This document shows, one piece after another, positions 1 to 64,000 of a DNA stretch of 64,000 bases; within the stretch, counting starts at the first letter, position 1, and every line of letters begins with the position of its first letter. Source of the DNA: Rhynchopus sp. YZ270_cl-10 (taxonomy: Eukaryota); assembly GCA_964035575.1 (NCBI GenBank), contig OZ037836.1, positions 1,550,001-1,614,000 of the forward strand. The letters run 5' to 3'. The notes beneath the pieces are model-generated. The model had not been told where the DNA came from, did not search any database, and was given only the letters and a program-made list of their open reading frames with translations. A program made the position numbers and the translations under genes.

Positions 1-369
1 TTTTTAGGAGTCAGTTTACTGTAAGCAGTAACCATGATATTTTTCCACTAAAAATATCTTGCGACCCCGCAATTTTCTCAGCAGGACACCGAAAGTTGAT
101 TTCAGCACATTTCAGGGGGCGGAGGAAATACATGGCATGCCTTAGAAACGTGGTGACCTGTGCATAATAATTTTACATATCAGCAGAAATATGAAACCGA
201 GTATACTTTCCCCTGGTTTTTGGTACAAACTTAAAGTCACGCATTTTTTGCTAAAAAAATTGTCCGACCCCGGAATTTTTTCAGATCGCTCCGGAAATGC
301 ATCAGAGGCCCTTTTTGCGGGGGGGAAATACACACCAGGCGCCTGAAACGCAAGTATACGTTGATATAT

Positions 370-435
370 ACTCAGGCGTGCCTGAGGCGTACTTAAACGT
401 AACTAATCCCGAGTACGCCTCAGGCACGCCTCAGT
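370..435. repeat. Inverted repeat/hairpin of CCTCAGGC/GCCTGAGG motifs (possible TIR relic)
   Basis: ACTCAGGCGTGCCTGAGGCGTACT (370-393) vs AGTACGCCTCAGGCACGCCTCAGT (412-435): reverse complement with 1 mismatch; further motif copies nearby. Confidence 0.6.
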
Positions 436-1348
436 GACGCCTCAGGCACGCCTCAGATATATTTTCCAGATACGAGTATTTTCAGGCGTACCCGGCCTCG
501 TTGCATTGTATGACGTGTATTGTGATATATTTTGCTGTATTTTGCATTTTGCATTTTGCATTTTGATATATTTTGATGCATTTTGATGTATTTTGATGCC
601 ACACATACATCACAATACTTTACATGTAGATGAGGAGACAATTGTAAATGACTTCTCGAGTCCGCATTGCACTTCGCGGTTACCCCCAAGGGAAGACACC
701 CTTCTTCAGAAGCCAGGTAGAGAATGCTGCCCCCCACCCCCGCCCCCTCTACACTGTCCACGTAGATCCCCCCACTACGTAAGGAGATCTGATGACGCAA
801 GGCAAGTCGTTCTCCCAAAGCAATGGCATTGGATGGGGCACGTGCGCGTTTACGAACTGGGCCATGCTTGCGCTTAGGGTCCCCGCTATTCGCCGAGCGG
901 TTGTGAACCGCCTCCGTTCTCTTACGGTACGCCCCACCCTTTGCCTGAGCTCGGCTGAGAAGCGTTTTAGCACGTTTTTCAACTACTCTTTATTTTGCAA
1001 TTTTGGGTGATCTGTCAACGGGGAGATGTTTTTTTAACTAGCTCTCAGTGGCGTCTCACAGACTCTGACATGCTCTCAAGCTTTCACAGCTTGTTGCGTG
1101 TCTCACGGAGACGATGCTGCCGATCACCCAAATTTATTGCGCGGAACTCGGCAATGCCGATCTGCGCACTTTCGACAAAAAACCAAAAATAATACGAAAT
1201 TACCTAGGTTACGGGGCTGAGGTGTTGAAGGCACCTGAAATTGACACCTAACCTGACAACACTAATCTACAATACTTCTGGCAAGACCACGCCCGTAGGG
1301 AGTGCTGATATTCCACTAACACACTTCAACGCAGGTGGGGGGTGTCTC

Positions 1349-4300
1349 ATGTTATGCGCTGTGTTGTTGGCATGTGTCCACACCTCCTTGGTGCCGTGTG
1401 TTGCCAGCGGGTCTGCTTGTATGTATCAGCTTTCGTTCACGGGCACGCAGTATGGGGTGAGCTTTTCGCATGATGGGGTGTGGGTAGCCGGTGGCGGTGT
1501 GACGAAGGAAGTTGCGGTGTTCCGCACTGACGACGGCACGGCCGTCACGACGCTCGCCTTCCCTTCTGAAGTCGATGCAGTTGAGTTCTCCCCCATGGGC
1601 GGGCAGCTTGCTGTTGTCTCGGGTGCTGACGTCGTCGTCGTCTCGACCGACACATGGACCACACTGCACACCCTCAGCGCAACCACCCCCAACGCCCAGG
1701 CGTACTCCCCAGACGGGACGCAACTCGCAGTTGCATCTGTAGAGGATGCGAGCCTATTCGACGCTGTGTCTGGTATCCGGGTGATGAAGTTTTCTGGGCA
1801 CAGTGCTGCGGTGATTGCGGTTGCGTTCTCACCAGACGGTGCGGAGGTAGTGACCTGCGATGCAACGACGGTGCGCATATGGTCTGTAGCAGGGGTGGAG
1901 AGGCTGGCGTTTGGTGTGGCAGATGTGCGTTCTGTGGTGTGGACAGCAGATGGGGCGCTGATAGCGACAGGATGTGGTGACGGATCCTTGGTGATGTGGT
2001 CAGCGGGTGACGGCTCTCTTGTGCGCAGCGTGAACGGTGTGTCCCCCGTGGTCGCCCTGGCCGCAGCACCCATCCGTGCGCAGCTCGCAACGCACTTCAG
2101 CATGATGATCGTGCTGTACGACACTGTCGCGCAGAAGAGCGACGCCGTCTACCTGGGGCACACAGCAGACGTGTGTGCGCTGGTGTACTCCAGAGATGGT
2201 ACGCGTGTGGCCTCGTCTGCGAAGGATAGGACAATCAGGGTATGGAAGGTGTCCTCACCAAAGACGGATGCACCACCGACATTAGCACCACCGACTGTTG
2301 CGCCACCAACTGTTGCACCGCCGACATTAGCCCCACCGACCGTTGCACCACCTACATTAGCACCACTGACCGTTGCACCACCGACTGTTGCACCACCAAC
2401 ATTAGCACCACCGACCGTTGCGCCACCGACTGTTGCGCCACCAACTGTTGCACCACCAACATTAGCACCACCGACCGTTGCACCACCGACTGTTGCGCCA
2501 CCAACTGTTGCACCACCAACATTAGCACCACCGACCGTTGCACCACCGACCGTTGCGCCACCGACTGTTGCGCCACCAACTGTTGCACCACCAACATTAG
2601 CACCACCGACCGTTGCACCACCGACTGTTGCACCACCGACTGTTGCGCCACCAACTGTTGCACCACCAACATTAGCACCACCGACCGTTGCACCACCGAC
2701 TGTTGCACCACCGACTGTTGCGCCACCAACTGTTGCACCACCAACATTAGCACCACCGACCGTTGCACCACCTACATTAGCACCACTGACCGTTGCACCA
2801 CCAACTGTTGCACCGCCAACATTATCACCACCAACTGTTGCGCCACCGACATTAGCCCCACCGACTGTTGCGCCACCAACCGTTGCACCACCGACATTAG
2901 CACCACCGACCGTTGCGCCACCTACATTAGCCCCGCCAACATTAGCCCCACCGACCGTTGCCCCGCCAACATTGTCACCACCCACATTGGCTCCACTAAC
3001 TGCGTCGCCACCGACGCCAGCGCCACCTACAGTTGCACCTGCAATATTGGCACCGTCAACCAACACAGTATCGCCACCAACACCAGCACCATTCACCACT
3101 GCACCAGCAACGTTAGCGCCACCAACTGCGCCACCACCAACAGTTGCACCACCAACTTCAGCACCACCAACTGTATCACCACCAACACCAGCAACGTTAG
3201 CGCCACCAACTGCGCCACCACCAACAGTTGCACCACCAACTTCAGCACCACCAACTGTATCACCACCAACACCAGCAACGTTAGCGCCACCAGCTGCGCC
3301 ACCACTGACCACTGCACCGGCAACACTGTCACCATCAACTCCAGCACCATTGACACCTGCACCTTCCACGTTAGCCCCTCCGCCAACTGTATCGCCACCA
3401 ACACCAGCACCGTTCACCACTGCACCGGCAACGTTAGTGCCACCAACTCCACCACCATTGACCACTGCACCATTAACTTCCTCACCACCAACACCGGTGC
3501 CGTTCACCACTGCACCTGTCACGTTAGCACCACCAACAGTTGCACCACCAACTTCAGCACCACCAACTGTATCGCCACCAACACCAGCACCGTTCACCAC
3601 TGCACCAGCAACGTTAGCGCCACCAACTGCGCCACCACTGACCACCGCACCGGCAACACTGTCACCATCAACTCCAGCACCATTGACACCTGCACCTTCC
3701 ACATTAGCCCCTCCACTGTCTGCAACTTCAGCACCACTAACCGTATCGCCACCAACTCCACCACCATTGACCACTGCACCATTAACTTCCTCACGACCAA
3801 CGTCAGCGCCGTTCACCACTGCACCGACAACTTTGCAAACTTCATCGCCATTGACGACTGCATCCGCCACATCAGCACCGCCAACGTCAGCACCCACCCC
3901 ACCGCCACCCCTGTACAACACACCTACACTGTCGCCCGCCTCTCTGCACTTCACGACACATACCCAACCGCCTGCGGAGATTCTCCCATCACCATCCCCA
4001 CCCCAAAGCAACACGACCCTCGCGATTCCTTCTGTCGTGCACACCGGGCCGGAGGGTGTGGTGTACTCGATTGTCTCGCACGCGGCAGGTACCATTGCGG
4101 TGCTTACGGCACGCATGGAGTGCCTGAACGGAGGGGAGCCGGACGTGGCAGTGCCGTGGCTGTTGCACCCGACACGGCTGGAGGTCTTTGGCAGCATGCA
4201 CGCTGGGTGCGTGGTGGGGAACTTCCTGATCGTCAGCGTTTCGTCAGCGGTTCTCATCGTCGTCGCAAAGGTGTACTCCACATCCACCGCGGCACCCTCA

Positions 4301-5665
4301 GCCACCCCCTGGCAGGCTGCTGCCGCGTACTTCCGTTATCCATCCGTCTTCTCGTTGCTCCCCGCCTTCTTCCTTGCCGGCACACTCGACTCCACACTCA
4401 CAATCCTCTTTGCCGCAGAAGATGCAGACCACACAGCGCACACCTTCGTCGGCCTCTTCGGCCTGGCCGGCACCATCACCTTCTTCGCAATGCTTGCACG
4501 CAGTACACTGCCCTCCAGCTTTCAATCTACCTTGCGTAGCGTCGAGTTTACCGACAACACACGGGGAACGAAGTTCATACGGTACATCTTCGGTGGGGAG
4601 GTGTGGGTGAGCAAGGGGAGCAGTCTGCATTCGGAGCGTCTGGGGGTGTTGTTTGAAAACTATTCGGTTAGGCGTGGTGTATATGGCGCGTGGTTTACGC
4701 AGTACGGCAGGTATGTGTTGGTCGAGAGTGGCCAGGTGGCAGTCTTCGTGGCGATAGGAACCTACCGTGTCACGACCTGGTCTGGGTGTAGTACCAAGGC
4801 ACTTCTCCTGGCCTTTCTGTTCCTGCTTCTCACGATAGCAACGTTATACCAGGGGCCATTTCTTGCGCCGTTTCTGAACCAGCTGGTCGCCCTCTCGCAT
4901 CTCCTCTCTGCTGCTGGCATGGCTGTCTTCGCTGTTATCTTCGCGAATGAGGGGGGCTCTCCGGGGGCCCTCTTTTGCGCATCGTTTCTGCTGTTCGCTG
5001 GAATGCTGCTGGCGTATCTTCGTGGCGCATATGACTGCATGACATACATAATGGACCTTTATGGATACAGCCCAAAGCTCAGTTGCGAACACAGTGGAGG
5101 AGGGTACACCGAAGGTCTCCTTGAGGACGATACGTCAAGCGAACCATCTGACCTCTCCGACACAGCGTCGAACTGCACCCCTGCGCATACCCTCAACACA
5201 ACCTGCAACCTAAGTGACCTGGCACTGCGCACCCCTGCACTCCCCAGCCTCCCTCTCGGAGCAGCCTTGGTGCTCACACCAAGGCTACTCTCACCCCGAC
5301 TGCTCAGCCCAACAAGCGTTGCAGCATCTTCTGAGTCATTTGGAGGGTCGTGCGAGGACCTGACAGGGTTTGCGGCGCGGGAGTCAGGAGGGTCAAGGAA
5401 GGGGCGTACCGTAGGGTCCTTCAGCAGGAGGCATCCGCTGCAGCGTGGTGGTGTGCCGGGTGTGCCGGGTGGTGGTGGTGGTGTGGTTCCAGTGCCCGCG
5501 CTGGCCCCTCAGAGGTATGCGAGTCTAGGTGGGAGTGCTGGCAGCTGGCGACGTCGTGAACCGGCCTCTCCCCTCGGAAGCAGCCGGCGAGCCGTACGTC
5601 CTGCCTACGGCAGTCCACGTACAGCCGACAAGACAGAGCCAGCTTTCCAGATGGCGTCGTACTGA
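1349..5665 (+). CDS. Membrane protein: signal peptide, WD40 beta-propeller, Pro/Thr-rich stalk, multi-pass TM region, low-complexity tail
   Basis: ORF track starts at TTG 1241. First ATG at 1349 opens a hydrophobic leader (MLCAVLLACVH). WD40 motifs (GHSAAVIAVAFSPDG, GHTADVCALVYSRDG...DRTIRVW), (APPT[VL])n stalk, and many hydrophobic segments between about 4200 and 5030. Confidence 0.85.
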   Translation: MLCAVLLACVHTSLVPCVASGSACMYQLSFTGTQYGVSFSHDGVWVAGGGVTKEVAVFRTDDGTAVTTLAFPSEVDAVEFSPMGGQLAVVSGADVVVVSTDTWTTLHTLSATTPNAQAYSPDGTQLAVASVEDASLFDAVSGIRVMKFSGHSAAVIAVAFSPDGAEVVTCDATTVRIWSVAGVERLAFGVADVRSVVWTADGALIATGCGDGSLVMWSAGDGSLVRSVNGVSPVVALAAAPIRAQLATHFSMMIVLYDTVAQKSDAVYLGHTADVCALVYSRDGTRVASSAKDRTIRVWKVSSPKTDAPPTLAPPTVAPPTVAPPTLAPPTVAPPTLAPLTVAPPTVAPPTLAPPTVAPPTVAPPTVAPPTLAPPTVAPPTVAPPTVAPPTLAPPTVAPPTVAPPTVAPPTVAPPTLAPPTVAPPTVAPPTVAPPTVAPPTLAPPTVAPPTVAPPTVAPPTVAPPTLAPPTVAPPTLAPLTVAPPTVAPPTLSPPTVAPPTLAPPTVAPPTVAPPTLAPPTVAPPTLAPPTLAPPTVAPPTLSPPTLAPLTASPPTPAPPTVAPAILAPSTNTVSPPTPAPFTTAPATLAPPTAPPPTVAPPTSAPPTVSPPTPATLAPPTAPPPTVAPPTSAPPTVSPPTPATLAPPAAPPLTTAPATLSPSTPAPLTPAPSTLAPPPTVSPPTPAPFTTAPATLVPPTPPPLTTAPLTSSPPTPVPFTTAPVTLAPPTVAPPTSAPPTVSPPTPAPFTTAPATLAPPTAPPLTTAPATLSPSTPAPLTPAPSTLAPPLSATSAPLTVSPPTPPPLTTAPLTSSRPTSAPFTTAPTTLQTSSPLTTASATSAPPTSAPTPPPPLYNTPTLSPASLHFTTHTQPPAEILPSPSPPQSNTTLAIPSVVHTGPEGVVYSIVSHAAGTIAVLTARMECLNGGEPDVAVPWLLHPTRLEVFGSMHAGCVVGNFLIVSVSSAVLIVVAKVYSTSTAAPSATPWQAAAAYFRYPSVFSLLPAFFLAGTLDSTLTILFAAEDADHTAHTFVGLFGLAGTITFFAMLARSTLPSSFQSTLRSVEFTDNTRGTKFIRYIFGGEVWVSKGSSLHSERLGVLFENYSVRRGVYGAWFTQYGRYVLVESGQVAVFVAIGTYRVTTWSGCSTKALLLAFLFLLLTIATLYQGPFLAPFLNQLVALSHLLSAAGMAVFAVIFANEGGSPGALFCASFLLFAGMLLAYLRGAYDCMTYIMDLYGYSPKLSCEHSGGGYTEGLLEDDTSSEPSDLSDTASNCTPAHTLNTTCNLSDLALRTPALPSLPLGAALVLTPRLLSPRLLSPTSVAASSESFGGSCEDLTGFAARESGGSRKGRTVGSFSRRHPLQRGGVPGVPGGGGGVVPVPALAPQRYASLGGSAGSWRRREPASPLGSSRRAVRPAYGSPRTADKTEPAFQMASY
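2270..2995 (+). repeat. 15-bp coding tandem repeat (APPTV/APPTL, about 48 units), degenerating into longer Pro/Thr repeats to about 3900
   Basis: GCACCACCGAC(T/C)GTT / GCACCACCAACATTA units read directly. Confidence 0.95.
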
Positions 5666-7026
5666 GCGCAGTTTTCGTGTTGTGAGTTTTGTTGAAGTGT
5701 AGGCAATTTTATTTTGTTCTTTTCCTGTAGTCATATGCCGTTGCTAGTGTCTACGTTGTGGTCTTCATTGTTTGGCGTCGGGATGCCTGTATATTATGTG
5801 ATGTGTGTGGGCTACGCAGAGTCCGGTTGAAGTTTTTATGGGGGTTTTTTTTTGTTGTTGTGATCCTGTGAAGAAATCGCGGTTTGAGTTATCTCATTTA
5901 TTTTCTTTATTCCACTGGGAAATAAAGTATACGAAGGATTTGGCACTTTTAGCGGGATTCTTTTTAATGATAATTTCACGCAGTTTTTTTATCGCAAATT
6001 AAAAACCCGCTCATTGAACTTTATTTCACGCGTTTTTCACTTTTTTTCACTGCAATTCCTTCAGAGCGGGATTTTATTTTTGTTTTTTTTCACGCTAAAA
6101 CAGGGGTTTTATTTGGCGATAACTTCACGCTAAATTTTGGTACATCCTGCACCACCACCCACCTAAAAATTGAAAATTTCGAATTTTTTTTGCCCTTTTC
6201 CCATTTTTTTTCTGACACATGCAACATGCCGAAGGATGTAAGACGCAAACGGTCCTCCGACAGGAGATGGACAAGCACTACAGTGGTTTTGCTGAAGGAC
6301 TAGCATTGTCAACACCGTACGTCCGTGAATGGGACCGCTTTTTAAGGAATTCATTGGCAAGCCTGACGGTAAGCCCACGGAAGCCGACTTCGTTTCGTAC
6401 ATAGTGTATCTCCGTGACGATCTCACTATCAAGACGAAGGACACACCACCCCCTTTACTTCATTGTGAGGAAGGTGGTGGCTGGCATGATATTCTGTGAT
6501 GGGCGGGGATCTTCTGAATGTGTCTCGCTCTTGCACGACAGCCATTTCCCGACCTCCCGCTAGCACCCGAGGGGACACTGAGGTGGCGAAAATTTCACAA
6601 CAACTATGGGGAGGAAGCCGAAGACGTGGGTGATGAGGAACACGGAGGTCAGCATACAGGAAGAGGCAGACACTGCAATGGAGAACACGCTCGCAACAGC
6701 TTCATCAACCGCACACGAGAAGGAGTGCGTGAAGTGTTGCACATATGTTCGAGTCAAAGAGAACATAAAGAGTGCAGCCTAGCTCCTCTGCACCAACATG
6801 TGAGATTTTCACATCGCACATAGTACTTTAAACACCTACATGATACGGGGTAAGGGAGTATTTTTAAAATGGGGGTATTTTTCTGTAGTACCTACCCCCC
6901 ACCCACCCTCTGCCTCGCAAAACCACTCACCACGGGTTTATTATGACACACCACGTTTTCTCCTTCACACGTTCATCCATTTTTTCCATCTCAACTTTAT
7001 CAAATTTTGAATAAAATTACGTATTA

Positions 7027-7325
7027 CTGGGGGGGGGCGAATAAGAGATGTGGCATCTCTTATTAGGCGAACGGACGAGCCAAAAATAAAAAAATTTTTT
7101 TGGGGGAAAAAAAGCAAATAGACATTTTCGCCGGAGGCAAAAAAAAATTTTTGACCACTTTTTTGCCAGACCGGGTAGACAGGGTAAAATTTCAAAATGT
7201 TTTTTCAAGATAAAACCCTGTTGCATGCAAAAAAAAAAAAAAAAAAACCCCAAAATCTCAACCTGATCTCTTATTCGGCCCTAATCTCTTATTCACCCCT
7301 GATCTCTTATTCGCCCCCCCCCCAG
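7027..7325. mobile_element. MITE-like element with TIRs and TA flanks
   Basis: CTG(G)nCGAATAAGAGAT at left, ATCTCTTATTCG(C)nCAG at right; TA on both sides; extra subterminal ATCTCTTATT copies. Confidence 0.75.
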
Positions 7326-7466
7326 TAAATGAAAATCAGGCAGATTTTCACTTGTGGGTGACTTTTTCACTCGTTTCTATTACTCCACTCGCTTCGCTCG
7401 TGAAGTAAACCTCACTCGTGAAAAAGTCACCCACGCGTGAAAATCAAGCGATCTGATTTTCATTTA
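7326..7466. repeat. About 140-bp palindromic hairpin element with central CTCGCTTCGCTCG
   Basis: Arms TAAATGAAAATCAG...GTGGGTGACTTTTTCAC and GTGAAAAAGTCACCCAC...CTGATTTTCATTTA are reverse complements. Confidence 0.8.
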
Positions 7467-7557
7467 ATAAATAGTCATTATTTTTCCCAAAAGAAGAAAT
7501 CTTCTTTTTTTTTTTTTTTTTTTTTTCCAGATTTTACATAGATGGTAGACTAAAAAA

Positions 7558-7649
7558 AAGTCTGGCGAAAAGTCTGGCGAGAAAAAAAAGTCTGGCAGAG
7601 TCTGGCAGACTCCAGATTTTTTGAAAAGTCTGCCAGACTCTGCCAGACT
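7558..7649. repeat. AGTCTGGC motifs in direct then inverted orientation (foldback TIR-like relic)
   Basis: AGTCTGGC x4 followed by TGCCAGACT x2. Confidence 0.55.
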
Positions 7650-8629
7650 ACCATCTATGAATGATTTTTTGAAAAAAAGAAGAAAAAAAAAAAAAATCTT
7701 CCTGGAAGAAACTGTGATTTTTAGACTAAAAATCTTCAGTGCGAGAACCCTGAGCTCGAGGGGGGCGGTTTTTAGCACGTTTCAACTACTCTTTTTTTCC
7801 AGCACCTTCGTCCAACCGTGAGGTGTTTGTATTTTCAACTTTTCTTATTTTGTGTGCATACCAACGAAGTGCTCTCTGGGGATTCGATAACCCGCGTCCG
7901 CCGATGAACGGTGAGGCGTTTGCACTCTCAGCTACCTTTTTTGCCGTTTTTTATTGACTTTAGCCCTCGCGGAAACCCTGAACATCAGGCCAGGAGGGGG
8001 GAGGGAGGGAGGGACACATGAAACAGATCGTCCATGCAATGAATGTTATTGTATTACCACCTGTAGTGCACGTTACCTATACCCTCGTGGAGAGAGTGCG
8101 TGGATTGCTTCCGCAAGACCAAGAGACACACCTCTCTCATCAGGTAAAGAAGAGCGGGCACATGACCCTAATCCCCCCTCACAGACCCGCCATTTACATT
8201 GTGGGTGCTATTTCCGTTTCACGCTATTTATCTGGATCTGTATATTTTTTTTAAAAATTCTTTTTGGGGGGACTTTTCAAAAAAAACCCCAGGAAAGAAG
8301 AACCGGTGTGTTCCATACTCGCGAGAAGTTTAGCCTTTGAGAAAAAAAAGAGGTTTTTAAAATAAAAGTTGCTTTGAAGGGTTCAGGGGCGACTGACAGT
8401 TCATACTGAGGCGACTGTCGATACTACAAAAAAAAGGTCCACGATATAGCTCCCCTTTTAGTTATTTCGTGTTCTCAACACCTCCTGCAAAGCGTACTCC
8501 TTCTATTTGCTCTCTGTTAAGGATCCTGTGAAGACAAAATCGTGGCTGCTATCTAGTGATAGCAGCAGACCTAATACTAACCGTTGGTTCGTCGGTTCAC
8601 CCTTAAAAATGGGGTTTTTTTTGGGATGG

Positions 8630-8855
8630 CTGTGGAGATGATGGGAGGAGAAGCTGTGCCTGGCGGTGGGTACTTTCGTGCATTTGTCTGGCACCTCAGC
8701 TTGTCTGTGGTTGCAGCACGAGAGCACCTTTGGCGTTCTTCCTTGCGTGGGGTGGGTGGAGACAGCGTGGAGGCTGTGCGGGTTTCTTGTGCAGAACGTG
8801 GCAGGTAACGGTGCGTGAGAGGGGCAGGGGAAGGTGGGTTTGCTTTCGTGAGGAG
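8630..8855. repeat. Dispersed cassette of about 250 bp (other copies about 21175-21430, 24290-24580, 27610-27900, 30045-30340, 35165-35433), part of the duplicated gene-array unit
   Basis: Near-identical CTTTCGTGCATTTGTCTGGCACCTCAGCTTGTCTGTGGTTGCAGCACGAGAGCACC...GTGCGTGAGAGGGGCAGGG in six places. Confidence 0.85.
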
Positions 8856-9114
8856 GGAAGGGTTGGGCGTACAGCCGGTCATTGTACAAAGATGCACTGC
8901 CACGAGCGGGTTGTTGTGTTTCAAGTCAACGTACCTTTTGGAAGCAGTATTGCGCGTACTGCAGTGCACGGTAGAATGTGCATCTGTTTTGGGTGTTTCG
9001 TGTTCTTCCGATGTTCGCCAAACCCGCCGCAAAAACTTGACATTTCTATCCCCAGAGTGCATCCATGGGGCCAATGAGGGTTGTTGGGAATTTATTGGGA
9101 GGAATATACATAGC

Positions 9115-9285
9115 GCTCTAATTAGAGTGTTAGGGTATAATTAGAGTCTGGGGTTTTGGGCCAAGTTAGAGTCCAGTTAGAGTATAATTAGAGTCGCTTT
9201 TCTTTAATTAGACTATAATTAGAGTGCAGTTAGAGCATAATTAGACTCTAACTGCACTCTAATTATAGTCTAATTAGAGTATAAC
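9115..9285. repeat. Cluster of (AA)TTAGAG/CTCTAA motifs in both orientations (TIR-like relic)
   Basis: More than 10 TTAGA(G/C) motifs including palindromic CTCTAATTAGAG. Confidence 0.55.
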
Positions 9286-10570
9286 AACAGGCTTCTTGTA
9301 GGTGCAAACGCCTTACGGAATCGGTTCCCCTAAGGTTCCTCTGTAGGCACCAGGTGCCCAGGTACCCACATAGCTGAGAATAAGACTTGGGGACCAGGGA
9401 CCCGGTTATTCTCAGCAGGACTGGACAATATGTGTCAGCTATGGGTACCCAGGTACCCAGACTCGCGCAGTGGCACATGCCCTCAAGTGTGACCCACACA
9501 TGAGGGAATGCGACACCGCAAAAACTCTTCGTGCACCTTCGGTGCAATGCTGCAGACAGGACAAACAGCGTTGGACTCAGAGGAATGCCTGCTGTGCAGG
9601 TATCAAACCATGAGAACCAACTCCCAGCAACAAGGGGCGCCTTTTGGCGGGCGTTGTTGAGGGTGTTTGGGGTGCAAAGTTTTCCACAATTTTGATGCGC
9701 GGGTACAGAAGTGTTGTCTTGTTCTTTCATCTCTAGGAATGTAAATGCCAATCGGGTTTAACTATCACTAAGGGGTCGAAGGGGGTAATCCAAGTATCAA
9801 AGGTTGTGTCGACGGGAAAGCTATGAGTATACATTCATTTCATCCGCAGAATAACTACTTATGAACCCAGGAGAGATCCAAGCCTCGCGCTAAACCACCA
9901 CCCGCGATTGAATTAGATGTTACAAGAAAGAGAATTCCTAACAAAACAACACCCTGCCCCATACACACAGACCACCCACAAGGAGTGTGAATTGTGCACT
10001 GGTTTTCTGGGGGAACAAACAATATTTTCTTGTGTCTAGTCCTCTGCAAGCAGAGAACAGACTTTACACGCTGCGCACCACACTGAGTAACATGCGTTTG
10101 CATGCCGCTCTGCTTGGCACAATATGCTAGCATGTTGCTAACTGCATTTGCCTGCATTATTGGGCACCGCCACCCTCCACCTGGGCCAGCTACGCCACCG
10201 CCAAGAATCTGCTTCACCTTTTGCGGGGGGCTTCTTCGAACCTACTCACCACAAGGCTGTATGCGTGCATAGGACCAGCACATCTTCTTCTCCAGGGTGC
10301 ATGCTTCTGACGTCACCTTCACTGTGTGCGCAGTGCGTTCAAACGCATGCACGATGTCCACAGCTTGCGTAGTGTCCTCTGCAGAGCTGCGCACCAGGGC
10401 AGTCCCCTGACGCTGAACAGGTGTCTTGCAGCATTCACCTTTGCCAGCACCATGCCAACTGTGGCATGCTGTGTGGGGCGGTCTGATGAGCTGTTGCAAG
10501 TCTGCTGTCTGTCCTGCCGTAGCGCCCAGGGTTCAGGGTTGACACCCTGCACAAGAGGGTATATCTTGTC

Positions 10571-10600
10571 TTGTCCTCCACACCCCACCACCACACACAG
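10571..10600 (+). promoter_or_regulatory. Putative trans-splice acceptor (pyrimidine/CA tract ending CACACACAG), 29 nt before the ATG of every Ubl-LRR gene
   Basis: AG ends at 10600, 24752, 28073, 30730, 36040, 49430; ATGs at 10630, 24782, 28103, 30760, 36070, 49460. Confidence 0.55.
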
Positions 10601-10629
10601 AGATCAGAACACAAAACCACAACAAACAA

Positions 10630-10844
10630 ATGGACGTGCACTTCGAGGATTTCAGAGCGAATCAGCACACAGTCGAGGTGGGTGCAGATGACACAGTGGA
10701 GGGCTTGCGGCGGAAGGTGGCGTCTGCAATGGGGTTGCCTGAAGACAGCTTTTGCATGAATTTCGGAGGCGAAGCGATGGGAGAAGGAGCGGACATGACG
10801 CAGCTGAGTGCTGGTGACACAATCATCCTCACGAAGACGAAGAA
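10630..10844 (+). pseudogene. Ubl-LRR gene 1, 5' half (ubiquitin-like domain), interrupted by an insertion
   Basis: MDVHFEDFRANQHTVEVGADDTVEGLRRKVASAMGLP...GDTIIL nearly identical to intact paralogs; frame resumes after a TSD at 19408. Confidence 0.85.
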
Positions 10845-10918
10845 GGGGGCAATTAACGTCTGACCAACCGCCAAGTGGGGCCCCTGGACGCCGTGTTCGC
10901 ATGGTACTGAGTCAGCGT
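10845..10918 (+). ncRNA. Candidate HDV-like ribozyme at the 5' end of the insertion
   Basis: P1 GGGGGC/GCCCCT (G1-U), P2 CTGAC/GTCAG, P3 CC/GG with L3 GCCAAGT, P1.1 CC/GG, P4 GCCGTG-TTCG-CATGGT, J4/2 ACTGA; P2-P3 junction is non-canonical. Confidence 0.5.
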
Positions 10919-11484
10919 GGGCGGCCGCCTCTCCAATGATGGATTCGCTCGGGACCGGAGGAGGAACAAGCCGATGTGGGAACCCTGGTTATTAACACAA
11001 CATCACAGTCAATTTCGGGCAGATCACCAGCTTATGTAGGCTACGCAAACCCCTTCGAGGGGTTTCAAGGATCTGTTACCTGTGCGGTGACTGGGAGTGT
11101 GTTGATGCCGATGAGGGGATCCCAGGTACAAGAAGGAAGCGTTGCCGGTGTCTCTACTGGTGACGGAATATTGTTGCTGTTCCTGTGTTGTCGTTTGACC
11201 GCATGGGAACGTTTTGTTGCTTTGTTGGTGCGTACACTGTATGTGAAACAACTGTGGATCAGCAGGTACGTGCTCTTGTGTATTCAGTGTGGTGTGTTGT
11301 AGTTTTGTTCAGTTCAGTTCAGTTTTCATCTTTTTGCCGTAGTAGAATTCTTGTGTTATGTGTTTAACCTCAGGCTGTGTACACCGTAGTGAAACATCTG
11401 TGGATCTGCAGGTGCGTGCTCTGTCGTTAATTCAGTGTGGCATGTTGTAGTTTTTGGTCTGTTTTTACGTTTTTTTTTTTTTTT

Positions 11485-11730
11485 GGGAGATAGTCAGACT
11501 TACCCTACCCTATTTTGAAAAAGTTCAGACTTGCCCTAAAAATAAGTTCAGACTTGCCCGAAAATAAGTTCAGACTTGCCCTAAAAGTGTTTTTAGGGCA
11601 AGTCTGAACTTATTTTTAGGGCAAACACTTTTTTTAGGGCAAGTCTGAACTTTTTTAGGGCAAGTCTGAACTTTTTTAGGGCAAGTCTGAACTTATTTTT
11701 AGGGTAAGTCTGAACTTATTTTAGGGCAAC
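11485..11730. repeat. MULE left TIR built of about 20-23-bp AAGTTCAGACTTGCCCTAAAA units in both orientations
   Basis: Units read directly; orientation flips around AAAAGTGTTTT. Confidence 0.9.
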
Positions 11731-13883
11731 AAGTCAGGCCACTTTGGCTGGGGCACTCTTGGCGCCCCATGTGGTATGACTTGTTTTATTGCCCTAAAAT
11801 GCCTAACCGAGCCGGAGCCCAAAAATTGATGCCAGAAACCACCAGCCACCCGGAAAGGGTGAACAGGCAGTCCACGTTGGGCCAGAACCGGTTACAAAGG
11901 AAGCCGTGTTCTGGGGCAACGTGGGGCGCAAAGTTTTACAATTTTCATGCACGGGTGCTCCACAAATTACCAAGTATTCCTTCTTTGTTGAATTGAGAGA
12001 GAGTCAGTGTTTAGCTACCACGCGGGTTTGCTTAGAATCCTTCGAGGCCGGCACAATTTTATTTATGTGGTCGGTTAAGACATGCCTATTGAAGAACAAC
12101 GAGGTCATCGTTGAAAGGAGCGAACTCCCCTTCCCACAACATCTCTCACATTTCAACTCAGAATTCATACTTGGTTATTTGCTTTGTCCATACGCAATCA
12201 AATTGTCATGCTTTCAAGAGCATGCCTGGCCAAAATGCAACAACGTGGAAAAATTGTTGTTGTTCCAAAAGGCAACAAGACCACCCACAAGGGGTGTTGA
12301 ATTGTGCACTGTCCGGGGGAGCGCAAAGTTTTTTCCCTGTACACAGTGGACACATCTTTATCACTTTGTTCCCACGGGGACACATTTGGATACTGCACGC
12401 ATGCAGAAGTGCCAAACATGTCCGCACGTGGAGTGGAGTGTCCATCATGTTTTCCTGGTTTCCAAAAAGCAGTTTTCTTGCACTTACTATTTGCCCCGGT
12501 GTCTGGCAATAGAAGTGGCTAACATTGTAATGAGTAGCATATACATACCGTTGATCCAAATGAGTAAGGCGACCAACAAGTCCTCTGGACTTTTTTGTTG
12601 TGACGACAATCGCGGAGTAATCCCGGAGAATTACATCCTCGTATAAAAAGTTAAAGGTAGAGGTGGGGAAACTGTAGCTATAGAAATAGTTGTTGCAGTA
12701 GTGCAGACACCCGAGGGTGCACCACTATGCTTTTCTTTGGTTGCATCGACAATTTTACGTACATGATGTAGGAGCTGTACAATGTCGCCCAAAGGCTTTG
12801 TACTTACTGCAGGAATCGGTATTTTTTTTTTTTTTTGTTACTACTACGTCGTGTTCTATGAGGAGTCGCGTTTGGGTGCGGAAGTCTTTTTTCTGGTCTC
12901 TGTTCTGTACGGGTCTCGGATCGTGGTGCGGTACTGCGGTGCGGTACCTGAGAGTTTTTTAGAGTGATGATAAAGGTCAGAGGGTTTTCCCCTCCCATTT
13001 GTGTCATTATTTAATTTTGCTCGGAAAGTGGGGTGTCCTGGACACGAGGAAATTCAGTTGCATGGAAAAAAAGCTCCATACCGTAGGTTGCTGATTTTTC
13101 TGTGACGTCTGTTTCCGGTTTCCTTTTCGTACGTGTTTCGGTTCGCGATACCTGAGAGTTGAGAGTGTTGAAAAACGGAATGCGGGTTAATTAAAAACAG
13201 GGGGTCCGAGGGGCTGGTAGGGGGGGGGTGCGCAGGTCGCGGGATCATGGTGGGTGAAAAACAAGGGGGAGTGGGGTCACTTTTGTAATGATGTATGAAC
13301 TTTGCCCATGACACGCCTTTTTTGTTTTCCACATCAAACTGGACAAGATGAGGGGGGTATATTTACTATGCACATGAAAAGCGCTTGGTCCGAGCGAAGC
13401 GAGGGCCAGACGTCTTACAATCTGTACAGTGCCGTTAGTTCTAACGAGGCACAAAAGTGAACAAAACTAGAGATGGATTGTTGTCATACAGGTATTAGGT
13501 GCAGTGACAATTGGGGGGAAATGAGTATAAACACGGGAGAGGCAGGGGAGAAAACAGACTGTCCAGTCAGTGTGGTGTTACTTAGTGTTCCAGTTACTCA
13601 TAACAAGCGTCTTTTTAGTTCTTTTTTGAAAGGGAATTAACGCCAGTAGCGGTCACTCATAGGAACTCGTAGGGGAGGGGCTGGGAAGGGAATGAAATTC
13701 AGAAATTCCCAAACGCATCATCTTACTCACGGGTCCTTGCGTCACTCACAGCAATTCTGTGTGTGGGCTTGATGCAGTTCAGCGAATAGCTAAACAAAAC
13801 AGGTAATCTAAAGAAAAGGGGTGGGGGAAAAGAAAAGGGAAGAAGGGGAAAAAAACAAGTGTTAAAACGTCTAAAAAATCAAA

Positions 13884-16754
13884 TCAGATTTGAGTATTTG
13901 CTTTTGCGCGGATTCGCCTAGCAATTACCGCCATCTTGCCGTTTGGCGACACCTTTCTTTGCTTTGCTTCTTGCCGGAGAAGTGCAGCACTCAGGGAGAG
14001 AAGCGTATTCACCCTAAACGGCTGGTACTGCGGGGTGTACTCAGCAATGACGTCCTGAAGAGTGGCAAATGGACGCTCTTTTGCGTCTGTGTCCCAGACG
14101 ACGTATCCACGCACCCCGTCCACCTTCTTCGCAACAACCCAGTGGGTGTCGCTGAGGTCCAGTGGGGGGCCGAGCAGGACAATATCCTTCCCCTCACCAT
14201 CCTCGAAGCTCTCCTTGCCCCAGTGCCTCAGGAGAATTCCGCGACTCAAGCAGAGGTTACTCACAGTATTGTAGGTGAAGTAACCCCCCCCCTGCTGGTT
14301 CTCGCAGGTTTCGGCGGCATCAAAACTACTCATCACAGTTTGTAGCATAGACTGTGCATGCATTGCAACAGAATATGGCACCCTGGCTTCTTTGTGGAAG
14401 TCCAAGATCCAGTTCGTCGCAGCCCATCCGCACTCCCCTTCCACCCTGCCTTCTCCAGAAGCCACGTGAAGCGAGATGGGAACTCGCACATCATGTGCCA
14501 AAACCTCGACTGGCGCACCGCTCGAAACCTCCTGCACACGTTTCCCTGAGCCCCCCTTCATCCTCTTGCGCCTACTGCACTCCTGCACCCATTCGTCGGG
14601 TATTGGACGCTTGCACCTCACCTGCCCCCGGTACGTCGCAGCGTGACCCACCCCACCGCAGCGCGAACACTGCTTCTTCTTATCCCCGTTGCATTGTATG
14701 CGTGCCGGTCTACCGCGGGGGTTGGTGTCGCACATCATCGGAAGCAAGCCGGAAGCGTGGAGGTCAGTGAGGTCCTCCGGCATGGTCGTCGCTTCGGGTA
14801 CTGCGATGTAAATGCCCCTCAATGCTTCATCCTTCAGGAACGGCGCGACACAATTGAGGACGGAATCGTCCGAGGCACAAATGAGGTGGGAGCAGGGGAT
14901 GCCTTCCAAGGAGGGGCGACGGCACGTGCACGTGAGTTCGACGGTGTTGACAGTAAAGTGATCTCCGTTTGCAAGGACCTCAACAACGTTATCGTCTTGC
15001 GTCGGTGTGCGCACCAGCGTACGAGCTTTCTCCACAGAGTCCTGCACACGTCCCCTGAACACGGTGTTCACAATTTTGAACAGGCCGTTGGGAATGGGGA
15101 GGGAGGCCAGCTTCGCGGACCTCTCGGCGAACCACGTCATCGTCAGCCTCCTCCAGGTGACGTGCAGGGTGATGATGCCCTTACCCCTTGCGTCCAGCAA
15201 CGCAGCGTTCACACTCTCGCTTGCGTTCTGGGTGTATTCGTCGCAACGGTACCCCGACAAGTGGCAGTCAGCCCACTTATCCTTCACAGCTGTCAACGCT
15301 GTGCTCAGCCGCGAATGCGCACTGCTCTCCTCACGAATCGCACTTGCGAGCCCCTGCACCGTCTTCTCCTTCGCCAATCTGAACGTGGCGTTCAGCACCA
15401 CATCTCTCTTCCCGACAGACGACGCTCCCCCGGACATGTTCCCCGCCAGGTGCTTCACGCACGCCACACAGCAACAGTCCGGAAACGCAGCATCCAGCTC
15501 CGTTCCTAAGCCCTTCAGCCTGTCGGACAGGATCGTCTCCCCCCGCAGCTGGCCAAACGCACGGTTGAAGTGCGTGGCGAAGTACCCCCAGTTGGCGGTG
15601 TCCTCCATCGGGCACATCGTCACCGCCAAGGGGACGATGTTGCTGTTGGCGTCTTTCGCCACAGCAATGAGCAGCATGCCCACATAGTGCCCCGTCAAAT
15701 GACACCCATCTAGGAACACGATGGGGAGGCAGAGGCGGAACGCCCGGATAGCCTCGGGGAGAGCGACAAAGGAGCGGCGGAAGTGCTCCACTGGGGGGCT
15801 CCCTTCAGGTGCCCTGTTCTCCTTCTCGTAGCTGCTGTAGGTGCCGGGGTTTGCATCGCTCAGGCGCTTCAGGTAATCTGCGAATTTGCTGAACTCCTCG
15901 TCCATGCAGCCGTTCGCGACCTCCACGGCGCTACACCTCGCGCGCTGGACGGTGCTGCGGCTCACAGACACCCCCAGGTCCGACTTCAGTGACATCTTTG
16001 CATCGTTCGCAGACATGGCAGACAACATGCCGACGTTCTCCTGGGCGAGCACCTTGCTTGTCCCGTAGGAGGTGGCTCCGGCGGCACTGGAGGTGCAGGT
16101 GTGTACTCCCACCTTGTTCACCTTAACCCCGCCGGTCTTTGAGGGACCTGCGGTGGCTTTCCAGTTGCACGCCGGGTCAGTGCAGACCCACGTGCCGTAC
16201 CCCCCCTCACGCCTCGAGGTTTTTACACCCCACCCTCTCGCCAATCCATGCTTCGTGAGGAGGTCTTTAACCTCAGTGAGGTCGCGGTGCTCCGTTCCCG
16301 GGAGGTATGCCCTTAATAGGGGGCACGTGGTGTCTGCAGGTGCTGTTGGAGCTGTTGGAGTAGGTGCTGCTGTTGGTGATGATGTTGGTGATGCTGTAGG
16401 TGCTGCTGTAGGTGCTGCTGTAGGTGCTGCTGTTGATGATGATGTACGTGCTGCTGTACGTCCTGCTGTACGTCCTGCTGTACGTCCTGCTGTACGTGCT
16501 ACTGTAGGTGCTGCTGTTGATGATGCTGTAGGTGCTGCCGTATGTGGTATTGTCGATGATGGGACGTTGGGACTGTAGAAGGAGGCCTGAGAGGGAGGAT
16601 AAGACGGTACGGGCGCATGCATGAATCCGTGTCTGTATGACTGCCTCAGCCCCTCCAGACACTCGCTCTTCATCGAGTCATACTCAGGAGCAGAGAGTAT
16701 TCCAGCATCAAATAGCTCCTTGAGTTGCACCAAGTCTGACAAAGACGCGGGCAT
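13884..16754 (-). CDS. MULE transposase: SHOCT-like N-terminus, Zn DNA-binding domain, DDE core, SWIM, Zn knuckle, C-terminal Josephin-like domain
   Basis: IVFLDGCHL, ILSDRLKGL, CVKH, TQNASESVN (D-D-CxxH-E of MULE); CTC-x8-CSH (SWIM); CSRCGGVGH; likely start MPASLSD at 16754 (ORF track 16844). Confidence 0.9.
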   Translation of the reverse strand: MPASLSDLVQLKELFDAGILSAPEYDSMKSECLEGLRQSYRHGFMHAPVPSYPPSQASFYSPNVPSSTIPHTAAPTASSTAAPTVARTAGRTAGRTAGRTAARTSSSTAAPTAAPTAAPTASPTSSPTAAPTPTAPTAPADTTCPLLRAYLPGTEHRDLTEVKDLLTKHGLARGWGVKTSRREGGYGTWVCTDPACNWKATAGPSKTGGVKVNKVGVHTCTSSAAGATSYGTSKVLAQENVGMLSAMSANDAKMSLKSDLGVSVSRSTVQRARCSAVEVANGCMDEEFSKFADYLKRLSDANPGTYSSYEKENRAPEGSPPVEHFRRSFVALPEAIRAFRLCLPIVFLDGCHLTGHYVGMLLIAVAKDANSNIVPLAVTMCPMEDTANWGYFATHFNRAFGQLRGETILSDRLKGLGTELDAAFPDCCCVACVKHLAGNMSGGASSVGKRDVVLNATFRLAKEKTVQGLASAIREESSAHSRLSTALTAVKDKWADCHLSGYRCDEYTQNASESVNAALLDARGKGIITLHVTWRRLTMTWFAERSAKLASLPIPNGLFKIVNTVFRGRVQDSVEKARTLVRTPTQDDNVVEVLANGDHFTVNTVELTCTCRRPSLEGIPCSHLICASDDSVLNCVAPFLKDEALRGIYIAVPEATTMPEDLTDLHASGLLPMMCDTNPRGRPARIQCNGDKKKQCSRCGGVGHAATYRGQVRCKRPIPDEWVQECSRRKRMKGGSGKRVQEVSSGAPVEVLAHDVRVPISLHVASGEGRVEGECGWAATNWILDFHKEARVPYSVAMHAQSMLQTVMSSFDAAETCENQQGGGYFTYNTVSNLCLSRGILLRHWGKESFEDGEGKDIVLLGPPLDLSDTHWVVAKKVDGVRGYVVWDTDAKERPFATLQDVIAEYTPQYQPFRVNTLLSLSAALLRQEAKQRKVSPNGKMAVIARRIRAKANTQI

Positions 16755-16869
16755 TATTGTGTTGTTTTTAATGAATGCTGGAGATGGGGAGGGTAAGGAG
16801 GGTGAGTAGAGGATTAATCGTAAGCTTCTGTCTGCACACTTCATGGGTAACGTTGAGTCTCGCTCTCGT

Positions 16870-17041
16870 TGGTTTGGTTGTGTTATGATCGTTGTATCAA
16901 GTCTCGCTCTAGGCGGTCATGTATGTCAACATACGAAGAGATGGTTTGGTTGTGTTATGATCGTTGTATCAAGTCTCGCTCTAGGCGGTCATGTATGTCA
17001 ACATACGAAGAGATGGTTTGGTTGTGTTATGATCGTTGTAT
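16870..17041. repeat. 72-bp tandem repeat (about 2.4 copies) upstream of the transposase
   Basis: TGGTTTGGTTGTGTTATGATCGTTGTA at 16870, 16942, 17014. Confidence 0.9.
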
Positions 17042-17239
17042 TTTTAGAATCTGGCATCGCGTTCTACTGGGACGCAAGACTTCTGGACCCGAACCACCTG
17101 AAGGCGTCGAATCGTCCCGCAGAAGGAGATCATGAGGTGAAGAAAAAGTTGTCGTACAAGGTCGCTATTTTTGTTTTTGTTTTTGTTTTCGTTTTTGTTT
17201 TTGTTTTTGTTTTCGTTTCGCTTTTTTGAATAGAAGTCG

Positions 17240-17540
17240 AGTTAGTACAGAGGCTCTCCTTAGAAGGCAAAATTAGTCAATAATCCTGATTACCGACAAT
17301 AATCCGGATTATGTGACAAGGTGGATTACTTGTGTTTTGGTGGGAAAAAACCGCAAAAACGCATCTTAGACGCCCAGAAAGGCTCAAAACTGCCCAATTC
17401 TAGCTGGAATTGCAAAATTGGACACTTTTGGGGTGTGACCAAAAAAAAATTTGAGAGTCTAGTTATTACAGAGGCTCACCTTAGAAAATAGTCAATAATC
17501 CTGATTACCGACAATAATCCGGATTATGTGACAAGGTGGA
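17240..17540. repeat. Two direct repeats of about 85 bp containing palindrome ATAATCCGGATTAT
   Basis: TAGTCAATAATCCTGATTACCGACAATAATCCGGATTATGTGACAAGGTGGA occurs twice. Confidence 0.85.
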
Positions 17541-17749
17541 CTGTTGTGGCAAAACACTATTTAAAGTTAACGTGCGGAGGGTGAGGAGGAGGAGTGAGGA
17601 GGAAAAGTTGCATACCATACGTTGCTCATTTCACTACCAGGACTCGTCGTCGCGAATAGCCTATACGTGCCCTAAACAGAACGCAAAAACGACGACCGCC
17701 GGGCTCTGTGACCCAAGAGCCCCCAGCTTGCCCAATAAATAAGTGCAGG

Positions 17750-17965
17750 GTTGCCCTAAAAAAGTTCAGACTTGCCCTAAAAAAGTTCAGACTTGCCCTA
17801 AAAAAGTTCAGACTTGCCCTAAAAAAAGTGTTTGCCCTAAAAATAAGTTCAGACTTGCCCGAAATAAGTTCAGACTTGCCCTAAAAACACTTTTAGGGCA
17901 AGTCTGAACTTATTTCGGGCAAGTCTGAACTTTTTCAAAATAGGGTAGGGTAAATCTGACTATTT

Positions 17966-17968
<3 letters not shown>
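17750..17968. repeat. MULE right TIR
   Basis: Reverse complement of left TIR with unit-number differences. Confidence 0.9.
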
Positions 17969-18004
<36 letters not shown>

Positions 18005-18052
18005 GTTAGTAGAAGAAGGGATCTGCGAACATTCATTCGCAGGTGGGTACAA

Positions 18053-18695
18053 GTTGTCGCCGTGGCATTCAGCTACGGTGCAGAAGAGGCAGTAGGGCAG
18101 ACCAACGTCTGTGCTAGAAGGAAGAGGTTAAACTTTCAGGGTGTATGCACTGTACGTGAAACAACTGTGGATCTGCAGGTACATGCTCTGTTGTTTTTCC
18201 AATGTGTTTGTTTTTGTTCTATTTTCACGTGCTTTGGTACGTTGATAGATGAAGGAGTTGTCGCCGTGGCATTCAGCTACGGTGCAGAAGAGGCAGTAGG
18301 GCAGACCAACGTCTGTGCTAGAAGGAAGAGGTTAAACTTTCAGGGTGTATGCACTCTGCAGGTACATGCTCTGTTGTTTTCCAATGTGTTTGTTTTTGTT
18401 CCATTTTCACGTGCTTTGGTACGTTGAAGATGAAGGAGTTGTCGTCGTGGCGTCCAGCTACGGTGCAGAAGAGGCAGTAGGGCAGACCAACGTCTGTGCT
18501 AGAAGGAAGAGGTTAAACTTTCAGGGTGTATGCACTGTACGTGAAACAACTGTGGATCTGCAGGTACATGCTCTGTTGTTTTTCCAATGTGTTTGTTTTT
18601 GTTCTATTTTCACGTGCTTTGGTACGTTGATAGATGAAGGAGTTGTCGTCGTGGCGTCCAGCTACGGTGCAGATGAGGCAGTAGGGCAGACCAAC
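18053..18695. repeat. 204-bp tandem repeat (about 3.3 copies; second copy 181 bp)
   Basis: Units start at 18053, 18257, 18438, 18642; diverged relatives (GTGAAACAACTGTGGATC...GCAGGT) at about 11240 and 11390 on the other side of the MULE. Confidence 0.9.
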
Positions 18696-19407
18696 TACCA
18701 AATGTAGGGTCTGTGCTACGCGGAAAGGCTGGTACTTGAGTTTGTTCACTGTTTGTTGTAACTCCTTCCCTGCCGGCACTCCCTTACTTGTAAGGAAGAA
18801 GTTACAACTTTCTCTGTACAAATCAGGGGAATTTTGTGTGGCCGTCTGCCATATTGTGTGGACATGTTAGCTGACGGTGCTGCTGTTTCTTTTACAGCAA
18901 CACTGCTCTTGCTGTTGATTTTTCTTTTTCATTTTTACTTTTTAATGTTTCGAAAAACGGAGGTTAATGTTTCCGGTTCGGGCCTGGACTCCGACCCCTA
19001 CTTTTGCTGACGCGTACGAACGGTCGTGAACCGTCCCCACTCTCTTACGGTGCGGGCACCGCGGTAACGGTGGCTAGGAAGAAGGGAATCACCCAGAACC
19101 ACTAATCGCAGCCTGACAGGCACCGAACCTCGGGTGAGAATCCCCTCCTGTCAGCCCTGTTCGAAGTACCTATTTTGTTTGACCTTCTTGTCTTTTTGAC
19201 TTTTTGACTTTTCTTTTATGCTATCGAACAGTGCACCCCCAGTAGTGTTGGCATGCATACCTGGGCTGGTCGGCTTGCCGATCTGTTCCAGGGACTGGGG
19301 TAAAGTGCCATTAAACGCAGCAGGTACCTGTGTTTTTTGGGGGTCTTTTGGTTGGGAAGGTCACAGAAAGAAGGCCCGGCCTGCCAGAGACCTAAAACGG
19401 ACCCCTA

Positions 19408-20056
19408 CCTCACGAAGACGAAGAAGCAAGAAGCCATTGCAGTGCTTCATGCGTTGGGTGTGACCGACATCACAGCCGAGAAGTTGGAGAGTGTGGAGGA
19501 TCCTGAGGTGGCGTGTTTGCTTCTGCAGGCAGAGGTTGCGACTGTCATTCCGAATAAGTTCTTGTCAAGCACTTCGTTGACGAGACTTGATCTCAGTGCT
19601 GTGTCCATTGTGACTCACATTGGAGACGGCTTCCTGTACAACTGCACCTCGTTGACAAGTATTGACCTCTCTGGGTTGGGCAATGTTACGCAGGTTGGTT
19701 CGTTCTTCCTTGCGGGCTGCATCAGCTTAACGACCCTGGAATTATCCCCACTCAATAACGTGACGCAGGTTGATGCGGGCTTCTTTTGGAACTGCACCAG
19801 CTTAACCACCCTAGATTTGTCACCACTCAGCAATGTGACACAGATTGGTAGCATTGGTATTAGCGGTTTAGGAGGTACGTATTTTGCTGGGAACTGCACT
19901 TCATTGACGAGCATTTACCTTTCCGGCTGCAGCAGTGTTGTGTCCAACGAAGTGAGGAACGGCGATCTGAGCGAGCTTGTGGTTGAAGCACGTCCGAAAC
20001 GAAGCAGAGACGAATCCCCCGAGCAAAGCCAGAAGCGACGGAGACACGCACAATGA
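19408..20056 (+). pseudogene. Ubl-LRR gene 1, 3' half (5 LRRs + NLS-like tail)
   Basis: LTKTKKQEAIAVLHALG...RPKRSRDESPEQSQKRRRHAQ*, collinear with intact paralogs. Confidence 0.85.
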
Positions 20057-21891
20057 CGACGTGGTGTGTTGGTGGCAGGGCAGCACCTCCCCGAGGTGGA
20101 GGGTCTCTGGCAGTATGTCTGCTTGCGTCCTCTGGTTTGGAGAAGAAGAGGGGCACAGTCTTGCTCATCGTGGCACAGACTACTACTTGGTGCGAGAGGA
20201 GAGCTGTGCTGAGCAAGACGTTCCACACATTGTGTGATGTTACGCTGTGTCCCCATTGTGAAGCTTTCTGTTCACTCCTCTGCCTTTCAGAGTGCGCTAT
20301 CCGCTAACAGAGGTGCCCTCTCCCTTGAGTGCCATGGTCGTCTCGCACTGCTGTCACTGAATCAGGATATCGAACGCAGATATGCTGTTGAATGCAAGCT
20401 GAGACACGGATTTCCGGCAGTCGAAGAACCCGACGCTGATGATGAGGAACAAGAAGAACAAGCCCCGAACGATAAGGAAGAGCTTGTCACTCTTGATGCG
20501 GCCGTGCAAGTCATGAGGCCTGCAGTTGAGGCCTTGGGAGATCAAACTTGATGTGTTTTGACAGTCTCGCCTGTTTCATTCAATTTTTACTTTTCGTCTT
20601 CACCCTACATTTCTTCGGTTTCTCCTTGAAAGGAAAATGCACGTTTTTTATTTTAGTTGCATGTATCTTCCAGTCCTGTGGCTGGCTGGAATAACTGGAT
20701 GCATGCAACCCTGCAGTGCCATCAGCCATCTTGAGTTCACGAGATTGCTGTGAACTCCGCTGCAGTTGCTGTGTTACATTTTACTGTTTCTTCAGTCAGC
20801 TAACTTTTTTGAAAGATATTTTTACGTCCAGTGGATGTTTCCCACTGCTCGATGTTGCACATCACTTTTCATTTTTTTACTTTTCTTCCCGACTGTTACT
20901 GAACAAGACCATCCCCTCACCACCCCAATACTGGTGATAGCACTCTGTGCTGTTACGCTGTGCTGCAAAAGAATCCCCACAAAAACCCATGTCTTATTCA
21001 TTACAACGTACCTCCCCGCCCAACCCCCTTTTTTTCTGTAATTCATCACTCTGAACTCGTTGACACCACGTGGTCTTTCCCTGTCTTCTTGGTAGCTTGC
21101 ACGAAGAGGTGTCAGGTGTGCTTGGGGTGCTTGGGGTGTGGAGTCAACTCTTGTGCTGTGCTGGAGGAAGGGGTGTGGGAGGTGGAGGTGCACAGTGTTG
21201 TGAGTGTGGGGGGGTTTTGAGGGTGGCGCTTCCCTCGATCGTTTTGTGGTGATGATGTGTGTCTGGCGGTGGGGTGCTTTCGTGCATTTGTCTGGCACCT
21301 CAGCTTGTCTGTGGTTGCAGCACGAGAGCACCTTTGGCGTTCTTCCTTGCGTGGGGTGGGTGGAGACAGCGTGGAGGCTGTGCGGGTTTCTTGCAGAACG
21401 GGGCAGGTAACGGTGCGTGAGAGGGGCAGGGGCCTTGGCCCTGGAGATGTGGGCGCCTGCACCGAAGGGAGATTAAAAGAAGGACACAAGCAGTGCATAC
21501 TGCAGCCCCCGCCACTGGGTTCGAGGAGGAGGAGGGTCTGTCAGTCGACGAGACATCGAGTGTTGAGCTCTGAAGATACAGAGAGCAGTGTTGCATCTGT
21601 TGATGTTATAGAGGAAAGCGAAGATGGCGATTGCGGATGATGCTGGAGACTTTTGGGGATTTCAAAACTCTAAGGAGCGGGGGGGTATTTTTTTTTTTAC
21701 CCCTCTCCTCCTTACTGTATTCAAACAAAGCCTTTTAGTTCTGCAGTTTCTTCTCTTGCAAAGGCTTTTCGGCCAACATTTTTGAGTATCACATATCATA
21801 CACCCCATGTCATCCCAAATAACCTTAACAGCATCACCGGCAACACCCTTCCCCTCTCCCTCTACCTCTCCTTTCCCTCCTCTCCCCCGCT

Positions 21892-23733
21892 ATGCAGCCA
21901 CCTCCGGACACTGTGAAGAAGCGAGGGCGTGGCATGGATATGGCCATGGGGATGGGCATGCCTGGTGCCGCAGTGCCGCTGTCTGCACAGACCGCTACAT
22001 CCACATCCACCTCCACACCCACACCACCACCCAAACGACGTCGCACCGATCCACCCCCGCCCCCTACCCCCGCCACCCCCGCCACCGGTGTCTTCGGTGA
22101 ACTCTGTGAGCTCGAACGCCTCGGGGAGCTTCCTGACAGCCAAAAGCCACTTCTGTCGAAGATGAGACTCCAATCGAAGCACTTCACCATCCCCGATGTT
22201 TTGGATATGCCCGCCCCCGGGTGGACCCTCGAGGTGGTCAAAGGCGGTGAGGTGCTGTCTGAGCAGCCCATCGACGGCGCGCCGTACTATTTGCTTGGAA
22301 AGGACACCAACTTAGTTGAAATTGGTGTCCTGCATCCGTCCACCTCCAGAGTGCACGCTGCGTTGTACTTCGTGGGTTCCGACATTTTTCTTGTGGATCT
22401 CGACTCAAAATATGGGAGTACCCTCAACCACACCAAACTGCCTCCAAAAACTCCGCAAAAACTCCGTTTTTTCCCAGAAGATGAATGGAACACCCTTCGT
22501 CCAGACGGAACCAAGGTGCGCAACGACTTTTTCTCCTTAGGAGCATCAGAGAGAACCTACCACATCATCCCTCCCGCACACCTTTACCCCACCAGCCGTG
22601 AACGCCGTGCCCAAGAAAAGGCTGCTGCACGCCGTGCCCAGCACAGCGCCCTCTTCAACGGCGATACTGGGGTGATCGGAGGGACCGAAGGGTTTGCTGT
22701 AGAAGCTGAGACAATCGGAGGTGCGGCATCTGAAGGGGGTGTACGTATCCCCACCACATCGAGCCCGCTTTTGAAAGATGAGAACATCGGTGAGGTACAC
22801 CACAATATATCGCAAGAACCGTCTAACAGCTCTATAGTAACCACACCAGAGGAACTGAGGACACCAAGCACCAACCCGCTTTTGGTTGCAGTACAGAAGA
22901 CGAGCACCGCAACAACCGCAGACACAACACCGTCAGAACCGACTGTACCACACAACGTTTCGACGACTACCCTACCGTCTGTTGCAGCGCCCTCCACCTC
23001 CACCTCCACCTCCACCTCATCATCCTCTTCACCAACGAACCCCGTCCACACCGTACCAAGTGCATCTCTTTGCCCCGCAGGCCCAGGGGAGGAGGAAGCT
23101 TTTGACGATGTATCTGATATGAGCGACGATGGCATGACGGTGTCTTCGCATAACGTATTCCAAAGAAAGGCGTTGGCTGCGAAGGTAGTGTCCGCTGTGG
23201 AACGCCACGCAGGCCCTCCCGACGAGAACGGAGAGCAGTGGGTTCCTCTGGAGGTGGTGCTGCACGGCATCGACGCAACGAAAGGGGATTTGAAGCTGCT
23301 GGCCCCTGGGAGCGAGGATTTTGTTCTGAAGAAGACGCGGAAAGGCTACGTGGTGGCGTTGGGTGCCGAAGCAATGATCGCAGCAGTCGAAAGGGCGTTG
23401 TGCATCACACCATGCGGCTCGGTCGAGGGTACTGCTGTGTACACTACAACAATGCGTGTTTGGAAGGCCACGAAATCCGCAGGTGGTCTGCGGGCAACAC
23501 CCCCGCAGAAGTACCTATATCTGTCCCCCCCCGGTGTGGAGGTAGAAGGCGGAGCTGCGGCGCAGGTCTTTATTTCCGTTGATATTGCGCGGGCTGCTGC
23601 CAGTGGTATTGCATTCTTCACCGCACAAACACCGTCCGGCCCAATGCTCCTCACAGAAGGAAGAAAAGGGGTTCTTAAAGCAAAGTTCTTTTCAAAGGTT
23701 GTCGGCCGATCCGGAGAAAGTTTGCAGAAATGA
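21892..23733 (+). CDS. FHA-domain protein with C-terminal degenerate Tpt1/KptA (tRNA 2'-phosphotransferase)-like domain
   Basis: FHA motifs (LEVVKGG, LLGK, HPSTSRVHA, LVDLDSKYGSTLN, LGASERTY); C-terminus RH...DENG..WV, GGL, VDIARA...GIAFF...LLTEG..G.L..KFF resembles Tpt1. Confidence 0.75.
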   Translation: MQPPPDTVKKRGRGMDMAMGMGMPGAAVPLSAQTATSTSTSTPTPPPKRRRTDPPPPPTPATPATGVFGELCELERLGELPDSQKPLLSKMRLQSKHFTIPDVLDMPAPGWTLEVVKGGEVLSEQPIDGAPYYLLGKDTNLVEIGVLHPSTSRVHAALYFVGSDIFLVDLDSKYGSTLNHTKLPPKTPQKLRFFPEDEWNTLRPDGTKVRNDFFSLGASERTYHIIPPAHLYPTSRERRAQEKAAARRAQHSALFNGDTGVIGGTEGFAVEAETIGGAASEGGVRIPTTSSPLLKDENIGEVHHNISQEPSNSSIVTTPEELRTPSTNPLLVAVQKTSTATTADTTPSEPTVPHNVSTTTLPSVAAPSTSTSTSTSSSSSPTNPVHTVPSASLCPAGPGEEEAFDDVSDMSDDGMTVSSHNVFQRKALAAKVVSAVERHAGPPDENGEQWVPLEVVLHGIDATKGDLKLLAPGSEDFVLKKTRKGYVVALGAEAMIAAVERALCITPCGSVEGTAVYTTTMRVWKATKSAGGLRATPPQKYLYLSPPGVEVEGGAAAQVFISVDIARAAASGIAFFTAQTPSGPMLLTEGRKGVLKAKFFSKVVGRSGESLQK

Positions 23734-24781
23734 AAGGGGAGGGGGTGGGGAAGGGTGAGGGTGAAGGTGCGGGTGGGATTTTTTTAGAAATACCACTACG
23801 ATCTTGTACATGACATGATTCATGTAGAATGTTCGCATGTAAAATAATGATGGGTAATGTGATTCTGTGGTCGATGTATCAGGTGATTTATTGTGTGGCA
23901 TGGTATCTCATTTCTTTTCAAGATTGTGGGGTGGGTGAGTTTAATATTTGCTAAAATTATCATAAAATGTTTGCATTTTTATTTTGTTTTGTGTGATCTG
24001 GGGTGGGGAAGCGTTCAGTATGTCAACCTCTCTCTCTCCTCGCCTTTGCCGTTTCGCAATCACTCCCCGACTGAGTGTGGGGGTGGGAATTGGCATACAG
24101 GGTAGTGGCGGTGTGGAGACACACAATGCAGATGACAAAGAGAGAGCGGTGTGGACTGCGCCGTCAAGTGGGGAGGGGGAGATGTTTTGTTGGAAAGAAA
24201 AATGAAAGGAAAAAGTAACCCCCACCCGCTTCAGCTCCTTTTCCCTATTATTTCGTACAAAGGGGGTGGAAGGGAGGGACCGTCCTTGGGTGTGGGAGGT
24301 GGAGGTGCACAGTGTTGTGAGTGTGGGGGGTTTGAGGGTGGCGCTTCCCTCGATCGTTTTGTGGAGATGATGGGAGGGGAAGCTGTGTCTGGCGGTGGGG
24401 TGCTTTCGTGCATTTGTCTGGCACCTCAGCTTGTCTGTGGTTGCAGCACGAGAGCACCTTTGGCGTTCTTCCTTGCGTGGGGTGGGTGGAGACAGCGTGG
24501 AGGCTGTGCGGGTTTCTTGTGCAGAACGGGGCAGGTAACGGTGCGTGAGAGGGGCAGGGGAAGGTGGGTTTGCTTTCGTGAGGAGGGAACGTCTGTGAAG
24601 GGCGCTGGTTCAGGGAGAGGGGGTGGAGAGGTGAGAGATCTGAAGTCGGGGGTTGTGGGTCGGGGAGAGGGACCCTTCTCCCCACAGCTTTTTTGAGAAG
24701 TTCTTGAAAAGGACTGCAGGCTTGTTGTCCTCCACCCCACCACCACACACAGAGATCAGAACACAAAACCACACCAAACAA

Positions 24782-25765
24782 ATGTACGTGCACTTCGAGG
24801 ATTTCAGAGCGAATCAGCACACAGTCGAGGTGGGTGAAGATGACACAGTGGAGGGCTTGCGGCGGAAGGTGGCGTCTGCAATGGGGTTGCCTGAAGACAG
24901 CTTTTGCATGAGTTTCGGAGACGAAGCGATGGGAGAAGGAGCGGACATGACGCAGCTGAGTGCTGGTGACACAATCATCCTCACGAAGTCGCAGAAGCAA
25001 CAAGCCATTGCAGAGCTTCATGCGTTGGGTGTGACCGACATCACAGCCGAGAAGTTGGAGAGCGTGAAGGATCCTGAGGTGGCGTGTTTGCTTCTGCAGG
25101 CGGAGGTTGCGACTGTCATTCCGAATGGGTTCTTGGCAGGCACTTCGTTGACGAGACTTGATCTCAGTGCTGAGTCCATTGTGACTCACATTGGAGACTT
25201 CTTCCTGGCCCACTGCATCTCGTTGACAAGTATCGATCTCTCTGGGTTGAGCAATGTGACGCAGGTTGGTGCGGGATTACTTTTCAAGTGCAGCAGCTTA
25301 ACGACCCTGGATTTATCACCACTCAGCAGGATTACGCAGATTAATGAACACTTTCTTGATGGATGCGAGAGCTTAACGACCCTCAATTTATCACCACTCA
25401 GCAATGTGACGGAGGTTGGTGCGTGCTTCCTTGCGTTCTGCAGAACCTTAGCAACCCTGGATTTAACTCCACTCGCAAATGTGACTGAAGTTGGTCCGGG
25501 CTTCCTTGAGTACTGCGAGAGCTTAACAACCCTGGATTTGTCGCCACTCAGCAATCTGACGCATATTCGTAGCTGTTATATAGGCACAACGTTTGCTGCG
25601 GGCTGCACTTCATTGACGAGCATTTACCTTTCCGGCTGCAGCAGTGTTGTGTCCAACGAAGTGAGGAACGGCAGGCTGAGTAAGCTTGTGGTTGAAGCAC
25701 GTCCGAAACGAAGCAGAGACGAATCCCCCGAGCAAAGCCAGAAGCGACAGAGACACGCACAATGA
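24782..25765 (+). CDS. Ubl-LRR protein 2 (327 aa, 7 LRRs, NLS-like tail)
   Basis: Intact ORF from the conserved ATG; 25-aa repeats FLxxCxSLTTLDLSPLSNVTQVG. Confidence 0.9.
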   Translation: MYVHFEDFRANQHTVEVGEDDTVEGLRRKVASAMGLPEDSFCMSFGDEAMGEGADMTQLSAGDTIILTKSQKQQAIAELHALGVTDITAEKLESVKDPEVACLLLQAEVATVIPNGFLAGTSLTRLDLSAESIVTHIGDFFLAHCISLTSIDLSGLSNVTQVGAGLLFKCSSLTTLDLSPLSRITQINEHFLDGCESLTTLNLSPLSNVTEVGACFLAFCRTLATLDLTPLANVTEVGPGFLEYCESLTTLDLSPLSNLTHIRSCYIGTTFAAGCTSLTSIYLSGCSSVVSNEVRNGRLSKLVVEARPKRSRDESPEQSQKRQRHAQ

Positions 25766-26093
25766 CGACGTGGTGTGTTGGTGGCAGGGCAGCACCTCCC
25801 CGAGGTGGAGGGTCTCTGGCAGTATGTCTGCTTGCGTCCTCTGGTTCGGAGAAGAAGAGGGGCACAGTCTTGCTCACCGTGGCACAGACTACTACTTGGT
25901 GCGAGAGGAGAGCTGTGCTGAGCAAGACGTTCCACACATTGTGTTATGTTACGCTGTGTCCCCATTGTGAAGCTTTCTTTTCACTCCTCTGCCTTTTAGG
26001 CTTCACCCCTTTTTATTGACGTTCTCTCGCTCATTGGGCACGGTTCCCGCTTTATACAGAGGGGATTGAGAAAGCGGTGGGGGACACCCTGAC

Positions 26094-26959
26094 GGACACC
26101 AAGCACCAACCCGCTTTTGGTTGCAGTACAGAAGACGAACACCGCAACAACCGCAGACACAACACCGTCAGAACCGACTGTACCACACAACGTTTCGACG
26201 GCGACCCTACCGTCTGTTGCAGCGCCCTCCACCTCCACCTCATCATCCTCTTCACCAACGAACCCCGTCCACACCGCACCAGTCAGTGCATCTCTTTGCC
26301 CCGCAGGCCCAGGGGAGGAGGAAGCTTTTGACGATGTATCTGATATGAGCGACGATGGCATGACGGTGTCTTCGCATAACGTATTCCAAAGAAAGGCGTT
26401 GGCTGCGAAGGTAGTGTCCGCTGTGGAACGCCACGCAGGCCCTCCCGACGAGAACGGAGAGCAGTGGGTTCCTCTGGAGGTGGTGCTGCACGGCATCGAC
26501 GCAACGAAAGGGGATTTGAAGCTGCTGGCCCCTGGGAGCGAGGATTTTGTTCTGAAGAAGACGCGGAAAGGCTACGTGGTGGCGTTAGGTGCCGAAGCAA
26601 TGATCGCAGCAGCCGAGAGGGCGCTGTGCATCACACCATGCGGCTCTGTCGAGGGCACTGCTGTGTACCCTACAACAATGCGCGTTTGGAAGGCCACGAA
26701 ATCCGCAGGTGGTCTGCGGGCAACACCCCCGCAGAAGTACCTATATCTGTCCCCCCCCGGTGTGGAGGTAGAAGGCGGAGCTGCGGCGCAGGTCTTTATT
26801 TCCGTTGATATTGCGCGGGCTGCTGCCAGTGGTATTGCATTCTTCACCGCACAAACACCGTCCGGCCCAATGCTCCTCACAGAAGGAAGAAAAGGGGTTC
26901 TTAAAGCAAAGTTCTTTTCAAAGGTTGTCGGCCGATCCGGAGAAAGTTTGCAGAAATGA
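26094..26959 (+). pseudogene. 5'-truncated duplicate of the FHA/Tpt1-like gene (lacks FHA)
   Basis: Near-identical to about 22858-23733; homology starts abruptly mid-gene, no native start. Confidence 0.8.
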
Positions 26960-28102
26960 AAGGGGAGGGGGTGGGGAAGGGTGAAGGTGAAGGTGCGGGT
27001 GGGGTGAGTTTAGTATTGACTGAGAGTATCAGAATGTTTACGTTTTTATTGAAAGTTTGGTTGTATTAGTGCAGACACCCCAGGATGAACTCCACTATAA
27101 TTTTATTGTTTTTGTAACAAACGAGAATCGTCATAAGAAGATAAAACTCTGTTTTCTTGGATAGATGTTTTGCAGAATGACTCCCAATACTCATTCACTC
27201 AGGGACATTAATTCGAGGGATCAACGGAAAAACTCTCTCTCCCTTTTTCCTTGTTTTTGTTTATTTTTCACTGAAAATCTATTTAAAAAAAAGGAAGAGT
27301 TTTATTTTGTGTGATCTGGGGTGGGGAAGCGTTCAGTATGTCAGCCTCTTTCTCTCCTCGCCTTTGCCGTTTCGCAATCACTCCCCGACTGAGTGTGGGG
27401 GTGCGAATTGGCATACAGGGTAGTGGCGGTGTGGAGACACACAATGCAGATGACAAAGAGAGAGCGGTGTGGACTGCGCCGTCAAGTGGGGAGGGGGAGA
27501 TGTTTTGTTGGAAAGAAAAATGAAAGAGAAAAGTAACCCCCACCCGCTTCAGCTCCTTTTCCCTATTATTTCGTACAAAGGGGGTGGAAGGGAGGGACCG
27601 TCCTTGGGTGTGGGAGGTGGAGGTGCACAGTGTTGTGAGTGTGGGGGGTTTGGGTGTGGCGCTTCCCTCGATCGTTTTGTGGAGATGATGGGAGGGGAAG
27701 CTGTGTCTGGCGGTGGGGTGCTTTCGTGCATTTGTCTGGCACCTCAGCTTGTCTGTGGTTGCAGCACGAGAGCACCTTTGGCGTTCTTCCTTGCGTGGGG
27801 TGGGTGGAGACAGCGTGGAGGCTGTGCGGGTTTCTTGTGCAGAACGGGGCAGGTAACGGTGCGTGAGAGGGGCAGGGGAAGGTGGGTTTGCTTTCGTGAG
27901 GAGGGAACGTCTGTGAAGGGCGCTGGTTCAGGGAGAGGGGGTGGAGAGGTGAGAGATCTGAAGTCGGGGGTTGTGGGTCGGGGAGAGGGACCCTTCTCCC
28001 CACAGCTTCTTTGACAAGCTTCTTGAAAAGTACTGCAGTCTTGTTGTCCTCCACACCCCACCACCACACACAGAGATCAGAACACAAAACCACAACAAAG
28101 AC

Positions 28103-29017
28103 ATGGACGTGAACATCAAGGGATTCGACACGAATCAGCACACAGTCGAGGTGGGTGAAGATGACACAGTGGAGGGCTTGCGGCGGAAGGTGGCGACTGC
28201 AATGGGGTTGCCTGAAGACAGCTTTTGCATGAGTTTCGGCGGCGAACCGATGGGAGAAGGAGCGGACATGACGCAGCTGAGTGCTGGTGACACAATCATC
28301 CTCACGAAGACGAAGAAGTACGAAGCCATTGCAGAGCTTCATGCGTTGGGTGTGACCGACATCACATCCAAGAAGTTGAAGAGGGTGAAGGATCCTGAGG
28401 TGGCGTGTTTGCTTCTGCAGGCGGAGGTTACGACTGTCATTCCGGATTGGTTCTTGTCGTGCACTTCGTTGACGAGACTTGATCTCAGTGCTGAGTCCAT
28501 TGTGACTCGCATTGGAGACAGGTTCCTGTACGACTGCAACTCGTTGACAAGTATCAACCTGTCTGGGTTGAGCAATGTGACGCAGGTGGGTGCGGGGTTC
28601 CTTTCGAGCTGCAGCAACTTGACGACCCTCGATTTGTCACCACTCAGCAATGTTTCGAAGATTTATGGCTACTTTCTTTTCGACTGCAAGAGCTTAACCA
28701 ACATCGATTTATCTCCACTCCTCAACGTGACGCAGGTGGGTAAATATTTCCTCACGAACTGCAGCAGCTTAACAACCCTGGATTTGTCGCCACTCAACAA
28801 TGTGACGTCGATTGATTTGTGTAGTTATACTAGTACTACGCAATTTGCTGAGGACTGCACTTCGTTGACGAGCATTTACCTTTCCGGCTGCAGCAGTGTT
28901 GTGTCCGACGAAGTGAGGAACGGCGAGCTGAGTAAGCTTGTGGTTGAAGCACGTCCGAAACGAAGCAGAGACGAATCCCCCGAACAAAGCCAGAAGCGAC
29001 GTCGACACGCACAATGA
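28103..29017 (+). CDS. Ubl-LRR protein 3 (304 aa, 6 LRRs)
   Basis: Intact ORF, same architecture. Confidence 0.9.
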   Translation: MDVNIKGFDTNQHTVEVGEDDTVEGLRRKVATAMGLPEDSFCMSFGGEPMGEGADMTQLSAGDTIILTKTKKYEAIAELHALGVTDITSKKLKRVKDPEVACLLLQAEVTTVIPDWFLSCTSLTRLDLSAESIVTRIGDRFLYDCNSLTSINLSGLSNVTQVGAGFLSSCSNLTTLDLSPLSNVSKIYGYFLFDCKSLTNIDLSPLLNVTQVGKYFLTNCSSLTTLDLSPLNNVTSIDLCSYTSTTQFAEDCTSLTSIYLSGCSSVVSDEVRNGELSKLVVEARPKRSRDESPEQSQKRRRHAQ

Positions 29018-29915
29018 CGACGTGGTGTGTTGGTGGCAGGGCAGCACCTCCCCGAGGTGGAGGGTCTCTGGCAGTATGTCTGCTTGCGTCCTCTGGTTCG
29101 GAGAAGAAGAGGGTCACAGTCTTGCTCACCGTGGCACAGACTACTACTTGGTGCGAGAGGAGAGCTGTGCTGAGCAAGACGTTCCACACATTGTGTTATG
29201 TTACGCTGTGTCCCCATTGCGAAGCTTTCTTTTCACTCCTCTGCCTTTTAGGCTTTACCCCTTTTTTATTGATGTTTTGTCACTCAATGACTCTATTTCT
29301 GTTTTGCCTTTTTGCATGCTACAGGAGGATTGGCCACTCCAATATGCATGAAGTTGTTTACTCTTTTGTCCCGAAGGTCAACACGAGAGCTTCTGCAGGG
29401 TCTGCTGAAGGACGTTCACGTGGGTGACTCAATATGGGACTTTACTGCAGACATGTTTATGTAATGCAGCAGAAACGCCTTGTACAGATACAAGCAAATC
29501 CCCAAAACAAAATATTAGAGAACGAGGATTCTGACACCTCCTGCAAAGCGTACTCCTTCTATTTGCTCTCTTTTAAGGATCCTGTGAAGACAGCATTGTG
29601 CCTGCTATCTAGTGATAGTAGTTTAGTGTCAAACAAAATTGTGTTACGCTGTGCTGCAAAAGAATCCCCACAAAAACCCATGTCTTATTAATTACAACGT
29701 ACCTCCCCGCCCAACCCCCTTTTTTTCTGTAATTCATCACTCTGAACTCGTTGACACCACGTGGTCTTTCACTGTCTTCTCGGTAGCTTGCACGAAGAGG
29801 TGTGAGGTGTGATGACGGAGGCGAGTGGCTTCCGTTGTGTGCTCTGATGCACTGATGTCGTGCTTTTACTTGATGGTGTGACTGGGGGGACTGAGGGGGG
29901 AGGACGCGCTTTGCT

Positions 29916-30005
29916 GTGCTTGGGGTGCTTGGGGTGCTTGGGGTGCTTGGGGTGCTTGGGGTGCTTGGGGTGCTTGGGGTGCTTGGGGTGCTTGGGGTGC
30001 TTGGG
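29916..30005. repeat. 9-bp tandem repeat (GTGCTTGGG)x10
   Basis: Read directly; 2 and 3 copies at the paralogous sites near 21117 and 35099. Confidence 0.95.
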
Positions 30006-30759
30006 GTGTGGAGTCAACTCTTGTGCTATGCTGGAGGAAGGGATGTGGGAGGTGGAGGTGCACAGTGTTGTGAGTGTGGGGGGTTTGGGTGTGGCGCTTC
30101 CCTCGATCGTTTTGTGGTGATGATGGGAGGGGAAGCTGTGTCTGGCGGTGGGGGTGCTTTCGTGCATTTGTCTGGCACCTCAGCTTGTCTGTGGTTGCAG
30201 CACGAGAGCACCTTTGGCGTTCTTCCTTGCGTGGGGTGGGTGGAGACAGCGTGGAGGCTGTGCGGGTTTCTTGTGCAGAACGTGGCAGGTAACGGTGCGT
30301 GAGAGGGGCAGGGGAAGGTGGGTTTGCTTTCGTGAGGAGGGAACGTCTGTGAAGGGCGCTGGTTCAGGGAGAGGGGGTGGAGAGGAGAGAGATCTGAAGT
30401 CGGGGGTTGTGGGTTGGGGAGAGGGACAGTGGGCATCGTTGTGTTGCATATCCTTGGATGTGTGCTGAGACAACGTTTGCGAAGTTGTCATTTCGGTGTT
30501 CCGTTTTACCCCTAACACCTGGCCCTTATTTCACCTGAACTGTGCCTATGTTAGTCATACGTTTGAAACACATGTGCACACAATCAAAAACCTTTCCCCC
30601 CTAAATTTCAAGGGCACAAACGGCACATGGTATTGCACTTTTGAACCCCTTCTCCCCACAGTGTTGGTGGGTAAGGTTCTTGAAAGCGACGGCAGGCTTG
30701 TTGTCCTCCACACCCCACCACCACACACAGAGATCAGAACACAAAACCACAACAAACAA

Positions 30760-33093
30760 ATGGACGTGAACATCAAGGGTTTCGACACGAATCAGCACAC
30801 AGTCGAGCTGGGTGCAGATGACACAGTGGAGGGCTTGCGGCGGAAGGTGGCGACTGCAATGGGGTTGCCTGAAGACAGCTTTTGCATGAGTTTCGGAGGC
30901 GAAGCGATGGGAGAAGGAGCGGACATGACGCAGCTGAGTGCTGGTGACACAATCATCCTCACGAAGACGAAGAAGTACGAAGCCATTGCAGAGCTTCATG
31001 CGTTGGGTGTGACCGACATCACAGCCGAGAAGTTGGAGAGTGTGGAGGATCCACAGGTGGCGTGTTTGCTTCTGCAGGCGGAGGTTGCGACTGTCATTCC
31101 TGATGGCTTCTTGGGACGCACTTCGTTGACGAGACTTGATCTCAGCGCTGTGTCCATTGTGACTCGCATTGGAGACGGCTTCCTGTACCACTGCACCTCG
31201 TTGACAAGTATCGACATCTCTGGGTTGAGCAATGTTACGGAGGTTGGTAAGTGTTTCCTTCACAACTCCTTCAGGTTAACTACCCTGGATTTGTCGCCAC
31301 TCAGCAGGATGACGCAGATTAATGACAACTTTCTTGTCGGATGCGAGAGCTTAACGACCCTCGATTTATCTCCACTCAGCTGTGCGATGCAGGTTGGTGA
31401 GTGCTTCCTTCAGAACTGCAGCAGCCTAACGACCCTCAATTTATCACCACTCAGCAATGTGATGCAGGTTGGTGCGTGCTTCCTTCAGAACTGCAGCAGC
31501 TTAACGACCCTCGAGTTGTCGCCACTCAGTAGGATTACACAAATTGATGACAGCTTTCTTCGCTTCTGCGAGAGCTTAACGACCCTCGATTTATCTCCAC
31601 TCAGCTGTGCGATGCAGGTTGGTGAGTGCTTCCTGGCAGAGTGCACGAGCTTAACGACCCTCGATTTATCACAGCTCAGCAATGTGACGCAGGTTGGTGA
31701 AGGGTTCCTTACGAACTGCAGCAACTTAACGACCCTGGATTTGTCGCCATTCAGCAGGATTACGCAGATTGATAAGTTCTTTCTTACCGGATGCGAGAGC
31801 TTAGCGACCCTCAATTTATCATCACTCAGCAATGTGACGCAGGTTGGTGCGGGCTTCCTTCAGAACTGTAGGAGCTTAACGACCCTGGATTTATCTCCAC
31901 TCAGCAGGATTACGCAGATTGATAAGTACTTTCTTAACGGATGCGAGAGCTTAACGACCCTCAATTTATCACCACTCAGCAATGTGACGCAGGTTGGTGC
32001 GTGCTTCCTTCAGAACTGTAGGAGCTTAACTACCCTCAATTTATCACCACTCAGCAATGTGACGCAGGTTGGTGCGGGCTTCCTTCAGTACTGCAGGAGC
32101 TTAACGACCCTGGATTTATCTCCACTCAGCAGGATGACGCAGATTGATAAGTACTTTCTTTCCGGTTGCGTGAGCTTAACGACCCTCAATTTATCACCAC
32201 TCAGCAATGTGACGCAGGTTGGTGCGTGCTTCCTTCAGAACTGCAGGAGCTTAACGGCCCTCAATTTATCTCCACTCAGCAATGTGACGCAGGTTGGTGA
32301 GTGCTTCCTTCAGAACTGCAGCAGCTTAACGACCCTCGAGTTGTCGCCACTCAGCAGGATTACGCAGATTGATGACAACTTTCTTCGCTTCTGCGAGAGC
32401 TTAACGACCCTCGATTTATCTCCACTCAGCTGTGCGATGCAGGTTGGTGAGTGCTTCCTGGCAGAGTGCACGAGCTTAACGACCCTCGATTTATCACAGC
32501 TCAGCAATGTGACGCAGGTTGGTGCAGGGTTCCTTACGAACTGCAGCAACTTAACGACCCTGGATTTGTCGCCACTCAGCAGGATTACGCAGATTGATAA
32601 CTACTTTCTTGACAGATGCCAAAGCTTAACTACCCTCGATTTATCTGCACTCAGCAATGTGACGCAGGTTGGTGAAGGGTTCCTTACGAACTGCAGCAAC
32701 TTAACGACCCTGGATTTGTCGCCATTCAGCAGGATTACGCAGATTGATAAGTTCTTTCTTACCGGATGCGAGAGCTTAACGACCCTCAATTTATCACCAC
32801 TCGGCAATGTGACGCAGGTTGGTGCGGGCTTCCTTCAGTACTGCAGGAGCTTAACGACCCTCAATTTATCTCCACTCAGCAATGTGACGTCTATTCGTGT
32901 GTTATTTGGAGTTACGCATTTTGTTGCGGACTGCACTTCGTTGACTAGCATTTACCTTTCCGGCTGCAGCAGTGTTGTGTCCAACGAAGTGAGGAACGGC
33001 AGGCTGAGTAAGCTTGTGGTTGAAGCACGTCCGAAACGAAGCAGAGACGAATCCCCCGAGCAAAGCCAGAAGCGACGTCGACACGCACAATGA
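30760..33093 (+). CDS. Ubl-LRR protein 4 (777 aa, about 25 LRRs)
   Basis: Intact ORF; 75-bp periodicity; internal block duplication. Confidence 0.9.
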   Translation: MDVNIKGFDTNQHTVELGADDTVEGLRRKVATAMGLPEDSFCMSFGGEAMGEGADMTQLSAGDTIILTKTKKYEAIAELHALGVTDITAEKLESVEDPQVACLLLQAEVATVIPDGFLGRTSLTRLDLSAVSIVTRIGDGFLYHCTSLTSIDISGLSNVTEVGKCFLHNSFRLTTLDLSPLSRMTQINDNFLVGCESLTTLDLSPLSCAMQVGECFLQNCSSLTTLNLSPLSNVMQVGACFLQNCSSLTTLELSPLSRITQIDDSFLRFCESLTTLDLSPLSCAMQVGECFLAECTSLTTLDLSQLSNVTQVGEGFLTNCSNLTTLDLSPFSRITQIDKFFLTGCESLATLNLSSLSNVTQVGAGFLQNCRSLTTLDLSPLSRITQIDKYFLNGCESLTTLNLSPLSNVTQVGACFLQNCRSLTTLNLSPLSNVTQVGAGFLQYCRSLTTLDLSPLSRMTQIDKYFLSGCVSLTTLNLSPLSNVTQVGACFLQNCRSLTALNLSPLSNVTQVGECFLQNCSSLTTLELSPLSRITQIDDNFLRFCESLTTLDLSPLSCAMQVGECFLAECTSLTTLDLSQLSNVTQVGAGFLTNCSNLTTLDLSPLSRITQIDNYFLDRCQSLTTLDLSALSNVTQVGEGFLTNCSNLTTLDLSPFSRITQIDKFFLTGCESLTTLNLSPLGNVTQVGAGFLQYCRSLTTLNLSPLSNVTSIRVLFGVTHFVADCTSLTSIYLSGCSSVVSNEVRNGRLSKLVVEARPKRSRDESPEQSQKRRRHAQ

Positions 33094-36069
33094 CGACGTG
33101 GTGTGTTGGTGGCAGGGCAGCACCTCCCCGAGGTGGAGGGTCTCTGGCAGTATGTCTGCTTGCGTCCTCTGGTTCGGAGAAGAAGAGGGGCACAGTCTTG
33201 CTCACCGTGGCACAGACTACTACTTGGTGCGAGAGGAGAGCTGTGCTGAGCAAGACGTTCCACACATTGTGTTATGTGTTTTGATTCCCCTTTTTTTGTG
33301 TGTAGCAACACTTGTTTTCCCCCTCACCCCCTGTTCTTTTTACCCCCACCCCTTTCCTTCGATACCTGCTTGTTCTTCATCCCATTGTGAATATACCCCT
33401 TGGTATTCATTTACCTGTATCAACTCTCGCACAGAAGTTTCATGAGTAAGGAGTGAGTGAGTATTGCTTGATTTTGTTAACCCGACGTCCCCTCCCCCTC
33501 CCCCTCCCCCTCCTTCAACCCGCTTTAGCGGAGCAGCTTCGCTGCGAGTTGGGAGATCTATGATAGAGTTTACCTAATCTTTGTTTTGACGTGGCACGCA
33601 TGCTGTCTTTTAGGCAGAATATTTTTTTTTAGTTTTCCTCAGGCTTTGACCTGGTTGGCCGGGGTCCGTTTTTGTGTTTTCAGCCTCTACCCTCACTATA
33701 CCACCACCATCTTCATCAGATTTTTTGTTGGAATTTGTTTTGGGTTGTTTCGGCCTCCACATTCGCCCCCCTCATCGTAGCGCCTCTTTTCGAGATAAAA
33801 AGTATCCCCCTTCCCTCCTCTCCATTTTATCATTTTTCATTGCTGTTCGCCCCTCGCGGGTCTTTTTAGGTAATCTCTATCTATCTCAGATCTCCCTCCC
33901 CCTCCCCCTCCCCCTCCCGTTGTAAACCAGATCCCCTCCCCTACGAGTTCCATGAGTGATCGCTACTGGCGTTAATAATCCTACCAAAAAAGACCAACAA
34001 CAAAGACAAGAACGGAACTTCTGTATTGTAAAAAGAAAGCCTCACACCCAGCCCCCACTCCTCCCCCCTTTCCTCCCCTCCAGAACGACATCTTCATCAG
34101 GAAAATTGTCAAAATTCTTTCGTTTAACATTGTGAGCAGCGTTCGGTGTTACAAATGTGTGACTGAGTGCGGGGATGCGTTCAAGAATTAAACACTCCCC
34201 CCCAAACCCCCTTTTTCGTCTTTGTTTTCTTTATCCAAACGGCAAAGTGGATGCGAAATAATTTTACTCTCCCCATTTTATATTAGGGTGACGTCACAGA
34301 GCCGGCACAGTCGTTGAGTGCCTCACATAACCTAAAATTACTTCTTATTTGCTTTTATTTATTGTCTTCACGCTTTATCGTTGTTGGGTTGGGAGATAGA
34401 AGAACAGGAAAATATCAGGGTTCTCACTCTTCTACAAAAAAAAAAAAAAACTGGCGTCAGCCCAGAGACACATTACCTCTGCCACACCTTGGGGGGGAGG
34501 TGTGCGGGCTGTGTCCCTACCGCTACCTTGCCATTTTTGAAAAGAGGTCAGTGTTTCTTAGCTGTAACCTCCAACACCCCCTTCTTAGCATGTGGCCGTG
34601 CATTGGTGTACAACACCTTGATGCGGACTACCCCTTTGAAGGTTCTTTTCATCCTAAAAGTTGCTCTTAAGGGTTCAGGACGAACGACATCTATACCTTC
34701 CGTACAAGGCTTCGGCCAACATTGAGTACAGGCCCGAATTCTCCCACCTGGTGGGATTACTCGGTGATTGTCGACACAACAAAAAAGAAACTGGGCAAGG
34801 TGTCTGAAATGGTCAAATAATGGAAAACAGAGAGAAAAAAAAAATAGTGGGGATTTTTCAGGGTGTTTTTGACCAAAAAAAGAGTGAGGGGAGTTGGGTC
34901 CGGTCATAGGACGTGGAGCAGTTGTTTTTGAAAATTTCTTCCGAAAATAAAATATTTTCCGCGGGAAGATGACCAAAGACCTCTAACACACGACGCATGC
35001 ATGTAGAAGAGGGAGCAAGAGGCTTTATGATGCACTGATGGCGTGGTGTCACTTGATGGTGTGACTGGGGGGACTGAGGGGGGAGGACGCGCTGTGCTGT
35101 GCTTGGGGTGCTTGGGGTGCTTGGGGTGTGGAGTCAACTCTTGTGCTGTGCTGGAGGAAGGGGTGTGGGAGGTGGAGGTGCACAGTGTTGTGAGTGTGGG
35201 GGGTTTGGGTGTGGCGCTTCCCGCCGTCGTTTTGTGGTGATGATGGGAGGGGAAGCTGTGTCTGGCGGTGGGGGTGCTTTCGTGCATTTGTCTGGCACCT
35301 CAGCTTGTCTGTGGTTGCAGCACGAGAGCACCTTTGGCGTTCTTCCTTGCGTGGGGTGGGTGGAGACAGCGTGGAGGCTGTGCGGGTTTCTTGTGCAGAA
35401 CGGGGCAGGTAACGGTGCGTGAGAGGGGCAGGGGTACTGCCATGACTGGACTGGCATAGGGGGTTGCGTACCTTGACGAGCATGTACGGGAGCAGTATGG
35501 TGCGTGCTGGCAGCAGACGCTGTGGAATGGAGAGGTGGACGCTGCAGAGTACGATAGAGGGACGTCGAGGTGGTGGCAGCATTGCGTAGAGGCCTTCATT
35601 GGCGTGTGTCTCAGGGCACGCATGTGGACATCTACTTTGATGGGATCAGCTCTGATTGTACCTCCATGAGACGTATACGGAACGTTCTCGAGTCCGCAGC
35701 CTCATCCCGCAAAGACACCCCTCTCATCTCGTAATGTACGATGAGGGAATGGTTTGCGGGGTGACCCAGAGAACTGCTTCGTCAGCTGGTGTTCTGTGGG
35801 GGATGTGGGATGAAAATGTGGCATTGAAAGCACGGCGATGGCGGGGTTTTGGGATGACGTGACCCTGCAAGGGGTGACGCTCGTATGTGCAGACCCGAAG
35901 GTGAAGCTGACCTCGTTCGTGCACTACCGTACAAACGGAGGAACTGCAGAAAACACCAATAACGACGTTTTCGAAAGGTTGAAACCCTGCAAAATGGGGT
36001 ATTTCTTGTCTTGTCCTCCACACCCCACCACCACACACAGAGATCAGAACACAAAACCACACCAAACAA

Positions 36070-36830
36070 ATGTACGTGCACTTCGAGGATTTCAGAGCGA
36101 ATCAGCGCACAGTCGAGGTGGGTGAAGATGACACAGTGGAGGGCTTGCGGCGGAAGGTGGCGACTGCAATGGGGTTGCCTGAAGACAGCTTTTGCATGAG
36201 TTTCGGAGGCGAAGCGATGGGAGAAGGAGCGGACATGACGCAGCTGAGTGCTGGTGACACAATCATCCTCACGAAGACGAAGACGCAGAAGTACGAAGCC
36301 ATTGCAAAGCTTCATGCGTTGGGTGAGAGAAACATCACTGCAGAGAGGTTGGTGGAGGTGGAGGATCCTGAGGTGGCATGTTTGCTTCTGCAGGCGGAGG
36401 TTGCGACTGTCATTCCGTATGGGTTCTTGAGAGAGGCATCGTTAACGCACCTTGATCTGAGTGCTGTGTCCTTTGTGACACAGATTGAAGACAACTTCCT
36501 GGCAGACTGCACCTCGTTGACAAGTATTGACCTATCTGGGTTGAGCAATGTGAAGGTCATTGGCAGTAGCTTTCTTGACGGCTGCGAAGCTTTAACCAAC
36601 CTGGATCTGACACCACTCAACAACGTTACGAGGATTGAGGGTTACTTTCTTTGCAACTGCAACTCTTTAACCACCCTGGATCTTACACCACTCATCAACG
36701 TGACGGTGATTGGCGAGAACTTTCTTGAGAGCTGCAACTCTTTAACCACCCTGGATCTTACACCACTCAACAACGCGACGGTGATTGGCAATGGCTTTCT
36801 TTACGACTGCAACTCGTTAACCACCCTGGA
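36070..36830 (+). pseudogene. Ubl-LRR gene 5, 5' part, interrupted by retrotransposon copy 1
   Basis: Ubl + LRRs ending ...CTCGTTAACCACCCTGGA; continues at 44590. Confidence 0.9.
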
Positions 36831-36960
36831 GGGATACACACAACGTACACAAAAAGAAAGAATATAAACAATGTTTTCGTACATGGTGTCGAAGTCACGT
36901 CCAGCCTCCACGCGGAGTATCCCGGGCAACGATCCGTCACACGGATCGGCCAAGTGGACG
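36831..36960 (+). ncRNA. HDV-like self-cleaving ribozyme (copy 1)
   Basis: P1 GGGATAC/GTATCCC, P2 CGTCCA/TGGACG, P3 GCC/GGA with L3 TCCACGC, P1.1 CC/GG, GCAAC, P4 GATCCGT/ACGGATC, J4/2 GGCCAAG; G1 is the first base of the element. Confidence 0.85.
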
Positions 36961-39735
36961 CCACACCCGCCGGCGCCTGTGTGCTGCAGGTCGTGGAACT
37001 GCTATTGCAGTGACGAGGTGACGGCGGCGGCGGAGCAGGCGCACTGGACTGAGGGGCTACGGCAGCCCGCCTACCCGGGGGCAGGCGGCATGAAGCGCAG
37101 TGCAGGGGAGGAGAGGAAGGATCCCGATGTCTTCATCGGAGTAGTGACGGGCGAGAAGGTGCGGGACACGACGGGGCTGTGTGCGCTGGCGCGTGATGCG
37201 ACGGAGGAGGAACCAGGAACGCACTGGGAAGTAACCCGCCGCCTGGCAAACATCACCAAGGCAGAAGCCGCGTACGAGGGCATCCTGCTCGGGCTTCAAG
37301 GGGTGGCCGACGGGTCGTACCCGAAGGGCACCCACGCGCGCGTGTGGGTCACGCACTTGGTGGTCTGGAGGCAGGTGGCTGAGGGGCACGCCTGCGACTC
37401 GTCGTTGCTGAAGCCGAGGCTGGAGAAGGTGAAGGCGCTGCTGGGCGAGTTGAAGAAGAGGGGGATAAGGGTATCGCTGCAGCACTGCGCGAAGGCGGGG
37501 AAGGGGATGAAGGAGGCAGAGAGCAACGCCCAGCTGGTTGCAGGAGGGGTGTACGCCGCAAGGGGATGCAGGACGGAGACGCTGGCAGCTGCCGTGCAGC
37601 CAGGTGTCAAGGGACACCTGGAAAGATGGGGGTTGCGATGGGAGGAATGTGGGGGCAAGGGGGACTGTCTGTTCCGGTCGGTGGCGTGGTCTGTGGAGCG
37701 GTCCCCGAATGGTCACGCAGGCTTCCGCAGGCTCGCAGTTGAGGTGATGAAGGAGCAGAAGGCACACTACAGCCCATTTGTGGACGAGGGGTGCATTGAT
37801 GCATACCTGGCAGGCATGGCGCAGCTGGGGACATGGGGGGACCATTTGTGTCTCCATGCGATCGCCAAGGTGATGAAGGTCCGCATTGTTGTGCTTGACG
37901 TTGGACCGGAGAACGCGCTACGGGCTACGCTGATCGACGGGCAGTCCGACGGGCAGCTGGCAGAAGGAACTCCGGAGAAGGCTAACCTCACCTTCACGGA
38001 GTCTGACGTAGTCCTGGGGTTCGAGGGGGTACACTACGGTGCTGTGGAATCGGCAGGGTTGAAGGTGGGGGAGGAACTTCTGTGCGCAGTGGGACAACCG
38101 CAACTGCACGTACCGGCTACAGCTGTGAAGGGGAAGAAGAAGGCGACGGCGGTGACCCAGAGCGCAGCGGAGGATGCACTGAACCTGGCGCCCCAGGGAT
38201 GGAAAATACCGGTGTGGGATGCAGTGCCCAGCAATGTGGAAGGGGTGACGCAGGTGGCGGCAGTTGCGTGGAAGGCGAGCGAACTTCTGCAGGGGTTACA
38301 GTTGCTGCACCAACTTCCGCAGATGGTGATTGTGTCCCGTTCGAAGTGTACGGGTGCAGCGCGCACGAAGAAGGCGAAGGTGGCGGTGAAGACGGAGCGG
38401 GGAGCAAAGGTGGAAGAAGTGTGGCTGTCGTCCATGACAACTAACTTGGACGACGTGGTGAAGCCGGTGGAGAGCACGTTCTCGAGCAAGCTGATTACGC
38501 TGATGGGCAGAACGATGTTGCTCCAGGGGGAGGGGCGCACAAAGGGAGAGCAACGCATGCGTCGGTGGTACGGGTTGCAGGGGGTGCGGTGTGGACGCGG
38601 CTTGGAGAGAGGAGGATGGATGGAGATGTCTGTGGACGTGACGGAGGACATGGTGTGCGCCATGCTGAGGAGAAGCGGACGGGAAGGGGTGTTTGTGCGG
38701 CACCTCTTCCAGGCAAAGGAGTACGGGGACTGTGGGTTGTTGTGGAAGGCGGAACCGCTGGAGTCTGCTCTGGCACGGCTGGACCTTGTTGAGGAGAACA
38801 TGGAGGATAGCGTGCGCGGACTCGCCGTAGGGGAAGGGGGCTACGCGGTGCGGGTGATGAAGGGGGACTTGGAGGCTGCGAAGAGGCTTCTTGTGCAGGA
38901 GGACGTCGTCGTGCAGGGACACAGGTACGAGATTGGGGGAATTCCGGCGAACACGTCGGTCCAGCTGTTGTGTGAGGGGCTGGTGAGGGAGGCGAGCTGG
39001 ACGGTGAAGGTGCTGTCGCGAGGGCACAAGTGGACGGTTACGTCGGATGTGCCGTGCCCGAGCACAGAAGGGGTGCTGGAGGTGGGTGGATTGGTGTTGA
39101 CGGTGTGTGCGGTGAAGGAAGGGCGTCGTGTGCAGAAGGTGGGTGCGAATCCGTGGGGTTTCCCTCTGGCGCAGTTCCCAGTACCGAGGCAAGGAGCAGC
39201 AGAGAGCGGCGCTGGCACGTGGGCGGCTAAGGCGAGGGGATACGCACCACCTGCAGCTCGACCCCACCCTGCAACAGGGGCACCGGCGGCTCCGGCACCT
39301 CCCGCAGCTTCATCAGCAGCGCAGGACGAGATAGAGATGATGAAGAAGGAGATGAAGGAATTGCGGGAGATGATGAAGGGCGTCATGGAGCAGCAGAAGG
39401 AGATGTTGGAGGCACAGAAGCGGATGATGGGACAGCCGCAGCAGTCGGCACCAGTCGCGCAACCGCCGCAGCCTCTCGACATGGAACAGCTCAGAGCAGA
39501 ATGTGCTGAGATGAAGGAGACGGTGCAGCAGTGCAAGGACCAGAACGTGCAGCTGGCAGCGGAGAGCAAGCGGCTCACGGAGGAGAACGAGGCGCTGAAG
39601 AAGGCAGCTCGCGAGGCCAAGGACAAGGCCAGGGATGCTCAAGATCGTGGCGGTGAGGAGAAGAAGAAAGATACGACGACGGACGAGAACAGCCGCCCCC
39701 GCGACACGGACAATAACCGAGAAAGGTCGTATTAA
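36871..39735 (+). CDS. Retrotransposon ORF1: degenerate RNase H-like domain, OTU-like cysteine protease, C-terminal coiled coil
   Basis: TKAEAAYEGILLGL...THLVVWRQV...LQH (RNase HI-like pattern, acidic residues replaced); GKGDCLFRSVA / WGDH / HYGAV (OTU boxes); true start may be ATG 37090. Confidence 0.8.
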   Translation: MFSYMVSKSRPASTRSIPGNDPSHGSAKWTPHPPAPVCCRSWNCYCSDEVTAAAEQAHWTEGLRQPAYPGAGGMKRSAGEERKDPDVFIGVVTGEKVRDTTGLCALARDATEEEPGTHWEVTRRLANITKAEAAYEGILLGLQGVADGSYPKGTHARVWVTHLVVWRQVAEGHACDSSLLKPRLEKVKALLGELKKRGIRVSLQHCAKAGKGMKEAESNAQLVAGGVYAARGCRTETLAAAVQPGVKGHLERWGLRWEECGGKGDCLFRSVAWSVERSPNGHAGFRRLAVEVMKEQKAHYSPFVDEGCIDAYLAGMAQLGTWGDHLCLHAIAKVMKVRIVVLDVGPENALRATLIDGQSDGQLAEGTPEKANLTFTESDVVLGFEGVHYGAVESAGLKVGEELLCAVGQPQLHVPATAVKGKKKATAVTQSAAEDALNLAPQGWKIPVWDAVPSNVEGVTQVAAVAWKASELLQGLQLLHQLPQMVIVSRSKCTGAARTKKAKVAVKTERGAKVEEVWLSSMTTNLDDVVKPVESTFSSKLITLMGRTMLLQGEGRTKGEQRMRRWYGLQGVRCGRGLERGGWMEMSVDVTEDMVCAMLRRSGREGVFVRHLFQAKEYGDCGLLWKAEPLESALARLDLVEENMEDSVRGLAVGEGGYAVRVMKGDLEAAKRLLVQEDVVVQGHRYEIGGIPANTSVQLLCEGLVREASWTVKVLSRGHKWTVTSDVPCPSTEGVLEVGGLVLTVCAVKEGRRVQKVGANPWGFPLAQFPVPRQGAAESGAGTWAAKARGYAPPAARPHPATGAPAAPAPPAASSAAQDEIEMMKKEMKELREMMKGVMEQQKEMLEAQKRMMGQPQQSAPVAQPPQPLDMEQLRAECAEMKETVQQCKDQNVQLAAESKRLTEENEALKKAAREAKDKARDAQDRGGEEKKKDTTTDENSRPRDTDNNRERSY

Positions 39736-39743
39736 TCACGACC

Positions 39744-42700
39744 GTGGGCCTTGCCCCACTAAAGATAGTGTGCAGCAATGTGACGGCGCTGCAGACAGGC
39801 GGGAGCTCTCTGCTGAAGGTTGCGGAGGATGCTCACGTTGTTCTGGTACAAGAGACAAAGTGCACCGTGACGACGCAGAAGCGCCTCTCCATCGAGTACC
39901 GCGAGCAGGGTTGGCAGGTGGTGTGGGGTAAGGAGTTGCCGGAATGGAGGTCGGCCGAAGAAGCGAAATCTGGTGGTGTTGCGATTCTGGTGCAAGAGGG
40001 AATACCTGTGCTCACGAGCCCGCCCTCCTCAACCTTGGAAAAGAACCTCTGGGACTCAACGCGATGGGTGAAGGCGAAGGTGGCGTACGGCAAAGGCAAC
40101 GAGTGGATCGACGTGACCTCCGTCTACGCGCCGTCGGCGGACCCGGAGGCTAGGGAGAAAATACTTGGCGAGGTGATGGAGGCTGCTGCAGAGCTTGGTG
40201 ATATTCCTGGGGTGATTGGTGGGGATTTCAACGCAGGTCCAGGGAAATCAGGTGTGCTGGCTGCTACACTGGACACAGGATGGTGGAAGGACACTGCCGA
40301 AGAGCACGCAAGGGTGCTTGGGACGACCCCGGACAACACCTACTTCTCGGTGAAAGACGGCAAGGAGATCCGCAAGAGGCTCGATTACGTTCTGCTGAAC
40401 CGAGCTGCGTGCACAGGGCTGTCGTCTGTGAAGGTTGTCCACGACTCTGGGCTCCCGCAGCACAGACCGGTAGAGATAGCGCTGGATGTAGGTGCGTACA
40501 GGCAGATCGTGCTCGCGTACACTCTGCCGAAGCAGTTCCCTTTGGACAAGTGTGGACAAGGCGTGAAGAATGCACAAAAGGCGTTTGCGAGCAAGGAGCT
40601 GCAGTGGGGGGCGCTTCAACACCCTCAGGATAGGTGGATACAGTGGAACAAGTGGGCAGAGGACTTCTTGCTGCAGGCGTGCGAAGGCGAGATTGAGGGC
40701 CCGACGAAGGCGTATTGCGGAAGAGGCAAAACGTTTGACCCGAAGCCGAAGCACCGGACTGCGAAGCAGAGCAAGGAAGGGGACGCTCTGACAGTGAGCC
40801 AGAGAAGGCTGACGAAGAACGTGGGCAGGCTGGAAGAATGTCGGCTGTGGTACGTGAGGAGCAACGGTGGTGTGCCGCCACATGACGTGTGCAATTGTTG
40901 GAGCAAGGCGCGGAAGGAACTGCGTGTTCTGCTGGACGACGACTCACTGCAACAGGATATGCCTAGCGAGGAGGCTTTGGTGGATCTGTGCAGAGCCGTG
41001 CGAGTGAAGGTGTCAACGCTTGCGGACCGAGTGAAGCGGAAGCGACTGGAGGACTGGCGGCAGCGCCTACGGGATGCATGGCACAATGCTCCCAAGGCGA
41101 TCTTCAAATACTGCAAGGACGAACAGTACAGGAAGATGACTGCCCTGAAGAACGAGGATGGGAAGTTCACCGCCAACGCTGAGGAGATGGACACCCTCCT
41201 GCATGAGGCGTGGATGCCGATTCTTCGCCGATATGCGGAAAAGCCAGAGCCCGACTGGGGTGCGTTTAGGGAGAAGTTTACAGAAGACATCGCAGGCAAG
41301 GGGCAAGCGATGCAGATGGACAGGCTGACGGGGAAGGAGTTGCAGCAAACTCTGGGGAGGATGAAGACACAAACTTCTGCTGGGGTGGAGGGTTGGCGCA
41401 TGGTAGAGCTGAAGGCGCTTCCTCTGGTGCTGCTCGACAGGCTGGCAGATGTGTTTGATGCGATTGAGTGTACGGGGGAGTGGCCGCCTTCTTTGATGAG
41501 AGCACTCATTGCGCTCATCCCCAAAGGGGAAGACGACACCCCGCTGAAGCAGCGACCTATCACGATCACTTCGTGTATCTACAGACTGTGGGCGGCAGCG
41601 AGGTTGCGAAGGCTGATAAAGTGGCAGGAAAGCTGGATTGGTGAGCAACAGCACGGCTTCAGAGCAGGACACAGCACTGCACACCTGTACTGGCATCTGT
41701 CGCTCAAGCTGGAGAAGGCGGTACTGTCGGGTGACGACACAGACCAGGTATGGGGCTTCACGATCGACTACGCCAAATGTTTCGATCGTGTACCTCATGA
41801 GATTGTGCTATCGCTGGCGGAGGAGTGGGGCGCGCACTGGCGTATTCTTGGACCACTGAGGGCTGCGTACACTGCCATGGAACGCCGCTTCAAGTTGGGA
41901 GACGTAGGTGTGGGAGGCACCTTTCGTACGACAAATGGTATCCTGCAAGGATGCCCACTTTCTGTCGTGCTGTTGAACGCGCTGATGGCGGTGTGGGGAT
42001 CTGCAGTGACGAGAAGGACCGGAGCAATCGCCATGGGGTACGCTGACGACGTGTATGCTGTGGCGAACACGGAAGCGGAGGTGCATGGTGCTGCGAGGGT
42101 GACGAAGGAGTTTATCACTGCTGCGGACATGGAGGTCAAGGCAGAGAAGTGCGTAGGGTTTACCTCGAAGGAGGGAACAAAGACGAAGTTTGGACTTGGC
42201 GACGGGCTCTTCCCCGACAAGAAGCAGTTCGGGGCGGTTGGAGCAGACATTTTGGCTGGAAAGGGGAACTTCGGGCCCATCGCGCGTGAGCGTGCGGTTA
42301 CTGCGCACCGTGTGTTTACGAGGGTTTCGAGTGTGCCTTTATCCTTCACTGAGAAGGCACTTATTGGCGCAAGGGGACCAATGATGGCAGCGTTGCATGG
42401 GTGCGAAGTGACAGACTTCTCAAAGCAGACCATAGAGACGCTGAGGCAAGGGGCAGCACTGGCAGTCTGGGGGCAGGGCAGGAAGCAGCGCACGCTGAAC
42501 ATTGTGTGGCATGTGTTATCTCCGGTTGGGATTGATGCGCCAGCGGAGATTGTGCAGAGGAGGATGGCGGCCTTTCTCCGACTGACAGAAGATGACGGCA
42601 TGCGGAGAGAAGCAGAAGACGTGTGGAGGCTGGCACATGACCGAAGAGCGGAGCGGGAGGTGAGGCGGCGTGACAGGGCTTCAGATCTGGCACGTCTCCG

Positions 42701-44510
42701 GCGCGAGAACCCTGGGGTTGCCAACCCAAGGGTTACTGAAGTGCACAAGAAGGGTGTGATAGAGTTGTTGTGGGACGACCTGGAGCGATACGGATGGCGG
42801 TGGAGCAGCTTCGACTTCTGGACCACACACATCGGGTTGAGGGTGCACGTTCGTCTGTGGGACAAGGGCAAATGGCTGCATGAGCTGAGAGAGGGCATCC
42901 GTGCACACGCGTACCGCCTGACAGTGACGACGAGGCCGTCGATGCAGGGCATTGAGGGAGGTGTGGATCGCCAGGCGACGAACGCAGTGTGGAAGGACCG
43001 CACGACCGACAGATACCTGGCGGGCGCGATACGCGGAGCCTTGTCGGGCTCTCAGTTGGTGGGGGTGCAGCTGCTGAGGAACAAGGAGGTGGAGACTTCG
43101 TTGTGCCGATACTGTGGTGAGGCGATAGAGGACCGGAGACACGCTTGGTGGTGGTGCCCGCAGTGGGACGAAATTCGTGGAGAGGACATCGGAAAACTCC
43201 GGGTTTTGCTCAAAGACGCACCCCCGTGCTTCTTGGACTTTGGCCTGGTGCCGACGATATTCTTGCAGGAGCTGAGTGTTGCGGAGAGAGAGCAGACGGT
43301 GCGTCGTGTGCAACTGATGCTGGTCAGCATCGCGCTGGCAAGGCAGAAGTACGACGTGGAACATGGGTTTTCGCAGAAGAAGAAGAAGCAAGCGGTGGTG
43401 GGCCAATCCCTTTTTCCTTGGGGCTGGAATCCTCAGGAGGGTGCAGTGCTTGAGAGCTACAACCCGCTGGAGAACGTACTGTGGGGGAGCAAGTACATGA
43501 AGAAGAGTCCACGCTGGACGGAAGACCACTTCTGGGCGCTGAAGGCATGGCTCGCTGCATTGCGTTGGCCTGATGGCACAACGCCCCCCATCACGCAGCT
43601 CGAGCTCATGCTGGACTTTGAGATCTTCTCGGGGTTGGACGTACCGGGTGAGACGGTGTTGAAGAGGGCCGAATCTTTTGGTGCCATGATGCGGACGGCG
43701 AAAACTATGGCGCATGGAAGGGACGTATGGAAAGGAGTGGAGAAGAGGGAGGTGCACCACTTACAGGAACTGGGTGCGGGGATCATGACGGGGTATTCTG
43801 TGCGACCTGTGCTGACGCATGCGGCGGGGGTTGAAGGATACCTGAAGGAGTTGCAGGAGAAGGCGACGTCGCGGAGAGCACTCTCCCGACAAAAGGAAAA
43901 GACGAAGGCGAGGTGGGGTGACGACGCGGATGTGGCTCATACTTCCACTCCGGAAGAACGCTCAGCAAAGAACGAACGCTGGAAGGAAGCGAAGGAAGAG
44001 CAGAAGCAGGCAGAGGAGGTGCGTAGTAGAGCTGCGATAGCTGCAGTTGCGGCAGAGCAGATTCGACGACAGGAGGCACGCAGGCGGCAGACACCGGCTG
44101 TGCGTGTGGACGTAAGGAGGAAGGTGGGGGCCATGCGGGTGTGTGACATACACACCAAGATGCGATGCGGGGACTGCGAGCACAACAACATCTCCATCAC
44201 GGCGTGTTGTGCGACGCACCATTGTGATGAGCTTATTTTGGGTGACTGTGTGGAGGCGCGTGAGGCGTGTGAGGTGCATAACTTCTCGATGTGCGGACAG
44301 TGTGCGGGTGCGGGGAACGTGTCGATGAAGCAGTGCTGTCAGAAGCACCACAACTGTGTGGCCCACGGGAGGGGTGCTTGCGGTGCATGTGTGCAGGCGG
44401 GACGGAAGAGGAAGAAGGACGGATTGCCGATGCTGGCGTCTCCTCAGGCCTGTTGCGGGAAAGGGCACCACGACACGTCCCAGGGGCGTCTCGGGTTTGC
44501 CCCGCGATAA
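39744..44510 (+). CDS. Retrotransposon ORF2: APE endonuclease, reverse transcriptase, CCHC finger, C-terminal Cys/His repeats
   Basis: CSNV, VQET, VYAP, GDFN, LDY, QH (APE); RPI, QHGF, DYAKCFD, QGCPLS, YADD (RT); CRYC-x8-H-x4-C; called start is GTG. Confidence 0.95.
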   Translation: MGLAPLKIVCSNVTALQTGGSSLLKVAEDAHVVLVQETKCTVTTQKRLSIEYREQGWQVVWGKELPEWRSAEEAKSGGVAILVQEGIPVLTSPPSSTLEKNLWDSTRWVKAKVAYGKGNEWIDVTSVYAPSADPEAREKILGEVMEAAAELGDIPGVIGGDFNAGPGKSGVLAATLDTGWWKDTAEEHARVLGTTPDNTYFSVKDGKEIRKRLDYVLLNRAACTGLSSVKVVHDSGLPQHRPVEIALDVGAYRQIVLAYTLPKQFPLDKCGQGVKNAQKAFASKELQWGALQHPQDRWIQWNKWAEDFLLQACEGEIEGPTKAYCGRGKTFDPKPKHRTAKQSKEGDALTVSQRRLTKNVGRLEECRLWYVRSNGGVPPHDVCNCWSKARKELRVLLDDDSLQQDMPSEEALVDLCRAVRVKVSTLADRVKRKRLEDWRQRLRDAWHNAPKAIFKYCKDEQYRKMTALKNEDGKFTANAEEMDTLLHEAWMPILRRYAEKPEPDWGAFREKFTEDIAGKGQAMQMDRLTGKELQQTLGRMKTQTSAGVEGWRMVELKALPLVLLDRLADVFDAIECTGEWPPSLMRALIALIPKGEDDTPLKQRPITITSCIYRLWAAARLRRLIKWQESWIGEQQHGFRAGHSTAHLYWHLSLKLEKAVLSGDDTDQVWGFTIDYAKCFDRVPHEIVLSLAEEWGAHWRILGPLRAAYTAMERRFKLGDVGVGGTFRTTNGILQGCPLSVVLLNALMAVWGSAVTRRTGAIAMGYADDVYAVANTEAEVHGAARVTKEFITAADMEVKAEKCVGFTSKEGTKTKFGLGDGLFPDKKQFGAVGADILAGKGNFGPIARERAVTAHRVFTRVSSVPLSFTEKALIGARGPMMAALHGCEVTDFSKQTIETLRQGAALAVWGQGRKQRTLNIVWHVLSPVGIDAPAEIVQRRMAAFLRLTEDDGMRREAEDVWRLAHDRRAEREVRRRDRASDLARLRRENPGVANPRVTEVHKKGVIELLWDDLERYGWRWSSFDFWTTHIGLRVHVRLWDKGKWLHELREGIRAHAYRLTVTTRPSMQGIEGGVDRQATNAVWKDRTTDRYLAGAIRGALSGSQLVGVQLLRNKEVETSLCRYCGEAIEDRRHAWWWCPQWDEIRGEDIGKLRVLLKDAPPCFLDFGLVPTIFLQELSVAEREQTVRRVQLMLVSIALARQKYDVEHGFSQKKKKQAVVGQSLFPWGWNPQEGAVLESYNPLENVLWGSKYMKKSPRWTEDHFWALKAWLAALRWPDGTTPPITQLELMLDFEIFSGLDVPGETVLKRAESFGAMMRTAKTMAHGRDVWKGVEKREVHHLQELGAGIMTGYSVRPVLTHAAGVEGYLKELQEKATSRRALSRQKEKTKARWGDDADVAHTSTPEERSAKNERWKEAKEEQKQAEEVRSRAAIAAVAAEQIRRQEARRRQTPAVRVDVRRKVGAMRVCDIHTKMRCGDCEHNNISITACCATHHCDELILGDCVEAREACEVHNFSMCGQCAGAGNVSMKQCCQKHHNCVAHGRGACGACVQAGRKRKKDGLPMLASPQACCGKGHHDTSQGRLGFAPR

Positions 44511-44521
44511 CGAAGGTGGTC

Positions 44522-44576
44522 ACGTGGCGCCTTTCTCACCTCTCAGTTCATCTGAGAAGGTGGGGATGGGTCACGT
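44522..44576 (+). other. 3'-UTR stem-loop of the retrotransposon (also 58062-58116)
   Basis: ACGTGGC/GTCACGT outer stem and CACCTCTCAG/CTGAGA(A)GGTG inner stem, followed by CAACAAGTTTAA(T) with no poly(A). Confidence 0.7.
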
Positions 44577-44589
44577 CAACAAGTTTAAT

Positions 44590-45362
44590 CTCGTTAACCA
44601 CCCTGGATCTCACACCACTCAACAACGCGACGGTGATTGGCAATAACTTTCTTTGCTCCTGCGTCTCTTTAGCCACCCTGGATCTGACACCACTCAACCA
44701 CATGACGGTGATTAGCAGTGGCTTTCTTTCCGGCTGCACTTCTCTAACCAACCTGGATCTGACACCACTCAACAACGTTACGAGGATTGAGAGTAACTTT
44801 CTTCACTACTGCCAAGGTTTAACCACCCTGGATCTCACACCACTCAACAACGCGACGGTGATTGGCGATCGCTTTCTTTCCGACTGCAGCTCTTTAACCA
44901 CTCTGGATCTGACACCACTCAACAACATGACGGTGATTAGCAGTAGCTTTCTTTCCGGCTGCAACTCTTTAACCACCCTGGATCTGACACCACTCAACAA
45001 CGTTACGCGGATTGAGCATTACTTTCTTCGCGGCTGTAAATGTTTAACCACCCTGGATCTTACACCACTCAACAACGTGACGGCGATTGGCGATAGCTTT
45101 CTTTGCGACTGCAGCTCTTTAACCACCCTGGATGTGACACCACTCAACAACATTACGAATATTGAGCGTTACTTTCTTTACGGCTGCAACTCTTTAACCA
45201 GCCTGGATCTCACACCACTCCACAACGTGAGGATGAGCAGGTGTGGCAACGCCTTTCTTGCCGGCTGCACCTCTTTAACCACCCTGCATCTGACGCCTGA
45301 ACAACGTGACGGGTGATTGACGATAGCTTTCTTAACGGATGCAACTCTTTAACCACCCTGGA
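44590..45362 (+). pseudogene. Ubl-LRR gene 5, middle part (about 10 LRRs, indels near 45295-45315)
   Basis: LDLTPLNN repeats resume right after the TSD. Confidence 0.85.
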
Positions 45363-47749
45363 CCCGACGACGGACCGCCCCCCATAGCACTTTTTACAGT
45401 GTGCGCAGGAGTCACTACATAAAGTAACAAAAAAAAAAAAGTTTGGGCACATTTAGTGCACCCTATTATACCTTCTATTCAGTAGAATAGTTGGTATATG
45501 AAACAATTAGAAAAGCTGCCACGGGAGCAATCTGGCTCAGGTCAATGTTTTATATCATCTAATTTTTGTTTTTACCCATGTAACCCCGGAGTGTTCTTTT
45601 CATTCGTGTGGTATGTCACCAGTGCGTGTGCGGGCACAGCCGACACGCAATCTCTGTAGGACGGGGTGCATGGGTTAGCGTACTATGTTTTTAGCTTTGT
45701 ATATTTTCCTGCGCGTTGTTTTGTCGCCAATGTGTGGCATCGAGAGCAGTGCGACTCGGGTCGACTGCGAGAGGTTGTTGATAGTGTGCGGGCACAGCCG
45801 ACACACAATCTCTGTTAGGACTGCGCGCTTCCCGGGACAATATCCTACCCTTCTTTCTTGCTTTGCTTTCTTTTCTTTTTGGAGGAGGTGTATGCTGGGC
45901 TTTTTTTGTGCCCTCAGAGATTTAAGCGACCCTGCACCTACTTTACGACCATGCAGAGCTTTTTGTTTTTCTTGCTTTTGTTGCTTTGGTACTAACCTGC
46001 GGCGGTGTTGTGCACCTTTTTGCGTGTTCCACTCTCGCCGTTGTTTAGAGAATGAGGAGGTACCAGTCATTTGTTCCTCCCATTGGAATGACTGGTTAGT
46101 TTTGATGTTTATTTTATTTTTCGGTGACATGACACTTGTGACATATCGTAGGAAATCTTTTAGTATGCGCGAAGACGATTCTTGTGCTCCTCATTCTCCC
46201 CCACACTATGTCAATACAACAGGTTAGACCGTTTGGTCTGGGAGGGTTTCGGGTTTCTTCTTTCTCTCAGTTCAATCTTGAACAATTTCGAGAGGAGTTT
46301 TATTTATTTTTCAAAAAGTGTGAGGAAGCGTTCCAACTTTTCAACCTCTTCCCCAATTTACCTTTCACGCCTTTTTTACCCTCCCCCGTTTTTAGAATCA
46401 ACAGAGAGTGTACGTTAAGATTTTGCCGCTAGAGAGCGTACCTGGAACTTGCTCGACATATTATATTTTTTCATTACGAGCGGCAGGGCCTTTTCTAAGT
46501 CCATGGGCCCATGGCACCCCTCCGAAAACACACTTTTTTTCTGTACAAATGCCACACGTAAAAAAAATATTTTTTCTGTACAAATGCCACAGGCAAAATA
46601 TTTTTTCTGGACTTTTGCCACATGGGAGGTGGGGGGCGGAGCCCCCACCCACCGGCCCCCAAAAAAAATTCTTTAAAAAAAAAGGAAAAAGAAACACACA
46701 GGGATGATATATCTTGGGGGTACCTCACACAAACCTCTAAGAGTGACCAGAACTGGCCTCATGAACAAAGTGACCCCGTCACAGCCAGAACGCGACCCAA
46801 TTGGTCAAACGCCGAAGGAAAAGGAAGCATGCAGCATGGCGAAAGGAAAAAGGTAGCGTACCGTGCGCCTGCGGCGCAAGATTGCAAGCCACCCATGACA
46901 TAGTTTGGCTGTAAAATGTGCAATTTTAAGCACAATATTTTGAAATGTTGCGTACCGTGGCTTCGCCAAAACTTTCGTTCAGCAAAATATGGAAGTAACA
47001 TTTACGGGAACTGACGATAATGACCAACGACAGTGCCATTTGATGTCAACATTTTTTTAGAAATGTTGCGTACCGTGGCTTCGCCAGGAATCAGTTCTGT
47101 TTCGTATTTGCGTTAATTAGTCTTGGTTTCCCATCCCCTCCCTCCCTAGTTCATACGCAAGGGCATCTTCCCTTTCTGTGCACCGCTTAGTGGTGTCCTT
47201 ACGTCACTTTTGACCATACTTTTCTTTTCCTCACCCCCACCCCTTTGCTTTAACTTTGCTTGCACACCCCGACCCACCCGGAGAGGCCTGGGGACGGGAT
47301 AGTTCACAACCGCCCCTTCTCCTATTTGACTCATTTTTCCCCTTCTTCAACCCCCACCCCCGAAAAACCCCTCTCAAAAATATGAGGGGAGATGCCCCGC
47401 CAACGCACCGACCGGAAAGCTCGGAATGGGTTTTGAAAATATGCGGGGAGATGCCCCGCCAACGTACCGACCGGAAAGCTCGGAATGGGTTTCCGGGAGT
47501 TTTTTACGTGTGGCATTTGTACAGAAAAAAGTCATTGGCACCTCGGCCAAAATCGGGGTTTTTGGCTCAACTTAGAGCCACCCCTGACGAGCGGTCGTGT
47601 ACCGCCCCCGTTCATATTACGGTACGGGTACGTCTTTGTCCGGAAAAGCTCAGTAAATGGGATCATGTGATCAAGTCACTCTTTCAACACCTTGGTGCCG
47701 CATCTGCTATTCTTTTTGGCAGGGGTGGATCAAGTTTTTCAAGTATAAG
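45363..47749 (+). mobile_element. Non-coding 2387-bp insertion at the same LRR target motif
   Basis: CTCTTTAACCACCCTGGA (45345-45362) and CTCTTTAACCACCCTTGA (47750-47767); 3' hairpin 47691-47734 and terminus CAAGTATAAG. Confidence 0.75.
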
Positions 47750-48455
47750 CTCTTTAACCACCCTTGATCTCACACCACTTAACAAGGTTGAGTACGAAGG
47801 TTGTTCTTTTGCGACTGACTGCACTTCGTTGACGAGCATTTACCTTTAGTGCTGTGTCCAGCGAAGTGAGGATCGTCTGCACAAACTTTACAAAACACAG
47901 AAAGACACAAAACCATAGGAGGCACAAAGCAGGGAAAGGGGTTGAGGGACAGGAGGATAGGGATAAAGTCTGCCTAGATCAGAAGCGGACATGTGTTCAC
48001 ATGATCTTCCCTTGAAGGGAGACTGGGAAGAATGAAAGATGGGGGACAGGAGGCTGGGGATACATGTAAAGTTAATTGAGAGAACCGCTATTATTTGGGG
48101 ATGAACTTATTTGGGGGTACTTTACCACAAACAAAAAGCAAATAAGCAAAAAGTCAAGGTGGAGATTGCACAACTGTGTCAACACAACCGAGGCAACTAC
48201 ACTACTCCAAGAATTTATCAAAAAGAATAACAATGAAACAACTGTAAAGCATTTGGAAGAGTAGACCTTATCCTCGTGTGTCACTACTGCAATCATGTTT
48301 TCAACAAAAAAAAAAAACACAAAAAGACAAACAAAAAAGAAGTCAGCCCTCTGAGTGACCTCTCCCCTCTTTTTACTTTTGCATTATGAAACACATTTAG
48401 AAGCTGAGTAACCATATAGTTGAATCACCACCGAAACGAAGCAGACACGAATCCC
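47750..48455 (+). pseudogene. Ubl-LRR gene 5, decayed 3' end
   Basis: SLTTLDLTPLNKV...DCTSLTSIYL* (premature stop 47849); remnant of tail sequence (CCGAAACGAAGCAGACACGAATCCC) at about 48430 after about 0.5 kb of unrelated DNA. Confidence 0.7.
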
Positions 48456-48862
48456 TGTTGTTCGTGGCAGGGCAGCACCTCCCCGAGGTGGAGGGTCTCT
48501 GGCAGTGTGTCTGCTTGCGTCCTCCGGTTCGGAGAAGAAGAGGGGCACAGTCTTGCTCACCGTGGCACAGACTACTACTTGGTGCGAGAGGAGAGCTGTG
48601 CTGAGCAAGACGTTCCACACATTGTGTTTTTTTTACTCTGTGCTGCAAAAGAATCCCCACAAAAACCCATGTCTTATTCATTACAACGTACCTCCCCGCC
48701 CAACCCCACTTTTTTTCTGTAATTCATCACTCTGAACTCGTTGACACCACGTGGTCTTTCACTGTCTTCTTGGTAGCTTTGCACGAAGAGGTGTGAGGTG
48801 TGATGACGGAGGCGAGTGGCTTCCGTTGTGTGCTCTGATGCACTGATGGCGTGCTTTCACTT

Positions 48863-49215
48863 CTCTATCACACCCTTCTTGTACACTTCTTCTGTTACCC
48901 TTGGGTTGGCAACCCCAGGGTTCTCGCGCCTGAGACGTGCCAGATCTGAAGCCCTGTCACGCCGCCTCACCTCCCGCTCCGCTCTTCGGTCAAGTGCCAG
49001 CCTCCACACTTCTTCTGCTTCTCTCCGCATGCCGTCATCTTCTGTCAGTCGGAGAAAGGCCGCCATCCTCCTCTGCACAATCTCCGCTGGCGCATCAATC
49101 CCAACCGGAGACAACACATGCCACACAATGTTGAGCGTGCGCTGCTTCCTGCCCCGCCCCCAGACTGCTAGTGCTGCCCCTTGCCTCAGCGTCTCAATGG
49201 TCTGCTTTGAAAAGT
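48863..49215 (-). mobile_element. Inverted, diverged internal fragment of retrotransposon ORF2
   Basis: Minus strand encodes WHVLSPVGIDAPAEIVQRRMAAF...NPRVTEEVYKKGVIE, matching about 42415-42765 with substitutions and a codon indel. Confidence 0.9.
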
Positions 49216-49459
49216 GAGTTACTTACTGTGTGGTCCTCGGACACAGCCTCCGTGGCGCTGCTTCAACAGCGACGTCATTGGGGGTGTTCCTCATACACAG
49301 CACAATAACTATGTTTTTGAGCATTTGTTCAGGGTTGAAACCCGGATGCGTCCAATGAAAATCACGTCAGTAGAAAAGTTCGAGAATGTAGGTTTTATTA
49401 TTTTTGTCCACACCCCACCACCACACACAGAGATCAGAACACAAAACAACAGCAAACAA

Positions 49460-50370
49460 ATGGACGTGCACTTCGAGGATTTCAGAGCGAATCAGCACAC
49501 AGTCGAGGTGGGTGCAGATGACACAGTGGAGGGCTTGCGGCGGAAGGTGGCGTCTGCAATGGGGTTGCCTGAAGATGGCTTTTGCATGAGTTTCGGAGAC
49601 GAAGCGATGGGAGAAGGAGCGGACATGACGCAGCTGAGTGCTGGTGACACAATCATCCTCACGAAGACGAAGACGAAGAGGCAACAAGCCATTGCAGAGC
49701 TTCATGCGTTGGGTGTGACCGACATCACAGCCGAGAAGTTGTACAGTGTGAAGGATGCTGAGGTGGCGTGTTTGCTTCTGCAGGCGGAGGTTGCGACTGT
49801 CATTCCTGATGGGTTCTTGTCAAGCACTTCGTTGACGAGACTTGATCTCAGTGCTGTGCCCTTTGTGACACAGATTGGAGACAACTTCCTCCACAAGTGC
49901 ACCTCGTTGACAAGTATTGACCTCTCTGGGTTGAGCAATGTGACGGTGATTGGCGGTTACTTTCTTTCCGGCTGTAAATATTTAACCACCCTGGATCTGA
50001 CACCACTCAAGAACGTTACGCGGATTGAGGGATCTTTTCTTGAAGGTTGCGAAGCTTTAACCACCCTGGATCTGGCACCACTTAAGAACGTGACGGCGAT
50101 TGAAGGTAGCTTTCTTGATGGCTGTAAATGTTTAACCACCCTGGATCTGACACCGCTCAACAACGTTACGAAGATTGAGAGTTACTTTCTTCTCGACTGC
50201 AACTCTTTATCCAGCCTGGATCTGACACCACTCATCAACGTTACGAGGATAGAGAGTTTCTTTCTTGGTCGCTGCAACTCTTTAACCACCCTGGATCTGA
50301 CACCACTCGACAAGGTGACGGTGATTGGCAGTTACTTTCTTTGCGAGTGCAACTCTTTAACCACCCTGGA
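49460..50370 (+). pseudogene. Ubl-LRR gene 6, 5' part, interrupted by copy 2
   Basis: Ubl + LRRs, interrupted in the 8th repeat. Confidence 0.9.
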
Positions 50371-50500
50371 GGGATACACACAACGTACACAAAAAGAAAG
50401 AATATAAACAATGTTTTCGTACATGGTGTCGAAGTCACGTCCAGCCTCCACGCGGAGTATCCCGGGCAACGATCCGTCACACGGATCGGCCAAGTGGACG
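50371..50500 (+). ncRNA. HDV-like ribozyme (copy 2)
   Basis: Same sequence as 36831-36960. Confidence 0.85.
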
Positions 50501-53275
50501 CCACACCCGCCGGCGCCTGTGTGCTGCAGGTCGTGGAACTGCTATTGCAGTGACGAGGTGACGGCGGCGGCGGAGCAGGCGCACTGGACTGAGGGGCTAC
50601 GGCAGCCCGCCTACCCGGGGGCAGGCGGCATGAAGCGCAGTGCAGGGGAGGAGAGGAAGGATCCCGATGTCTTCATCGGAGTAGTGACGGGCGAGAAGGT
50701 GCGGGACACGACGGGGCTGTGTGCGCTGGCGCGTGATGCGACGGAGGAGGAACCAGGAACGCACTGGGAAGTAACCCGCCGCCTGGCAAACATCACCAAG
50801 GCAGAAGCCGCGTACGAGGGCATCCTGCTCGGGCTTCAAGGGGTGGCCGACGGGTCGTACCCGAAGGGCACCCACGCGCGCGTGTGGGTCACGCACTTGG
50901 TGGTCTGGAGGCAGGTGGCTGAGGGGCACGCCTGCGACTCGTCGTTGCTGAAGCCGAGGCTGGAGAAGGTGAAGGCGCTGCTGGGCGAGTTGAAGAAGAG
51001 GGGGATAAGGGTATCGCTGCAGCACTGCGCGAAGGCGGGGAAGGGGATGAAGGAGGCAGAGAGCAACGCCCAGCTGGTTGCAGGAGGGGTGTACGCCGCA
51101 AGGGGATGCAGGACGGAGACGCTGGCAGCTGCCGTGCAGCCAGGTGTCAAGGGACACCTGGAAAGATGGGGGTTGCGATGGGAGGAATGTGGGGGCAAGG
51201 GGGACTGTCTGTTCCGGTCGGTGGCGTGGTCTGTGGAGCGGTCCCCGAATGGTCACGCAGGCTTCCGCAGGCTCGCAGTTGAGGTGATGAAGGAGCAGAA
51301 GGCACACTACAGCCCATTTGTGGACGAGGGGTGCATTGATGCATACCTGGCAGGCATGGCGCAGCTGGGGACATGGGGGGACCATTTGTGTCTCCATGCG
51401 ATCGCCAAGGTGATGAAGGTCCGCATTGTTGTGCTTGACGTTGGACCGGAGAACGCGCTACGGGCTACGCTGATCGACGGGCAGTCCGACGGGCAGCTGG
51501 CAGAAGGAACTCCGGAGAAGGCTAACCTCACCTTCACGGAGTCTGACGTAGTCCTGGGGTTCGAGGGGGTACACTACGGTGCTGTGGAATCGGCAGGGTT
51601 GAAGGTGGGGGAGGAACTTCTGTGCGCAGTGGGACAACCGCAACTGCACGTACCGGCTACAGCTGTGAAGGGGAAGAAGAAGGCGACGGCGGTGACCCAG
51701 AGCGCAGCGGAGGATGCACTGAACCTGGCGCCCCAGGGATGGAAAATACCGGTGTGGGATGCAGTGCCCAGCAATGTGGAAGGGGTGACGCAGGTGGCGG
51801 CAGTTGCGTGGAAGGCGAGCGAACTTCTGCAGGGGTTACAGTTGCTGCACCAACTTCCGCAGATGGTGATTGTGTCCCGTTCGAAGTGTACGGGTGCAGC
51901 GCGCACGAAGAAGGCGAAGGTGGCGGTGAAGACGGAGCGGGGAGCAAAGGTGGAAGAAGTGTGGCTGTCGTCCATGACAACTAACTTGGACGACGTGGTG
52001 AAGCCGGTGGAGAGCACGTTCTCGAGCAAGCTGATTACGCTGATGGGCAGAACGATGTTGCTCCAGGGGGAGGGGCGCACAAAGGGAGAGCAACGCATGC
52101 GTCGGTGGTACGGGTTGCAGGGGGTGCGGTGTGGACGCGGCTTGGAGAGAGGAGGATGGATGGAGATGTCTGTGGACGTGACGGAGGACATGGTGTGCGC
52201 CATGCTGAGGAGAAGCGGACGGGAAGGGGTGTTTGTGCGGCACCTCTTCCAGGCAAAGGAGTACGGGGACTGTGGGTTGTTGTGGAAGGCGGAACCGCTG
52301 GAGTCTGCTCTGGCACGGCTGGACCTTGTTGAGGAGAACATGGAGGATAGCGTGCGCGGACTCGCCGTAGGGGAAGGGGGCTACGCGGTGCGGGTGATGA
52401 AGGGGGACTTGGAGGCTGCGAAGAGGCTTCTTGTGCAGGAGGACGTCGTCGTGCAGGGACACAGGTACGAGATTGGGGGAATTCCGGCGAACACGTCGGT
52501 CCAGCTGTTGTGTGAGGGGCTGGTGAGGGAGGCGAGCTGGACGGTGAAGGTGCTGTCGCGAGGGCACAAGTGGACGGTTACGTCGGATGTGCCGTGCCCG
52601 AGCACAGAAGGGGTGCTGGAGGTGGGTGGATTGGTGTTGACGGTGTGTGCGGTGAAGGAAGGGCGTCGTGTGCAGAAGGTGGGTGCGAATCCGTGGGGTT
52701 TCCCTCTGGCGCAGTTCCCAGTACCGAGGCAAGGAGCAGCAGAGAGCGGCGCTGGCACGTGGGCGGCTAAGGCGAGGGGATACGCACCACCTGCAGCTCG
52801 ACCCCACCCTGCAACAGGGGCACCGGCGGCTCCGGCACCTCCCGCAGCTTCATCAGCAGCGCAGGACGAGATAGAGATGATGAAGAAGGAGATGAAGGAA
52901 TTGCGGGAGATGATGAAGGGCGTCATGGAGCAGCAGAAGGAGATGTTGGAGGCACAGAAGCGGATGATGGGACAGCCGCAGCAGTCGGCACCAGTCGCGC
53001 AACCGCCGCAGCCTCTCGACATGGAACAGCTCAGAGCAGAATGTGCTGAGATGAAGGAGACGGTGCAGCAGTGCAAGGACCAGAACGTGCAGCTGGCAGC
53101 GGAGAGCAAGCGGCTCACGGAGGAGAACGAGGCGCTGAAGAAGGCAGCTCGCGAGGCCAAGGACAAGGCCAGGGATGCTCAAGATCGTGGCGGTGAGGAG
53201 AAGAAGAAAGATACGACGACGGACGAGAACAGCCGCCCCCGCGACACGGACAATAACCGAGAAAGGTCGTATTAA
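50411..53275 (+). CDS. Retrotransposon ORF1 (copy 2)
   Basis: 954 aa, same translation as copy 1. Confidence 0.8.
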   Translation: MFSYMVSKSRPASTRSIPGNDPSHGSAKWTPHPPAPVCCRSWNCYCSDEVTAAAEQAHWTEGLRQPAYPGAGGMKRSAGEERKDPDVFIGVVTGEKVRDTTGLCALARDATEEEPGTHWEVTRRLANITKAEAAYEGILLGLQGVADGSYPKGTHARVWVTHLVVWRQVAEGHACDSSLLKPRLEKVKALLGELKKRGIRVSLQHCAKAGKGMKEAESNAQLVAGGVYAARGCRTETLAAAVQPGVKGHLERWGLRWEECGGKGDCLFRSVAWSVERSPNGHAGFRRLAVEVMKEQKAHYSPFVDEGCIDAYLAGMAQLGTWGDHLCLHAIAKVMKVRIVVLDVGPENALRATLIDGQSDGQLAEGTPEKANLTFTESDVVLGFEGVHYGAVESAGLKVGEELLCAVGQPQLHVPATAVKGKKKATAVTQSAAEDALNLAPQGWKIPVWDAVPSNVEGVTQVAAVAWKASELLQGLQLLHQLPQMVIVSRSKCTGAARTKKAKVAVKTERGAKVEEVWLSSMTTNLDDVVKPVESTFSSKLITLMGRTMLLQGEGRTKGEQRMRRWYGLQGVRCGRGLERGGWMEMSVDVTEDMVCAMLRRSGREGVFVRHLFQAKEYGDCGLLWKAEPLESALARLDLVEENMEDSVRGLAVGEGGYAVRVMKGDLEAAKRLLVQEDVVVQGHRYEIGGIPANTSVQLLCEGLVREASWTVKVLSRGHKWTVTSDVPCPSTEGVLEVGGLVLTVCAVKEGRRVQKVGANPWGFPLAQFPVPRQGAAESGAGTWAAKARGYAPPAARPHPATGAPAAPAPPAASSAAQDEIEMMKKEMKELREMMKGVMEQQKEMLEAQKRMMGQPQQSAPVAQPPQPLDMEQLRAECAEMKETVQQCKDQNVQLAAESKRLTEENEALKKAAREAKDKARDAQDRGGEEKKKDTTTDENSRPRDTDNNRERSY

Positions 53276-53283
53276 TCACGACC

Positions 53284-56200
53284 GTGGGCCTTGCCCCACT
53301 AAAGATAGTGTGCAGCAATGTGACGGCGCTGCAGACAGGCGGGAGCTCTCTGCTGAAGGTTGCGGAGGATGCTCACGTTGTTCTGGTACAAGAGACAAAG
53401 TGCACCGTGACGACGCAGAAGCGCCTCTCCATCGAGTACCGCGAGCAGGGTTGGCAGGTGGTGTGGGGTAAGGAGTTGCCGGAATGGAGGTCGGCCGAAG
53501 AAGCGAAATCTGGTGGTGTTGCGATTCTGGTGCAAGAGGGAATACCTGTGCTCACGAGCCCGCCCTCCTCAACCTTGGAAAAGAACCTCTGGGACTCAAC
53601 GCGATGGGTGAAGGCGAAGGTGGCGTACGGCAAAGGCAACGAGTGGATCGACGTGACCTCCGTCTACGCGCCGTCGGCGGACCCGGAGGCTAGGGAGAAA
53701 ATACTTGGCGAGGTGATGGAGGCTGCTGCAGAGCTTGGTGATATTCCTGGGGTGATTGGTGGGGATTTCAACGCAGGTCCAGGGAAATCAGGTGTGCTGG
53801 CTGCTACACTGGACACAGGATGGTGGAAGGACACTGCCGAAGAGCACGCAAGGGTGCTTGGGACGACCCCGGACAACACCTACTTCTCGGTGAAAGACGG
53901 CAAGGAGATCCGCAAGAGGCTCGATTACGTTCTGCTGAACCGAGCTGCGTGCACAGGGCTGTCGTCTGTGAAGGTTGTCCACGACTCTGGGCTCCCGCAG
54001 CACAGACCGGTAGAGATAGCGCTGGATGTAGGTGCGTACAGGCAGATCGTGCTCGCGTACACTCTGCCGAAGCAGTTCCCTTTGGACAAGTGTGGACAAG
54101 GCGTGAAGAATGCACAAAAGGCGTTTGCGAGCAAGGAGCTGCAGTGGGGGGCGCTTCAACACCCTCAGGATAGGTGGATACAGTGGAACAAGTGGGCAGA
54201 GGACTTCTTGCTGCAGGCGTGCGAAGGCGAGATTGAGGGCCCGACGAAGGCGTATTGCGGAAGAGGCAAAACGTTTGACCCGAAGCCGAAGCACCGGACT
54301 GCGAAGCAGAGCAAGGAAGGGGACGCTCTGACAGTGAGCCAGAGAAGGCTGACGAAGAACGTGGGCAGGCTGGAAGAATGTCGGCTGTGGTACGTGAGGA
54401 GCAACGGTGGTGTGCCGCCACATGACGTGTGCAATTGTTGGAGCAAGGCGCGGAAGGAACTGCGTGTTCTGCTGGACGACGACTCACTGCAACAGGATAT
54501 GCCTAGCGAGGAGGCTTTGGTGGATCTGTGCAGAGCCGTGCGAGTGAAGGTGTCAACGCTTGCGGACCGAGTGAAGCGGAAGCGACTGGAGGACTGGCGG
54601 CAGCGCCTACGGGATGCATGGCACAATGCTCCCAAGGCGATCTTCAAATACTGCAAGGACGAACAGTACAGGAAGATGACTGCCCTGAAGAACGAGGATG
54701 GGAAGTTCACCGCCAACGCTGAGGAGATGGACACCCTCCTGCATGAGGCGTGGATGCCGATTCTTCGCCGATATGCGGAAAAGCCAGAGCCCGACTGGGG
54801 TGCGTTTAGGGAGAAGTTTACAGAAGACATCGCAGGCAAGGGGCAAGCGATGCAGATGGACAGGCTGACGGGGAAGGAGTTGCAGCAAACTCTGGGGAGG
54901 ATGAAGACACAAACTTCTGCTGGGGTGGAGGGTTGGCGCATGGTAGAGCTGAAGGCGCTTCCTCTGGTGCTGCTCGACAGGCTGGCAGATGTGTTTGATG
55001 CGATTGAGTGTACGGGGGAGTGGCCGCCTTCTTTGATGAGAGCACTCATTGCGCTCATCCCCAAAGGGGAAGACGACACCCCGCTGAAGCAGCGACCTAT
55101 CACGATCACTTCGTGTATCTACAGACTGTGGGCGGCAGCGAGGTTGCGAAGGCTGATAAAGTGGCAGGAAAGCTGGATTGGTGAGCAACAGCACGGCTTC
55201 AGAGCAGGACACAGCACTGCACACCTGTACTGGCATCTGTCGCTCAAGCTGGAGAAGGCGGTACTGTCGGGTGACGACACAGACCAGGTATGGGGCTTCA
55301 CGATCGACTACGCCAAATGTTTCGATCGTGTACCTCATGAGATTGTGCTATCGCTGGCGGAGGAGTGGGGCGCGCACTGGCGTATTCTTGGACCACTGAG
55401 GGCTGCGTACACTGCCATGGAACGCCGCTTCAAGTTGGGAGACGTAGGTGTGGGAGGCACCTTTCGTACGACAAATGGTATCCTGCAAGGATGCCCACTT
55501 TCTGTCGTGCTGTTGAACGCGCTGATGGCGGTGTGGGGATCTGCAGTGACGAGAAGGACCGGAGCAATCGCCATGGGGTACGCTGACGACGTGTATGCTG
55601 TGGCGAACACGGAAGCGGAGGTGCATGGTGCTGCGAGGGTGACGAAGGAGTTTATCACTGCTGCGGACATGGAGGTCAAGGCAGAGAAGTGCGTAGGGTT
55701 TACCTCGAAGGAGGGAACAAAGACGAAGTTTGGACTTGGCGACGGGCTCTTCCCCGACAAGAAGCAGTTCGGGGCGGTTGGAGCAGACATTTTGGCTGGA
55801 AAGGGGAACTTCGGGCCCATCGCGCGTGAGCGTGCGGTTACTGCGCACCGTGTGTTTACGAGGGTTTCGAGTGTGCCTTTATCCTTCACTGAGAAGGCAC
55901 TTATTGGCGCAAGGGGACCAATGATGGCAGCGTTGCATGGGTGCGAAGTGACAGACTTCTCAAAGCAGACCATAGAGACGCTGAGGCAAGGGGCAGCACT
56001 GGCAGTCTGGGGGCAGGGCAGGAAGCAGCGCACGCTGAACATTGTGTGGCATGTGTTATCTCCGGTTGGGATTGATGCGCCAGCGGAGATTGTGCAGAGG
56101 AGGATGGCGGCCTTTCTCCGACTGACAGAAGATGACGGCATGCGGAGAGAAGCAGAAGACGTGTGGAGGCTGGCACATGACCGAAGAGCGGAGCGGGAGG

Positions 56201-58050
56201 TGAGGCGGCGTGACAGGGCTTCAGATCTGGCACGTCTCCGGCGCGAGAACCCTGGGGTTGCCAACCCAAGGGTTACTGAAGTGCACAAGAAGGGTGTGAT
56301 AGAGTTGTTGTGGGACGACCTGGAGCGATACGGATGGCGGTGGAGCAGCTTCGACTTCTGGACCACACACATCGGGTTGAGGGTGCACGTTCGTCTGTGG
56401 GACAAGGGCAAATGGCTGCATGAGCTGAGAGAGGGCATCCGTGCACACGCGTACCGCCTGACAGTGACGACGAGGCCGTCGATGCAGGGCATTGAGGGAG
56501 GTGTGGATCGCCAGGCGACGAACGCAGTGTGGAAGGACCGCACGACCGACAGATACCTGGCGGGCGCGATACGCGGAGCCTTGTCGGGCTCTCAGTTGGT
56601 GGGGGTGCAGCTGCTGAGGAACAAGGAGGTGGAGACTTCGTTGTGCCGATACTGTGGTGAGGCGATAGAGGACCGGAGACACGCTTGGTGGTGGTGCCCG
56701 CAGTGGGACGAAATTCGTGGAGAGGACATCGGAAAACTCCGGGTTTTGCTCAAAGACGCACCCCCGTGCTTCTTGGACTTTGGCCTGGTGCCGACGATAT
56801 TCTTGCAGGAGCTGAGTGTTGCGGAGAGAGAGCAGACGGTGCGTCGTGTGCAACTGATGCTGGTCAGCATCGCGCTGGCAAGGCAGAAGTACGACGTGGA
56901 ACATGGGTTTTCGCAGAAGAAGAAGAAGCAAGCGGTGGTGGGCCAATCCCTTTTTCCTTGGGGCTGGAATCCTCAGGAGGGTGCAGTGCTTGAGAGCTAC
57001 AACCCGCTGGAGAACGTACTGTGGGGGAGCAAGTACATGAAGAAGAGTCCACGCTGGACGGAAGACCACTTCTGGGCGCTGAAGGCATGGCTCGCTGCAT
57101 TGCGTTGGCCTGATGGCACAACGCCCCCCATCACGCAGCTCGAGCTCATGCTGGACTTTGAGATCTTCTCGGGGTTGGACGTACCGGGTGAGACGGTGTT
57201 GAAGAGGGCCGAATCTTTTGGTGCCATGATGCGGACGGCGAAAACGATGGCGCGTGGAAGGGACGTATGGAAAGGAGTGGAGAAGAGGGAGGTGCACCAC
57301 TTACAGGAACTGGGTGCGGGGATCATGACGGGGTATTCTGTGCGACCTGTGCTGACGCATGCGGCGGGGGTTGAAGGATACCTGAAGGAGTTGCAGGAGA
57401 AGGCGACGTCGCGGAGAGCACTCTCCCGACAAAAGGAAAAGACGAAGGCGAGGTGGGGTGACGACGCGGATGTGGCTCATACTTCCACTCCGGAAGAACG
57501 CTCAGCAAAGAACGAACGCTGGAAGGAAGCGAAGGAAGAGCAGAAGCAGGCAGAGGAGGTGCGTAGTAGAGCTGCGATAGCTGCAGTTGCGGCAGAGCAG
57601 ATTCGACGACAGGAGGCACGCAGGCGGCAGACACCGGCTGTGCGTGTGGACGTAAGGAGGAAGGTGGGGGCCATGCGGGTGTGTGACATACACACCAAGA
57701 TGCGATGCGGGGACTGCGAGCACAACAACATCTCCATCACGGCGTGTTGTGCGACGCACCATTGTGATGAGCTTATTTTGGGTGACTGTGTGGAGGCGCG
57801 TGAGGCGTGTGAGGTGCATAACTTCTCGATGTGCGGACAGTGTGCGGGTGCGGGGAACGTGTCGATGAAGCAGTGCTGTCAGAAGCACCACAACTGTGTG
57901 GCCCACGGGAGGGGTGCTTGCGGTGCATGTGTGCAGGCGGGACGGAAGAGGAAGAAGGACGGATTGCCGATGCTGGCGTCTCCTCAGGCCTGTTGCGGGA
58001 AAGGGCACCACGACACGTCCCAGGGGCGTCTCGGGTTTGCCCCGCGATAA
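53284..58050 (+). CDS. Retrotransposon ORF2 APE-RT (copy 2)
   Basis: 1588 aa; visible difference from copy 1: KTMARG vs KTMAHG. Confidence 0.95.
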   Translation: MGLAPLKIVCSNVTALQTGGSSLLKVAEDAHVVLVQETKCTVTTQKRLSIEYREQGWQVVWGKELPEWRSAEEAKSGGVAILVQEGIPVLTSPPSSTLEKNLWDSTRWVKAKVAYGKGNEWIDVTSVYAPSADPEAREKILGEVMEAAAELGDIPGVIGGDFNAGPGKSGVLAATLDTGWWKDTAEEHARVLGTTPDNTYFSVKDGKEIRKRLDYVLLNRAACTGLSSVKVVHDSGLPQHRPVEIALDVGAYRQIVLAYTLPKQFPLDKCGQGVKNAQKAFASKELQWGALQHPQDRWIQWNKWAEDFLLQACEGEIEGPTKAYCGRGKTFDPKPKHRTAKQSKEGDALTVSQRRLTKNVGRLEECRLWYVRSNGGVPPHDVCNCWSKARKELRVLLDDDSLQQDMPSEEALVDLCRAVRVKVSTLADRVKRKRLEDWRQRLRDAWHNAPKAIFKYCKDEQYRKMTALKNEDGKFTANAEEMDTLLHEAWMPILRRYAEKPEPDWGAFREKFTEDIAGKGQAMQMDRLTGKELQQTLGRMKTQTSAGVEGWRMVELKALPLVLLDRLADVFDAIECTGEWPPSLMRALIALIPKGEDDTPLKQRPITITSCIYRLWAAARLRRLIKWQESWIGEQQHGFRAGHSTAHLYWHLSLKLEKAVLSGDDTDQVWGFTIDYAKCFDRVPHEIVLSLAEEWGAHWRILGPLRAAYTAMERRFKLGDVGVGGTFRTTNGILQGCPLSVVLLNALMAVWGSAVTRRTGAIAMGYADDVYAVANTEAEVHGAARVTKEFITAADMEVKAEKCVGFTSKEGTKTKFGLGDGLFPDKKQFGAVGADILAGKGNFGPIARERAVTAHRVFTRVSSVPLSFTEKALIGARGPMMAALHGCEVTDFSKQTIETLRQGAALAVWGQGRKQRTLNIVWHVLSPVGIDAPAEIVQRRMAAFLRLTEDDGMRREAEDVWRLAHDRRAEREVRRRDRASDLARLRRENPGVANPRVTEVHKKGVIELLWDDLERYGWRWSSFDFWTTHIGLRVHVRLWDKGKWLHELREGIRAHAYRLTVTTRPSMQGIEGGVDRQATNAVWKDRTTDRYLAGAIRGALSGSQLVGVQLLRNKEVETSLCRYCGEAIEDRRHAWWWCPQWDEIRGEDIGKLRVLLKDAPPCFLDFGLVPTIFLQELSVAEREQTVRRVQLMLVSIALARQKYDVEHGFSQKKKKQAVVGQSLFPWGWNPQEGAVLESYNPLENVLWGSKYMKKSPRWTEDHFWALKAWLAALRWPDGTTPPITQLELMLDFEIFSGLDVPGETVLKRAESFGAMMRTAKTMARGRDVWKGVEKREVHHLQELGAGIMTGYSVRPVLTHAAGVEGYLKELQEKATSRRALSRQKEKTKARWGDDADVAHTSTPEERSAKNERWKEAKEEQKQAEEVRSRAAIAAVAAEQIRRQEARRRQTPAVRVDVRRKVGAMRVCDIHTKMRCGDCEHNNISITACCATHHCDELILGDCVEAREACEVHNFSMCGQCAGAGNVSMKQCCQKHHNCVAHGRGACGACVQAGRKRKKDGLPMLASPQACCGKGHHDTSQGRLGFAPR

Positions 58051-58128
58051 CGAAGGTGGTCACGTGGCGCCTTTCTCACCTCTCAGTTCATCTGAGAAGG
58101 TGGGGATGGGTCACGTCAACAAGTTTAA

Positions 58129-58371
58129 CTCTTTAACCACCCTGGATCTGACATCACTCAACAACGTTACGCAGCTTGAGGGGTATTTTCTTTCCCTCTG
58201 CGAAGCTTTAAGCAACCTGGCTCTGACACCGCTCAGCAACGTTGCGAGTATTGAGACTTGCTTTCTTAACGGCTGTAAATCTTTAACCACCCTGGATCTG
58301 ACACCACTCAACAACGTGACGGTGATTGCGAGTAGCTTTCTTTCCGGCTGCAACTCGTTTACCACCCTGGA
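58129..58371 (+). pseudogene. Ubl-LRR gene 6, three LRRs stranded between copies 2 and 3
   Basis: 243 bp = 18-bp TSD + 3 x 75 bp. Confidence 0.9.
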
Positions 58372-58501
58372 GGGATACACACAACGTACACAAAAAGAAA
58401 GAATATAAACAATGTTTTCGTACATGGTGTCGAAGTCACGTCCAGCCTCCACGCGGAGTATCCCGGGCAACGATCCGTCACACGGATCGGCCAAGTGGAC
58501 G
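58372..58501 (+). ncRNA. HDV-like ribozyme (copy 3)
   Basis: Same sequence as 36831-36960. Confidence 0.85.
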
Positions 58502-61276
58502 CCACACCCGCCGGCGCCTGTGTGCTGCAGGTCGTGGAACTGCTATTGCAGTGACGAGGTGACGGCGGCGGCGGAGCAGGCGCACTGGACTGAGGGGCTA
58601 CGGCAGCCCGCCTACCCGGGGGCAGGCGGCATGAAGCGCAGTGCAGGGGAGGAGAGGAAGGATCCCGATGTCTTCATCGGAGTAGTGACGGGCGAGAAGG
58701 TGCGGGACACGACGGGGCTGTGTGCGCTGGCGCGTGATGCGACGGAGGAGGAACCAGGAACGCACTGGGAAGTAACCCGCCGCCTGGCAAACATCACCAA
58801 GGCAGAAGCCGCGTACGAGGGCATCCTGCTCGGGCTTCAAGGGGTGGCCGACGGGTCGTACCCGAAGGGCACCCACGCGCGCGTGTGGGTCACGCACTTG
58901 GTGGTCTGGAGGCAGGTGGCTGAGGGGCACGCCTGCGACTCGTCGTTGCTGAAGCCGAGGCTGGAGAAGGTGAAGGCGCTGCTGGGCGAGTTGAAGAAGA
59001 GGGGGATAAGGGTATCGCTGCAGCACTGCGCGAAGGCGGGGAAGGGGATGAAGGAGGCAGAGAGCAACGCCCAGCTGGTTGCAGGAGGGGTGTACGCCGC
59101 AAGGGGATGCAGGACGGAGACGCTGGCAGCTGCCGTGCAGCCAGGTGTCAAGGGACACCTGGAAAGATGGGGGTTGCGATGGGAGGAATGTGGGGGCAAG
59201 GGGGACTGTCTGTTCCGGTCGGTGGCGTGGTCTGTGGAGCGGTCCCCGAATGGTCACGCAGGCTTCCGCAGGCTCGCAGTTGAGGTGATGAAGGAGCAGA
59301 AGGCACACTACAGCCCATTTGTGGACGAGGGGTGCATTGATGCATACCTGGCAGGCATGGCGCAGCTGGGGACATGGGGGGACCATTTGTGTCTCCATGC
59401 GATCGCCAAGGTGATGAAGGTCCGCATTGTTGTGCTTGACGTTGGACCGGAGAACGCGCTACGGGCTACGCTGATCGACGGGCAGTCCGACGGGCAGCTG
59501 GCAGAAGGAACTCCGGAGAAGGCTAACCTCACCTTCACGGAGTCTGACGTAGTCCTGGGGTTCGAGGGGGTACACTACGGTGCTGTGGAATCGGCAGGGT
59601 TGAAGGTGGGGGAGGAACTTCTGTGCGCAGTGGGACAACCGCAACTGCACGTACCGGCTACAGCTGTGAAGGGGAAGAAGAAGGCGACGGCGGTGACCCA
59701 GAGCGCAGCGGAGGATGCACTGAACCTGGCGCCCCAGGGATGGAAAATACCGGTGTGGGATGCAGTGCCCAGCAATGTGGAAGGGGTGACGCAGGTGGCG
59801 GCAGTTGCGTGGAAGGCGAGCGAACTTCTGCAGGGGTTACAGTTGCTGCACCAACTTCCGCAGATGGTGATTGTGTCCCGTTCGAAGTGTACGGGTGCAG
59901 CGCGCACGAAGAAGGCGAAGGTGGCGGTGAAGACGGAGCGGGGAGCAAAGGTGGAAGAAGTGTGGCTGTCGTCCATGACAACTAACTTGGACGACGTGGT
60001 GAAGCCGGTGGAGAGCACGTTCTCGAGCAAGCTGATTACGCTGATGGGCAGAACGATGTTGCTCCAGGGGGAGGGGCGCACAAAGGGAGAGCAACGCATG
60101 CGTCGGTGGTACGGGTTGCAGGGGGTGCGGTGTGGACGCGGCTTGGAGAGAGGAGGATGGATGGAGATGTCTGTGGACGTGACGGAGGACATGGTGTGCG
60201 CCATGCTGAGGAGAAGCGGACGGGAAGGGGTGTTTGTGCGGCACCTCTTCCAGGCAAAGGAGTACGGGGACTGTGGGTTGTTGTGGAAGGCGGAACCGCT
60301 GGAGTCTGCTCTGGCACGGCTGGACCTTGTTGAGGAGAACATGGAGGATAGCGTGCGCGGACTCGCCGTAGGGGAAGGGGGCTACGCGGTGCGGGTGATG
60401 AAGGGGGACTTGGAGGCTGCGAAGAGGCTTCTTGTGCAGGAGGACGTCGTCGTGCAGGGACACAGGTACGAGATTGGGGGAATTCCGGCGAACACGTCGG
60501 TCCAGCTGTTGTGTGAGGGGCTGGTGAGGGAGGCGAGCTGGACGGTGAAGGTGCTGTCGCGAGGGCACAAGTGGACGGTTACGTCGGATGTGCCGTGCCC
60601 GAGCACAGAAGGGGTGCTGGAGGTGGGTGGATTGGTGTTGACGGTGTGTGCGGTGAAGGAAGGGCGTCGTGTGCAGAAGGTGGGTGCGAATCCGTGGGGT
60701 TTCCCTCTGGCGCAGTTCCCAGTACCGAGGCAAGGAGCAGCAGAGAGCGGCGCTGGCACGTGGGCGGCTAAGGCGAGGGGATACGCACCACCTGCAGCTC
60801 GACCCCACCCTGCAACAGGGGCACCGGCGGCTCCGGCACCTCCCGCAGCTTCATCAGCAGCGCAGGACGAGATAGAGATGATGAAGAAGGAGATGAAGGA
60901 ATTGCGGGAGATGATGAAGGGCGTCATGGAGCAGCAGAAGGAGATGTTGGAGGCACAGAAGCGGATGATGGGACAGCCGCAGCAGTCGGCACCAGTCGCG
61001 CAACCGCCGCAGCCTCTCGACATGGAACAGCTCAGAGCAGAATGTGCTGAGATGAAGGAGACGGTGCAGCAGTGCAAGGACCAGAACGTGCAGCTGGCAG
61101 CGGAGAGCAAGCGGCTCACGGAGGAGAACGAGGCGCTGAAGAAGGCAGCTCGCGAGGCCAAGGACAAGGCCAGGGATGCTCAAGATCGTGGCGGTGAGGA
61201 GAAGAAGAAAGATACGACGACGGACGAGAACAGCCGCCCCCGCGACACGGACAATAACCGAGAAAGGTCGTATTAA
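58412..61276 (+). CDS. Retrotransposon ORF1 (copy 3)
   Basis: 954 aa, same translation as copy 1. Confidence 0.8.
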   Translation: MFSYMVSKSRPASTRSIPGNDPSHGSAKWTPHPPAPVCCRSWNCYCSDEVTAAAEQAHWTEGLRQPAYPGAGGMKRSAGEERKDPDVFIGVVTGEKVRDTTGLCALARDATEEEPGTHWEVTRRLANITKAEAAYEGILLGLQGVADGSYPKGTHARVWVTHLVVWRQVAEGHACDSSLLKPRLEKVKALLGELKKRGIRVSLQHCAKAGKGMKEAESNAQLVAGGVYAARGCRTETLAAAVQPGVKGHLERWGLRWEECGGKGDCLFRSVAWSVERSPNGHAGFRRLAVEVMKEQKAHYSPFVDEGCIDAYLAGMAQLGTWGDHLCLHAIAKVMKVRIVVLDVGPENALRATLIDGQSDGQLAEGTPEKANLTFTESDVVLGFEGVHYGAVESAGLKVGEELLCAVGQPQLHVPATAVKGKKKATAVTQSAAEDALNLAPQGWKIPVWDAVPSNVEGVTQVAAVAWKASELLQGLQLLHQLPQMVIVSRSKCTGAARTKKAKVAVKTERGAKVEEVWLSSMTTNLDDVVKPVESTFSSKLITLMGRTMLLQGEGRTKGEQRMRRWYGLQGVRCGRGLERGGWMEMSVDVTEDMVCAMLRRSGREGVFVRHLFQAKEYGDCGLLWKAEPLESALARLDLVEENMEDSVRGLAVGEGGYAVRVMKGDLEAAKRLLVQEDVVVQGHRYEIGGIPANTSVQLLCEGLVREASWTVKVLSRGHKWTVTSDVPCPSTEGVLEVGGLVLTVCAVKEGRRVQKVGANPWGFPLAQFPVPRQGAAESGAGTWAAKARGYAPPAARPHPATGAPAAPAPPAASSAAQDEIEMMKKEMKELREMMKGVMEQQKEMLEAQKRMMGQPQQSAPVAQPPQPLDMEQLRAECAEMKETVQQCKDQNVQLAAESKRLTEENEALKKAAREAKDKARDAQDRGGEEKKKDTTTDENSRPRDTDNNRERSY

Positions 61277-61284
61277 TCACGACC

Positions 61285-64000
61285 GTGGGCCTTGCCCCAC
61301 TAAAGATAGTGTGCAGCAATGTGACGGCGCTGCAGACAGGCGGGAGCTCTCTGCTGAAGGTTGCGGAGGATGCTCACGTTGTTCTGGTACAAGAGACAAA
61401 GTGCACCGTGACGACGCAGAAGCGCCTCTCCATCGAGTACCGCGAGCAGGGTTGGCAGGTGGTGTGGGGTAAGGAGTTGCCGGAATGGAGGTCGGCCGAA
61501 GAAGCGAAATCTGGTGGTGTTGCGATTCTGGTGCAAGAGGGAATACCTGTGCTCACGAGCCCGCCCTCCTCAACCTTGGAAAAGAACCTCTGGGACTCAA
61601 CGCGATGGGTGAAGGCGAAGGTGGCGTACGGCAAAGGCAACGAGTGGATCGACGTGACCTCCGTCTACGCGCCGTCGGCGGACCCGGAGGCTAGGGAGAA
61701 AATACTTGGCGAGGTGATGGAGGCTGCTGCAGAGCTTGGTGATATTCCTGGGGTGATTGGTGGGGATTTCAACGCAGGTCCAGGGAAATCAGGTGTGCTG
61801 GCTGCTACACTGGACACAGGATGGTGGAAGGACACTGCCGAAGAGCACGCAAGGGTGCTTGGGACGACCCCGGACAACACCTACTTCTCGGTGAAAGACG
61901 GCAAGGAGATCCGCAAGAGGCTCGATTACGTTCTGCTGAACCGAGCTGCGTGCACAGGGCTGTCGTCTGTGAAGGTTGTCCACGACTCTGGGCTCCCGCA
62001 GCACAGACCGGTAGAGATAGCGCTGGATGTAGGTGCGTACAGGCAGATCGTGCTCGCGTACACTCTGCCGAAGCAGTTCCCTTTGGACAAGTGTGGACAA
62101 GGCGTGAAGAATGCACAAAAGGCGTTTGCGAGCAAGGAGCTGCAGTGGGGGGCGCTTCAACACCCTCAGGATAGGTGGATACAGTGGAACAAGTGGGCAG
62201 AGGACTTCTTGCTGCAGGCGTGCGAAGGCGAGATTGAGGGCCCGACGAAGGCGTATTGCGGAAGAGGCAAAACGTTTGACCCGAAGCCGAAGCACCGGAC
62301 TGCGAAGCAGAGCAAGGAAGGGGACGCTCTGACAGTGAGCCAGAGAAGGCTGACGAAGAACGTGGGCAGGCTGGAAGAATGTCGGCTGTGGTACGTGAGG
62401 AGCAACGGTGGTGTGCCGCCACATGACGTGTGCAATTGTTGGAGCAAGGCGCGGAAGGAACTGCGTGTTCTGCTGGACGACGACTCACTGCAACAGGATA
62501 TGCCTAGCGAGGAGGCTTTGGTGGATCTGTGCAGAGCCGTGCGAGTGAAGGTGTCAACGCTTGCGGACCGAGTGAAGCGGAAGCGACTGGAGGACTGGCG
62601 GCAGCGCCTACGGGATGCATGGCACAATGCTCCCAAGGCGATCTTCAAATACTGCAAGGACGAACAGTACAGGAAGATGACTGCCCTGAAGAACGAGGAT
62701 GGGAAGTTCACCGCCAACGCTGAGGAGATGGACACCCTCCTGCATGAGGCGTGGATGCCGATTCTTCGCCGATATGCGGAAAAGCCAGAGCCCGACTGGG
62801 GTGCGTTTAGGGAGAAGTTTACAGAAGACATCGCAGGCAAGGGGCAAGCGATGCAGATGGACAGGCTGACGGGGAAGGAGTTGCAGCAAACTCTGGGGAG
62901 GATGAAGACACAAACTTCTGCTGGGGTGGAGGGTTGGCGCATGGTAGAGCTGAAGGCGCTTCCTCTGGTGCTGCTCGACAGGCTGGCAGATGTGTTTGAT
63001 GCGATTGAGTGTACGGGGGAGTGGCCGCCTTCTTTGATGAGAGCACTCATTGCGCTCATCCCCAAAGGGGAAGACGACACCCCGCTGAAGCAGCGACCTA
63101 TCACGATCACTTCGTGTATCTACAGACTGTGGGCGGCAGCGAGGTTGCGAAGGCTGATAAAGTGGCAGGAAAGCTGGATTGGTGAGCAACAGCACGGCTT
63201 CAGAGCAGGACACAGCACTGCACACCTGTACTGGCATCTGTCGCTCAAGCTGGAGAAGGCGGTACTGTCGGGTGACGACACAGACCAGGTATGGGGCTTC
63301 ACGATCGACTACGCCAAATGTTTCGATCGTGTACCTCATGAGATTGTGCTATCGCTGGCGGAGGAGTGGGGCGCGCACTGGCGTATTCTTGGACCACTGA
63401 GGGCTGCGTACACTGCCATGGAACGCCGCTTCAAGTTGGGAGACGTAGGTGTGGGAGGCACCTTTCGTACGACAAATGGTATCCTGCAAGGATGCCCACT
63501 TTCTGTCGTGCTGTTGAACGCGCTGATGGCGGTGTGGGGATCTGCAGTGACGAGAAGGACCGGAGCAATCGCCATGGGGTACGCTGACGACGTGTATGCT
63601 GTGGCGAACACGGAAGCGGAGGTGCATGGTGCTGCGAGGGTGACGAAGGAGTTTATCACTGCTGCGGACATGGAGGTCAAGGCAGAGAAGTGCGTAGGGT
63701 TTACCTCGAAGGAGGGAACAAAGACGAAGTTTGGACTTGGCGACGGGCTCTTCCCCGACAAGAAGCAGTTCGGGGCGGTTGGAGCAGACATTTTGGCTGG
63801 AAAGGGGAACTTCGGGCCCATCGCGCGTGAGCGTGCGGTTACTGCGCACCGTGTGTTTACGAGGGTTTCGAGTGTGCCTTTATCCTTCACTGAGAAGGCA
63901 CTTATTGGCGCAAGGGGACCAATGATGGCAGCGTTGCATGGGTGCGAAGTGACAGACTTCTCAAAGCAGACCATAGAGACGCTGAGGCAAGGGGCAGCAC
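61285..64000 (+). CDS. Retrotransposon ORF2 APE-RT (copy 3, truncated by the window edge)
   Basis: Same sequence as 39744 onward, includes YADD. Confidence 0.9.
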   Translation, partial: MGLAPLKIVCSNVTALQTGGSSLLKVAEDAHVVLVQETKCTVTTQKRLSIEYREQGWQVVWGKELPEWRSAEEAKSGGVAILVQEGIPVLTSPPSSTLEKNLWDSTRWVKAKVAYGKGNEWIDVTSVYAPSADPEAREKILGEVMEAAAELGDIPGVIGGDFNAGPGKSGVLAATLDTGWWKDTAEEHARVLGTTPDNTYFSVKDGKEIRKRLDYVLLNRAACTGLSSVKVVHDSGLPQHRPVEIALDVGAYRQIVLAYTLPKQFPLDKCGQGVKNAQKAFASKELQWGALQHPQDRWIQWNKWAEDFLLQACEGEIEGPTKAYCGRGKTFDPKPKHRTAKQSKEGDALTVSQRRLTKNVGRLEECRLWYVRSNGGVPPHDVCNCWSKARKELRVLLDDDSLQQDMPSEEALVDLCRAVRVKVSTLADRVKRKRLEDWRQRLRDAWHNAPKAIFKYCKDEQYRKMTALKNEDGKFTANAEEMDTLLHEAWMPILRRYAEKPEPDWGAFREKFTEDIAGKGQAMQMDRLTGKELQQTLGRMKTQTSAGVEGWRMVELKALPLVLLDRLADVFDAIECTGEWPPSLMRALIALIPKGEDDTPLKQRPITITSCIYRLWAAARLRRLIKWQESWIGEQQHGFRAGHSTAHLYWHLSLKLEKAVLSGDDTDQVWGFTIDYAKCFDRVPHEIVLSLAEEWGAHWRILGPLRAAYTAMERRFKLGDVGVGGTFRTTNGILQGCPLSVVLLNALMAVWGSAVTRRTGAIAMGYADDVYAVANTEAEVHGAARVTKEFITAADMEVKAEKCVGFTSKEGTKTKFGLGDGLFPDKKQFGAVGADILAGKGNFGPIARERAVTAHRVFTRVSSVPLSFTEKALIGARGPMMAALHGCEVTDFSKQTIETLRQGAA

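Follow-up and report, generated by a model that had tools for sequence, protein, structure and literature searches.

A Ubl-LRR gene in the DNA analyzed here (64,000 nucleotides, the window) is split by an insert that is best explained, with a probability of roughly three in four, as a 2-kb non-coding and non-autonomous non-LTR retroposon, which uses a fixed site in Ubl-LRR genes and has a sister family with OTU and RT proteins as its partner. This estimate refers to the retroposon and its sister partner and excludes self-cleavage of the RNA fold predicted at the 5′ end.

Structure of the insert

The sequence CCTCACGAAGACGAAGAA is found at both 10827 and 19408 and flanks an insert of 8563 bp (10845-19407). 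The original prediction gave the duplication as 18 bp, which holds, but formally the repeat is 18 or 19 bp because the base after both copies is a G. Excision of the insert plus one repeat copy restores an uninterrupted frame of 281 codons, and it is indeed Ubl-LRR gene 1 that is split, as its halves rejoin in frame and the gene is otherwise intact. The non-coding element lies in sense orientation relative to this gene. An intron reading of the insert was set aside, as its ends lack GT/AG. The region is organized as follows:

10630..10844, + strand: 5′ half of the host gene, ubiquitin-like domain (Pfam ubiquitin, E 3e-6), in frame with the 3′ half
10827..10844, + strand: left copy of the target-site duplication, 18 bp
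10845..11484, + strand: non-coding element, 5′ segment, containing two diverged internal-repeat copies (11227-11306, 11370-11470) and a T15 run
11485..17968, − strand: secondary MULE DNA transposon, transposase frame 13884-16916, TIRs at ~11485-11729 and ~17728-17968
17969..19407, + strand: non-coding element, 3′ segment, containing a T34 run, tandem repeats (18052-18695) and a unique 3′ part
19408..19425, + strand: right copy of the target-site duplication, 18 bp
19426..20056, + strand: 3′ half of the host gene, linker and leucine-rich repeats (Pfam LRR_5, E 4.5e-13)

The MULE makes up 6.5 kb of the 8563-bp insert, its ends are identical at 34 of 36 positions (MULE Pfam E 5e-9) and it is bordered by the T15 and T34 runs. 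Four of ten cluster members (P0067, P0070-72; P numbers denote predicted proteins) read across its site free of the MULE, which arrived later, into an internal T run of this copy. Without it the insert measures 2079 bp with both T runs counted, in agreement with the approximately 2 kb proposed before. A junk frame of the 5′ segment belongs to a cluster of 11 members, and its exact sequence occurs on 6 contigs. Tandem repeats are present as well, but the units are 204, 181 and 204 bp and not uniformly 204 bp. As for the proposed hairpin end without poly(A), the absence of poly(A) was confirmed, whereas the hairpin is no better than shuffled sequences (z -0.92; -0.05 to -2.0 over eight windows) and has to be dropped; by the same measure the 3′ end of the window's autonomous element reaches z -5.0.

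The longest stop-free frame of the element spans 170 codons. A tblastx comparison with the autonomous element of the window gave nothing below E 0.04 and a Pfam scan of one long frame gave no match, and by these three measures an RT or endonuclease of its own is absent. Furthermore, the search for a tRNA, 5S or 7SL head, a trait of Pol III SINEs, gave 0 genes in ARAGORN and no such match in Rfam.

Copies at the same site and the sister family

Other copies of the element are known from junction-spanning predicted proteins rather than from DNA, and none of these covers both element ends. Three further paralogs (P0065, P0092, P0110) contain the full-length 5′ junction, the first residues being identical, and P0176 represents a 5′-truncated copy, in which the Ubl stops at the target and is followed by 25/25 residues identical to 18168-18242. 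The 3′ junction was found in seven further proteins, six of which enter Ubl-LRR linkers (P0054-56, P0138, P0089, P0090), while P0088 halts at the next codon and is compatible with such a linker. One junction search favored on-target junctions because its query included target residues; with element residues only, two of three proteins lie in Ubl-LRR linkers and the third is uninformative. The copies are nearly identical and form protein clusters of 10 and 11 members. Taken together, the junction-spanning proteins support the view of a non-autonomous, multi-copy and site-specific element. As read from the proteins, the target word follows the paralog on the left (TKTKK, TKTQK or TKSMK) as well as on the right (TKTKK, TKTQK or TKSMK), and a duplication that varies with the paralog fits target-primed retrotransposition.

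The host genes are tandem paralogs and one contig of 2.16 Mb holds four junction proteins, as would suit a single old insertion that was spread by tandem duplication or gene conversion without repeated transposition. We consider this quite unlikely, as the Ubl domains are only 53% alike (P0063 versus P0176) and the element frames 90-100%, the truncated copy directly adjoins the target, P0056 and P0090 have a junction register displaced by 1 nt, and element frames occur on at least seven different contigs. It is extremely unlikely that a site-specific recombinase placed a DNA element whose att core is the 18-bp repeat: the fixed site, the missing poly(A) and the lack of significant 3′ structure would agree with it, but both repeat copies track the local paralog sequence, the target is intact in 5′-truncated copies (P0176, P0172, P0192, P0195, P0058) and the proteins at the site are RT and not integrases.

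Retroposition of the element is further in line with coding pieces fused to Ubl at the same site. P0172 is an RT piece (29% over 1115 aa versus the window's ORF2; RVT_1 E 7e-20) without the endonuclease part, P0192 is a second RT-coding piece and P0195 codes for an OTU ORF1, its Ubl being 93% identical to that of P0176. The suspected sister family at the Ubl/linker boundary is supported by these pieces, and the idea of the gene family as a multi-element hot spot is supported as well. All of these site-sharing RT and OTU sister retrotransposons are truncated. An RNase H Pfam match was detected neither in the window's ORF2 nor in P0172. The sister 3′ end is carried by seven proteins, and in P0058 about 57 nt of it are lodged between two target copies. 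A weak match of the peptide of this P0058 insert at 45544 (E 0.09) was rejected as chance. The element probably has its terminus in common with a sister family:

19394..19408, + strand: terminal 15 nt, probably common to a sister family (two-frame back-translation of P0057/P0058 and P0179)

The right duplication begins with the final C of this terminus (19408), which belongs to both. The sister 3′ end and the RT/OTU pieces come from separate proteins, the sharing of the 15 nt being deduced by back-translation, and for proteins without contig assignment we infer an origin from the same genome. On these sequence comparisons, the OTU/RT sister family is the likely mobilizing partner. The LRR-targeting OTU/AP-endonuclease-RT element of the window has the same duplication length, likewise lacks poly(A) and has an HDV fold at base 1; it is nevertheless very unlikely to be the mobilizer, as blastn gave no common sequence (best match of 20 nt with E 0.047), target and 3′ end both differ and coding elements of another family sit at this exact site.

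Searches outside the genome gave no further copies: exact scans gave 0 matches for the ribozyme core in metagenome contigs and for the 3′ junction in viral contigs, and an RT-alignment scan of metagenomes returned 75 distant loci (21-32% identity), none with the ends of the element. No paper on this element or on any Ubl-LRR-targeting retroelement was found in a search of the open-access literature.

The predicted HDV-type fold at the 5′ end

The element's 5′ end can be arranged into the following predicted structure:

10845..10918, + strand: predicted HDV-type fold, double pseudoknot from base 1 (descriptor match)
10845-50/10880-85, + strand: predicted helix P1
10860-63/10912-15 with extension 10856-58/10916-18, + strand: predicted helix P2
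10864-66/10876-78, + strand: predicted helix P3
10868-69/10886-87, + strand: predicted P1.1
10890-95/10900-05, + strand: predicted helix P4 with UUCG loop
10867-10875, + strand: loop L3 of the fold, 9 nt, without U20 and G25
10907, + strand: candidate catalytic C in the C-N-R-A junction before P2

C-N-R-A is the form of the HDV-like catalytic junction. In accordance with the fold proposed originally at G1 of the insert, the descriptor finds all five helices, the G1-U pair (G10845-U10885) and this junction, with P1, P2, P3, P1.1 and P4 standing in double-pseudoknot order. With a descriptor written after the fold had been seen, 10845 is the sole match in the window, compared to 0 matches in 100 block shuffles and 1 in 20,000 local shuffles. 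A looser descriptor, with a chance rate of 1.5 starts per 128 kb, matches only 10845 and the three autonomous-element starts within the window, whereas a strict one recovers all three of these starts and misses 10845. The 5′ end therefore fits a modeled HDV-type double pseudoknot at base 1 far beyond chance. Free-energy folding did not recover the pseudoknot (z +1.6), as expected, and gives no support; pairing probabilities are low (P3 0.01, P4 0.07) in a nested-fold model, which cannot represent pseudoknots. In Rfam no ribozyme family matched up to E 1, and microRNA-type matches were discarded as palindromes below their own thresholds.

What had been overlooked before is L3, which has neither U20 nor G25. 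In one register, A/C takes the place of the U20-G25 reverse wobble; the other register gives C/A and leaves P3 mismatched. According to PMC3386971, the U20-G25 pair is perfectly conserved among natural variants, the matching A/C mutant of HDV is inactive and the C/A mutant of the alternative register is 232-fold slower. Changes of G25 also harm other HDV-like ribozymes (PMC13635239 and PMC3774820), and the catalytic junction is given as CRRA (PMC6326823), whereas the second base is U here. No natural HDV-like ribozyme without U20-G25 was found in a search of open-access texts; variants of L3 may be depicted in figures of PMC3414825 and of PMC3774820.

Hence, we slightly favor the same retroposon with a degenerate or non-catalytic fold, the 5′ end of which is set by an internal promoter or by protein binding; this competes with the cleavage step only. 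Some well-folded SIDER folds of trypanosomes are inactive (PMC4035085) and Pr77 also acts as a promoter (PMC5814959). On the other hand, the candidate catalytic C, P1.1 and every stem are retained, the full-length 5′ junctions begin at the identical base in 4/4 cases, and active hybrid SIDE ribozymes are altered from U to A somewhere in the catalytic region (PMC3414825). Furthermore, the diverged sister 5′ end of P0103 appears to fit the same fold with the same odd loop and different stems. The first back-translation test was too loose, as 2 of 15 tails (P0103, P0195) and 43 of 5000 shuffles passed, and the tighter one for P0103 was defined afterwards. Self-cleavage before G10845, as modeled, is possible but somewhat doubtful.

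Proposed mechanism and relation to known systems

Judged from its sense orientation, the element may be transcribed together with the host gene, and the 5′ fold would cut the RNA before G10845 or at least mark this position. The RT of the sister family would recognize the presumably common terminal 15 nt. The endonuclease of the same family is presumably of the AP type, as judged from the homologous ORF2 in the window; nicks by this enzyme in the two strands at the Ubl/linker boundary, spaced about 18 bp, would create the duplication. Incomplete cDNA would lead to 5′-truncated copies at the same site, as seen in P0176. The MULE came last and inserted into the internal T run in the copy analyzed here.

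It is a tentative and rather unlikely idea that a clan of target-specific retroelements partitions one Ubl-LRR family into base-precise sites, while the families at the Ubl boundary carry an active HDV-like ribozyme class without U20-G25 that standard searches miss. If the fold cleaves, descriptor searches have missed a ribozyme class, it departs from a signature that has been described as perfectly conserved among HDV-like ribozymes in nature, and a 74-nt substrate is available for mechanism studies. Even without cleavage, the RHS-type use of a coding gene family as a safe haven extends to a probable diplonemid. Moreover, several related endonucleases directed to different positions within one gene form a natural set for the study of specificity shifts of non-LTR elements, and the system is a source of disruption and of in-frame fusions (Ubl-OTU, Ubl-RT) in the LRR repertoire.

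The predicted fold shares the nested double pseudoknot, G1-U, a two-pair P1.1 and the C-N-R-A junction with the HDV, CPEB3, R2 and L1Tc ribozymes, but differs from HDV-like ribozymes by a 9-nt L3, a 6-bp P1, the missing U20-G25 and the missing Rfam match; a U/G pair in L3 is reported as conserved in L1Tc (PMC3386971). Drosophila R2 and the R2/R1 hybrid SIDEs resemble the present case with regard to a non-coding element, a 5′ HDV-like ribozyme and a fixed site with a fixed duplication; according to PMC3414825, the ribozyme frees the R2/R1 SIDE from the host co-transcript, the 3′ end is common to the partner and the R1 duplication is 14 bp. Here, the target is protein-coding instead of 28S rDNA and the duplication is 18 bp. 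The choice of a multicopy target is in line with the sequence-specific non-LTR elements of the R1, R2 and Tx1 groups.

RIME/ingi and NARTc/L1Tc are euglenozoan pairs of autonomous and non-autonomous non-LTR elements, the arrangement proposed here, and trypanosome elements carry an HDV-like ribozyme at base 1 (PMC3185411; PMC4035085), where a fold is predicted here. In contrast to RIME and NARTc, the element targets the Ubl-LRR family, is about 2 kb long and has no poly(A); it thus also lacks the poly(A) tail of the L1Tc/ingi clade, from which the related ORF2s differ by the absence of an RNase H Pfam match and ORF1 by its OTU domain. As in the trypanosome RHS (retrotransposon hot spot) genes, one site in a coding multigene family is used and two gene halves are left (PMC7563717), but here several families occupy different positions within one gene.

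Structure of the insert

The window contains a tandem array of genes in which a Ubl domain is followed by 25-residue LRRs, and the first of these genes is split at the Ubl/linker boundary by the non-coding element studied here (positions on the forward strand):

10827-10844 and 19408-19425, 18-bp target duplications
10845-19407, non-coding element
11485-17968, MULE, a later DNA transposon nested in the element

The 18-bp repeat, the 8563-bp insert, the nested MULE and the presence of internal repeats agreed with the original prediction, and a 281-codon stop-free frame is regained once the insert and one repeat copy are taken out. The assumed uniform 204-bp unit did not hold, as the internal repeats measure 204, 181 and 204 bp. 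Poly(A) is absent from the 3' end as claimed, but the hairpin proposed there folds no better than shuffled sequences. A CAG/GT motif with a U-rich tract behind it is present in every internal repeat (11263, 11409, 18176, 18359, 18561), and in the three 3' units the tract terminates in AG; this is intron- or trans-splice-like, yet kept in other copies of the element. Palindromic or inverted-repeat stretches at 7556-7656, 9195-9288 and 46535-47520 suggest further DNA transposon ends. LINE-type and MULE elements have been reported in Diplonema, with rigorous annotation yet to come according to the available text of PMC10161547.

No sequence shared with the autonomous element of the window was found. 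The latter, with an OTU-domain ORF1 and an AP-endonuclease/RT ORF2, has three starts in the window and is inserted into LRR repeats; the named sequence closest to its ORF2 belongs to Rhynchopus euleeides (50%-identity cluster), which makes a diplonemid the probable host. The 3' end of this element lacks poly(A) and folds into a strong hairpin (z -5.0), and the duplications flanking it, 18 bp long, end at 44590 and near 58130. The cluster of the predicted protein P0006 includes a Symbiodinium-named relative in which a single ORF contains OTU, AP endonuclease, RT and RNase H, which indicates that OTU-bearing non-LTR elements reach beyond the present host. OTU domains are known in Helentrons (PMC4067079, available text), and we found no report of one in a non-LTR ORF1 in the open-access papers searched.

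Other copies and their junctions

The element is real. Other copies were read at the protein level from gene-caller products (P numbers) running across its junctions. Clusters of 10 and 11 members that are 90-100% alike contain two of the element's junk frames, one exact junk-frame sequence is present on six contigs, and in one cluster the MULE site is crossed without the MULE in 4 of 10 members. At the 5' junction, three other Ubl paralogs (P0065, P0092, P0110) have the same final five element-coded residues as the window copy. P0176, a distant Ubl (53% to the Ubl of the window copy), stops at the target and continues with 25/25 residues of 18168-18242 or its repeat; judging by this match, it is a 5'-truncated copy.

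The 3' junctions lead into Ubl-LRR linkers in P0054, P0055, P0056, P0138, P0090 and P0089, and the last 17 residues of P0089 score best against such linkers in a third frame, with the top six matches in the window. P0088 ends at the codon after the junction, and a synonymous Leu codon would account for the stop. One 3'-junction search was biased toward the target; a separate search restricted to element residues, together with its cluster members, gave three proteins, two on target, one uninformative and none off target. As the target word differs between paralogs both left and right of the insert, the flanking repeat is target-derived. In P0058 the last target codon is changed from Lys to Asn, which fits an 18-bp and not a 19-bp repeat. 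Pattern sorting covered 167 proteins (150 of the 225 matches of one search and 17 earlier ones); many rows sorted as "other" were excluded by eye, being polyubiquitins or intact genes that have diverged.

The 5' fold

A double-pseudoknot descriptor, composed after the sequence had been seen, matched the window only at 10845-10915, compared with no match in 100 window shuffles and one in 20,000 local shuffles. Matches of a looser descriptor in the window were confined to base 1 of the non-coding element and base 1 of each of the three autonomous copies, at a chance rate of 1.5 starts per 128 kb (60 shuffles). In the HDV-like fold predicted at the first base, positions 20 and 25 (HDV numbering, loop L3) are not U and G: they are A and C in the register with perfect P3, and C and A in the alternative register with mismatched P3. 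The fold opening the autonomous element (36831-36958, 50371-50498, 58372-58499) is canonical and has the first ATG of ORF1 inside its J1/2 loop; that of the non-coding element is non-canonical.

The available text of PMC3386971 calls U/G at 20/25 perfectly conserved among natural variants including R2 and L1Tc, and describes the A/C mutant as inactive and the C/A mutant as 232-fold slower. Accessible parts of PMC6326823, PMC13635239, PMC4227795 and PMC3774820 also support the importance of G25. By contrast, hybrid SIDE ribozymes are described as active despite a U-to-A change somewhere in the catalytic region (PMC3414825, in part). We do not call the fold a bona fide HDV-like ribozyme, as it lacks one defining feature, and we put self-cleavage of the predicted fold at somewhat below even odds.

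P0103 is a Ubl continued at the target site by a different 28-residue tail, which on back-translation can encode a fold of the element type, in which loop type and P4 spacing match those of the element and the stems differ. In a tighter test this was the case for 1 of 15 tails, for 16 of 20,000 shuffles and, with a UUCG loop, for 1 of 20,000; the fold was first spotted by eye, and a looser back-translation test gave one false positive. The canonical loop could not be encoded by this tail in the tighter test. The resemblance is a lead from back-translated sequence; if true, the odd loop would be conserved across families and would not represent damage in a dead copy.

Sister elements and proposed mode of insertion

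P0172 is a Ubl fused at the same target site to a 5'-truncated RT ORF (RVT_1, E 7e-20), which is 29% identical to the window ORF2 over 1115 aa and has L1 ORF2p and R2 as best solved relatives. At this site P0192 joins a Ubl to the later part of a similar RT ORF (53/82 residues identical to P0172) and P0195 joins a Ubl to an OTU ORF1. P0195 and P0172 are predicted in-frame fusions of the host Ubl to the OTU (deubiquitinase-like) ORF1 and the RT ORF, respectively, via 5'-truncated insertions.

A differing 3' end lies ahead of the target in seven proteins (P0057, P0058, P0126, P0129, P0214, P0152, P0179), with P0057 and P0058 on the same 2.16-Mb contig as the window copy. Its reading in two frames fixed a 23-base overlap, with which 31 of 20,000 shuffles were compatible; the last 15 nt of this back-translation equal 19394-19408 of the window. 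We infer that the RT-coding elements at the site end in this way. Ubl domains with unrelated tails at the Ubl/linker boundary (P0112, P0155, P0156, P0157, P0163, P0180-82, P0189) may represent truncated sister elements or frameshifts. Foreign tails also recur at fixed linker/LRR points (P0090, P0106, P0135, P0175; P0102, P0120 and window ~45360; P0141, P0153) and suggest more elements and more sites in the Ubl-LRR family.

Apart from the link to a partner, the element has the properties of a non-autonomous non-LTR retroposon. We do not place the element in the L1Tc/ingi clade, as neither poly(A) nor an RNase H match was found, judged by the clade features in the available text of PMC5814959. 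In the simplest account the element would be a SIDE/NARTc-like passenger, whose transcript would be read together with the host gene, with the RNA 5' end set at G10845, the 3' end recognised by the RT of the sister family and insertion at the Ubl/linker boundary primed by the target. It would work in a way similar to the SIDEs of R2/R1 and, according to the available text of PMC7563717, to RIME in RHS genes.

What the first reader, a model, noticed from the sequence alone, without database searches (positions are those of the whole stretch)
10630..58371. Tandem family of Ubl-LRR-NLS genes with variable repeat number and hypervariable positions
Seen: six paralogs with a nearly invariant Ubl domain and, where present, tail (RPKRSRDESPEQSQKRRRHAQ), but 5, 7, 6, about 25, about 17 and at least 11 LRRs. 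Within the 25-aa unit the framework is constant while positions in (I/V)xxxFLxxCx vary (GECFLQN, DKYFLNG, NDNFLVG, EHYFLRG). No signal peptide or TM segment. Inference: nuclear, diversifying recognition proteins that could deliver targets to the proteasome through the Ubl, resembling an intracellular immune repertoire or Crinkler/RHS-type Ubl-headed effectors.
Basis: partly seen in the sequence, partly recalled or inferred. Interest (0 to 1): 0.7.

Follow-up and report, generated by a model that had tools for sequence, protein, structure and literature searches.

The report
Retrotransposon targets a leucine-rich repeat unit
In what is likely a diplonemid flagellate, a large family of fast-varying ubiquitin-like/leucine-rich-repeat genes (likely recognition proteins) is broken again and again at the same point of its 75-base repeat unit by one young retrotransposon, which likely uses that coding sequence as its landing site.

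Summary
The six Ubl-LRR genes are real and the repeat counts hold, but only three are intact. The family has hundreds of members (722 hits), a ubiquitin fold plus a TpLRR/BspA solenoid, and non-synonymous excess at seven unit positions (pN/pS about 1.8). Delivery to the proteasome is poorly supported: the Ile44 position is never hydrophobic (119 of 119). Three near-identical 7.76-kb APE-RT non-LTR retrotransposons and a 2.4-kb element sit at the same base of the 75-bp LRR unit. Both complete retrotransposon copies carry their own 18-bp target-site duplication. Eight further family proteins break at the same codon into the same element, giving at least 11 insertions. One has an empty twin identical up to the junction. 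The three intact genes use other codons and lack the target. The host is likely a diplonemid. The closest precedent is the trypanosome RHS hot spot. Whether the element inserts only here, and whether the genes are expressed, is untested. New variant of a known kind.

The parts
10630..10845 (+). g1 5' half: Ubl domain; left 19-bp TSD at 10827-10845
10846..19407 (.). 8.56-kb insertion E1 in g1 (about 2.1 kb without a long ORF plus a nested MULE), flanked by an 18-19-bp TSD, no GT-AG ends
11485..17968 (-). MULE DNA transposon with terminal inverted repeats in a poly-T tract; transposase frame 13887-16916
19408..20056 (+). g1 3' half: right TSD, helical linker, 5 LRR, basic tail
24782..25765 (+). 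g2, intact, 327 aa, Ubl-linker-7 LRR-tail
28103..29017 (+). g3, intact, 304 aa, 6 LRR; the modelled protein
30760..33093 (+). g4, intact, 777 aa, 25 LRR with recent internal block duplications
36070..36830 (+). g5 5' part: Ubl and 5 LRR; left TSD 36813-36830
36831..44589 (+). Retrotransposon copy 1 (7759 bp): 40-nt leader; ORF1 36871-39735 (OTU, coiled coil); ORF2 frame 39717-44510 (APE endonuclease, RT, CCHC, Cys-rich tail); 79-nt hairpin 3' end, no poly(A)
44590..45362 (+). g5 middle part: right TSD 44590-44607, about 10 LRR, frameshifted near 45300; left TSD of E2 at 45345-45362
45363..47749 (.). 2.4-kb non-coding element E2 at the same base of an LRR unit; 18-bp TSD with one mismatch; nested inverted repeats
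47750..47849 (+). g5 last LRR and cap remnant with an early stop; a detached tail/3' remnant lies at 48459-48642
49460..50370 (+). g6 5' part: Ubl and 7 LRR; left TSD 50353-50370
50371..58128 (+). Retrotransposon copy 2 (7758 bp; 2 internal differences from copy 1)
58129..58371 (+). g6 middle part: right TSD 58129-58146 and 3 LRR units between copies 2 and 3
58372..64000 (+). Retrotransposon copy 3 (runs off the window; 0 differences from copies 1 and 2 over 5629 bp)

Best explanation
This is an expanded family of Ubl-TpLRR genes, likely nuclear or cytosolic recognition proteins under diversifying selection, and one constant stretch of its LRR unit is hit repeatedly at the same base by a young APE-type non-LTR retrotransposon that likely recognises it as a sequence-specific target. 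Shown: the architecture, the predicted folds, the variable positions, the shared insertion point in different units, genes and contigs, the copy-specific 18-bp TSDs, the filled and empty twins, and the absence of the target from the three intact genes. Inferred: the element's endonuclease nicks the bottom strand about 18 bases upstream of the TTAACCACCCTGGA|TCT junction, and target-primed reverse transcription inserts a full-length copy in the gene's own orientation. There it can be carried in the polycistronic transcript, and each copy costs the host only one of hundreds of redundant genes. The 2.4-kb element probably uses the same enzymes. The host proteins probably bind foreign or host partners through the variable GxxFLxxC surface, with the Ubl acting as an adaptor or header rather than a Rad23-type proteasome handle.
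For: Junctions: 3 of 3 retrotransposon copies in the window begin after ACCACCCTGGA in three different LRR units. The elements differ at 0-2 sites, while the flanks differ from 12-15 bases upstream onward. TSD base 4 is G on both sides of copy 1 and T on both sides of copy 2, and the two 3' junctions differ by one base. Among the 120 proteins listed, which were not chosen for the junction, 3 run into the element's 5' end (P0075, P0096, and P0109 one base earlier), all at the same codon. Six such events within +/-1 base of a 75-base unit have a chance of about 1e-7. The directed search gave 9 hits of 10 candidates, and all 9 end TL/NL-EGYTQRTQKERI, at LRR index 3 to 11, on six contig lengths. 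P0123 (filled) and P0263 (empty) are identical for 225 aa up to the junction. Four of 18 window units within 2 mismatches of the target are hit, against 0 of 48 others (one unit was mis-framed, the corrected table is 4 of 19 against 0 of 47). Eleven of the 15 listed ORF2 cluster members lie on contig lengths that also carry family genes. EN, RT and OTU catalytic motifs are present. In run X6 the contig holding the element's 5' end starts 5 bases into the LRR flank (a hint only). Family: 722 hits; pLDDT 90; ubiquitin fold; TpLRR Z 15.1, rmsd 3.1, 170 aligned; pN at variable positions over pS overall 1.82 (1.43-2.37), framework pN/pS 0.43.
Against: Exclusivity is not shown. At least 11 distinct insertions stand against 33 ORF2 cluster members, 15 of which were listed, some fragments. 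Four of those 15 lie on contig lengths absent from the 120 listed family proteins. A 362-bp, 95%-identical inner fragment lies inverted at 48863-49224, outside any target. The directed search favours LRR-flanked, in-frame, sense junctions and cannot see insertions in non-coding DNA. The residues just upstream of the junction vary (NS, KA, QS, EA, KS, RA, ES, CS), so recognition is loose on that side. The target motif was defined from the hit sites, so the 4-versus-0 table is partly circular. Independence by TSD rests on one informative base in two copies. The family also collects other insertions: E1, and E2 5' ends joined to linker positions of other paralogs (weak joints, 28-29 letters on the short side). 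It may therefore be a general sink. For the family, the variable class was chosen by entropy, which inflates pN; spanning-tree edges are not independent; and pS is also raised at those codons (1.33 to 1.87 times the framework). No expression, localisation or binding data.
Confidence: 0.7

Rival explanations
1. A hot spot without exclusive targeting, as in trypanosome RHS/ingi: the element has a modest sequence preference and inserts across the genome; the LRR unit happens to contain a good site thousands of times, and insertions there are tolerated.
For: Only 11 or more insertions are placed, against 33 ORF2 cluster members; four listed members lie on contig lengths without a listed family gene; the upstream side is loose; other elements also accumulate in the family.
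Against: 11 of 15 listed ORF2 members lie on family-bearing contig lengths; 3 of 3 full copies in the window are at the site; the X6 contig starts 5 bases into the LRR flank (weak).
Confidence: 0.2
2. One ancestral insertion was spread between paralogs and units by unequal crossing-over or gene conversion, as proposed for RHS pseudogenes.
For: The repeats clearly recombine (block duplications in g4); the elements are nearly identical; crossing-over is cited for RHS pseudogenes (PMC7563717, passages).
Against: Copy-specific TSD alleles match on both sides, one of them 4 bases from the element's end; the 3' junctions differ; P0109 has a -1 junction; flanks differ within 12-15 bases; P0123 and P0263 are filled and empty twins; a different element occupies the same base.
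Confidence: 0.06
3. The family is a largely neutral, self-amplifying repeat family: the variable positions are merely unconstrained surface sites, and there is no recognition or defence role.
For: Three of six genes in the window are broken; the variable class was chosen after the fact and pS is raised there too.
Against: Framework pN/pS is 0.43 and pN/pS within the variable codons is 1.46 (1.14-1.99). Ubl and tail are conserved, and 87 of 120 listed proteins keep a bipartite basic tail. The same 25-aa LRR type is used by a Holosporales protein and in a Flectonema transcript.
Confidence: 0.12
4. One reading: Rad23/Dsk2-like shuttles that bring LRR-bound targets to the proteasome through the Ubl.
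For: Ubiquitin fold; the Rad23 and Dsk2 UBLs are among the structural matches (Z 10.5-11.3), though tied with many other Ubls.
Against: The Ile44-equivalent residue is Ser, Gly, Asn or Arg in 119 of 119 proteins scored, and the Val70 equivalent is mostly Thr where the register could be read. That this patch binds the proteasome receptors is recalled knowledge. This rival concerns only the Ubl's job and is compatible with the insertion finding.
Confidence: 0.15

Closest known systems
Trypanosome RHS (retrotransposon hot spot) genes with ingi/RIME insertions
   Same: Euglenozoan, multicopy protein-coding family with nuclear products; an autonomous LINE and a non-autonomous partner insert at one site and break many members; several retroelements can lie in one gene (PMC7563717 and PMC6393297, passages).
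   Different: Here the site lies inside a coding tandem repeat and recurs many times per gene. The host protein is Ubl-TpLRR, not an ATP/GTP-binding RHS protein. The element has two frames with an OTU domain and 18-bp TSDs (12 bp for ingi, recalled). Its relation to ingi was not tested, as no ingi sequence was fetched.
Target-specific APE-type non-LTR retrotransposons (R1 and Tx1 clades)
   Same: APE endonuclease plus RT, a fixed insertion site in a multicopy sequence, slight variation at the 5' (top-strand) junction.
   Different: [quoted passage not shown] This RT groups with diplonemid and unnamed elements, far from the four animal rows in the quick tree; no named R1 or Tx1 row was in that tree.
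TpLRR/BspA-like LRR proteins (PF13306; 6MLX, PcpA)
   Same: Fold (Z 15.1 to 6MLX), two strands per turn, IGxxF-xxC motif.
   Different: The unit has 25 aa rather than 23; there is an N-terminal Ubl and a basic tail, with no signal peptide or TM segment; the solved relatives are bacterial, several named cell-surface proteins.
FNIP/FGxxFN LRR repertoires of CroV and Dictyostelium
   Same: [quoted passage not shown]
   Different: Different repeat class (22 aa); no Ubl or retrotransposon targeting in the passages seen.
Crinkler/RHS-type (CR) proteins with Ubl headers
   Same: N-terminal Ubl header, no signal peptide, nuclear, expanded (PMC5289972, passages).
   Different: No NTPase, HTH, REase or kinase C-terminus; an LRR solenoid instead; no LXLFLAK motif in the sequences shown.

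Membership tests
Ubiquitin-like (beta-grasp) domain | ubiquitin fold and profile match | tested here: met
   PF00240 above cut-off in g1, g3 and g4, just below in g2; rmsd 1.4 A
Rad23/Dsk2-type proteasome shuttle UBL | hydrophobic Leu8-Ile44-Val70 patch (recalled) | tested here: not met
   position 44 is S/G/N/R in 119 of 119 proteins scored
Rad23/Dsk2-type proteasome shuttle UBL | UBA or other ubiquitin-binding domain; proteasome binding | tested here: inconclusive
   no UBA in the Pfam scan; binding not tested
TpLRR/BspA-like LRR | PF13306 match and TpLRR fold | tested here: met
   E 2e-20 for g3 and 3e-73 for g4; top five structural matches are TpLRR-type proteins
Crinkler/RHS-type (CR) proteins | C-terminal NTPase/REase/kinase effector domains | tested here: not met
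   only Ubl and LRR matched credibly in g2-g4; the model has no further domain
APE-type non-LTR retrotransposon | APE endonuclease followed by RT, TSD, no LTRs | tested here: met
   PF03372 and PF00078; catalytic motifs; 18-bp TSDs; no terminal direct repeat in the self-BLAST rows of 150 bp or more
Target-specific non-LTR retrotransposon | independent copies at one nucleotide of a multicopy target | tested here: met
   at least 11 insertions at one codon
Target-specific non-LTR retrotransposon | most or all copies in the genome at that target | tested here: inconclusive
   no genome held; 11 or more placed against 33 ORF2 cluster members
Target-specific non-LTR retrotransposon | endonuclease cleaves the target specifically | not testable with these tools
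   needs a biochemical assay
R1, Tx1 or ingi clade | RT phylogeny with named clade members | tested here: inconclusive
   quick tree of 27 of 31 chosen rows: sister to the Rhynchopus euleeides cluster (SH-aLRT 100) within a group rich in D. papillatum rows; no named R1, Tx1 or ingi rows were available
ingi/L1Tc clade | 5' HDV-like ribozyme signature | tested here: inconclusive
   no Rfam match at gathering score in the window; the first 100 nt fold no better than shuffles
Spliceosomal intron | GT-AG ends that restore the frame | tested here: not met
   no register of TSD plus element gives GT..AG for copies 1 and 2, E1 or E2 (read)

The most novel reading that the evidence does not exclude
A separate, diplonemid origin of sequence-specific APE retrotransposition whose safe harbour is the constant framework of a protein-coding repeat inside a diversifying, immune-like Ubl-LRR repertoire. 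The element prunes and reshapes the repertoire: it truncates receptors at unit boundaries, and its 3' end offers a pyrimidine tract, an AG and an in-frame ATG to the downstream LRR half. Meanwhile host subfamilies escape through synonymous recoding of the target (AGC/ACG in g1-g4 against TCT/ACC in g5-g6).
Probability: 0.3. Interest if true: 0.85.

Novelty: new variant of a known kind. Interest (0 to 1): 0.66.

Why it matters
The targets listed for sequence-specific non-LTR retrotransposons in the two papers read are RNA genes, telomeric repeats, microsatellites and other transposons. The one protein-coding hot spot met in these searches, RHS, lies in the sister group of diplonemids. An intact, recently active element that lands on one base of a coding LRR unit gives a direct system to ask how APE endonucleases gain specificity, whether hosts escape by synonymous recoding, and whether transposon pressure drives gene-family expansion, as suggested for RHS. 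It is also a candidate new-specificity integrase for genome engineering. The host family is a candidate intracellular recognition repertoire in an abundant marine protist group that carries bacterial endosymbionts.

Tried and rejected
No whole genome is held, so copies could not be counted directly. No RNA holder was listed; this says nothing about expression. Laying four runs of contigs on g5 showed no joint for the empty site among the 15 rows printed (108 more were hidden); contigs cannot show absence. Contig depths inside the element were roughly 13 to 35 times those of single-locus contigs in X4 (1802-2823 against 80-143), a rough figure only. The flanks of further copies could not be read from DNA. 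The Atlas gave only hits under 0.9 (DUF285 and Ubl-DUF285 clusters), leads only; its RT search did not complete. An RNase H-like look of the ORF1 N-terminus (recalled) got no Pfam match and no alignment to the RNase H of P0175, so it is not claimed. Rfam gave no match. The insertions as introns were rejected for lack of GT-AG ends; non-canonical diplonemid introns are short and typical of Hemistasiidae (PMC12621601, passages). The first Fisher table used miscounted cells and was redone. The careful RT tree did not finish; the quick tree was used, with 4 of 31 rows dropped. Bringaud 2002 (PMC118050) is not held and is known only through citing passages. No complex prediction was run. Earlier findings: none returned. 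Paper searches listed no paper on this family or on an LRR-targeting retrotransposon. Subscription journals, Repbase and the supplements of PMC10161547 (repeat section, not read) could hold such a description.
Full report
Observation. Six-frame translation and start mapping show six + strand paralogs: a 70-aa Ubl, a helical linker of about 50 aa, 25-aa LRRs, a cap and a basic tail. All six share the same 50-base upstream leader ending in CACACAGAGATCAG...ATG, which looks like a trans-splice acceptor (inference). Only g2 (327 aa), g3 (304 aa) and g4 (777 aa) are intact. g1 is split after the Ubl by an 8.56-kb insertion with an 18-19-bp TSD and a nested MULE. g5 and g6 are each split twice inside the LRR array.

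Host. No genome is held. The RT of the inserted element has its closest relative in a cluster that contains Rhynchopus euleeides transcripts (54% identity) and many Diplonema papillatum relatives at 35-43%. The quick tree makes it sister to the Rhynchopus cluster. The host is therefore likely a diplonemid; the species was not sought.

The family. g3 finds 722 proteins at E 0.001 or better. The 120 listed are 44-100% identical, single-contig records (118 ENA, 2 the window's own) on 25 contig lengths; most or all probably come from this organism (inference). AlphaFold2 on a 52-row alignment gives pLDDT 90. Residues 1-71 match ubiquitin (rmsd about 1.4 A), and residues 88-284 match TpLRR proteins best (6MLX Z 15.1, then 4H09, PcpA, 4FS7, 4GT6). 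Over 618 units from 129 proteins the core (L1, L6, V12, F19, L20, C23) is nearly fixed, while positions 14, 17, 18, 21, 22 and 24 carry 2.9-3.7 bits. In the model the strands fall at unit positions 3-5 and 14-15, so the variable residues follow the second strand. That resembles the GxxF edge described for FNIP repeats (PMC9525666, passages), not the LxxLxL strand. On a spanning tree of 56 unique window units, pN at seven variable codons is 0.264, against pS of 0.146 overall and 0.18 at those codons. The ratios are 1.82 (1.43-2.37) and 1.46 (1.14-1.99), and the framework gives 0.43. The class was chosen by variability and the edges are not independent, so this supports diversifying selection only moderately. 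A bipartite-NLS-like tail is present in 87 of 120 proteins. The residue aligned to Ile44 is Ser in g3 and S/G/N/R in all 119 proteins scored, which weakens proteasome delivery. The same 25-aa LRR type occurs outside the family, in a Holosporales protein and a Flectonema transcript (2 of the 10 looked up had a taxon), and in unnamed proteins with an N-terminal KYLKYK motif that I recall from giant viruses.

The insertions. Three copies of a 7.76-kb element begin at 36831, 50371 and 58372. Copies 1 and 2 differ at 2 internal sites, and copy 3 at none over 5629 bp. ORF1 has an OTU domain with its Cys and His. ORF2 has an APE endonuclease, RT and a CCHC motif, overlaps the end of ORF1 and has no early ATG. 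The 79-nt 3' end folds into a strong hairpin (z -5.2), and there is no poly(A). Each copy starts after ...ACCACCCTGGA, inside the Asp codon of LTTLD, in a different LRR unit. The flanks differ within 12-15 bases, and the 18-bp duplications are CTCGTTAACCACCCTGGA on both sides of copy 1 and CTCTTTAACCACCCTGGA on both sides of copy 2. An unrelated 2.4-kb element, E2, occupies the same base of another g5 unit with an 18-bp TSD. Its 3' end (CAAGTATAAG) resembles the retrotransposon's (CAAGTTTAA), which suggests trans-mobilisation (weak).

Beyond the window. Among the 120 proteins, three run into the element's 5' end: P0075 and P0096 at the same base, and P0109 one base earlier. With the three window copies, the chance of six such events within +/-1 base of a 75-base unit is about 1e-7. 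A search with the last 40 residues of truncated g6 returned 9 hits of 10 candidates, all with the same junction, at LRR index 3 to 11. I set aside P0121 (window copy 2) and P0122 (3 differences from window copy 1, possibly the same insertion in another haplotype or a duplicate). That leaves eight other insertions (P0075, P0096, P0109, P0123-P0127), so at least 11 in all. P0263 is an intact gene identical to P0123 for the 225 residues before the junction. All four window insertions fall in units within 2 mismatches of the target; every unit of g1-g4 has 4 or more mismatches, largely from AGC/ACG/CTC codons for the same residues.

Against strict targeting. The ORF2 cluster has 33 members, some of them fragments; of the 15 listed, 11 lie on contig lengths that carry listed family genes and 4 do not. 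A 362-bp inverted fragment at 48863-49224 lies off target. The protein route sees only sense insertions in coding DNA. The residues upstream of the junction vary. E1, and weak joints placing E2 in the linker of other paralogs, show that the family collects other insertions too.

Mechanism. Most likely (0.7) the endonuclease recognises the constant TTAACCACCCTGGA|TCT stretch, nicks the two strands 18 bases apart and primes reverse transcription. The copy lands in the sense direction in a family so large that each loss is cheap. The shared site, the TSDs and the twins are shown; nicking, specificity and exclusivity are inferred. The host proteins are most likely intracellular binders with a diversifying surface and a Ubl adaptor; their partners, location and expression are untested.

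Comparison. The nearest system is trypanosome RHS, a nuclear multigene family with one insertion site for ingi and RIME that breaks over half its members (PMC7563717 and PMC6393297, passages). Target-specific APE elements are described for the R1 and Tx1 clades, with RNA-gene, telomere, microsatellite and transposon targets (PMC4640811 and PMC5035012, passages). The D. papillatum genome paper names LINE-1-, SLACS-, R2- and jockey-like ORFs, says that a rigorous transposon survey is still due, and has no occurrence of 'LRR' or 'ubiquitin' in its main text (PMC10161547, passages; supplements not read). CR proteins share only the Ubl header (PMC5289972, passages). PMC12278014 and bioRxiv 10.1101/2024.10.30.620910 were seen as passages and added little; all other papers were seen as search listings only. 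Nine searches listed nothing on this family or on a retrotransposon aimed at an LRR unit.

Verdict. The family is a real lineage-specific expansion of a known kind, with moderate evidence of diversifying selection. The repeated, base-precise insertion of a young retrotransposon into its coding repeat is the unusual part. New variant of a known kind; interest 0.66.

Noticed in passing
window 58070-58135 (3' end of copy 2): The element's 3' end has a pyrimidine tract and AG followed by an ATG that is in frame with the downstream LRR half when the junction has no extra base (MGHVNKF-NSLTTL). In copy 1 one extra T shifts it out of frame. The tract is also one arm of the 3' hairpin.
   Followed up: partly
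window 39717-39735: ORF1 and ORF2 overlap by about 19 bases and ORF2 has no ATG before the endonuclease motifs, so a frameshift or non-AUG start is needed. In D. papillatum P0175, OTU, endonuclease, RT and RNase H form one frame.
   Followed up: no
P0378, P0392: Family relatives with an N-terminal B-box region ahead of the Ubl-LRR (B-box scored in P0378; P0392 similar by eye), a TRIM-like layout; P0378 also has a hydrophobic C-terminus.
   Followed up: partly
P0066, P0070, P0113, P0116, P0289, P0296, P0381: Some members end in cysteine-rich, CaaX-like tails (CCSVS, TCSCS) instead of the basic tail, suggesting swapped localisation signals.
   Followed up: no
window 21829-23733 and 26089-27003: FHA-domain gene with a weak Tpt1/KptA-like C-terminus lying within the array; its 3' 0.9 kb is duplicated (96.9%) between g2 and g3.
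   Followed up: no
window 1229-5665: WD40 propeller, long PT(V/L)AP repeat stalk and a multi-pass membrane region: a surface-protein-like gene.
   Followed up: no
window 8631-8859, 21171-21432, 24288-24589, 27606-27907, 30041-30343, 35161-35434: A 200-300-bp block, 93-98% identical, recurs upstream of g1-g5 and before the FHA gene; it is part of the duplicated unit.
   Followed up: no
window 48863-49224: Inverted 362-bp fragment of the retrotransposon's ORF2, 95% identical, outside the target site.
   Followed up: partly
window 45363-45763 and 46586-47407: Parts of E2 have very high summed contig depth in all four runs laid, so they are probably high-copy repeats; inverted repeats at 46535-46565 and 47500-47530 bound a nested piece of about 1 kb.
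   Followed up: partly
window 11485-17968: MULE with an open 1010-codon frame and terminal inverted repeats built of 21-22-bp tandem units, inserted in a poly-T run inside E1.
   Followed up: partly
P0270, P0278, P0279, P0297, P0280, P0282: The same 25-aa LRR type occurs in 760-1300-aa proteins with a KYLKYK-type N-terminus (recalled as giant-virus-like) and in Holosporales-type proteins with signal-like N-termini.
   Followed up: partly

Follow-up and report, generated by a model that had tools for sequence, protein, structure and literature searches.

The window, that is, the whole stretch of 64,000 nucleotides that was analysed (Rhynchopus sp. YZ270_cl-10, contig OZ037836.1), carries genes of a ubiquitin-like/BspA-type LRR family that comprises several hundred genes, many of them with several LRR units. 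Two of the genes are split by copies of a LINE. The features are as follows.

19304-20056, 24644-25765, 27962-29017 and 30469-33093 (span 19304..33093), plus strand: four unbroken paralogues
36070..47850, plus strand: host gene A (ubiquitin-like and BspA-type LRR), split by LINE copy 1 and the 2.4-kb insert
36813..36830, plus strand: target site and left TSD of copy 1 (right TSD 44590-44607)
36831..44589, plus strand: LINE copy 1, full length, 7,758 bp and one extra T at the 3' junction
36831..36959, plus strand: predicted HDV-like ribozyme of copy 1, 129 nt (copies 2 and 3, 50371-50499 and 58372-58500)
36871..39735, plus strand: ORF1, 954 aa, in frame with the host LRR ORF, 3 nt past its premature stop
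39717..44510, plus strand: ORF2, 1,597 codons stop to stop, in the -1 frame relative to ORF1
44511..44589, plus strand: short 3' UTR, ending CAAGTTTAA, without poly(A)
45363..47749, plus strand: non-coding insert of 2.39 kb at the same bond as the LINE, ending CAAGTATAAG
48863..49224, minus strand: inverted internal LINE fragment (element nt 5576-5934), 362 bp, 95% identity
49460..58371, plus strand: host gene B (ubiquitin-like and BspA-type LRR), split by copies 2 and 3, the rest lying beyond the window
50371..58128, plus strand: LINE copy 2, full length (TSD 50353-50370 and 58129-58146)
58372..64000, plus strand: LINE copy 3, 5' end intact, continuing past the window end (target 58354-58371)

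Gene A also has a frameshift near 45300, and its C-terminal remnant starts at 47750. The first base of the element is at 36831, 50371 and 58372, preceded each time by ACCACCCTGGA, so that the cut is ACCACCCTGGA^T, and in 3 of 3 copies this bond falls within the Asp codon of TTLD in the 75-bp BspA-type LRR unit. Copies 1 and 2 differ at 2 of 7,758 positions, copy 3 matches both without difference over the 5,629 bp inside the window (identity among the copies is at least 99.97%), and all three lie on the strand of the host gene. The earlier note, made from the letters alone, had claimed just this, namely, three near-identical and co-oriented copies with intact 5' ends at one LRR bond, each in a different target variant, and the upstream 18-mers are indeed as it gave them. 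The variant of copy 1 is repeated at its right TSD with one extra T before it, and that of copy 2 is repeated at 58129-58146, where, owing to an AA microhomology, the TSD measures 18-20 bp; the variant-matched 18-bp TSDs claimed for these two copies are thus present. After its TSD, copy 2 is separated from copy 3 by 225 bp, which is the spacing of three LRR units that had been noted. The 57 bp 5' of the three TSDs have 84-86% mutual identity compared with 74±8% for 210 pairs of LRR units, and so these flanks differ from each other, albeit slightly above the LRR-unit background. The contention that the insertions were independent holds in view of their own TSD variants, the differing flanks, and the further genes found elsewhere in the assembly.

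The exact target 11-mer occurs 17 times on the plus strand and 0 times on the minus strand of the 42,854 non-element bases, and the chance of three random insertions at it is about 5e-12, which is a rough, post-hoc figure. Every LRR unit of the four unbroken paralogues has at least 4 mismatches to the target 19-mer, and none of these approximately 38 units carries an insertion, compared with 3 of the 22 units that have 3 or fewer mismatches (Fisher p about 0.035, worked by hand on LRR units that are not independent).

Two features go beyond the earlier note. The inverted fragment at 48863-49224 lies outside any LRR and no TSD was seen around it. The 2.39-kb insert at the LINE's bond has an 18-bp TSD with one mismatch (45345-45362 and 47750-47767).

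The element is an APE-type non-LTR retrotransposon (LINE) because it has an N-terminal APE followed by a non-LTR RT, and its copies have TSDs without terminal repeats, none being found between the element ends by BLAST of the element against the window. Both ORFs are intact, ORF1 bearing OTU and ORF2 bearing APE and RT. The OTU cysteine-protease domain of ORF1 (about 37615-38043) has its Cys and His (Pfam E=1.7e-12; OTUD3 E=1.9e-7), and the C-terminus contains a coiled-coil-like region. As a lead only, the stretch at about 37126-37563 is a likely degenerate RNase H-like domain; folding the N-terminal domain of ORF1 from its single sequence gave a pLDDT of 48 and 0 PDB matches. In ORF2, the APE endonuclease (about 39756-40484) has all its catalytic motifs, with no AUG upstream of them in the ORF, and the RT (41517-42170) has YADD and is followed by a CxxC...H...C motif and a Cys/His-rich tail. 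RNase H was not detected in ORF2, including the part after the RT. Pfam assigned Exo_endo_phos and RVT_1 to ORF2, and its top PDB matches were LINE-1 ORF2p and R2. A stable hairpin (z = -3.8) is predicted at 44480-44610, which includes the 3' UTR. The anatomy of the element and its junctions point to retrotransposition by TPRT, and the element is a young, autonomous, two-ORF APE-type LINE that was recently active, its host likely being a diplonemid, a marine protist.

The 5' end of the element is predicted to be a self-cleaving HDV-like ribozyme. The predicted nested double pseudoknot is complete (P1, P1.1, P2, P3 and P4, with the catalytic C in J4/2), the outer P3 pair being a G-A mismatch. 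In copy 1, P1 is 36831-36837/36917-36923, P2 is 36899-36903/36955-36959, P3/L3 is 36904-36916, the predicted catalytic C is at 36950, and the long, 61-nt J1/2 holds the ORF1 ATG. The top three Rfam matches for the 5' end were all HDV-type families, with scores of 16-21 bits that are under the gathering values of 37-50, the 61-nt J1/2 being outside the aligned models. A ribozyme descriptor, composed after the sequence was seen, matches the element and had 0 matches in 2 Mb of random sequence. In the MFE fold P1 pairing starts at base 1, and the predicted cleavage site coincides with base 1 in 3 of 3 copies; this would explain both the precise 5' ends and the co-orientation. In P0062, which represents a diverged subfamily, the ribozyme region is conserved and the sequence 3' of it has diverged. 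It is likely, going by this model, that the LINE cuts its own RNA out of the host-gene transcript by means of the predicted ribozyme. Release of the same kind by HDV-like ribozymes is documented for R2 and L1Tc in PMC4035085.

The site is also used elsewhere. Five further proteins of the family (P0045, P0095, P0100, P0141 and P0163; 62-86% mutual identity where compared) end in the read-through peptide of the element 5' end after x[TN]LE, and the peptide begins at the same residue in all five, whose genes fall into four contig-length classes. In P0062, the diverged element is inserted 1 nt upstream of the usual bond. A protein search with words from the last 40 residues gave 8 candidates, with LRR_5 in all 7 of those listed. 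This protein-tail test detects in-frame, co-oriented insertions in ORFs of 173-613 aa only and is blind to intergenic copies, and one search for further cases started from an LRR query, which biases detection to LRR genes. The 5' flank was checked for only about 9 of roughly 20-33 copies; ORF1 is represented by 14 proteins from 19 contig records, and the ORF2 cluster has 33 members. Contigs of public runs contain four more LRR-type 3' junction variants, two LRR-like 5' flanks (X3) and a 5'-truncated copy fused to LRR-like sequence (X2). They also contain three distinct 3' flanks unlike LRR DNA (X1/X3) and a 95-nt 3' stub with a non-LRR upstream flank (X3), both judged by eye. Thus, the sequence specificity that had been claimed stands in so far as one bond is reused, but it is not absolute: it is a strong preference, the target tolerates substitutions, and some copies are elsewhere.

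The junctions, the TSDs, the ORFs and the repeated use of the site are observed, and we consider it probable that the LINE has used one bond of the 75-bp LRR units for repeated insertion, with its own endonuclease likely recognising the sequence during TPRT. An unlikely alternative, yet the most serious one, is that a LINE with a loose preference for a short motif inserts widely and that copies in LRR genes dominate because they are tolerated and because transcription, and with it continued activity, is limited to copies co-oriented in expressed LRR genes. The three non-LRR 3' flanks, the non-LRR 3' stub and the inverted fragment are in its favor, as is the fact that more than half of the copies are unchecked and that detection is biased to LRR genes. 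Tolerance and transcription would account for the gene family and the orientation but not for the single bond, one of 75 per unit, that is used at 8 sites, and among the 3' junction forms at least 6 are of LRR type and 3 are not.

A second alternative is that one or a few ancestral insertions reached other LRR units through gene conversion or unequal crossing-over. The near identity of the copies, the tandem clustering of the gene family, and 5' flanks slightly more alike than average units speak for it. However, the target variant on either side of a copy is specific to that copy, a pattern that donor-derived conversion would not produce, the 3' junctions of the copies show single-base differences, the flanking repeats of nine junction proteins differ right up to the site, and the same site is used by the diverged subfamily and by the unrelated insert. 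This explanation is therefore largely refuted, and we give it little weight. Least probable of all is that the copies arose as an artefact when a repeat-rich region was assembled. Collapse or polishing would give identical copies, and copies 2 and 3 do show 100% identity over 5,629 bp; moreover, a whole copy is spanned by none of the contigs listed. Against this, a 4,681-bp contig of run X7 crosses the 5' junction of copy 1 with 0 differences, contigs of runs X2 and X3 cover the 3' junction of copy 2 and the spacer (the assembly may itself derive from one of these separate runs), and P0065, in which the gene-A junction is recorded a second time, has 3 differing residues. Since several junctions recur in independent sequencing runs, the copies are not an artefact of assembly.

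Repeated insertion by the LINE's own machinery could proceed as follows. A copy that is co-oriented in a host LRR gene would be transcribed along with that gene, and the HDV-like ribozyme would cleave just 5' of base 1 to give a full-length RNA with a precise 5' end. ORF2p, with its endonuclease as the putative carrier of specificity, would then nick the bottom strand 17-20 nt upstream of the GGA^T bond, where reverse transcription would begin on the tail-less 3' end, aided by 1-2 nt of A microhomology. A top-strand cut at GGA^T would produce the 18-bp TSD. Every insertion would truncate one host gene, and the paralogues would remain as renewable empty targets, which keep being supplied because there are several hundred of them, many multi-unit. 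A wider reading, which we offer tentatively and hold to be rather doubtful as a whole, is that base-precise specificity for a tandem repeat in protein-coding DNA arose independently in an APE LINE lineage outside Tx1/R1, with polycistronic host transcription and the HDV ribozyme replacing a promoter of its own, and that this lineage mobilised the sequence-unrelated 2.4-kb passenger into the same bond. An arms race would follow, in which LRR subfamilies escape by recoding the target and insertions and recombination between copies reshuffle the LRR arrays.

The closest relatives of the element, judged by sequence comparison, are unclassified diplonemid APE-RT LINEs. ORF2 is 47% identical to P0004 (Rhynchopus euleeides cluster P0004/P0025), and 62% over the RT region; this cluster has the same Cys/His tail and is the sister in a quick RT tree (SH-aLRT 98) built from 75 of 94 sequences (at least 300 aligned residues) that are database neighbours only, without named clade references. 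Other diplonemid relatives are in records of Diplonema papillatum, D. japonicum and Flectonema neradi, and OTU and RVT_3 domains occur in other relatives. A metagenome scan with ORF2 alone gave no loci, and one with an alignment gave 19 distant loci, of which 0 had LRR or ORF1 similarity or a match to the ribozyme descriptor; these are silent on the targets of relatives because most are too short to show flanks. The D. papillatum genome paper defers TE classification (PMC10161547).

The element has an N-terminal APE and so differs from the RLE-type CRE/SLACS, R2 and NeSL. The target of R2 is 28S rDNA, and its only ORF encodes a restriction-like endonuclease at the C-terminus. The present LINE is like R2 in its predicted ribozyme release and tail-less 3' end and differs in its two ORFs, APE and LRR target. 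In R2, according to PMC13708176, an HDV-like ribozyme releases the element from the host co-transcript and tail-less priming is aided by target homology. With the Tx1/R1 clades (Keno and others) our element shares an APE endonuclease and sharp specificity for a multicopy sequence, but their targets are RNA genes, transposons, microsatellites or telomeric repeats, and here it is BspA-type LRR coding DNA. To our knowledge, the sequence-specific LINEs reported so far target RNA genes, simple repeats, telomeres or other transposons.

Among euglenozoans, ingi/RIME of Trypanosoma brucei and L1Tc/NARTc of T. cruzi are APE-RT LINEs with a 5' HDV-like ribozyme (PMC4035085), and PMC7563717 describes a hot spot inside the coding sequence of the RHS multigene family, where it gives rise to truncated pseudogenes. 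In L1Tc a single ORF encodes the AP, RT, RNase H and chaperone domains, and the element has the 77-nt Pr77 ribozyme/promoter and poly(A) (PMC5814959). The element is like these in its 5' HDV-like ribozyme, predicted here, its coding-region hot spot in a multigene family, and the pairing of autonomous and non-autonomous partners, for which the 2.4-kb insert is a candidate. Unlike them, it has two ORFs, OTU in ORF1, no RNase H found after the RT, no poly(A), an 18-bp TSD, and a 129-nt predicted ribozyme with the ORF1 start in J1/2. The RHS systems have one hot spot per gene, whereas here the target is repeated many times per gene. The suggestion that the target is unusual and perhaps undescribed survives in part: no precedent for a LINE targeting an intragenic tandem coding repeat was found in the papers searched, but hot spots in protein families were already known, as with ingi/RIME in RHS and TcTREZO in MASP pseudogenes. 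An internal repeat of a protein family can act as a renewable LINE target that offers several sites in each gene, and few site-specific LINEs are known to have made a comparable choice of landing site. Being young and intact, with exact 5' ends and a known target, the APE element is a model for the evolution of APE specificity, with a possible use in RNA-templated insertion tools, and it lets one test whether a transposon shapes a large LRR gene family in an abundant, little-studied protist group.

We considered whether the ATG at the end of the element could rescue the LRR half that follows it and rejected this; the ATG is in frame in copy 2 but not in copy 1, and it is also out of frame, by hand reading, in two junction variants from public contigs. 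A similarity of the 2.4-kb insert to the LINE was rejected, there being no BLAST similarity and a 3'-end alignment no better than shuffles (56 of 500), and the searches gave no ribozyme match in the insert. The insert is a candidate non-autonomous passenger, and its sharing of the LINE's bond is new, as is a predicted ribozyme that starts at base 1. TcTREZO of T. cruzi is site-specific and lies mostly in pseudogenes of MASP, a protein multigene family (PMC5814959). Being a composite of genomic sequences and not an autonomous LINE, TcTREZO is a closer analogue of the 2.4-kb insert than of the LINE.

The three near-identical LINE copies start at 36831, 50371 and 58372, each directly after ...ACCACCCTGGA and within the codon for Asp in the TTLD motif of the LRR, which bears out the shared insertion bond proposed in the earlier note. 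Copies 1 and 2 are 7,758 bp each and differ at 2 positions, and copy 3 matches both over the 5,629 bp present in the window. As had also been proposed, copies 1 and 2 are each followed by an exact repeat of their upstream 18-bp target variant, with one additional T at the 3' junction of copy 1 and an AA microhomology at that of copy 2, and the spacing of copies 2 and 3 in gene B is 225 bp, that is, three LRR units. Neither poly(A) nor terminal repeats were found when the element ends and a self-comparison were examined in the window. By hand count in the window, the LINE is present in 3 of 22 LRR units with at most three mismatches from the target 19-mer and in none of about 43 units with four or more, all units of four intact paralogues included (hand Fisher p ~0.035, the LRR units not being independent).

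The target genes are intronless and of the ubiquitin-like plus BspA-type LRR kind. The window contains six such genes with LRRs and one fragment, and the family has 452 matches in the protein database at E<=1e-20. Among the 120 matches listed of these 452, 105 have the normal C-terminal cap, 6 terminate in an element read-through peptide immediately after x[TN]LE, and P0062 alone enters a diverged element subfamily, 1 nt upstream of the usual bond; contigs from the sequencing runs likewise branch near element nt 123. Gene B itself accounts for one of the six read-through proteins, and P0065, which differs from gene A at 3 residues only, for another; the other four are new sites. P0163 came from a further search using the last 40 residues, in which each of the 7 candidates listed, out of 8, has LRR_5. 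Exact-bond sites thus total 8, three in the window and five elsewhere, the latter spread over contigs of four length classes, with one more at -1; the protein-tail test behind the sites outside the window detects in-frame insertions only, in ORFs of 173-613 aa. Because the targets also include TNLE, ITTLE and, in the junction protein P0095, a unit from a more distant subfamily, the recognised core is probably not as long as the TSD. The element family comprises 14 ORF1 proteins on 19 contig records (one unrelated 38-aa member was dropped) and 33 ORF2 members, which leaves over half of the copies without a checked flank. Most intact host family members have as C-terminus a basic motif, which we take to resemble a bipartite nuclear localisation signal and which insertions remove.

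Parts of the window occur, as contigs throughout, in 11 public runs from seven studies, and one of these runs may be the source of the assembly. In run X7 a 4,681-bp contig spans the copy-1 5' junction with 0 differences, and in runs X2 and X3 contigs cover the spacer and the copy-2 3' junction, with 23 bases on the element side, under the 31-base bridging rule. Such junction contigs are at odds with the copies being an assembly artefact, which we find barely credible. Other LRR-type 3' junction forms were seen, with 1- and 2-base differences at 44589 and 44592 among the matches listed, and two at 58128. At the 5' end, two X3 contigs have LRR-like sequence upstream, and X2 contains a 5'-truncated copy, cut off at element nt 114 and joined to LRR-like sequence. 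Spread of the copies by conversion is very improbable because it conflicts with both the site-matched TSDs and these heterogeneous junctions. The earlier claim that the insertions are independent is upheld in the window and at further genes.

The site specificity claimed earlier stands as a strong preference rather than an absolute rule. It is supported by the 8 exact-bond sites, but three distinct long 3' flanks, one of them present in X1 as well as X3, are by eye unlike LRR DNA, as is the sequence upstream of a 95-nt 3' stub of the element, and these flanks speak against strict specificity. Unique flanks, which give longer contigs on assembly, are probably over-represented in the run-contig table. 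A loose motif preference combined with selection is unlikely, although less so than conversion, and leaves the use of one bond in 75 unexplained. The best reading, which we consider likely, is sequence-directed TPRT with a relaxed margin, in which the target would be chosen by sequence, co-transcription with the host gene would supply the element RNA, and a predicted ribozyme would release it from the host transcript.

The first 129 nt of the element are predicted to fold as an HDV-like double pseudoknot. The best three Rfam matches in 36700-37200, HDV_ribozyme, HDV-F-prausnitzii and drz-agam-1, fall on the same bases and score 16-21 bits, under their gathering scores, and the MFE structure pairs element bases 1-7 with 87-93 (z=-2.7). 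A descriptor composed after the sequence had been seen matched the window three times, on each occasion from base 1 of a copy onwards, and 2 Mb of random sequence yielded no match. In P0062 the peptide from the predicted ribozyme region is almost unchanged while the following sequence diverges. The RNAs of R2 and L1Tc are described as released from host co-transcripts by HDV-like ribozymes cleaving 5' of the first base (PMC4035085), and diplonemid genes are described as likely co-transcribed in long groups (PMC10161547). Ribozyme release from a host co-transcript would explain why the 5' ends are uniform and the copies co-oriented. The interrupted host ORF and ORF1 share a reading frame, and the ORF1 ATG lies 3 nt past the premature host stop (TAA ACA ATG, 36865-36873), inside J1/2 of the predicted ribozyme, a possible stop-restart arrangement.

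ORF1 encodes 954 aa with an OTU domain (Pfam E=1.7e-12; OTUD3 E=1.9e-7). Its N-terminal region, with an Atlas score of 0.89 and RNase H clan matches, gave E=0.03 against a profile built on two relatives and has altered acidic catalytic positions, and its low-confidence predicted fold (pLDDT 48) gave no PDB match; resemblance to RNase H is only a lead. In ORF2 the motifs of both the APE and the RT domain are intact, and a CxxC...H...C motif and a Cys/His-rich tail are present as well. At 39717-39760, where ORF2 runs in the -1 frame relative to ORF1, the two share 19 nt. No AUG precedes the endonuclease motifs and the first is codon 154, so ORF2 could be translated only through a frameshift or from a non-AUG start. 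The closest relatives are a Rhynchopus euleeides cluster (47% identity), to which the element is sister in a quick tree of 75 RT regions, and then Diplonema papillatum elements (32-34%); 5 of 10 RT neighbours looked up have names, every one diplonemid. A diplonemid is accordingly the likely host. OTU and RVT_3 each occur in 2 of 28 relatives, and since an OTU-bearing Symbiodinium ORF2p is also mentioned in PMC13405545, OTU is not unique to this element.

The element works like ingi and R2 but differs from ingi in having two ORFs, no RNase H after the RT and no poly(A), and so falls outside ingi. The earlier suggestion that such a target is unusual and may be undescribed holds in so far as a literature search of titles and abstract openings found no LINE targeting LRR or other intragenic coding repeats; it is weakened by protein-family precedents, described for the ingi/RIME hot spot in trypanosome RHS genes (PMC7563717) and for TcTREZO in MASP pseudogenes (PMC5814959). 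The repeat supplement to the D. papillatum genome may also be relevant to whether the element has been described before.

Further features of the window are as follows.
1229-5665: WD40 beta-propeller ORF, 1,478 codons, including a low-complexity repeat region
13884-16916, minus strand: intact-looking MULE/Mutator transposase, 1,010 codons, with SWIM finger
21829-23733 and 26093-26959: among the LRR genes, ORFs that have an FHA domain and match Tpt1/KptA (RNA 2'-phosphotransferase) weakly
45363-47749: non-coding insert of 2,387 bp in gene A, at the identical bond, 18-bp TSD with one mismatch
48863-49224, minus strand: older, inverted internal LINE fragment without TSD, upstream of gene B

The 3' end of the insert (CAAGTATAAG) is similar to that of the LINE (CAAGTTTAA), and BLAST and 3'-end alignment found no further similarity between the two. 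Only one insert copy was seen at the target bond, and we regard it as a candidate non-autonomous passenger. Within the insert are two 31-bp inverted repeats (46535-46565 and 47500-47530) and also some short direct repeats, which may mark a nested element. Among the contigs listed from X1 and X2, some link its first ~33 bases to the N-terminal region of other genes in the family.

Follow-up and report, generated by a model that had tools for sequence, protein, structure and literature searches.

The genome of Rhynchopus sp. YZ270_cl-10 contains, on contig OZ037836.1, a retrotransposon whose first 130 nucleotides resemble an HDV-like ribozyme and at the same time include the beginning of its first open reading frame. 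This locus raises the question whether the element is cut out of a host transcript by a ribozyme located at its very 5' end, and how a catalytic RNA core and a protein reading frame may share one sequence. The analysis was based on a stretch of 64,000 nucleotides surrounding the element (positions 1,550,001 to 1,614,000 of the contig, forward strand), which is referred to as the window and to which all coordinates refer.

The element is a non-LTR retrotransposon of 7,758 bp with two ORFs and an APE/RT protein. Three copies were detected in the window, together with their target site duplications (TSD) and the interrupted host genes:

36831..44588, plus strand: copy 1, full length, 7,758 bp, no poly(A) tail
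36813..36830, plus strand: 5' copy of the TSD of copy 1, 18 bp
44590..44607, plus strand: 3' copy of the TSD of copy 1, preceded by one extra T at 44589
36871..39735, plus strand: ORF1, 954 aa
39717..44510, plus strand: ORF2 frame, -1 relative to ORF1, with a GTG at 39744 and the first ATG at 40176
44511..44588, plus strand: 3' UTR, predicted to form a long stem-loop
50371..58128, plus strand: copy 2, two mismatches to copy 1, inserted in host gene 2, ribozyme at 50371-50500
50353-70 and 58129-46: TSD of copy 2, 18 bp
58372..64000, plus strand: copy 3, identical to copy 1 over 5,629 bp, ending at the window edge
48863..49224, minus strand: inverted fragment of the RT region, 362 bp, 95% identical, with neither element end
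36070..36830, plus strand: 5' part of host gene 1, which resumes at 44608 and has 489 codons without the insertion
from 49460, plus strand: host gene 2, open frame of 378 codons without its insertions

The presence of an APE endonuclease, a non-LTR RT and a TSD together with the lack of LTRs assigns the element to the APE-type non-LTR retrotransposons. ORF2 is predicted to encode the APE endonuclease, the RT and a Cys/His-rich C-terminus; the best PDB match of the RT-family profile was LINE-1 ORF2p (E 2e-44), and the domain search revealed no RNase H in ORF2. A search with the RT yielded 75 hits; the named ones, together with the clusters looked up, are diplonemid: Rhynchopus euleeides (whose cluster includes the 51% hit), Diplonema papillatum, D. 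japonicum, D. ambulator, Lacrimia and Eupelagonema. Several RT relatives carry NPGP motifs of the 2A type before the APE domain. In the element itself the frame of ORF2 opens, at -1 to ORF1, within the final codons of that ORF, and no ATG precedes the APE domain (region 39717-40176). A classic slippery heptamer was not seen at the ORF1/ORF2 overlap, and the expression of ORF2 requires either a non-AUG start or translational coupling.

ORF1 comprises, from its N-terminus, a region overlapping the ribozyme, a Cys motif, a GAGG motif, an RNase HI-like fold, an OTU protease (262-343), whose catalytic Cys and His motifs can be recognized in the sequence, and a coiled coil. The AlphaFold model of ORF1, which is of modest confidence (mean pLDDT 56.9), resembles both OTU domains and RNase HI of the archaeal type (E 7e-5). 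The RNase HI-like fold (approximately aa 87-230, window 37129-37560) is found in an unusual place and is also weakly hinted at by the sequence; its acidic residues appear degenerate by eye. Furthermore, copies of the ORF1 coiled coil (aa 813-923), 52-56% identical to ORF1, are present in three proteins of other kinds (P0140, P0141 and P0144, one of them ankyrin-repeat-like by eye), which suggests that element sequence has been captured by host genes.

All three copies are inserted in sense orientation, at one phase of a 75-bp LRR repeat, into host genes that encode a ubiquitin-like N-terminus and BspA-type LRRs. Copy 3 represents a second insertion in host gene 2 with the same 5' junction as copies 1 and 2. 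The TSD pairs of copies 1 and 2 differ from each other by one base and match within each pair; the two copies therefore originate from separate insertions. Among the LRR sites listed by pattern in the window, insertions occupy 3 of the 21 B-type sites and none of the 27 A-type sites. The original prediction had explained the co-orientation of the copies with host genes by the ribozyme. Since all three full-length 5' junctions lie at one phase of an asymmetric target, the orientation is instead likely to be fixed by sequence-specific insertion.

The host genes are part of a tandem Ubl and BspA-LRR gene family with two repeat subtypes (window 10630-50370). An element with a deubiquitinase domain here targets genes with a ubiquitin-like domain. 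An FHA-domain gene and a partial copy of it are located inside the LRR array (window 21892-23733 and 26345-26959); these FHA genes show a weak match to the Tpt1/KptA RNA 2'-phosphotransferase (E 0.002-0.005). The inverted RT-region fragment at 48863-49224 is unlike an ordinary 5'-truncated copy and is off-target. The window also harbours a MULE transposon (11485-17968) with a 986-aa transposase (13884-16844, minus strand) and long inverted ends made of tandem units of approximately 21 bp, as well as a gene for a WD40 protein (1349-5665) with a long 15-bp-repeat (extensin-like) insert.

The first 130 nucleotides of the element contain a complete HDV-like fold, a nested double pseudoknot in which P1, P2, P3, P1.1 and P4 follow each other in HDV order. 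Its parts in copy 1, all on the plus strand, are as follows:

36831..36960: HDV-like ribozyme, predicted cut between A36830 and G36831
36831-37 and 36917-23: P1, 7 Watson-Crick pairs, first pair G-C
36838..36897: J1/2, 60 nt, AC/A-rich leader
36855-56 and 36859-60: AG dinucleotides of J1/2
36859-77: hairpin in J1/2, with the ORF1 ATG (36871) in its 3' arm
36883: second in-frame ATG, within J1/2
36898-903 and 36955-60: P2
36904-06 and 36914-16: P3, with a G·A mismatch at its base
36907-13: L3
36908-09 and 36924-25: P1.1
36926-29: GCAA between P1.1 and P4
36930-36 and 36942-48: P4, 7 bp with a 5-nt loop
36949-54: J4/2, with the candidate catalytic C36950 and one extra base (G36954) before P2

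Every part of the double pseudoknot put forward in the original prediction was thereby recovered at its place, and so were the variants described with it, i.e. the G-C first pair, the G·A in P3 and the 60-nt J1/2 with its hairpin and the ORF1 ATG. The proposal that the cut site coincides with the element's 5' end was borne out as well, in that the 18-bp TSD sets this end at G36831 independently of the fold; the end set by the TSD is nucleotide 1 of P1 in both copies with two ends in the window. The ribozyme is unchanged in all three copies (starts 36831, 50371 and 58372).

The fold possesses the features of the HDV consensus in L3 (U..CG at 36907-13) and in J4/2, where the catalytic C is followed by N-R-A (C36950-C-A-A). 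The L3 and J4/2 region aligns to RF00094 and RF02682 and is kept in the relatives of ORF1. C36951 was ranked lower as catalytic base; GGGCAAC...GGCNAA fits the Rfam consensus with C36950. The G·A at its base deprives P3 of the canonical three pairs, which lowers the expected activity rather than excluding the membership in the HDV-like ribozymes, because an active R2 ribozyme bears a P3 mismatch (excerpts of PMC3774820) and the codons of the relative P0137 allow a canonical pair. The core is a standard HDV-like core carrying one rare defect.

A sister subfamily of the element shares 36831-36953 and carries the substitutions G36954A and G36960C, both synonymous in ORF1 (P0079), the latter of which leaves the outer P2 pair broken and uncompensated. 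That the subfamilies are 100% identical over 36831-36953 was discounted as a sign of selection; the span includes J1/2. The C-terminal halves of ORF1 are also near-identical between the subfamilies, which suggests recombination. Members number 33 in the cluster of ORF2 and 15 and 6 in the two clusters of ORF1, and are spread over several contigs. Among public contigs, pieces start exactly at 36831 in three of the four runs compared, and some contigs link other LRR flanks to the element start but fall short of the length demanded by the bridging rule; one run (X1) may itself be the source of the window. In the runs X3-X5 contig pieces fork exactly at 36831, with a different base before G1 in some copies or reads, possibly reflecting other targets, non-templated bases or errors.

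A home-made HDV descriptor was applied to both strands after it had been relaxed post hoc to admit the mismatch at the base of P3 and one additional base in J4/2. It detected three matches in the window, each at the start of an element copy. In block-wise dinucleotide shuffles the relaxed descriptor matched 18 loci in 323,584,000 bases, and its chance expectation is approximately 0.007 matches per window. The descriptor check suggested along with the original prediction was successful with the home-made pattern in all three copies, whereas the Rfam search resulted in no match at the gathering score. At E values up to 10, HDV-type families account for three of the five Rfam matches in 36700-37100, located at the place of the ribozyme (RF00094 with 21.1 bits, RF02682 with 19.8 and RF01787 with 16.1; E 0.19-1.2). 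The best of these scores compares with a cut-off of 50 bits; the model failed across the long J1/2 and mispaired P1. The nested minimum free energy is only mildly unusual (z -2.1), which is to be expected of a pseudoknot that nested folding cannot score.

The core motif P3-L3-P1.1-GCAAC, searched as a pattern of 17 fixed bases and one pyrimidine, was detected at at least 152 phage loci. Among the 49 distinct phage matches listed, 48 have the canonical base pair in P3, 34 a perfect P1 led by G1, and 5 the J4/2 sequence GGCCAA. The exact G·A variant pattern had no match in viral contigs, and its 24 matches in prokaryote genomes were judged to be due to chance, the G·A form being without precedent there. 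One phage locus (L104:301-326) contains an HDV-like ribozyme whose P3 has an A·G mismatch at its base and whose J4/2 carries an extra C; it is the closest structural precedent among the matches listed.

The AUG of ORF1 sits in J1/2, as the original prediction had noticed, and the frame crosses the catalytic core. Conservation of this overlap in relatives is added here. ORF1 relatives were identified by protein search (P0143 and P0137) and by cluster look-up (P0290/P0288 of D. papillatum) and share 41, 30 and 27/25% identity with ORF1 (alignment A3). The peptide that the core specifies when read in frame with ORF1 (xP-ASxR/W-xxx-G...A[KNE]-xx) is retained in all of them. The proline of P2 is residue 10-12 in all four lineages, the start lying 9-11 codons before it, and all four have in common the catalytic C (at position 2 of an Ala codon), the downstream A and the extra J4/2 base. 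The P4 spacer comprises 8, 9, 7 and 6 codons, i.e. its length changes in threes.

Covariation of the stems was read from the proteins of the relatives and not from DNA, with the register set by eye from the alignment and any codon choice allowed to pair the stems. In this back-translation each of the three relatives can form P2 with 6/6 Watson-Crick pairs, and P4 reaches 7, 7 and 6 pairs. Using ORF1 sequence as the null, the same pairing was obtained for P2 (proline fixed) in 150 of 3000 draws and for P4 in 18, 32 and 10 of 300; multiplied as independent, these nulls give approximately 3e-8, the kin being not fully independent. One P2 pair that is fixed by the codons (two second codon positions) reads G:C, A:T, T:A and G:C across the four lineages. 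The relatives' codons permit P2 and P4 to be fully paired, yet with stems that differ between the lineages. The last base of P1 is T in P0137 and P0290, and T (U) is by HDV convention the usual wobble partner of G1. Taking into account the canonical P3 permitted by the P0137 codons, both the G-C at the first pair and the G·A in P3 are regarded as lineage variants.

Further downstream, a Cys motif upstream of Met74 is common to the element, P0143 and P0137. A YPGAGG-like motif (window 37072-37089, ORF1 approximately aa 68-73) follows directly on the ribozyme-encoded peptide and is present in all five lineages, in the fifth in a GAGA form; the OTU protease of the element might cut there, or the motif might be a degenerate signal similar to 2A. 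Over the 40 nt preceding ATG 36871 the sequence is AC-rich, as are the host gene leaders, and AG dinucleotides lie 15 and 11 nt upstream of this ATG. No further lineage came from a profile search with ORF1, and an Atlas search gave no match. None of 22 RT-related metagenome loci contained a convincing ribozyme or a detectable ORF1 relative; three weak relaxed-descriptor matches in these loci were attributed to chance, two of them lying inside the RT match, and Rfam detected no HDV family in the 12 of the 22 loci searched. No RT relative was found in viral contigs.

We consider it likely that ORF1 is translated from J1/2 through the ribozyme core. An alternative, which seems unlikely to us, is an active ribozyme in a true 5' UTR, with ORF1 starting from Met74 (37090) or another downstream codon and a passive upstream peptide. 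In favour of this alternative, the RNA core dictates most of the conserved N-terminal residues, the region is predicted to be disordered (pLDDT below 50), and the +1 frame is also open across the core. Gene callers choose several different starts within one cluster, ATG 36871 is situated in a hairpin, and the Met1 of the unnamed ENA proteins may be a GTG/TTG call. Moreover, the ascertainment by protein search favours in-frame relatives; the core motif is missing from the relative P0138, and the starts of most other D. papillatum members lie downstream. However, the frame, the spacing of the start to the P2 proline and the P4 changes in threes are kept at 25-41% identity, the Cys and GAGG motifs are found upstream of Met74 in relatives, and the sister substitutions at 36954 and 36960 are synonymous in ORF1. 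A true 5' UTR would affect only the fourth step of the mechanism proposed below and would be compatible with the promoter function considered thereafter.

The best reading of the locus, which we regard as probable, is that predicted self-cleavage at G36831 releases the element from a host co-transcript as a full-length template, and that ORF1 is read through the core. In the first step the element, which is observed in sense orientation in the Ubl-LRR genes, would be carried in a host or polycistronic pol II transcript. Release from such a co-transcript is plausible, because the copies run in the direction of the host gene and co-transcription of diplonemid genes has been reported (excerpts of PMC10161547). 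In the second step P1/P1.1/P4 and P2/P3 would form, aided by the J1/2 hairpin, and C36950 together with Mg2+ would cut between A36830 and G36831, a position predicted from the HDV family, leaving a 5'-OH RNA that begins with base 1 of the element. In the third step ORF2p would use the cleaved RNA as template in target-primed reverse transcription, in which each full-length copy would keep the ribozyme and staggered nicks would generate the 18-bp TSD. This step corresponds to the general mechanism of non-LTR elements; the TSD itself is observed. In the fourth step ORF1 would be translated from the J1/2 AUG through P2-P3-L3-P1-P4-J4/2-P2, approximately its first 30 residues, and judging from the four lineages the core would be under a double constraint of RNA structure and reading frame. 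In the fifth step translation might be achieved either by cap-independent initiation on the cleaved RNA or by addition of a spliced leader at a J1/2 AG, which would remove the 5' strand of P1 and provide a capped, non-cleaving mRNA. The spliced-leader route is speculative and, in our view, somewhat doubtful.

A more far-reaching version, which we judge to be rather unlikely as a whole, would include a diplonemid-wide LINE clade that has long kept the core as ORF1 coding sequence, with the element homing to the LRR repeats of a family of ubiquitin-like proteins. Its co-transcripts would have two mutually exclusive fates, cleavage at G1 to a 5'-OH retrotransposition template or spliced-leader addition at a J1/2 AG to a disarmed capped mRNA, and the OTU protease may clip the ribozyme-encoded peptide at the conserved Gly-Gly.

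Self-cleavage had also been offered as the explanation of the identical 5' ends. In R2, exact-end cleavage goes along with variable 5' junctions (excerpts of PMC3774820), and self-cleavage alone is thus no guarantee of identical junctions. The identical 5' junctions of all three copies fit a fixed transcription start equally well, as would be expected if the first approximately 130 nt were a promoter starting at G36831, with the ribozyme as a backup for read-through, similar to Pr77 of L1Tc. Indeed, L1Tc of the kinetoplastids, the sister group, combines both functions in one stretch of 77 nt (excerpts of PMC3383444). Such a dual promoter-ribozyme is nevertheless improbable here, since all full-length copies observed are in sense orientation in host genes and a promoter is not needed.

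For self-cleavage as in the preferred reading, activity of the ribozyme of copy 1 is predicted with good confidence. In nested folding, which ignores pseudoknots, P4 has a probability of 0.99, and P1 has 0.84 without a leader and 0.04 with 51 nt of host leader. An alternative helix (36925-27/36949-51) that hides the catalytic C reaches 0.81-0.97 in the same kind of folding. The G·A in P3, the helix hiding the catalytic C and the competition by the host leader could render the cleavage slow or context-dependent. A helix in a long J1/2 has been described to strongly speed HDV-like ribozymes (in the excerpted text of PMC4908430), so the J1/2 hairpin may be of help here, and the theta descriptor permits an extra last position of J4/2 (excerpts of PMC10879173).

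The mismatch, the C-hiding helix and the leader competition could also be taken to indicate an attenuated or inactive fold that acts as a 5' shield or as an ORF2p-binding element, the 5' ends being made otherwise and catalysis perhaps having been eroded by coding. Certain well-folded SIDER ribozymes are inactive (excerpts of PMC4035085), and the R2 ribozyme structure can protect RNA without cleaving it (excerpts of PMC11331408). Taking into account, however, that the catalytic C and the downstream A are kept in four lineages, that P1 begins exactly at the junction and that the near-identical copies suggest recent activity, such an attenuated or inactive fold appears improbable. Chance resemblance to the HDV fold, in line with the lack of Rfam matches at the gathering score and the relaxation of the descriptor after the sequence had been seen, is practically refuted by the low expectation per window of a match that nevertheless starts on the junction base and by the covariation in relatives. 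The HDV-like fold is thus virtually certain to be real, and an HDV-like ribozyme with its predicted cut site at the element 5' end is supported by the TSD junction, the shuffles, the phage comparators and the covariation.

While retrotransposons with a 5' HDV-like ribozyme are already known, what is new within the literature searched is that the ribozyme core probably also serves as coding sequence, and this in an element that inserts into protein-coding repeats. The conserved overlap of a catalytic RNA core and a protein frame would provide a natural case of one sequence with two codes. It would also offer a compact test of how an uncapped, ribozyme-ended LINE RNA is translated in a host that gives nearly all mRNAs a spliced leader, and the D. 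papillatum relative provides a cultured and sequenced host for this question. The peptide read-out may serve as a protein-level route to further ribozymes. The known target classes are extended by an APE element that has an 18-bp TSD and inserts at one phase of a protein-coding repeat; such an element could drive the turnover of an LRR gene family. In the literature searched we found no report of an HDV-like ribozyme in Diplonema, of an OTU domain in a non-LTR ORF1 or of HDV-like ribozymes within coding regions; Ruminski 2011, which is said to deal with translation initiation by such ribozymes, could describe an overlap. The excerpts of PMC3774820, PMC4035085, PMC3383444, PMC6765202 and PMC10879173 place retrotransposon HDV-like ribozymes in 5' UTRs and name RNA genes, transposons and simple repeats as targets; PMC10161547, PMC4908430, PMC12222951, PMC11331408 and PMC4640811 belong, in excerpt, to the same set for this placement and these target classes.

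Compared with known systems, the element resembles L1TcRz/Pr77 in having an HDV-like ribozyme at +1 of an APE-type euglenozoan element with an exact cut at the 5' end (excerpts of PMC3383444 and PMC4035085), in its TSDs and in the release from polycistronic RNA, which is predicted here. However, L1TcRz is a 77-nt 5' UTR signature that begins with C1, whereas the ribozyme described here comprises 130 nt and starts with G. L1Tc encodes an APE-RT-RNase H protein and inserts with low specificity (excerpts of PMC6765202), in contrast to two ORFs and insertion at one phase of a coding repeat. Furthermore, in the Rhynchopus element the RNase H-like fold and the OTU are encoded by ORF1, J1/2 has 60 nt and ORF1 overlaps the core. 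Lacking the APE-RT-RNase H architecture and the Pr77 signature, the latter compared by description, the element does not show the features of the L1Tc/ingi group; the 75 RT hits, many of which are unnamed, include no protein named as L1Tc or ingi.

With R2 the element shares the site-specific insertion, the 5' HDV-like ribozyme, the release from a host co-transcript, which is predicted here, the long J1/2 and the tolerance of irregularities in P2/P3 (excerpts of PMC3774820). R2, however, has a restriction-like endonuclease and one ORF and resides in 28S rDNA under pol I, and its ribozyme, which is assigned to the 5' UTR, often has its cut site upstream in the target (same source). The APE at the N-terminus of ORF2, the two ORFs and the LRR protein-coding target set the element apart from R2.

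The phage minimal HDV-like or theta ribozymes (excerpts of PMC10879173; RF02682) have an identical P3-L3-P1.1-GCAAC core, but they possess a very short J1/2 and are expected outside coding regions, PMC10879173 treating intragenic matches as likely false positives. Sequence-specific APE insertion into multicopy DNA is, by description, a feature shared with the Tx1 and R1 clades (excerpts of PMC4640811). NeSL/Utopia likewise are non-LTR elements with a protease for ubiquitin-like proteins, Ulp1 (same excerpts), whereas the protease of the Rhynchopus element is an OTU encoded in ORF1 of an APE element.

Follow-up and report, generated by a model that had tools for sequence, protein, structure and literature searches.

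An OTU domain and a predicted inactive RNase H-like domain in the ORF1 protein of a LINE from Rhynchopus sp.

Proteases of the ubiquitin and SUMO systems recur in unrelated transposons, although their role there is speculative (PMC2836005, PMC4640811, PMC6431247, PMC13405545; here and below, PMC numbers refer to excerpts of the papers). NeSL and Utopia-1_TSP captured a Ulp1 protease (PMC4640811, PMC5348765), the Dualen/RandI elements carry a Josephin domain in ORF2p, and a preprint describes an OTU domain at the N-terminus of the ORF2p of a Symbiodinium necroappetens LINE (PMC13405545); an OTU domain in a LINE is therefore not unprecedented. OTU domains of Pfam family PF02338 are also present in Ginger1 and in animal Helitrons/Helentrons, where a role in transposition via the ubiquitin system has been proposed (PMC2836005, PMC6431247); as described, these are DNA transposons in which the OTU is fused to the transposase or RepHel, with no pseudo-RNase H. 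Archaeal-type RNase H domains were captured by oomycete Utopia, plant Ta11 and oomycete L1 elements, lying upstream of the RT in Utopia (PMC4640811, PMC5348765); they belong to the RT protein, and a D-E-D-R-D active site is ascribed to them. An enzyme domain captured into the gag-like ORF1 position is known from the ORF1p of CR1/L2/RTEX elements, in this case an SGNH esterase (PMC5408684). Outside transposons, the PRO/DUB of TYMV (Turnip yellow mosaic virus), a viral replicase domain of proven dual activity, displays an OTU fold in which a Cys-His dyad stands without an Asp/Asn as third residue (PMC3744425, PMC5695851).

Here we describe a LINE in a window of 64,000 nucleotides from Rhynchopus sp. 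YZ270_cl-10 (contig OZ037836.1, positions 1,550,001 to 1,614,000). Like the Symbiodinium and Dualen/RandI elements, it is an APE-type LINE encoding a deubiquitinase-family domain; unlike them, it has this domain in a separate ORF1, between an apparently dead RNase H fold and an RRM-like core. Its protease is an OTU in contrast to the Ulp1 of NeSL and Utopia, its RNase H-like domain lies in ORF1 and has lost three acids as opposed to that of Utopia, Ta11 and L1, and its ORF1 carries an OTU and a pseudo-RNase H where CR1/L2/RTEX have the esterase. A sequence-only reading of this DNA had already drawn the comparison with the Ulp1 (NeSL/Utopia) and Josephin (Dualen) elements, which holds (PMC4640811, PMC13405545). 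We found no literature report of an OTU together with a dead RNase H in ORF1, Repbase lying outside the search, and the excerpts of PMC9940879, PMC12278014 and PMC5203782 contain nothing on OTU domains in LINEs.

The element is an APE-type non-LTR retrotransposon, present in three copies in the window (Table 1). Copy 1 consists, in order, of a 40-nt 5′ UTR, ORF1, ORF2 and a 78-nt 3′ UTR without a poly(A) tail. Its ends coincide with those of public contigs (X2 begins at 36831 and X3 ends at 44588), and an independent contig crosses the left junction without differences. Copies 1 and 2 have 18-bp duplications, no LTRs are present, and the two copies differ by two substitutions, both in ORF2, while ORF1 is nucleotide-identical in all three copies. 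An assembly duplication was considered and rejected, as the copies differ in their flanks, in the letters of their duplications and in these two ORF2 bases. With three copies that share one ORF1 sequence and 15 plus 6 members in databases, the LINE is young and intact; public contigs additionally contain 5′-truncated copies. What is said here on copy number and target spectrum draws on the window together with database clusters and public contigs.

Table 1. Features of the LINE and its surroundings, in window coordinates
Feature	Position	Strand	Remarks
Interrupted host gene, 5′ part	36070..36830	+	Ubiquitin-like domain, then BspA-type LRRs
Left target-site duplication, 18 bp	36813..36830	+	Within LRR repeat of host gene
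Full-length LINE, copy 1, 7,758 bp	36831..44588	+	Junctions and target-site duplication; public contigs
ORF1, 954 aa	36871..39735	+	Frame is open over 36868-39735; Met codon at 36871
Archaeal-type RNase H-like domain, aa 85-228	37120..37551	+	Predicted inactive
OTU domain, aa 245-397	37600..38058	+	Cys267 (37666), Trp323, His389 (38032)
ORF1 core, aa 446-752	38203..39123	+	RRM-like domain at aa 682-752
C-terminal long helices, aa 817-927	39316..39648	+	Predicted coiled coil; AF2 helices 817-854, 872-927
ORF2	39717..44510	+	APE endonuclease, RT, zinc-finger-like motif
3′ UTR	44511..44588	+	Strong stem-loop, z -5.4, 0/200 shuffles as good
Right target-site duplication, copy 1	44590..44607	+	Repeats 36813..36830 including copy-specific base
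LINE, copy 2, 7,758 bp	50371..58128	+	Own 18-20 bp duplication
LINE, copy 3	58372..64000	+	Runs off window; host gene is that of copy 2

ORF2 matches the Pfam families Exo_endo_phos (E 2.7e-9) and RVT_1 (E 1.4e-22), with human LINE-1 ORF2p as its best PDB match (E 1.2e-13), and the nearest named ORF2s are diplonemid. It is in the -1 frame relative to ORF1, overlaps it by 19 nt and has its first ATG only at codon 154. A hairpin (z -2.0; 7/200 shuffles as good) holds the stop of ORF1 in its loop, no canonical slippery heptamer was seen by eye in the overlap, and the NPGP (2A-like) motif is absent from both ORFs.

ORF1 proteins generally package the RNA of their element. In this ORF1, the RNase H-like domain, the OTU, the RRM-like core and a C-terminal predicted coiled coil follow each other in that order. 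No Pfam ORF1 family was matched in it; in the predicted structure the RRM-like domain aligns over 70 residues with the RRM of TRMT2A (VIA Z 8.3), and two further ferredoxin-like domains are possibly present at aa 538-615 and 620-679, where the signal is weak. Atlas scores for the core (aa 440-760) were all <=0.85. The core is homologous to the region preceding the APE in LINE gene models of Diplonema papillatum that have no OTU match, and thus the wider group can dispense with the OTU. By analogy with other ORF1 proteins, this one is likely the RNA-packaging protein of the element, with the core and coiled coil likely doing the packaging. That it is an atypical LINE ORF1, as the sequence-only reading had it, is supported.

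The six motifs on which that reading based these domains all fall in one open frame (36868-39735, + strand; residue numbers follow those of P0001, i.e., protein +1): AEAAYEG at aa132 (37261), VTHLVV at aa161 (37348), EAES at aa216 (37513), GKGDCLFRSVA at aa263 (37654; the TGT codon of Cys267 at 37666), WGDHLCLHAIA at aa323 (37834) and HYGAV at aa389 (the His codon CAC at 38032). The OTU is well supported: it scores 48.4 bits with PF02338, whose cut-off is 23.3 (E 1.7e-12), and also matches a PDB sequence, and the Foldseek comparison that had been proposed as a check recovers OTUD3 (E 4.6e-9, TM 0.81 by target length). The best structural matches by VIA are human OTUD3 (Z 18.4, 139 residues, rmsd 3.1), human OTUD1 (Z 17.0) and yeast Otu2 (Z 15.1), at about 20% structural identity.

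The description of this OTU as intact-looking stands for the invariant Cys267 and His389, though not for the rest of the active site, which has Lys264 at Cys-3 and Gly391 at His+2. The Cys and His are kept in 21/21 close sequences (the window protein among them) and in all nine element-type OTUs, which represent about six independent lineages. An Asp at Cys-3 is found in 122/130 other OTUs as against 0/9 of the element type, Cys-1 is Asn in 112/130 of the former versus Asp in 9/9 of the latter, and His+2 is D/N/S/E/Q in 98/108 versus 0/9 (by the search pattern, 3/133 lacked the Cys motif and 22/130 the His motif); among cellular relatives, the Cys-3 Asp and a polar His+2 predominate. Judged from these residues, the active site is a predicted Cys-His dyad, not a canonical triad, and the three departures could signal a new substrate just as well as lost activity. 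By analogy, the lineage-wide loss of the third residue resembles what is seen in OTU proteases of plant viruses and hints at convergent tuning. The LINE OTU retains the Trp and the loop preceding the Cys, both absent in TYMV as described, and its fold lies nearer to OTUD3/OTUD1. The nine element-type OTUs group together (SH-aLRT 83) in a quick tree of 59 rows that took 50 of roughly 130 other OTUs. In six aligned element-type proteins, the OTU is 29–73% identical to that of the window, as compared to 18–24% for the RNase H region of distant relatives; it is therefore the best-conserved domain among these six.

The RNase H-like domain emerges from comparisons of structures and of alignments. 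Searching with the domain only, ranks 1-14 are all RNase H chains or RNase H-containing RTs (best VIA Z 8.3), in the full ORF1 model it aligns with archaeal-type RNase HI at Z 9.5, and the top Foldseek match is 4e19 (prob 0.99, E 0.039). Against 120 archaeal-type RNase HI sequences, hhalign returns a probability of 96% (E 2.4e-9), as compared to 1.2% for the reversed alignment and <=0.54% for 40/40 column shuffles, while the D. papillatum family alone scores 0.8%, i.e., no match. A profile of our own scores 11.2 bits (E 0.003 in a set of 184 proteins), and an Atlas RVT_3 score of 0.90 is a lead only. Pfam returned no RVT_3 (PF13456) or RNase_H row in ORF1 at E up to 1, sequence-profile searches for RNase H (NCBIfam, PDB sequences, phage tblastn) gave nothing, and the model is of moderate confidence (pLDDT 63, the first three strands <50). 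A match to mL54 (E 0.02) was dropped, as the fold searches gave it no support. The catalytic D-E-D-(R)-D positions read V93, A135, T162, K209 and either E216 or E218. Three acids near-invariant in the references (119, 120 and 119 of 120) are Val, Ala and Thr here, and the ORF1 domain is an RNase H-like fold with three of its four catalytic acids lost. The degenerate fold claimed by the sequence-only reading is accordingly upheld, and EAES is present, with the proviso that in the joint alignment the fourth acid is ambiguous between Glu216 and Glu218.

The same layout is seen in distant relatives, including D. papillatum proteins, which points to a diplonemid lineage for the LINE. Word-seeded protein searches reached no further than the two sister families, and the distant relatives came from a separate search. 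We infer from protein homology that P0007, P0008, P0009, P0030 and P0031 are linked to an ORF2. Of 65 metagenome loci matching the OTU only, none has an RT, ORF1-core or RNase H-like match.

All three window copies interrupt host genes coding for a ubiquitin-like (Ubl) domain and LRRs (in the 5′ part at copy 1, LRR_5 E 4e-15; ubiquitin E 1e-4, below the cut-off) at one site inside the LRR repeats. The link to the host Ubl proposed from the sequence is weak: the copies do interrupt such genes, but it is the LRR repeats and not the Ubl that are hit. Moreover, a terminal Gly-Gly is missing from 6/6 Ubl domains in the window, and the host Ubl is therefore not a cleavable substrate. Public contigs show other sites to be occupied too, with a truncated copy having its own duplication, 3′ junction copies and other flanks.

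We tentatively favor, ahead of a self-processing protease in second place, a reading in which the OTU is a weak, local deubiquitinase that protects the RNP of the element, though we stop short of giving it an even chance. An ancestor would have acquired an RNase HI of archaeal type together with an OTU; the former would have lost catalysis and been retained as a binding or positioning module for RNA, an RNA:DNA hybrid or protein. With many ORF1p copies lining the RNA, an OTU of low efficiency would be locally enriched and might strip ubiquitin off ORF1p, ORF2p or nearby host proteins and so reduce their degradation. The model for this is the TYMV OTU, a dyad enzyme with poor but real deubiquitinase activity that acts on the polymerase of its own virus (PMC3744425, PMC5695851). 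In favor of this reading are the OTU fold, the Cys and His kept throughout, the conservation of the OTU, the recurrence of ubiquitin and SUMO proteases in transposons, the loss of the first RNase H Asp in every lineage or family read, and the youth and intactness of the element; against it count the altered active site, the D. papillatum LINE models without an OTU match, the moderate confidence of the RNase H model and the 0.8% score of the D. papillatum family.

The same enzyme lends itself to the somewhat unlikely alternative that the OTU is mainly a self-processing endopeptidase, removing the pseudo-RNase H or cutting an ORF1-ORF2 -1 frameshift fusion as viral OTU-fold proteases do, since the TYMV PRO with its similar dyad is a polyprotein processor (PMC3744425). 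The -1 frame, overlap, late ATG and stop-codon hairpin would suit such a fusion, and in P0068 the OTU is joined directly to APE-RT, the order of the Symbiodinium necroappetens ORF2p (PMC13405545). A Gly-Gly occurs 12-48 residues ahead of the OTU Cys in 7/9 element-type proteins versus 12/105 other OTUs, but its position is not fixed, proteins so rich in Gly would each have it by chance at a rate of 0.11-0.44, and it is missing in P0007, P0016 and 5/8 D. papillatum family members. ORF1 and ORF2 contain no LRGG or LRGA, and no slippery heptamer was seen. A conserved di-glycine cleavage site was considered but is unsupported, and the earlier hint at polyprotein processing is weakened by the absence of a conserved LRGG-type site and by a Gly-Gly present before the OTU in only 3/8 of that family. 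Less probable again is that both added domains are pseudo-enzymes, the OTU binding ubiquitin, or partners that carry it, with no useful turnover, and its Cys and His being kept for other reasons. All nine element-type OTUs have lost the Cys-3 Asp as well as the third catalytic residue, the adjoining RNase H domain appears already dead, and the D. papillatum member P0188 has the N-terminal half of its OTU deleted in frame. Yet the Cys, His and Trp-Gly motif are invariant over about six distant lineages while most positions vary, and Cys-3 acts via its backbone nitrogen (PMC3744425), leaving the side chain free to change. At the other extreme, a still active RNase H-like nuclease supplying the activity that ORF2 lacks is most improbable: ORF2 has no RNase H match in Pfam, the archaeal-type Arg is Arg or Lys in 20/21 close sequences and the D. 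papillatum family retains two acids, but three near-invariant acids are replaced and the first Asp is kept by no relative (gone in 6/6 lineages or families read, as against 119/120 references keeping it).

That the OTU counters or engages the host Ubl-LRR proteins is, in our estimate, a poor prospect. The single site shared by the window copies favors it, as does the divergence of the sister ORF1s in their N-terminal half (71–73% identity, versus 92–95% C-terminally). So does P0030, a 24%-identical relative with a host-family Ubl ahead of its OTU in a single protein call (53% identity, E 3e-19), but this may be a chimeric gene call. Against it further stand the missing Gly-Gly, the copies at other sites, the OTU-bearing ORF1s of D. 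papillatum, for which no link to Ubl-LRR genes was seen, and the LRR repeat itself, which as a multicopy DNA target accounts for the association with no need of a protein link. A predicted complex of OTU and host Ubl (score 0.00, alignments not used) counts neither for nor against it. An elaboration that we regard as a long shot would make ORF1p a weapon against the ubiquitin system, its dyad OTU docked by the dead RNase H on the RNA:DNA hybrid or RNP of the element, the LINE preferentially hitting and knocking out Ubl/LRR genes whose uncleavable Ubls serve as decoys or sensors, and the sister families swapping the N-terminal module in an arms race.

Preference for an LRR repeat in protein-coding sequence would be unusual in a LINE, and our literature search found no report of one. 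As the element is young, intact and compact, its OTU measures ~150 residues and the model diplonemid D. papillatum harbors a relative, the choice between the favored deubiquitinase and self-processing can be assayed directly. An RNase H that is catalytically dead and retained by ORF1 over distant lineages would be a new ORF1 accessory module.

ORF1, the first ORF of a LINE, does combine an OTU domain with an RNase H-like domain, and its sequence shows no difference among the three copies in the window (residues are numbered as in its protein P0001, with one extra residue ahead of Met). The sequence-only reading had described these as an intact-looking protease and a degenerate fold, and its motifs and both codon positions are all correct. 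The OTU domain matches Pfam PF02338 (48.4 bits; cut-off 23.3), and its AF2 model retrieves OTUD3 as the top Foldseek match (E 4.6e-9) and aligns with it in VIA over 139 residues (Z 18.4, rmsd 3.1). The supposed intactness holds for Cys267 and His389, which, like Trp323, are conserved in 21/21 close sequences, but not for the Cys-3 and His+2 positions.

A search of 1.84 billion representatives yielded 936 matches, 150 of them listed. The element-type OTUs, from ORF1-like proteins and one OTU-APE-RT protein among those listed, number nine when P0001 and P0006 are included and stand for about six lineages; in a 59-row tree, a single branch (SH-aLRT 83) sets them apart from the rest. They share an altered active site: among the matches listed, Asp at Cys-3 occurs in 0/9 of them as against 122/130 other OTUs, Asp at Cys-1 in 9/9 as against 5/130, and a polar His+2 residue in 0/9 as against 98/108, the motif pattern having missed the Cys motif in 3/133 and the His motif in 22 of the other OTUs. 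Given the absence of a polar His+2, the predicted active site is a Cys-His dyad. The OTU of turnip yellow mosaic virus likewise lacks the third catalytic residue and, in the parts of the sources covered, is a real though poor DUB that doubles as a polyprotein protease (PMC3744425, PMC5695851).

Searches with Pfam, NCBIfam and PDB sequences do not pick up the RNase H-like domain. In a domain-only model (pLDDT 63, early strands low), an archaeal RNase HI is the first Foldseek match (probability 0.99, E 0.039); VIA ranks 1-14 are all RNase H chains or RNase H-containing RTs (best Z 8.3, 109 residues, rmsd 3.1), and the domain in the full model reaches Z 9.5. Against 120 RNase HI domains from a motif scan (3/3 checked are RVT_3), a set biased to the archaeal type as the motif resembles the query, hhalign gives 96% (E 2.4e-9), compared with 1.2% for reversed columns, <=0.54% for 40 shuffles and <=0.44% for 8 non-overlapping ORF1 windows. 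Atlas offers RVT_3 as a lead only (0.90, 152 shared features). The fold is indeed degenerate: the catalytic positions, kept in 119, 120, 119 and 117 of the 120 references, are in order Val93, Ala135, Thr162 and Glu216 or 218. None of the aligned relatives keeps the first Asp, and the acids retained vary (P0008 has kept Glu, P0007 has kept Asp, and the Diplonema papillatum family has kept both). Since RNase H chemistry depends on catalytic carboxylates, three of which are replaced here, the domain is predicted to be inactive. In the relatives, the assignment leans on collinearity, as the D. papillatum family on its own scores just 0.8% against RNase HI and the alignment minus the window's lineage 17%.

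Features of the LINE and its host genes (window coordinates unless marked aa)
Feature	Position	Details
Target sites of the three LINE copies	36813-36830, 50353-50370, 58354-58371	
LINE copy 1	36831-44588	7,758 bp
ORF1	36871-39735	954 aa
RNase H-like domain	ORF1 aa 85-228	structure, hhalign, Atlas lead
OTU domain	ORF1 aa 245-397	Pfam, AF2 model with Foldseek and VIA
ORF2	39717-44510	APE endonuclease + RT
LINE copies 2 and 3	starts 50371 and 58372	
Ubl/BspA-LRR gene cluster	10630, 24644-25765, 27962-29017, 30469-33093, 36070, 49460	

The remainder of ORF1 comprises an RRM match (aa 682-752, Z 8.3), weaker ferredoxin-like matches (aa 538-615 and 620-679) and two long C-terminal helices in the AF2 model. 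This core is homologous to the pre-APE region of four D. papillatum LINE gene models (hhalign 80%, E 1.5e-5; profile E 6e-11 to 7e-9), in which Pfam finds no OTU; hence, we infer that it represents the basic ORF1, to which both N-terminal domains were added. The two sister families share 71-73% identity over the RNase H, the OTU and the start of the core as against 92-95% over the later core and tail, suggesting a module swap or quicker change at the N-terminus. Ankyrin-repeat-like gene models (P0010, P0011, P0012, P0014, P0033) carry matches to the coiled-coil region (39316-39648) at their ends, with 52-56% identity, which suggests old insertions or exapted pieces.

The named relatives of the element are diplonemid: ORF2 is 32-34% identical to D. 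papillatum proteins and ~44% to a cluster containing Rhynchopus euleeides transcripts, and an 11-member D. papillatum cluster is collinear with ORF1 (aa 69-931, 25%, E 8e-35). A diplonemid host is therefore likely. Among the matches listed are the distant ORF1-like proteins P0007, P0008, P0009, P0015, P0030 and P0031, and one OTU-APE-RT protein, P0068, which with P0195 and P0197 forms a second LINE family bearing the same dyad-type OTU directly ahead of APE-RT in one frame. P0030 has an N-terminal ubiquitin-like domain (Ubl) of the host family (53%); known from protein alone, it may be a chimeric gene call.

The element is a young, intact LINE. Public contigs bear out both ends and the left junction, the target-site duplications of copies 1 and 2 are 18 bp with copy-specific letters, and the 3' UTR (44511-44588, 78 nt) forms a strong stem-loop (z -5.4) without a poly(A) tail. 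A 353-bp inverted ORF2 piece (48863-49215) is 96% identical to the full copies. Each copy lies after one common motif in a protein-coding 75-bp LRR repeat, one host gene being hit twice with 243 bases between. Public contigs hold further junctions inside LRR repeats, other unlike flanks and, in runs X2 and X9, a 61-base 3' fragment at an unrelated site with its own duplication; the LRR repeat is a preferred target, not shown to be strict. The interrupted genes encode a Ubl and BspA-type LRRs, as the claim of an element residing in Ubl-domain genes had it, but it is the LRR repeat that is hit, outside the Ubl. The cluster comprises three intact genes, two interrupted ones and a fragment with the Ubl alone; the Ubl is N-terminal and LRR array length varies. 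Also encoded in the window are a WD40 protein (1229-5665) containing a long, tandemly repeated proline-rich stretch, a MULE transposase with a SWIM finger (13884-16916, minus strand, 1010-codon open frame) and a partially duplicated FHA-domain protein (21829-23733 and 26093-26959) with a weak Tpt1/KptA (PTS_2-RNA) match.

ORF2 overlaps ORF1 by 19 nt, with its earliest ATG at codon 154 within the APE domain; the ORF1 stop lies in a hairpin loop with a second hairpin downstream (39717-39790; z -2.0). ORF2 probably starts via re-initiation, a non-AUG codon or frameshifting. Its C-terminus (44090-44510) has a repeated Cys/His-rich motif without a Pfam match, also seen in P0178 (44% identical); it may bind zinc and serve to recognise the target.

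As the likeliest reading, we tentatively posit that ORF1p packages RNA via its core and coiled coil and would bring a weak OTU to the particle, stripping ubiquitin off element proteins or neighbouring host proteins, while the dead RNase H fold might serve as a binding module. The main rival, self-processing by the OTU, would fit an ORF2 in the -1 frame lacking an early ATG and the Gly-Gly ahead of the OTU in 7/9 element-type proteins (12/105 others); however, that Gly-Gly varies in position and is missing in 5/8 D. papillatum members, and LRGG occurs nowhere in the window element, leaving this rather unlikely. That the OTU, its Cys and His conserved, binds ubiquitin non-catalytically is less probable still. 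Counter-defence against the Ubl-LRR proteins is improbable: none of the six window Ubl domains ends in Gly-Gly, which argues that they are not cleavable substrates. An active RNase H, given the replaced carboxylates, is very hard to credit.

Protease capture by transposons is already known. In the parts of the sources covered, Ginger1 and Helitrons are described as carrying OTU domains (PMC2836005, PMC6431247) and NeSL and Utopia as carrying Ulp1 (PMC4640811); LINE ORF2p is described with Josephin and, in one case, with an OTU (PMC13405545), and certain plant and oomycete elements with archaeal-type RNase H in their RT proteins (PMC5348765, PMC4640811). LINE ORFs are listed in the genome paper of D. 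papillatum, with no domain detail in the part covered (PMC10161547), and the literature searched, which excludes Repbase and subscription papers, reports neither an OTU nor a degenerate RNase H from the ORF1 of a LINE. As far as searched, there is no precedent for the placement in ORF1, for the retention of a pseudo-RNase H or for a dyad shared by the whole lineage, and all three are open to direct testing.
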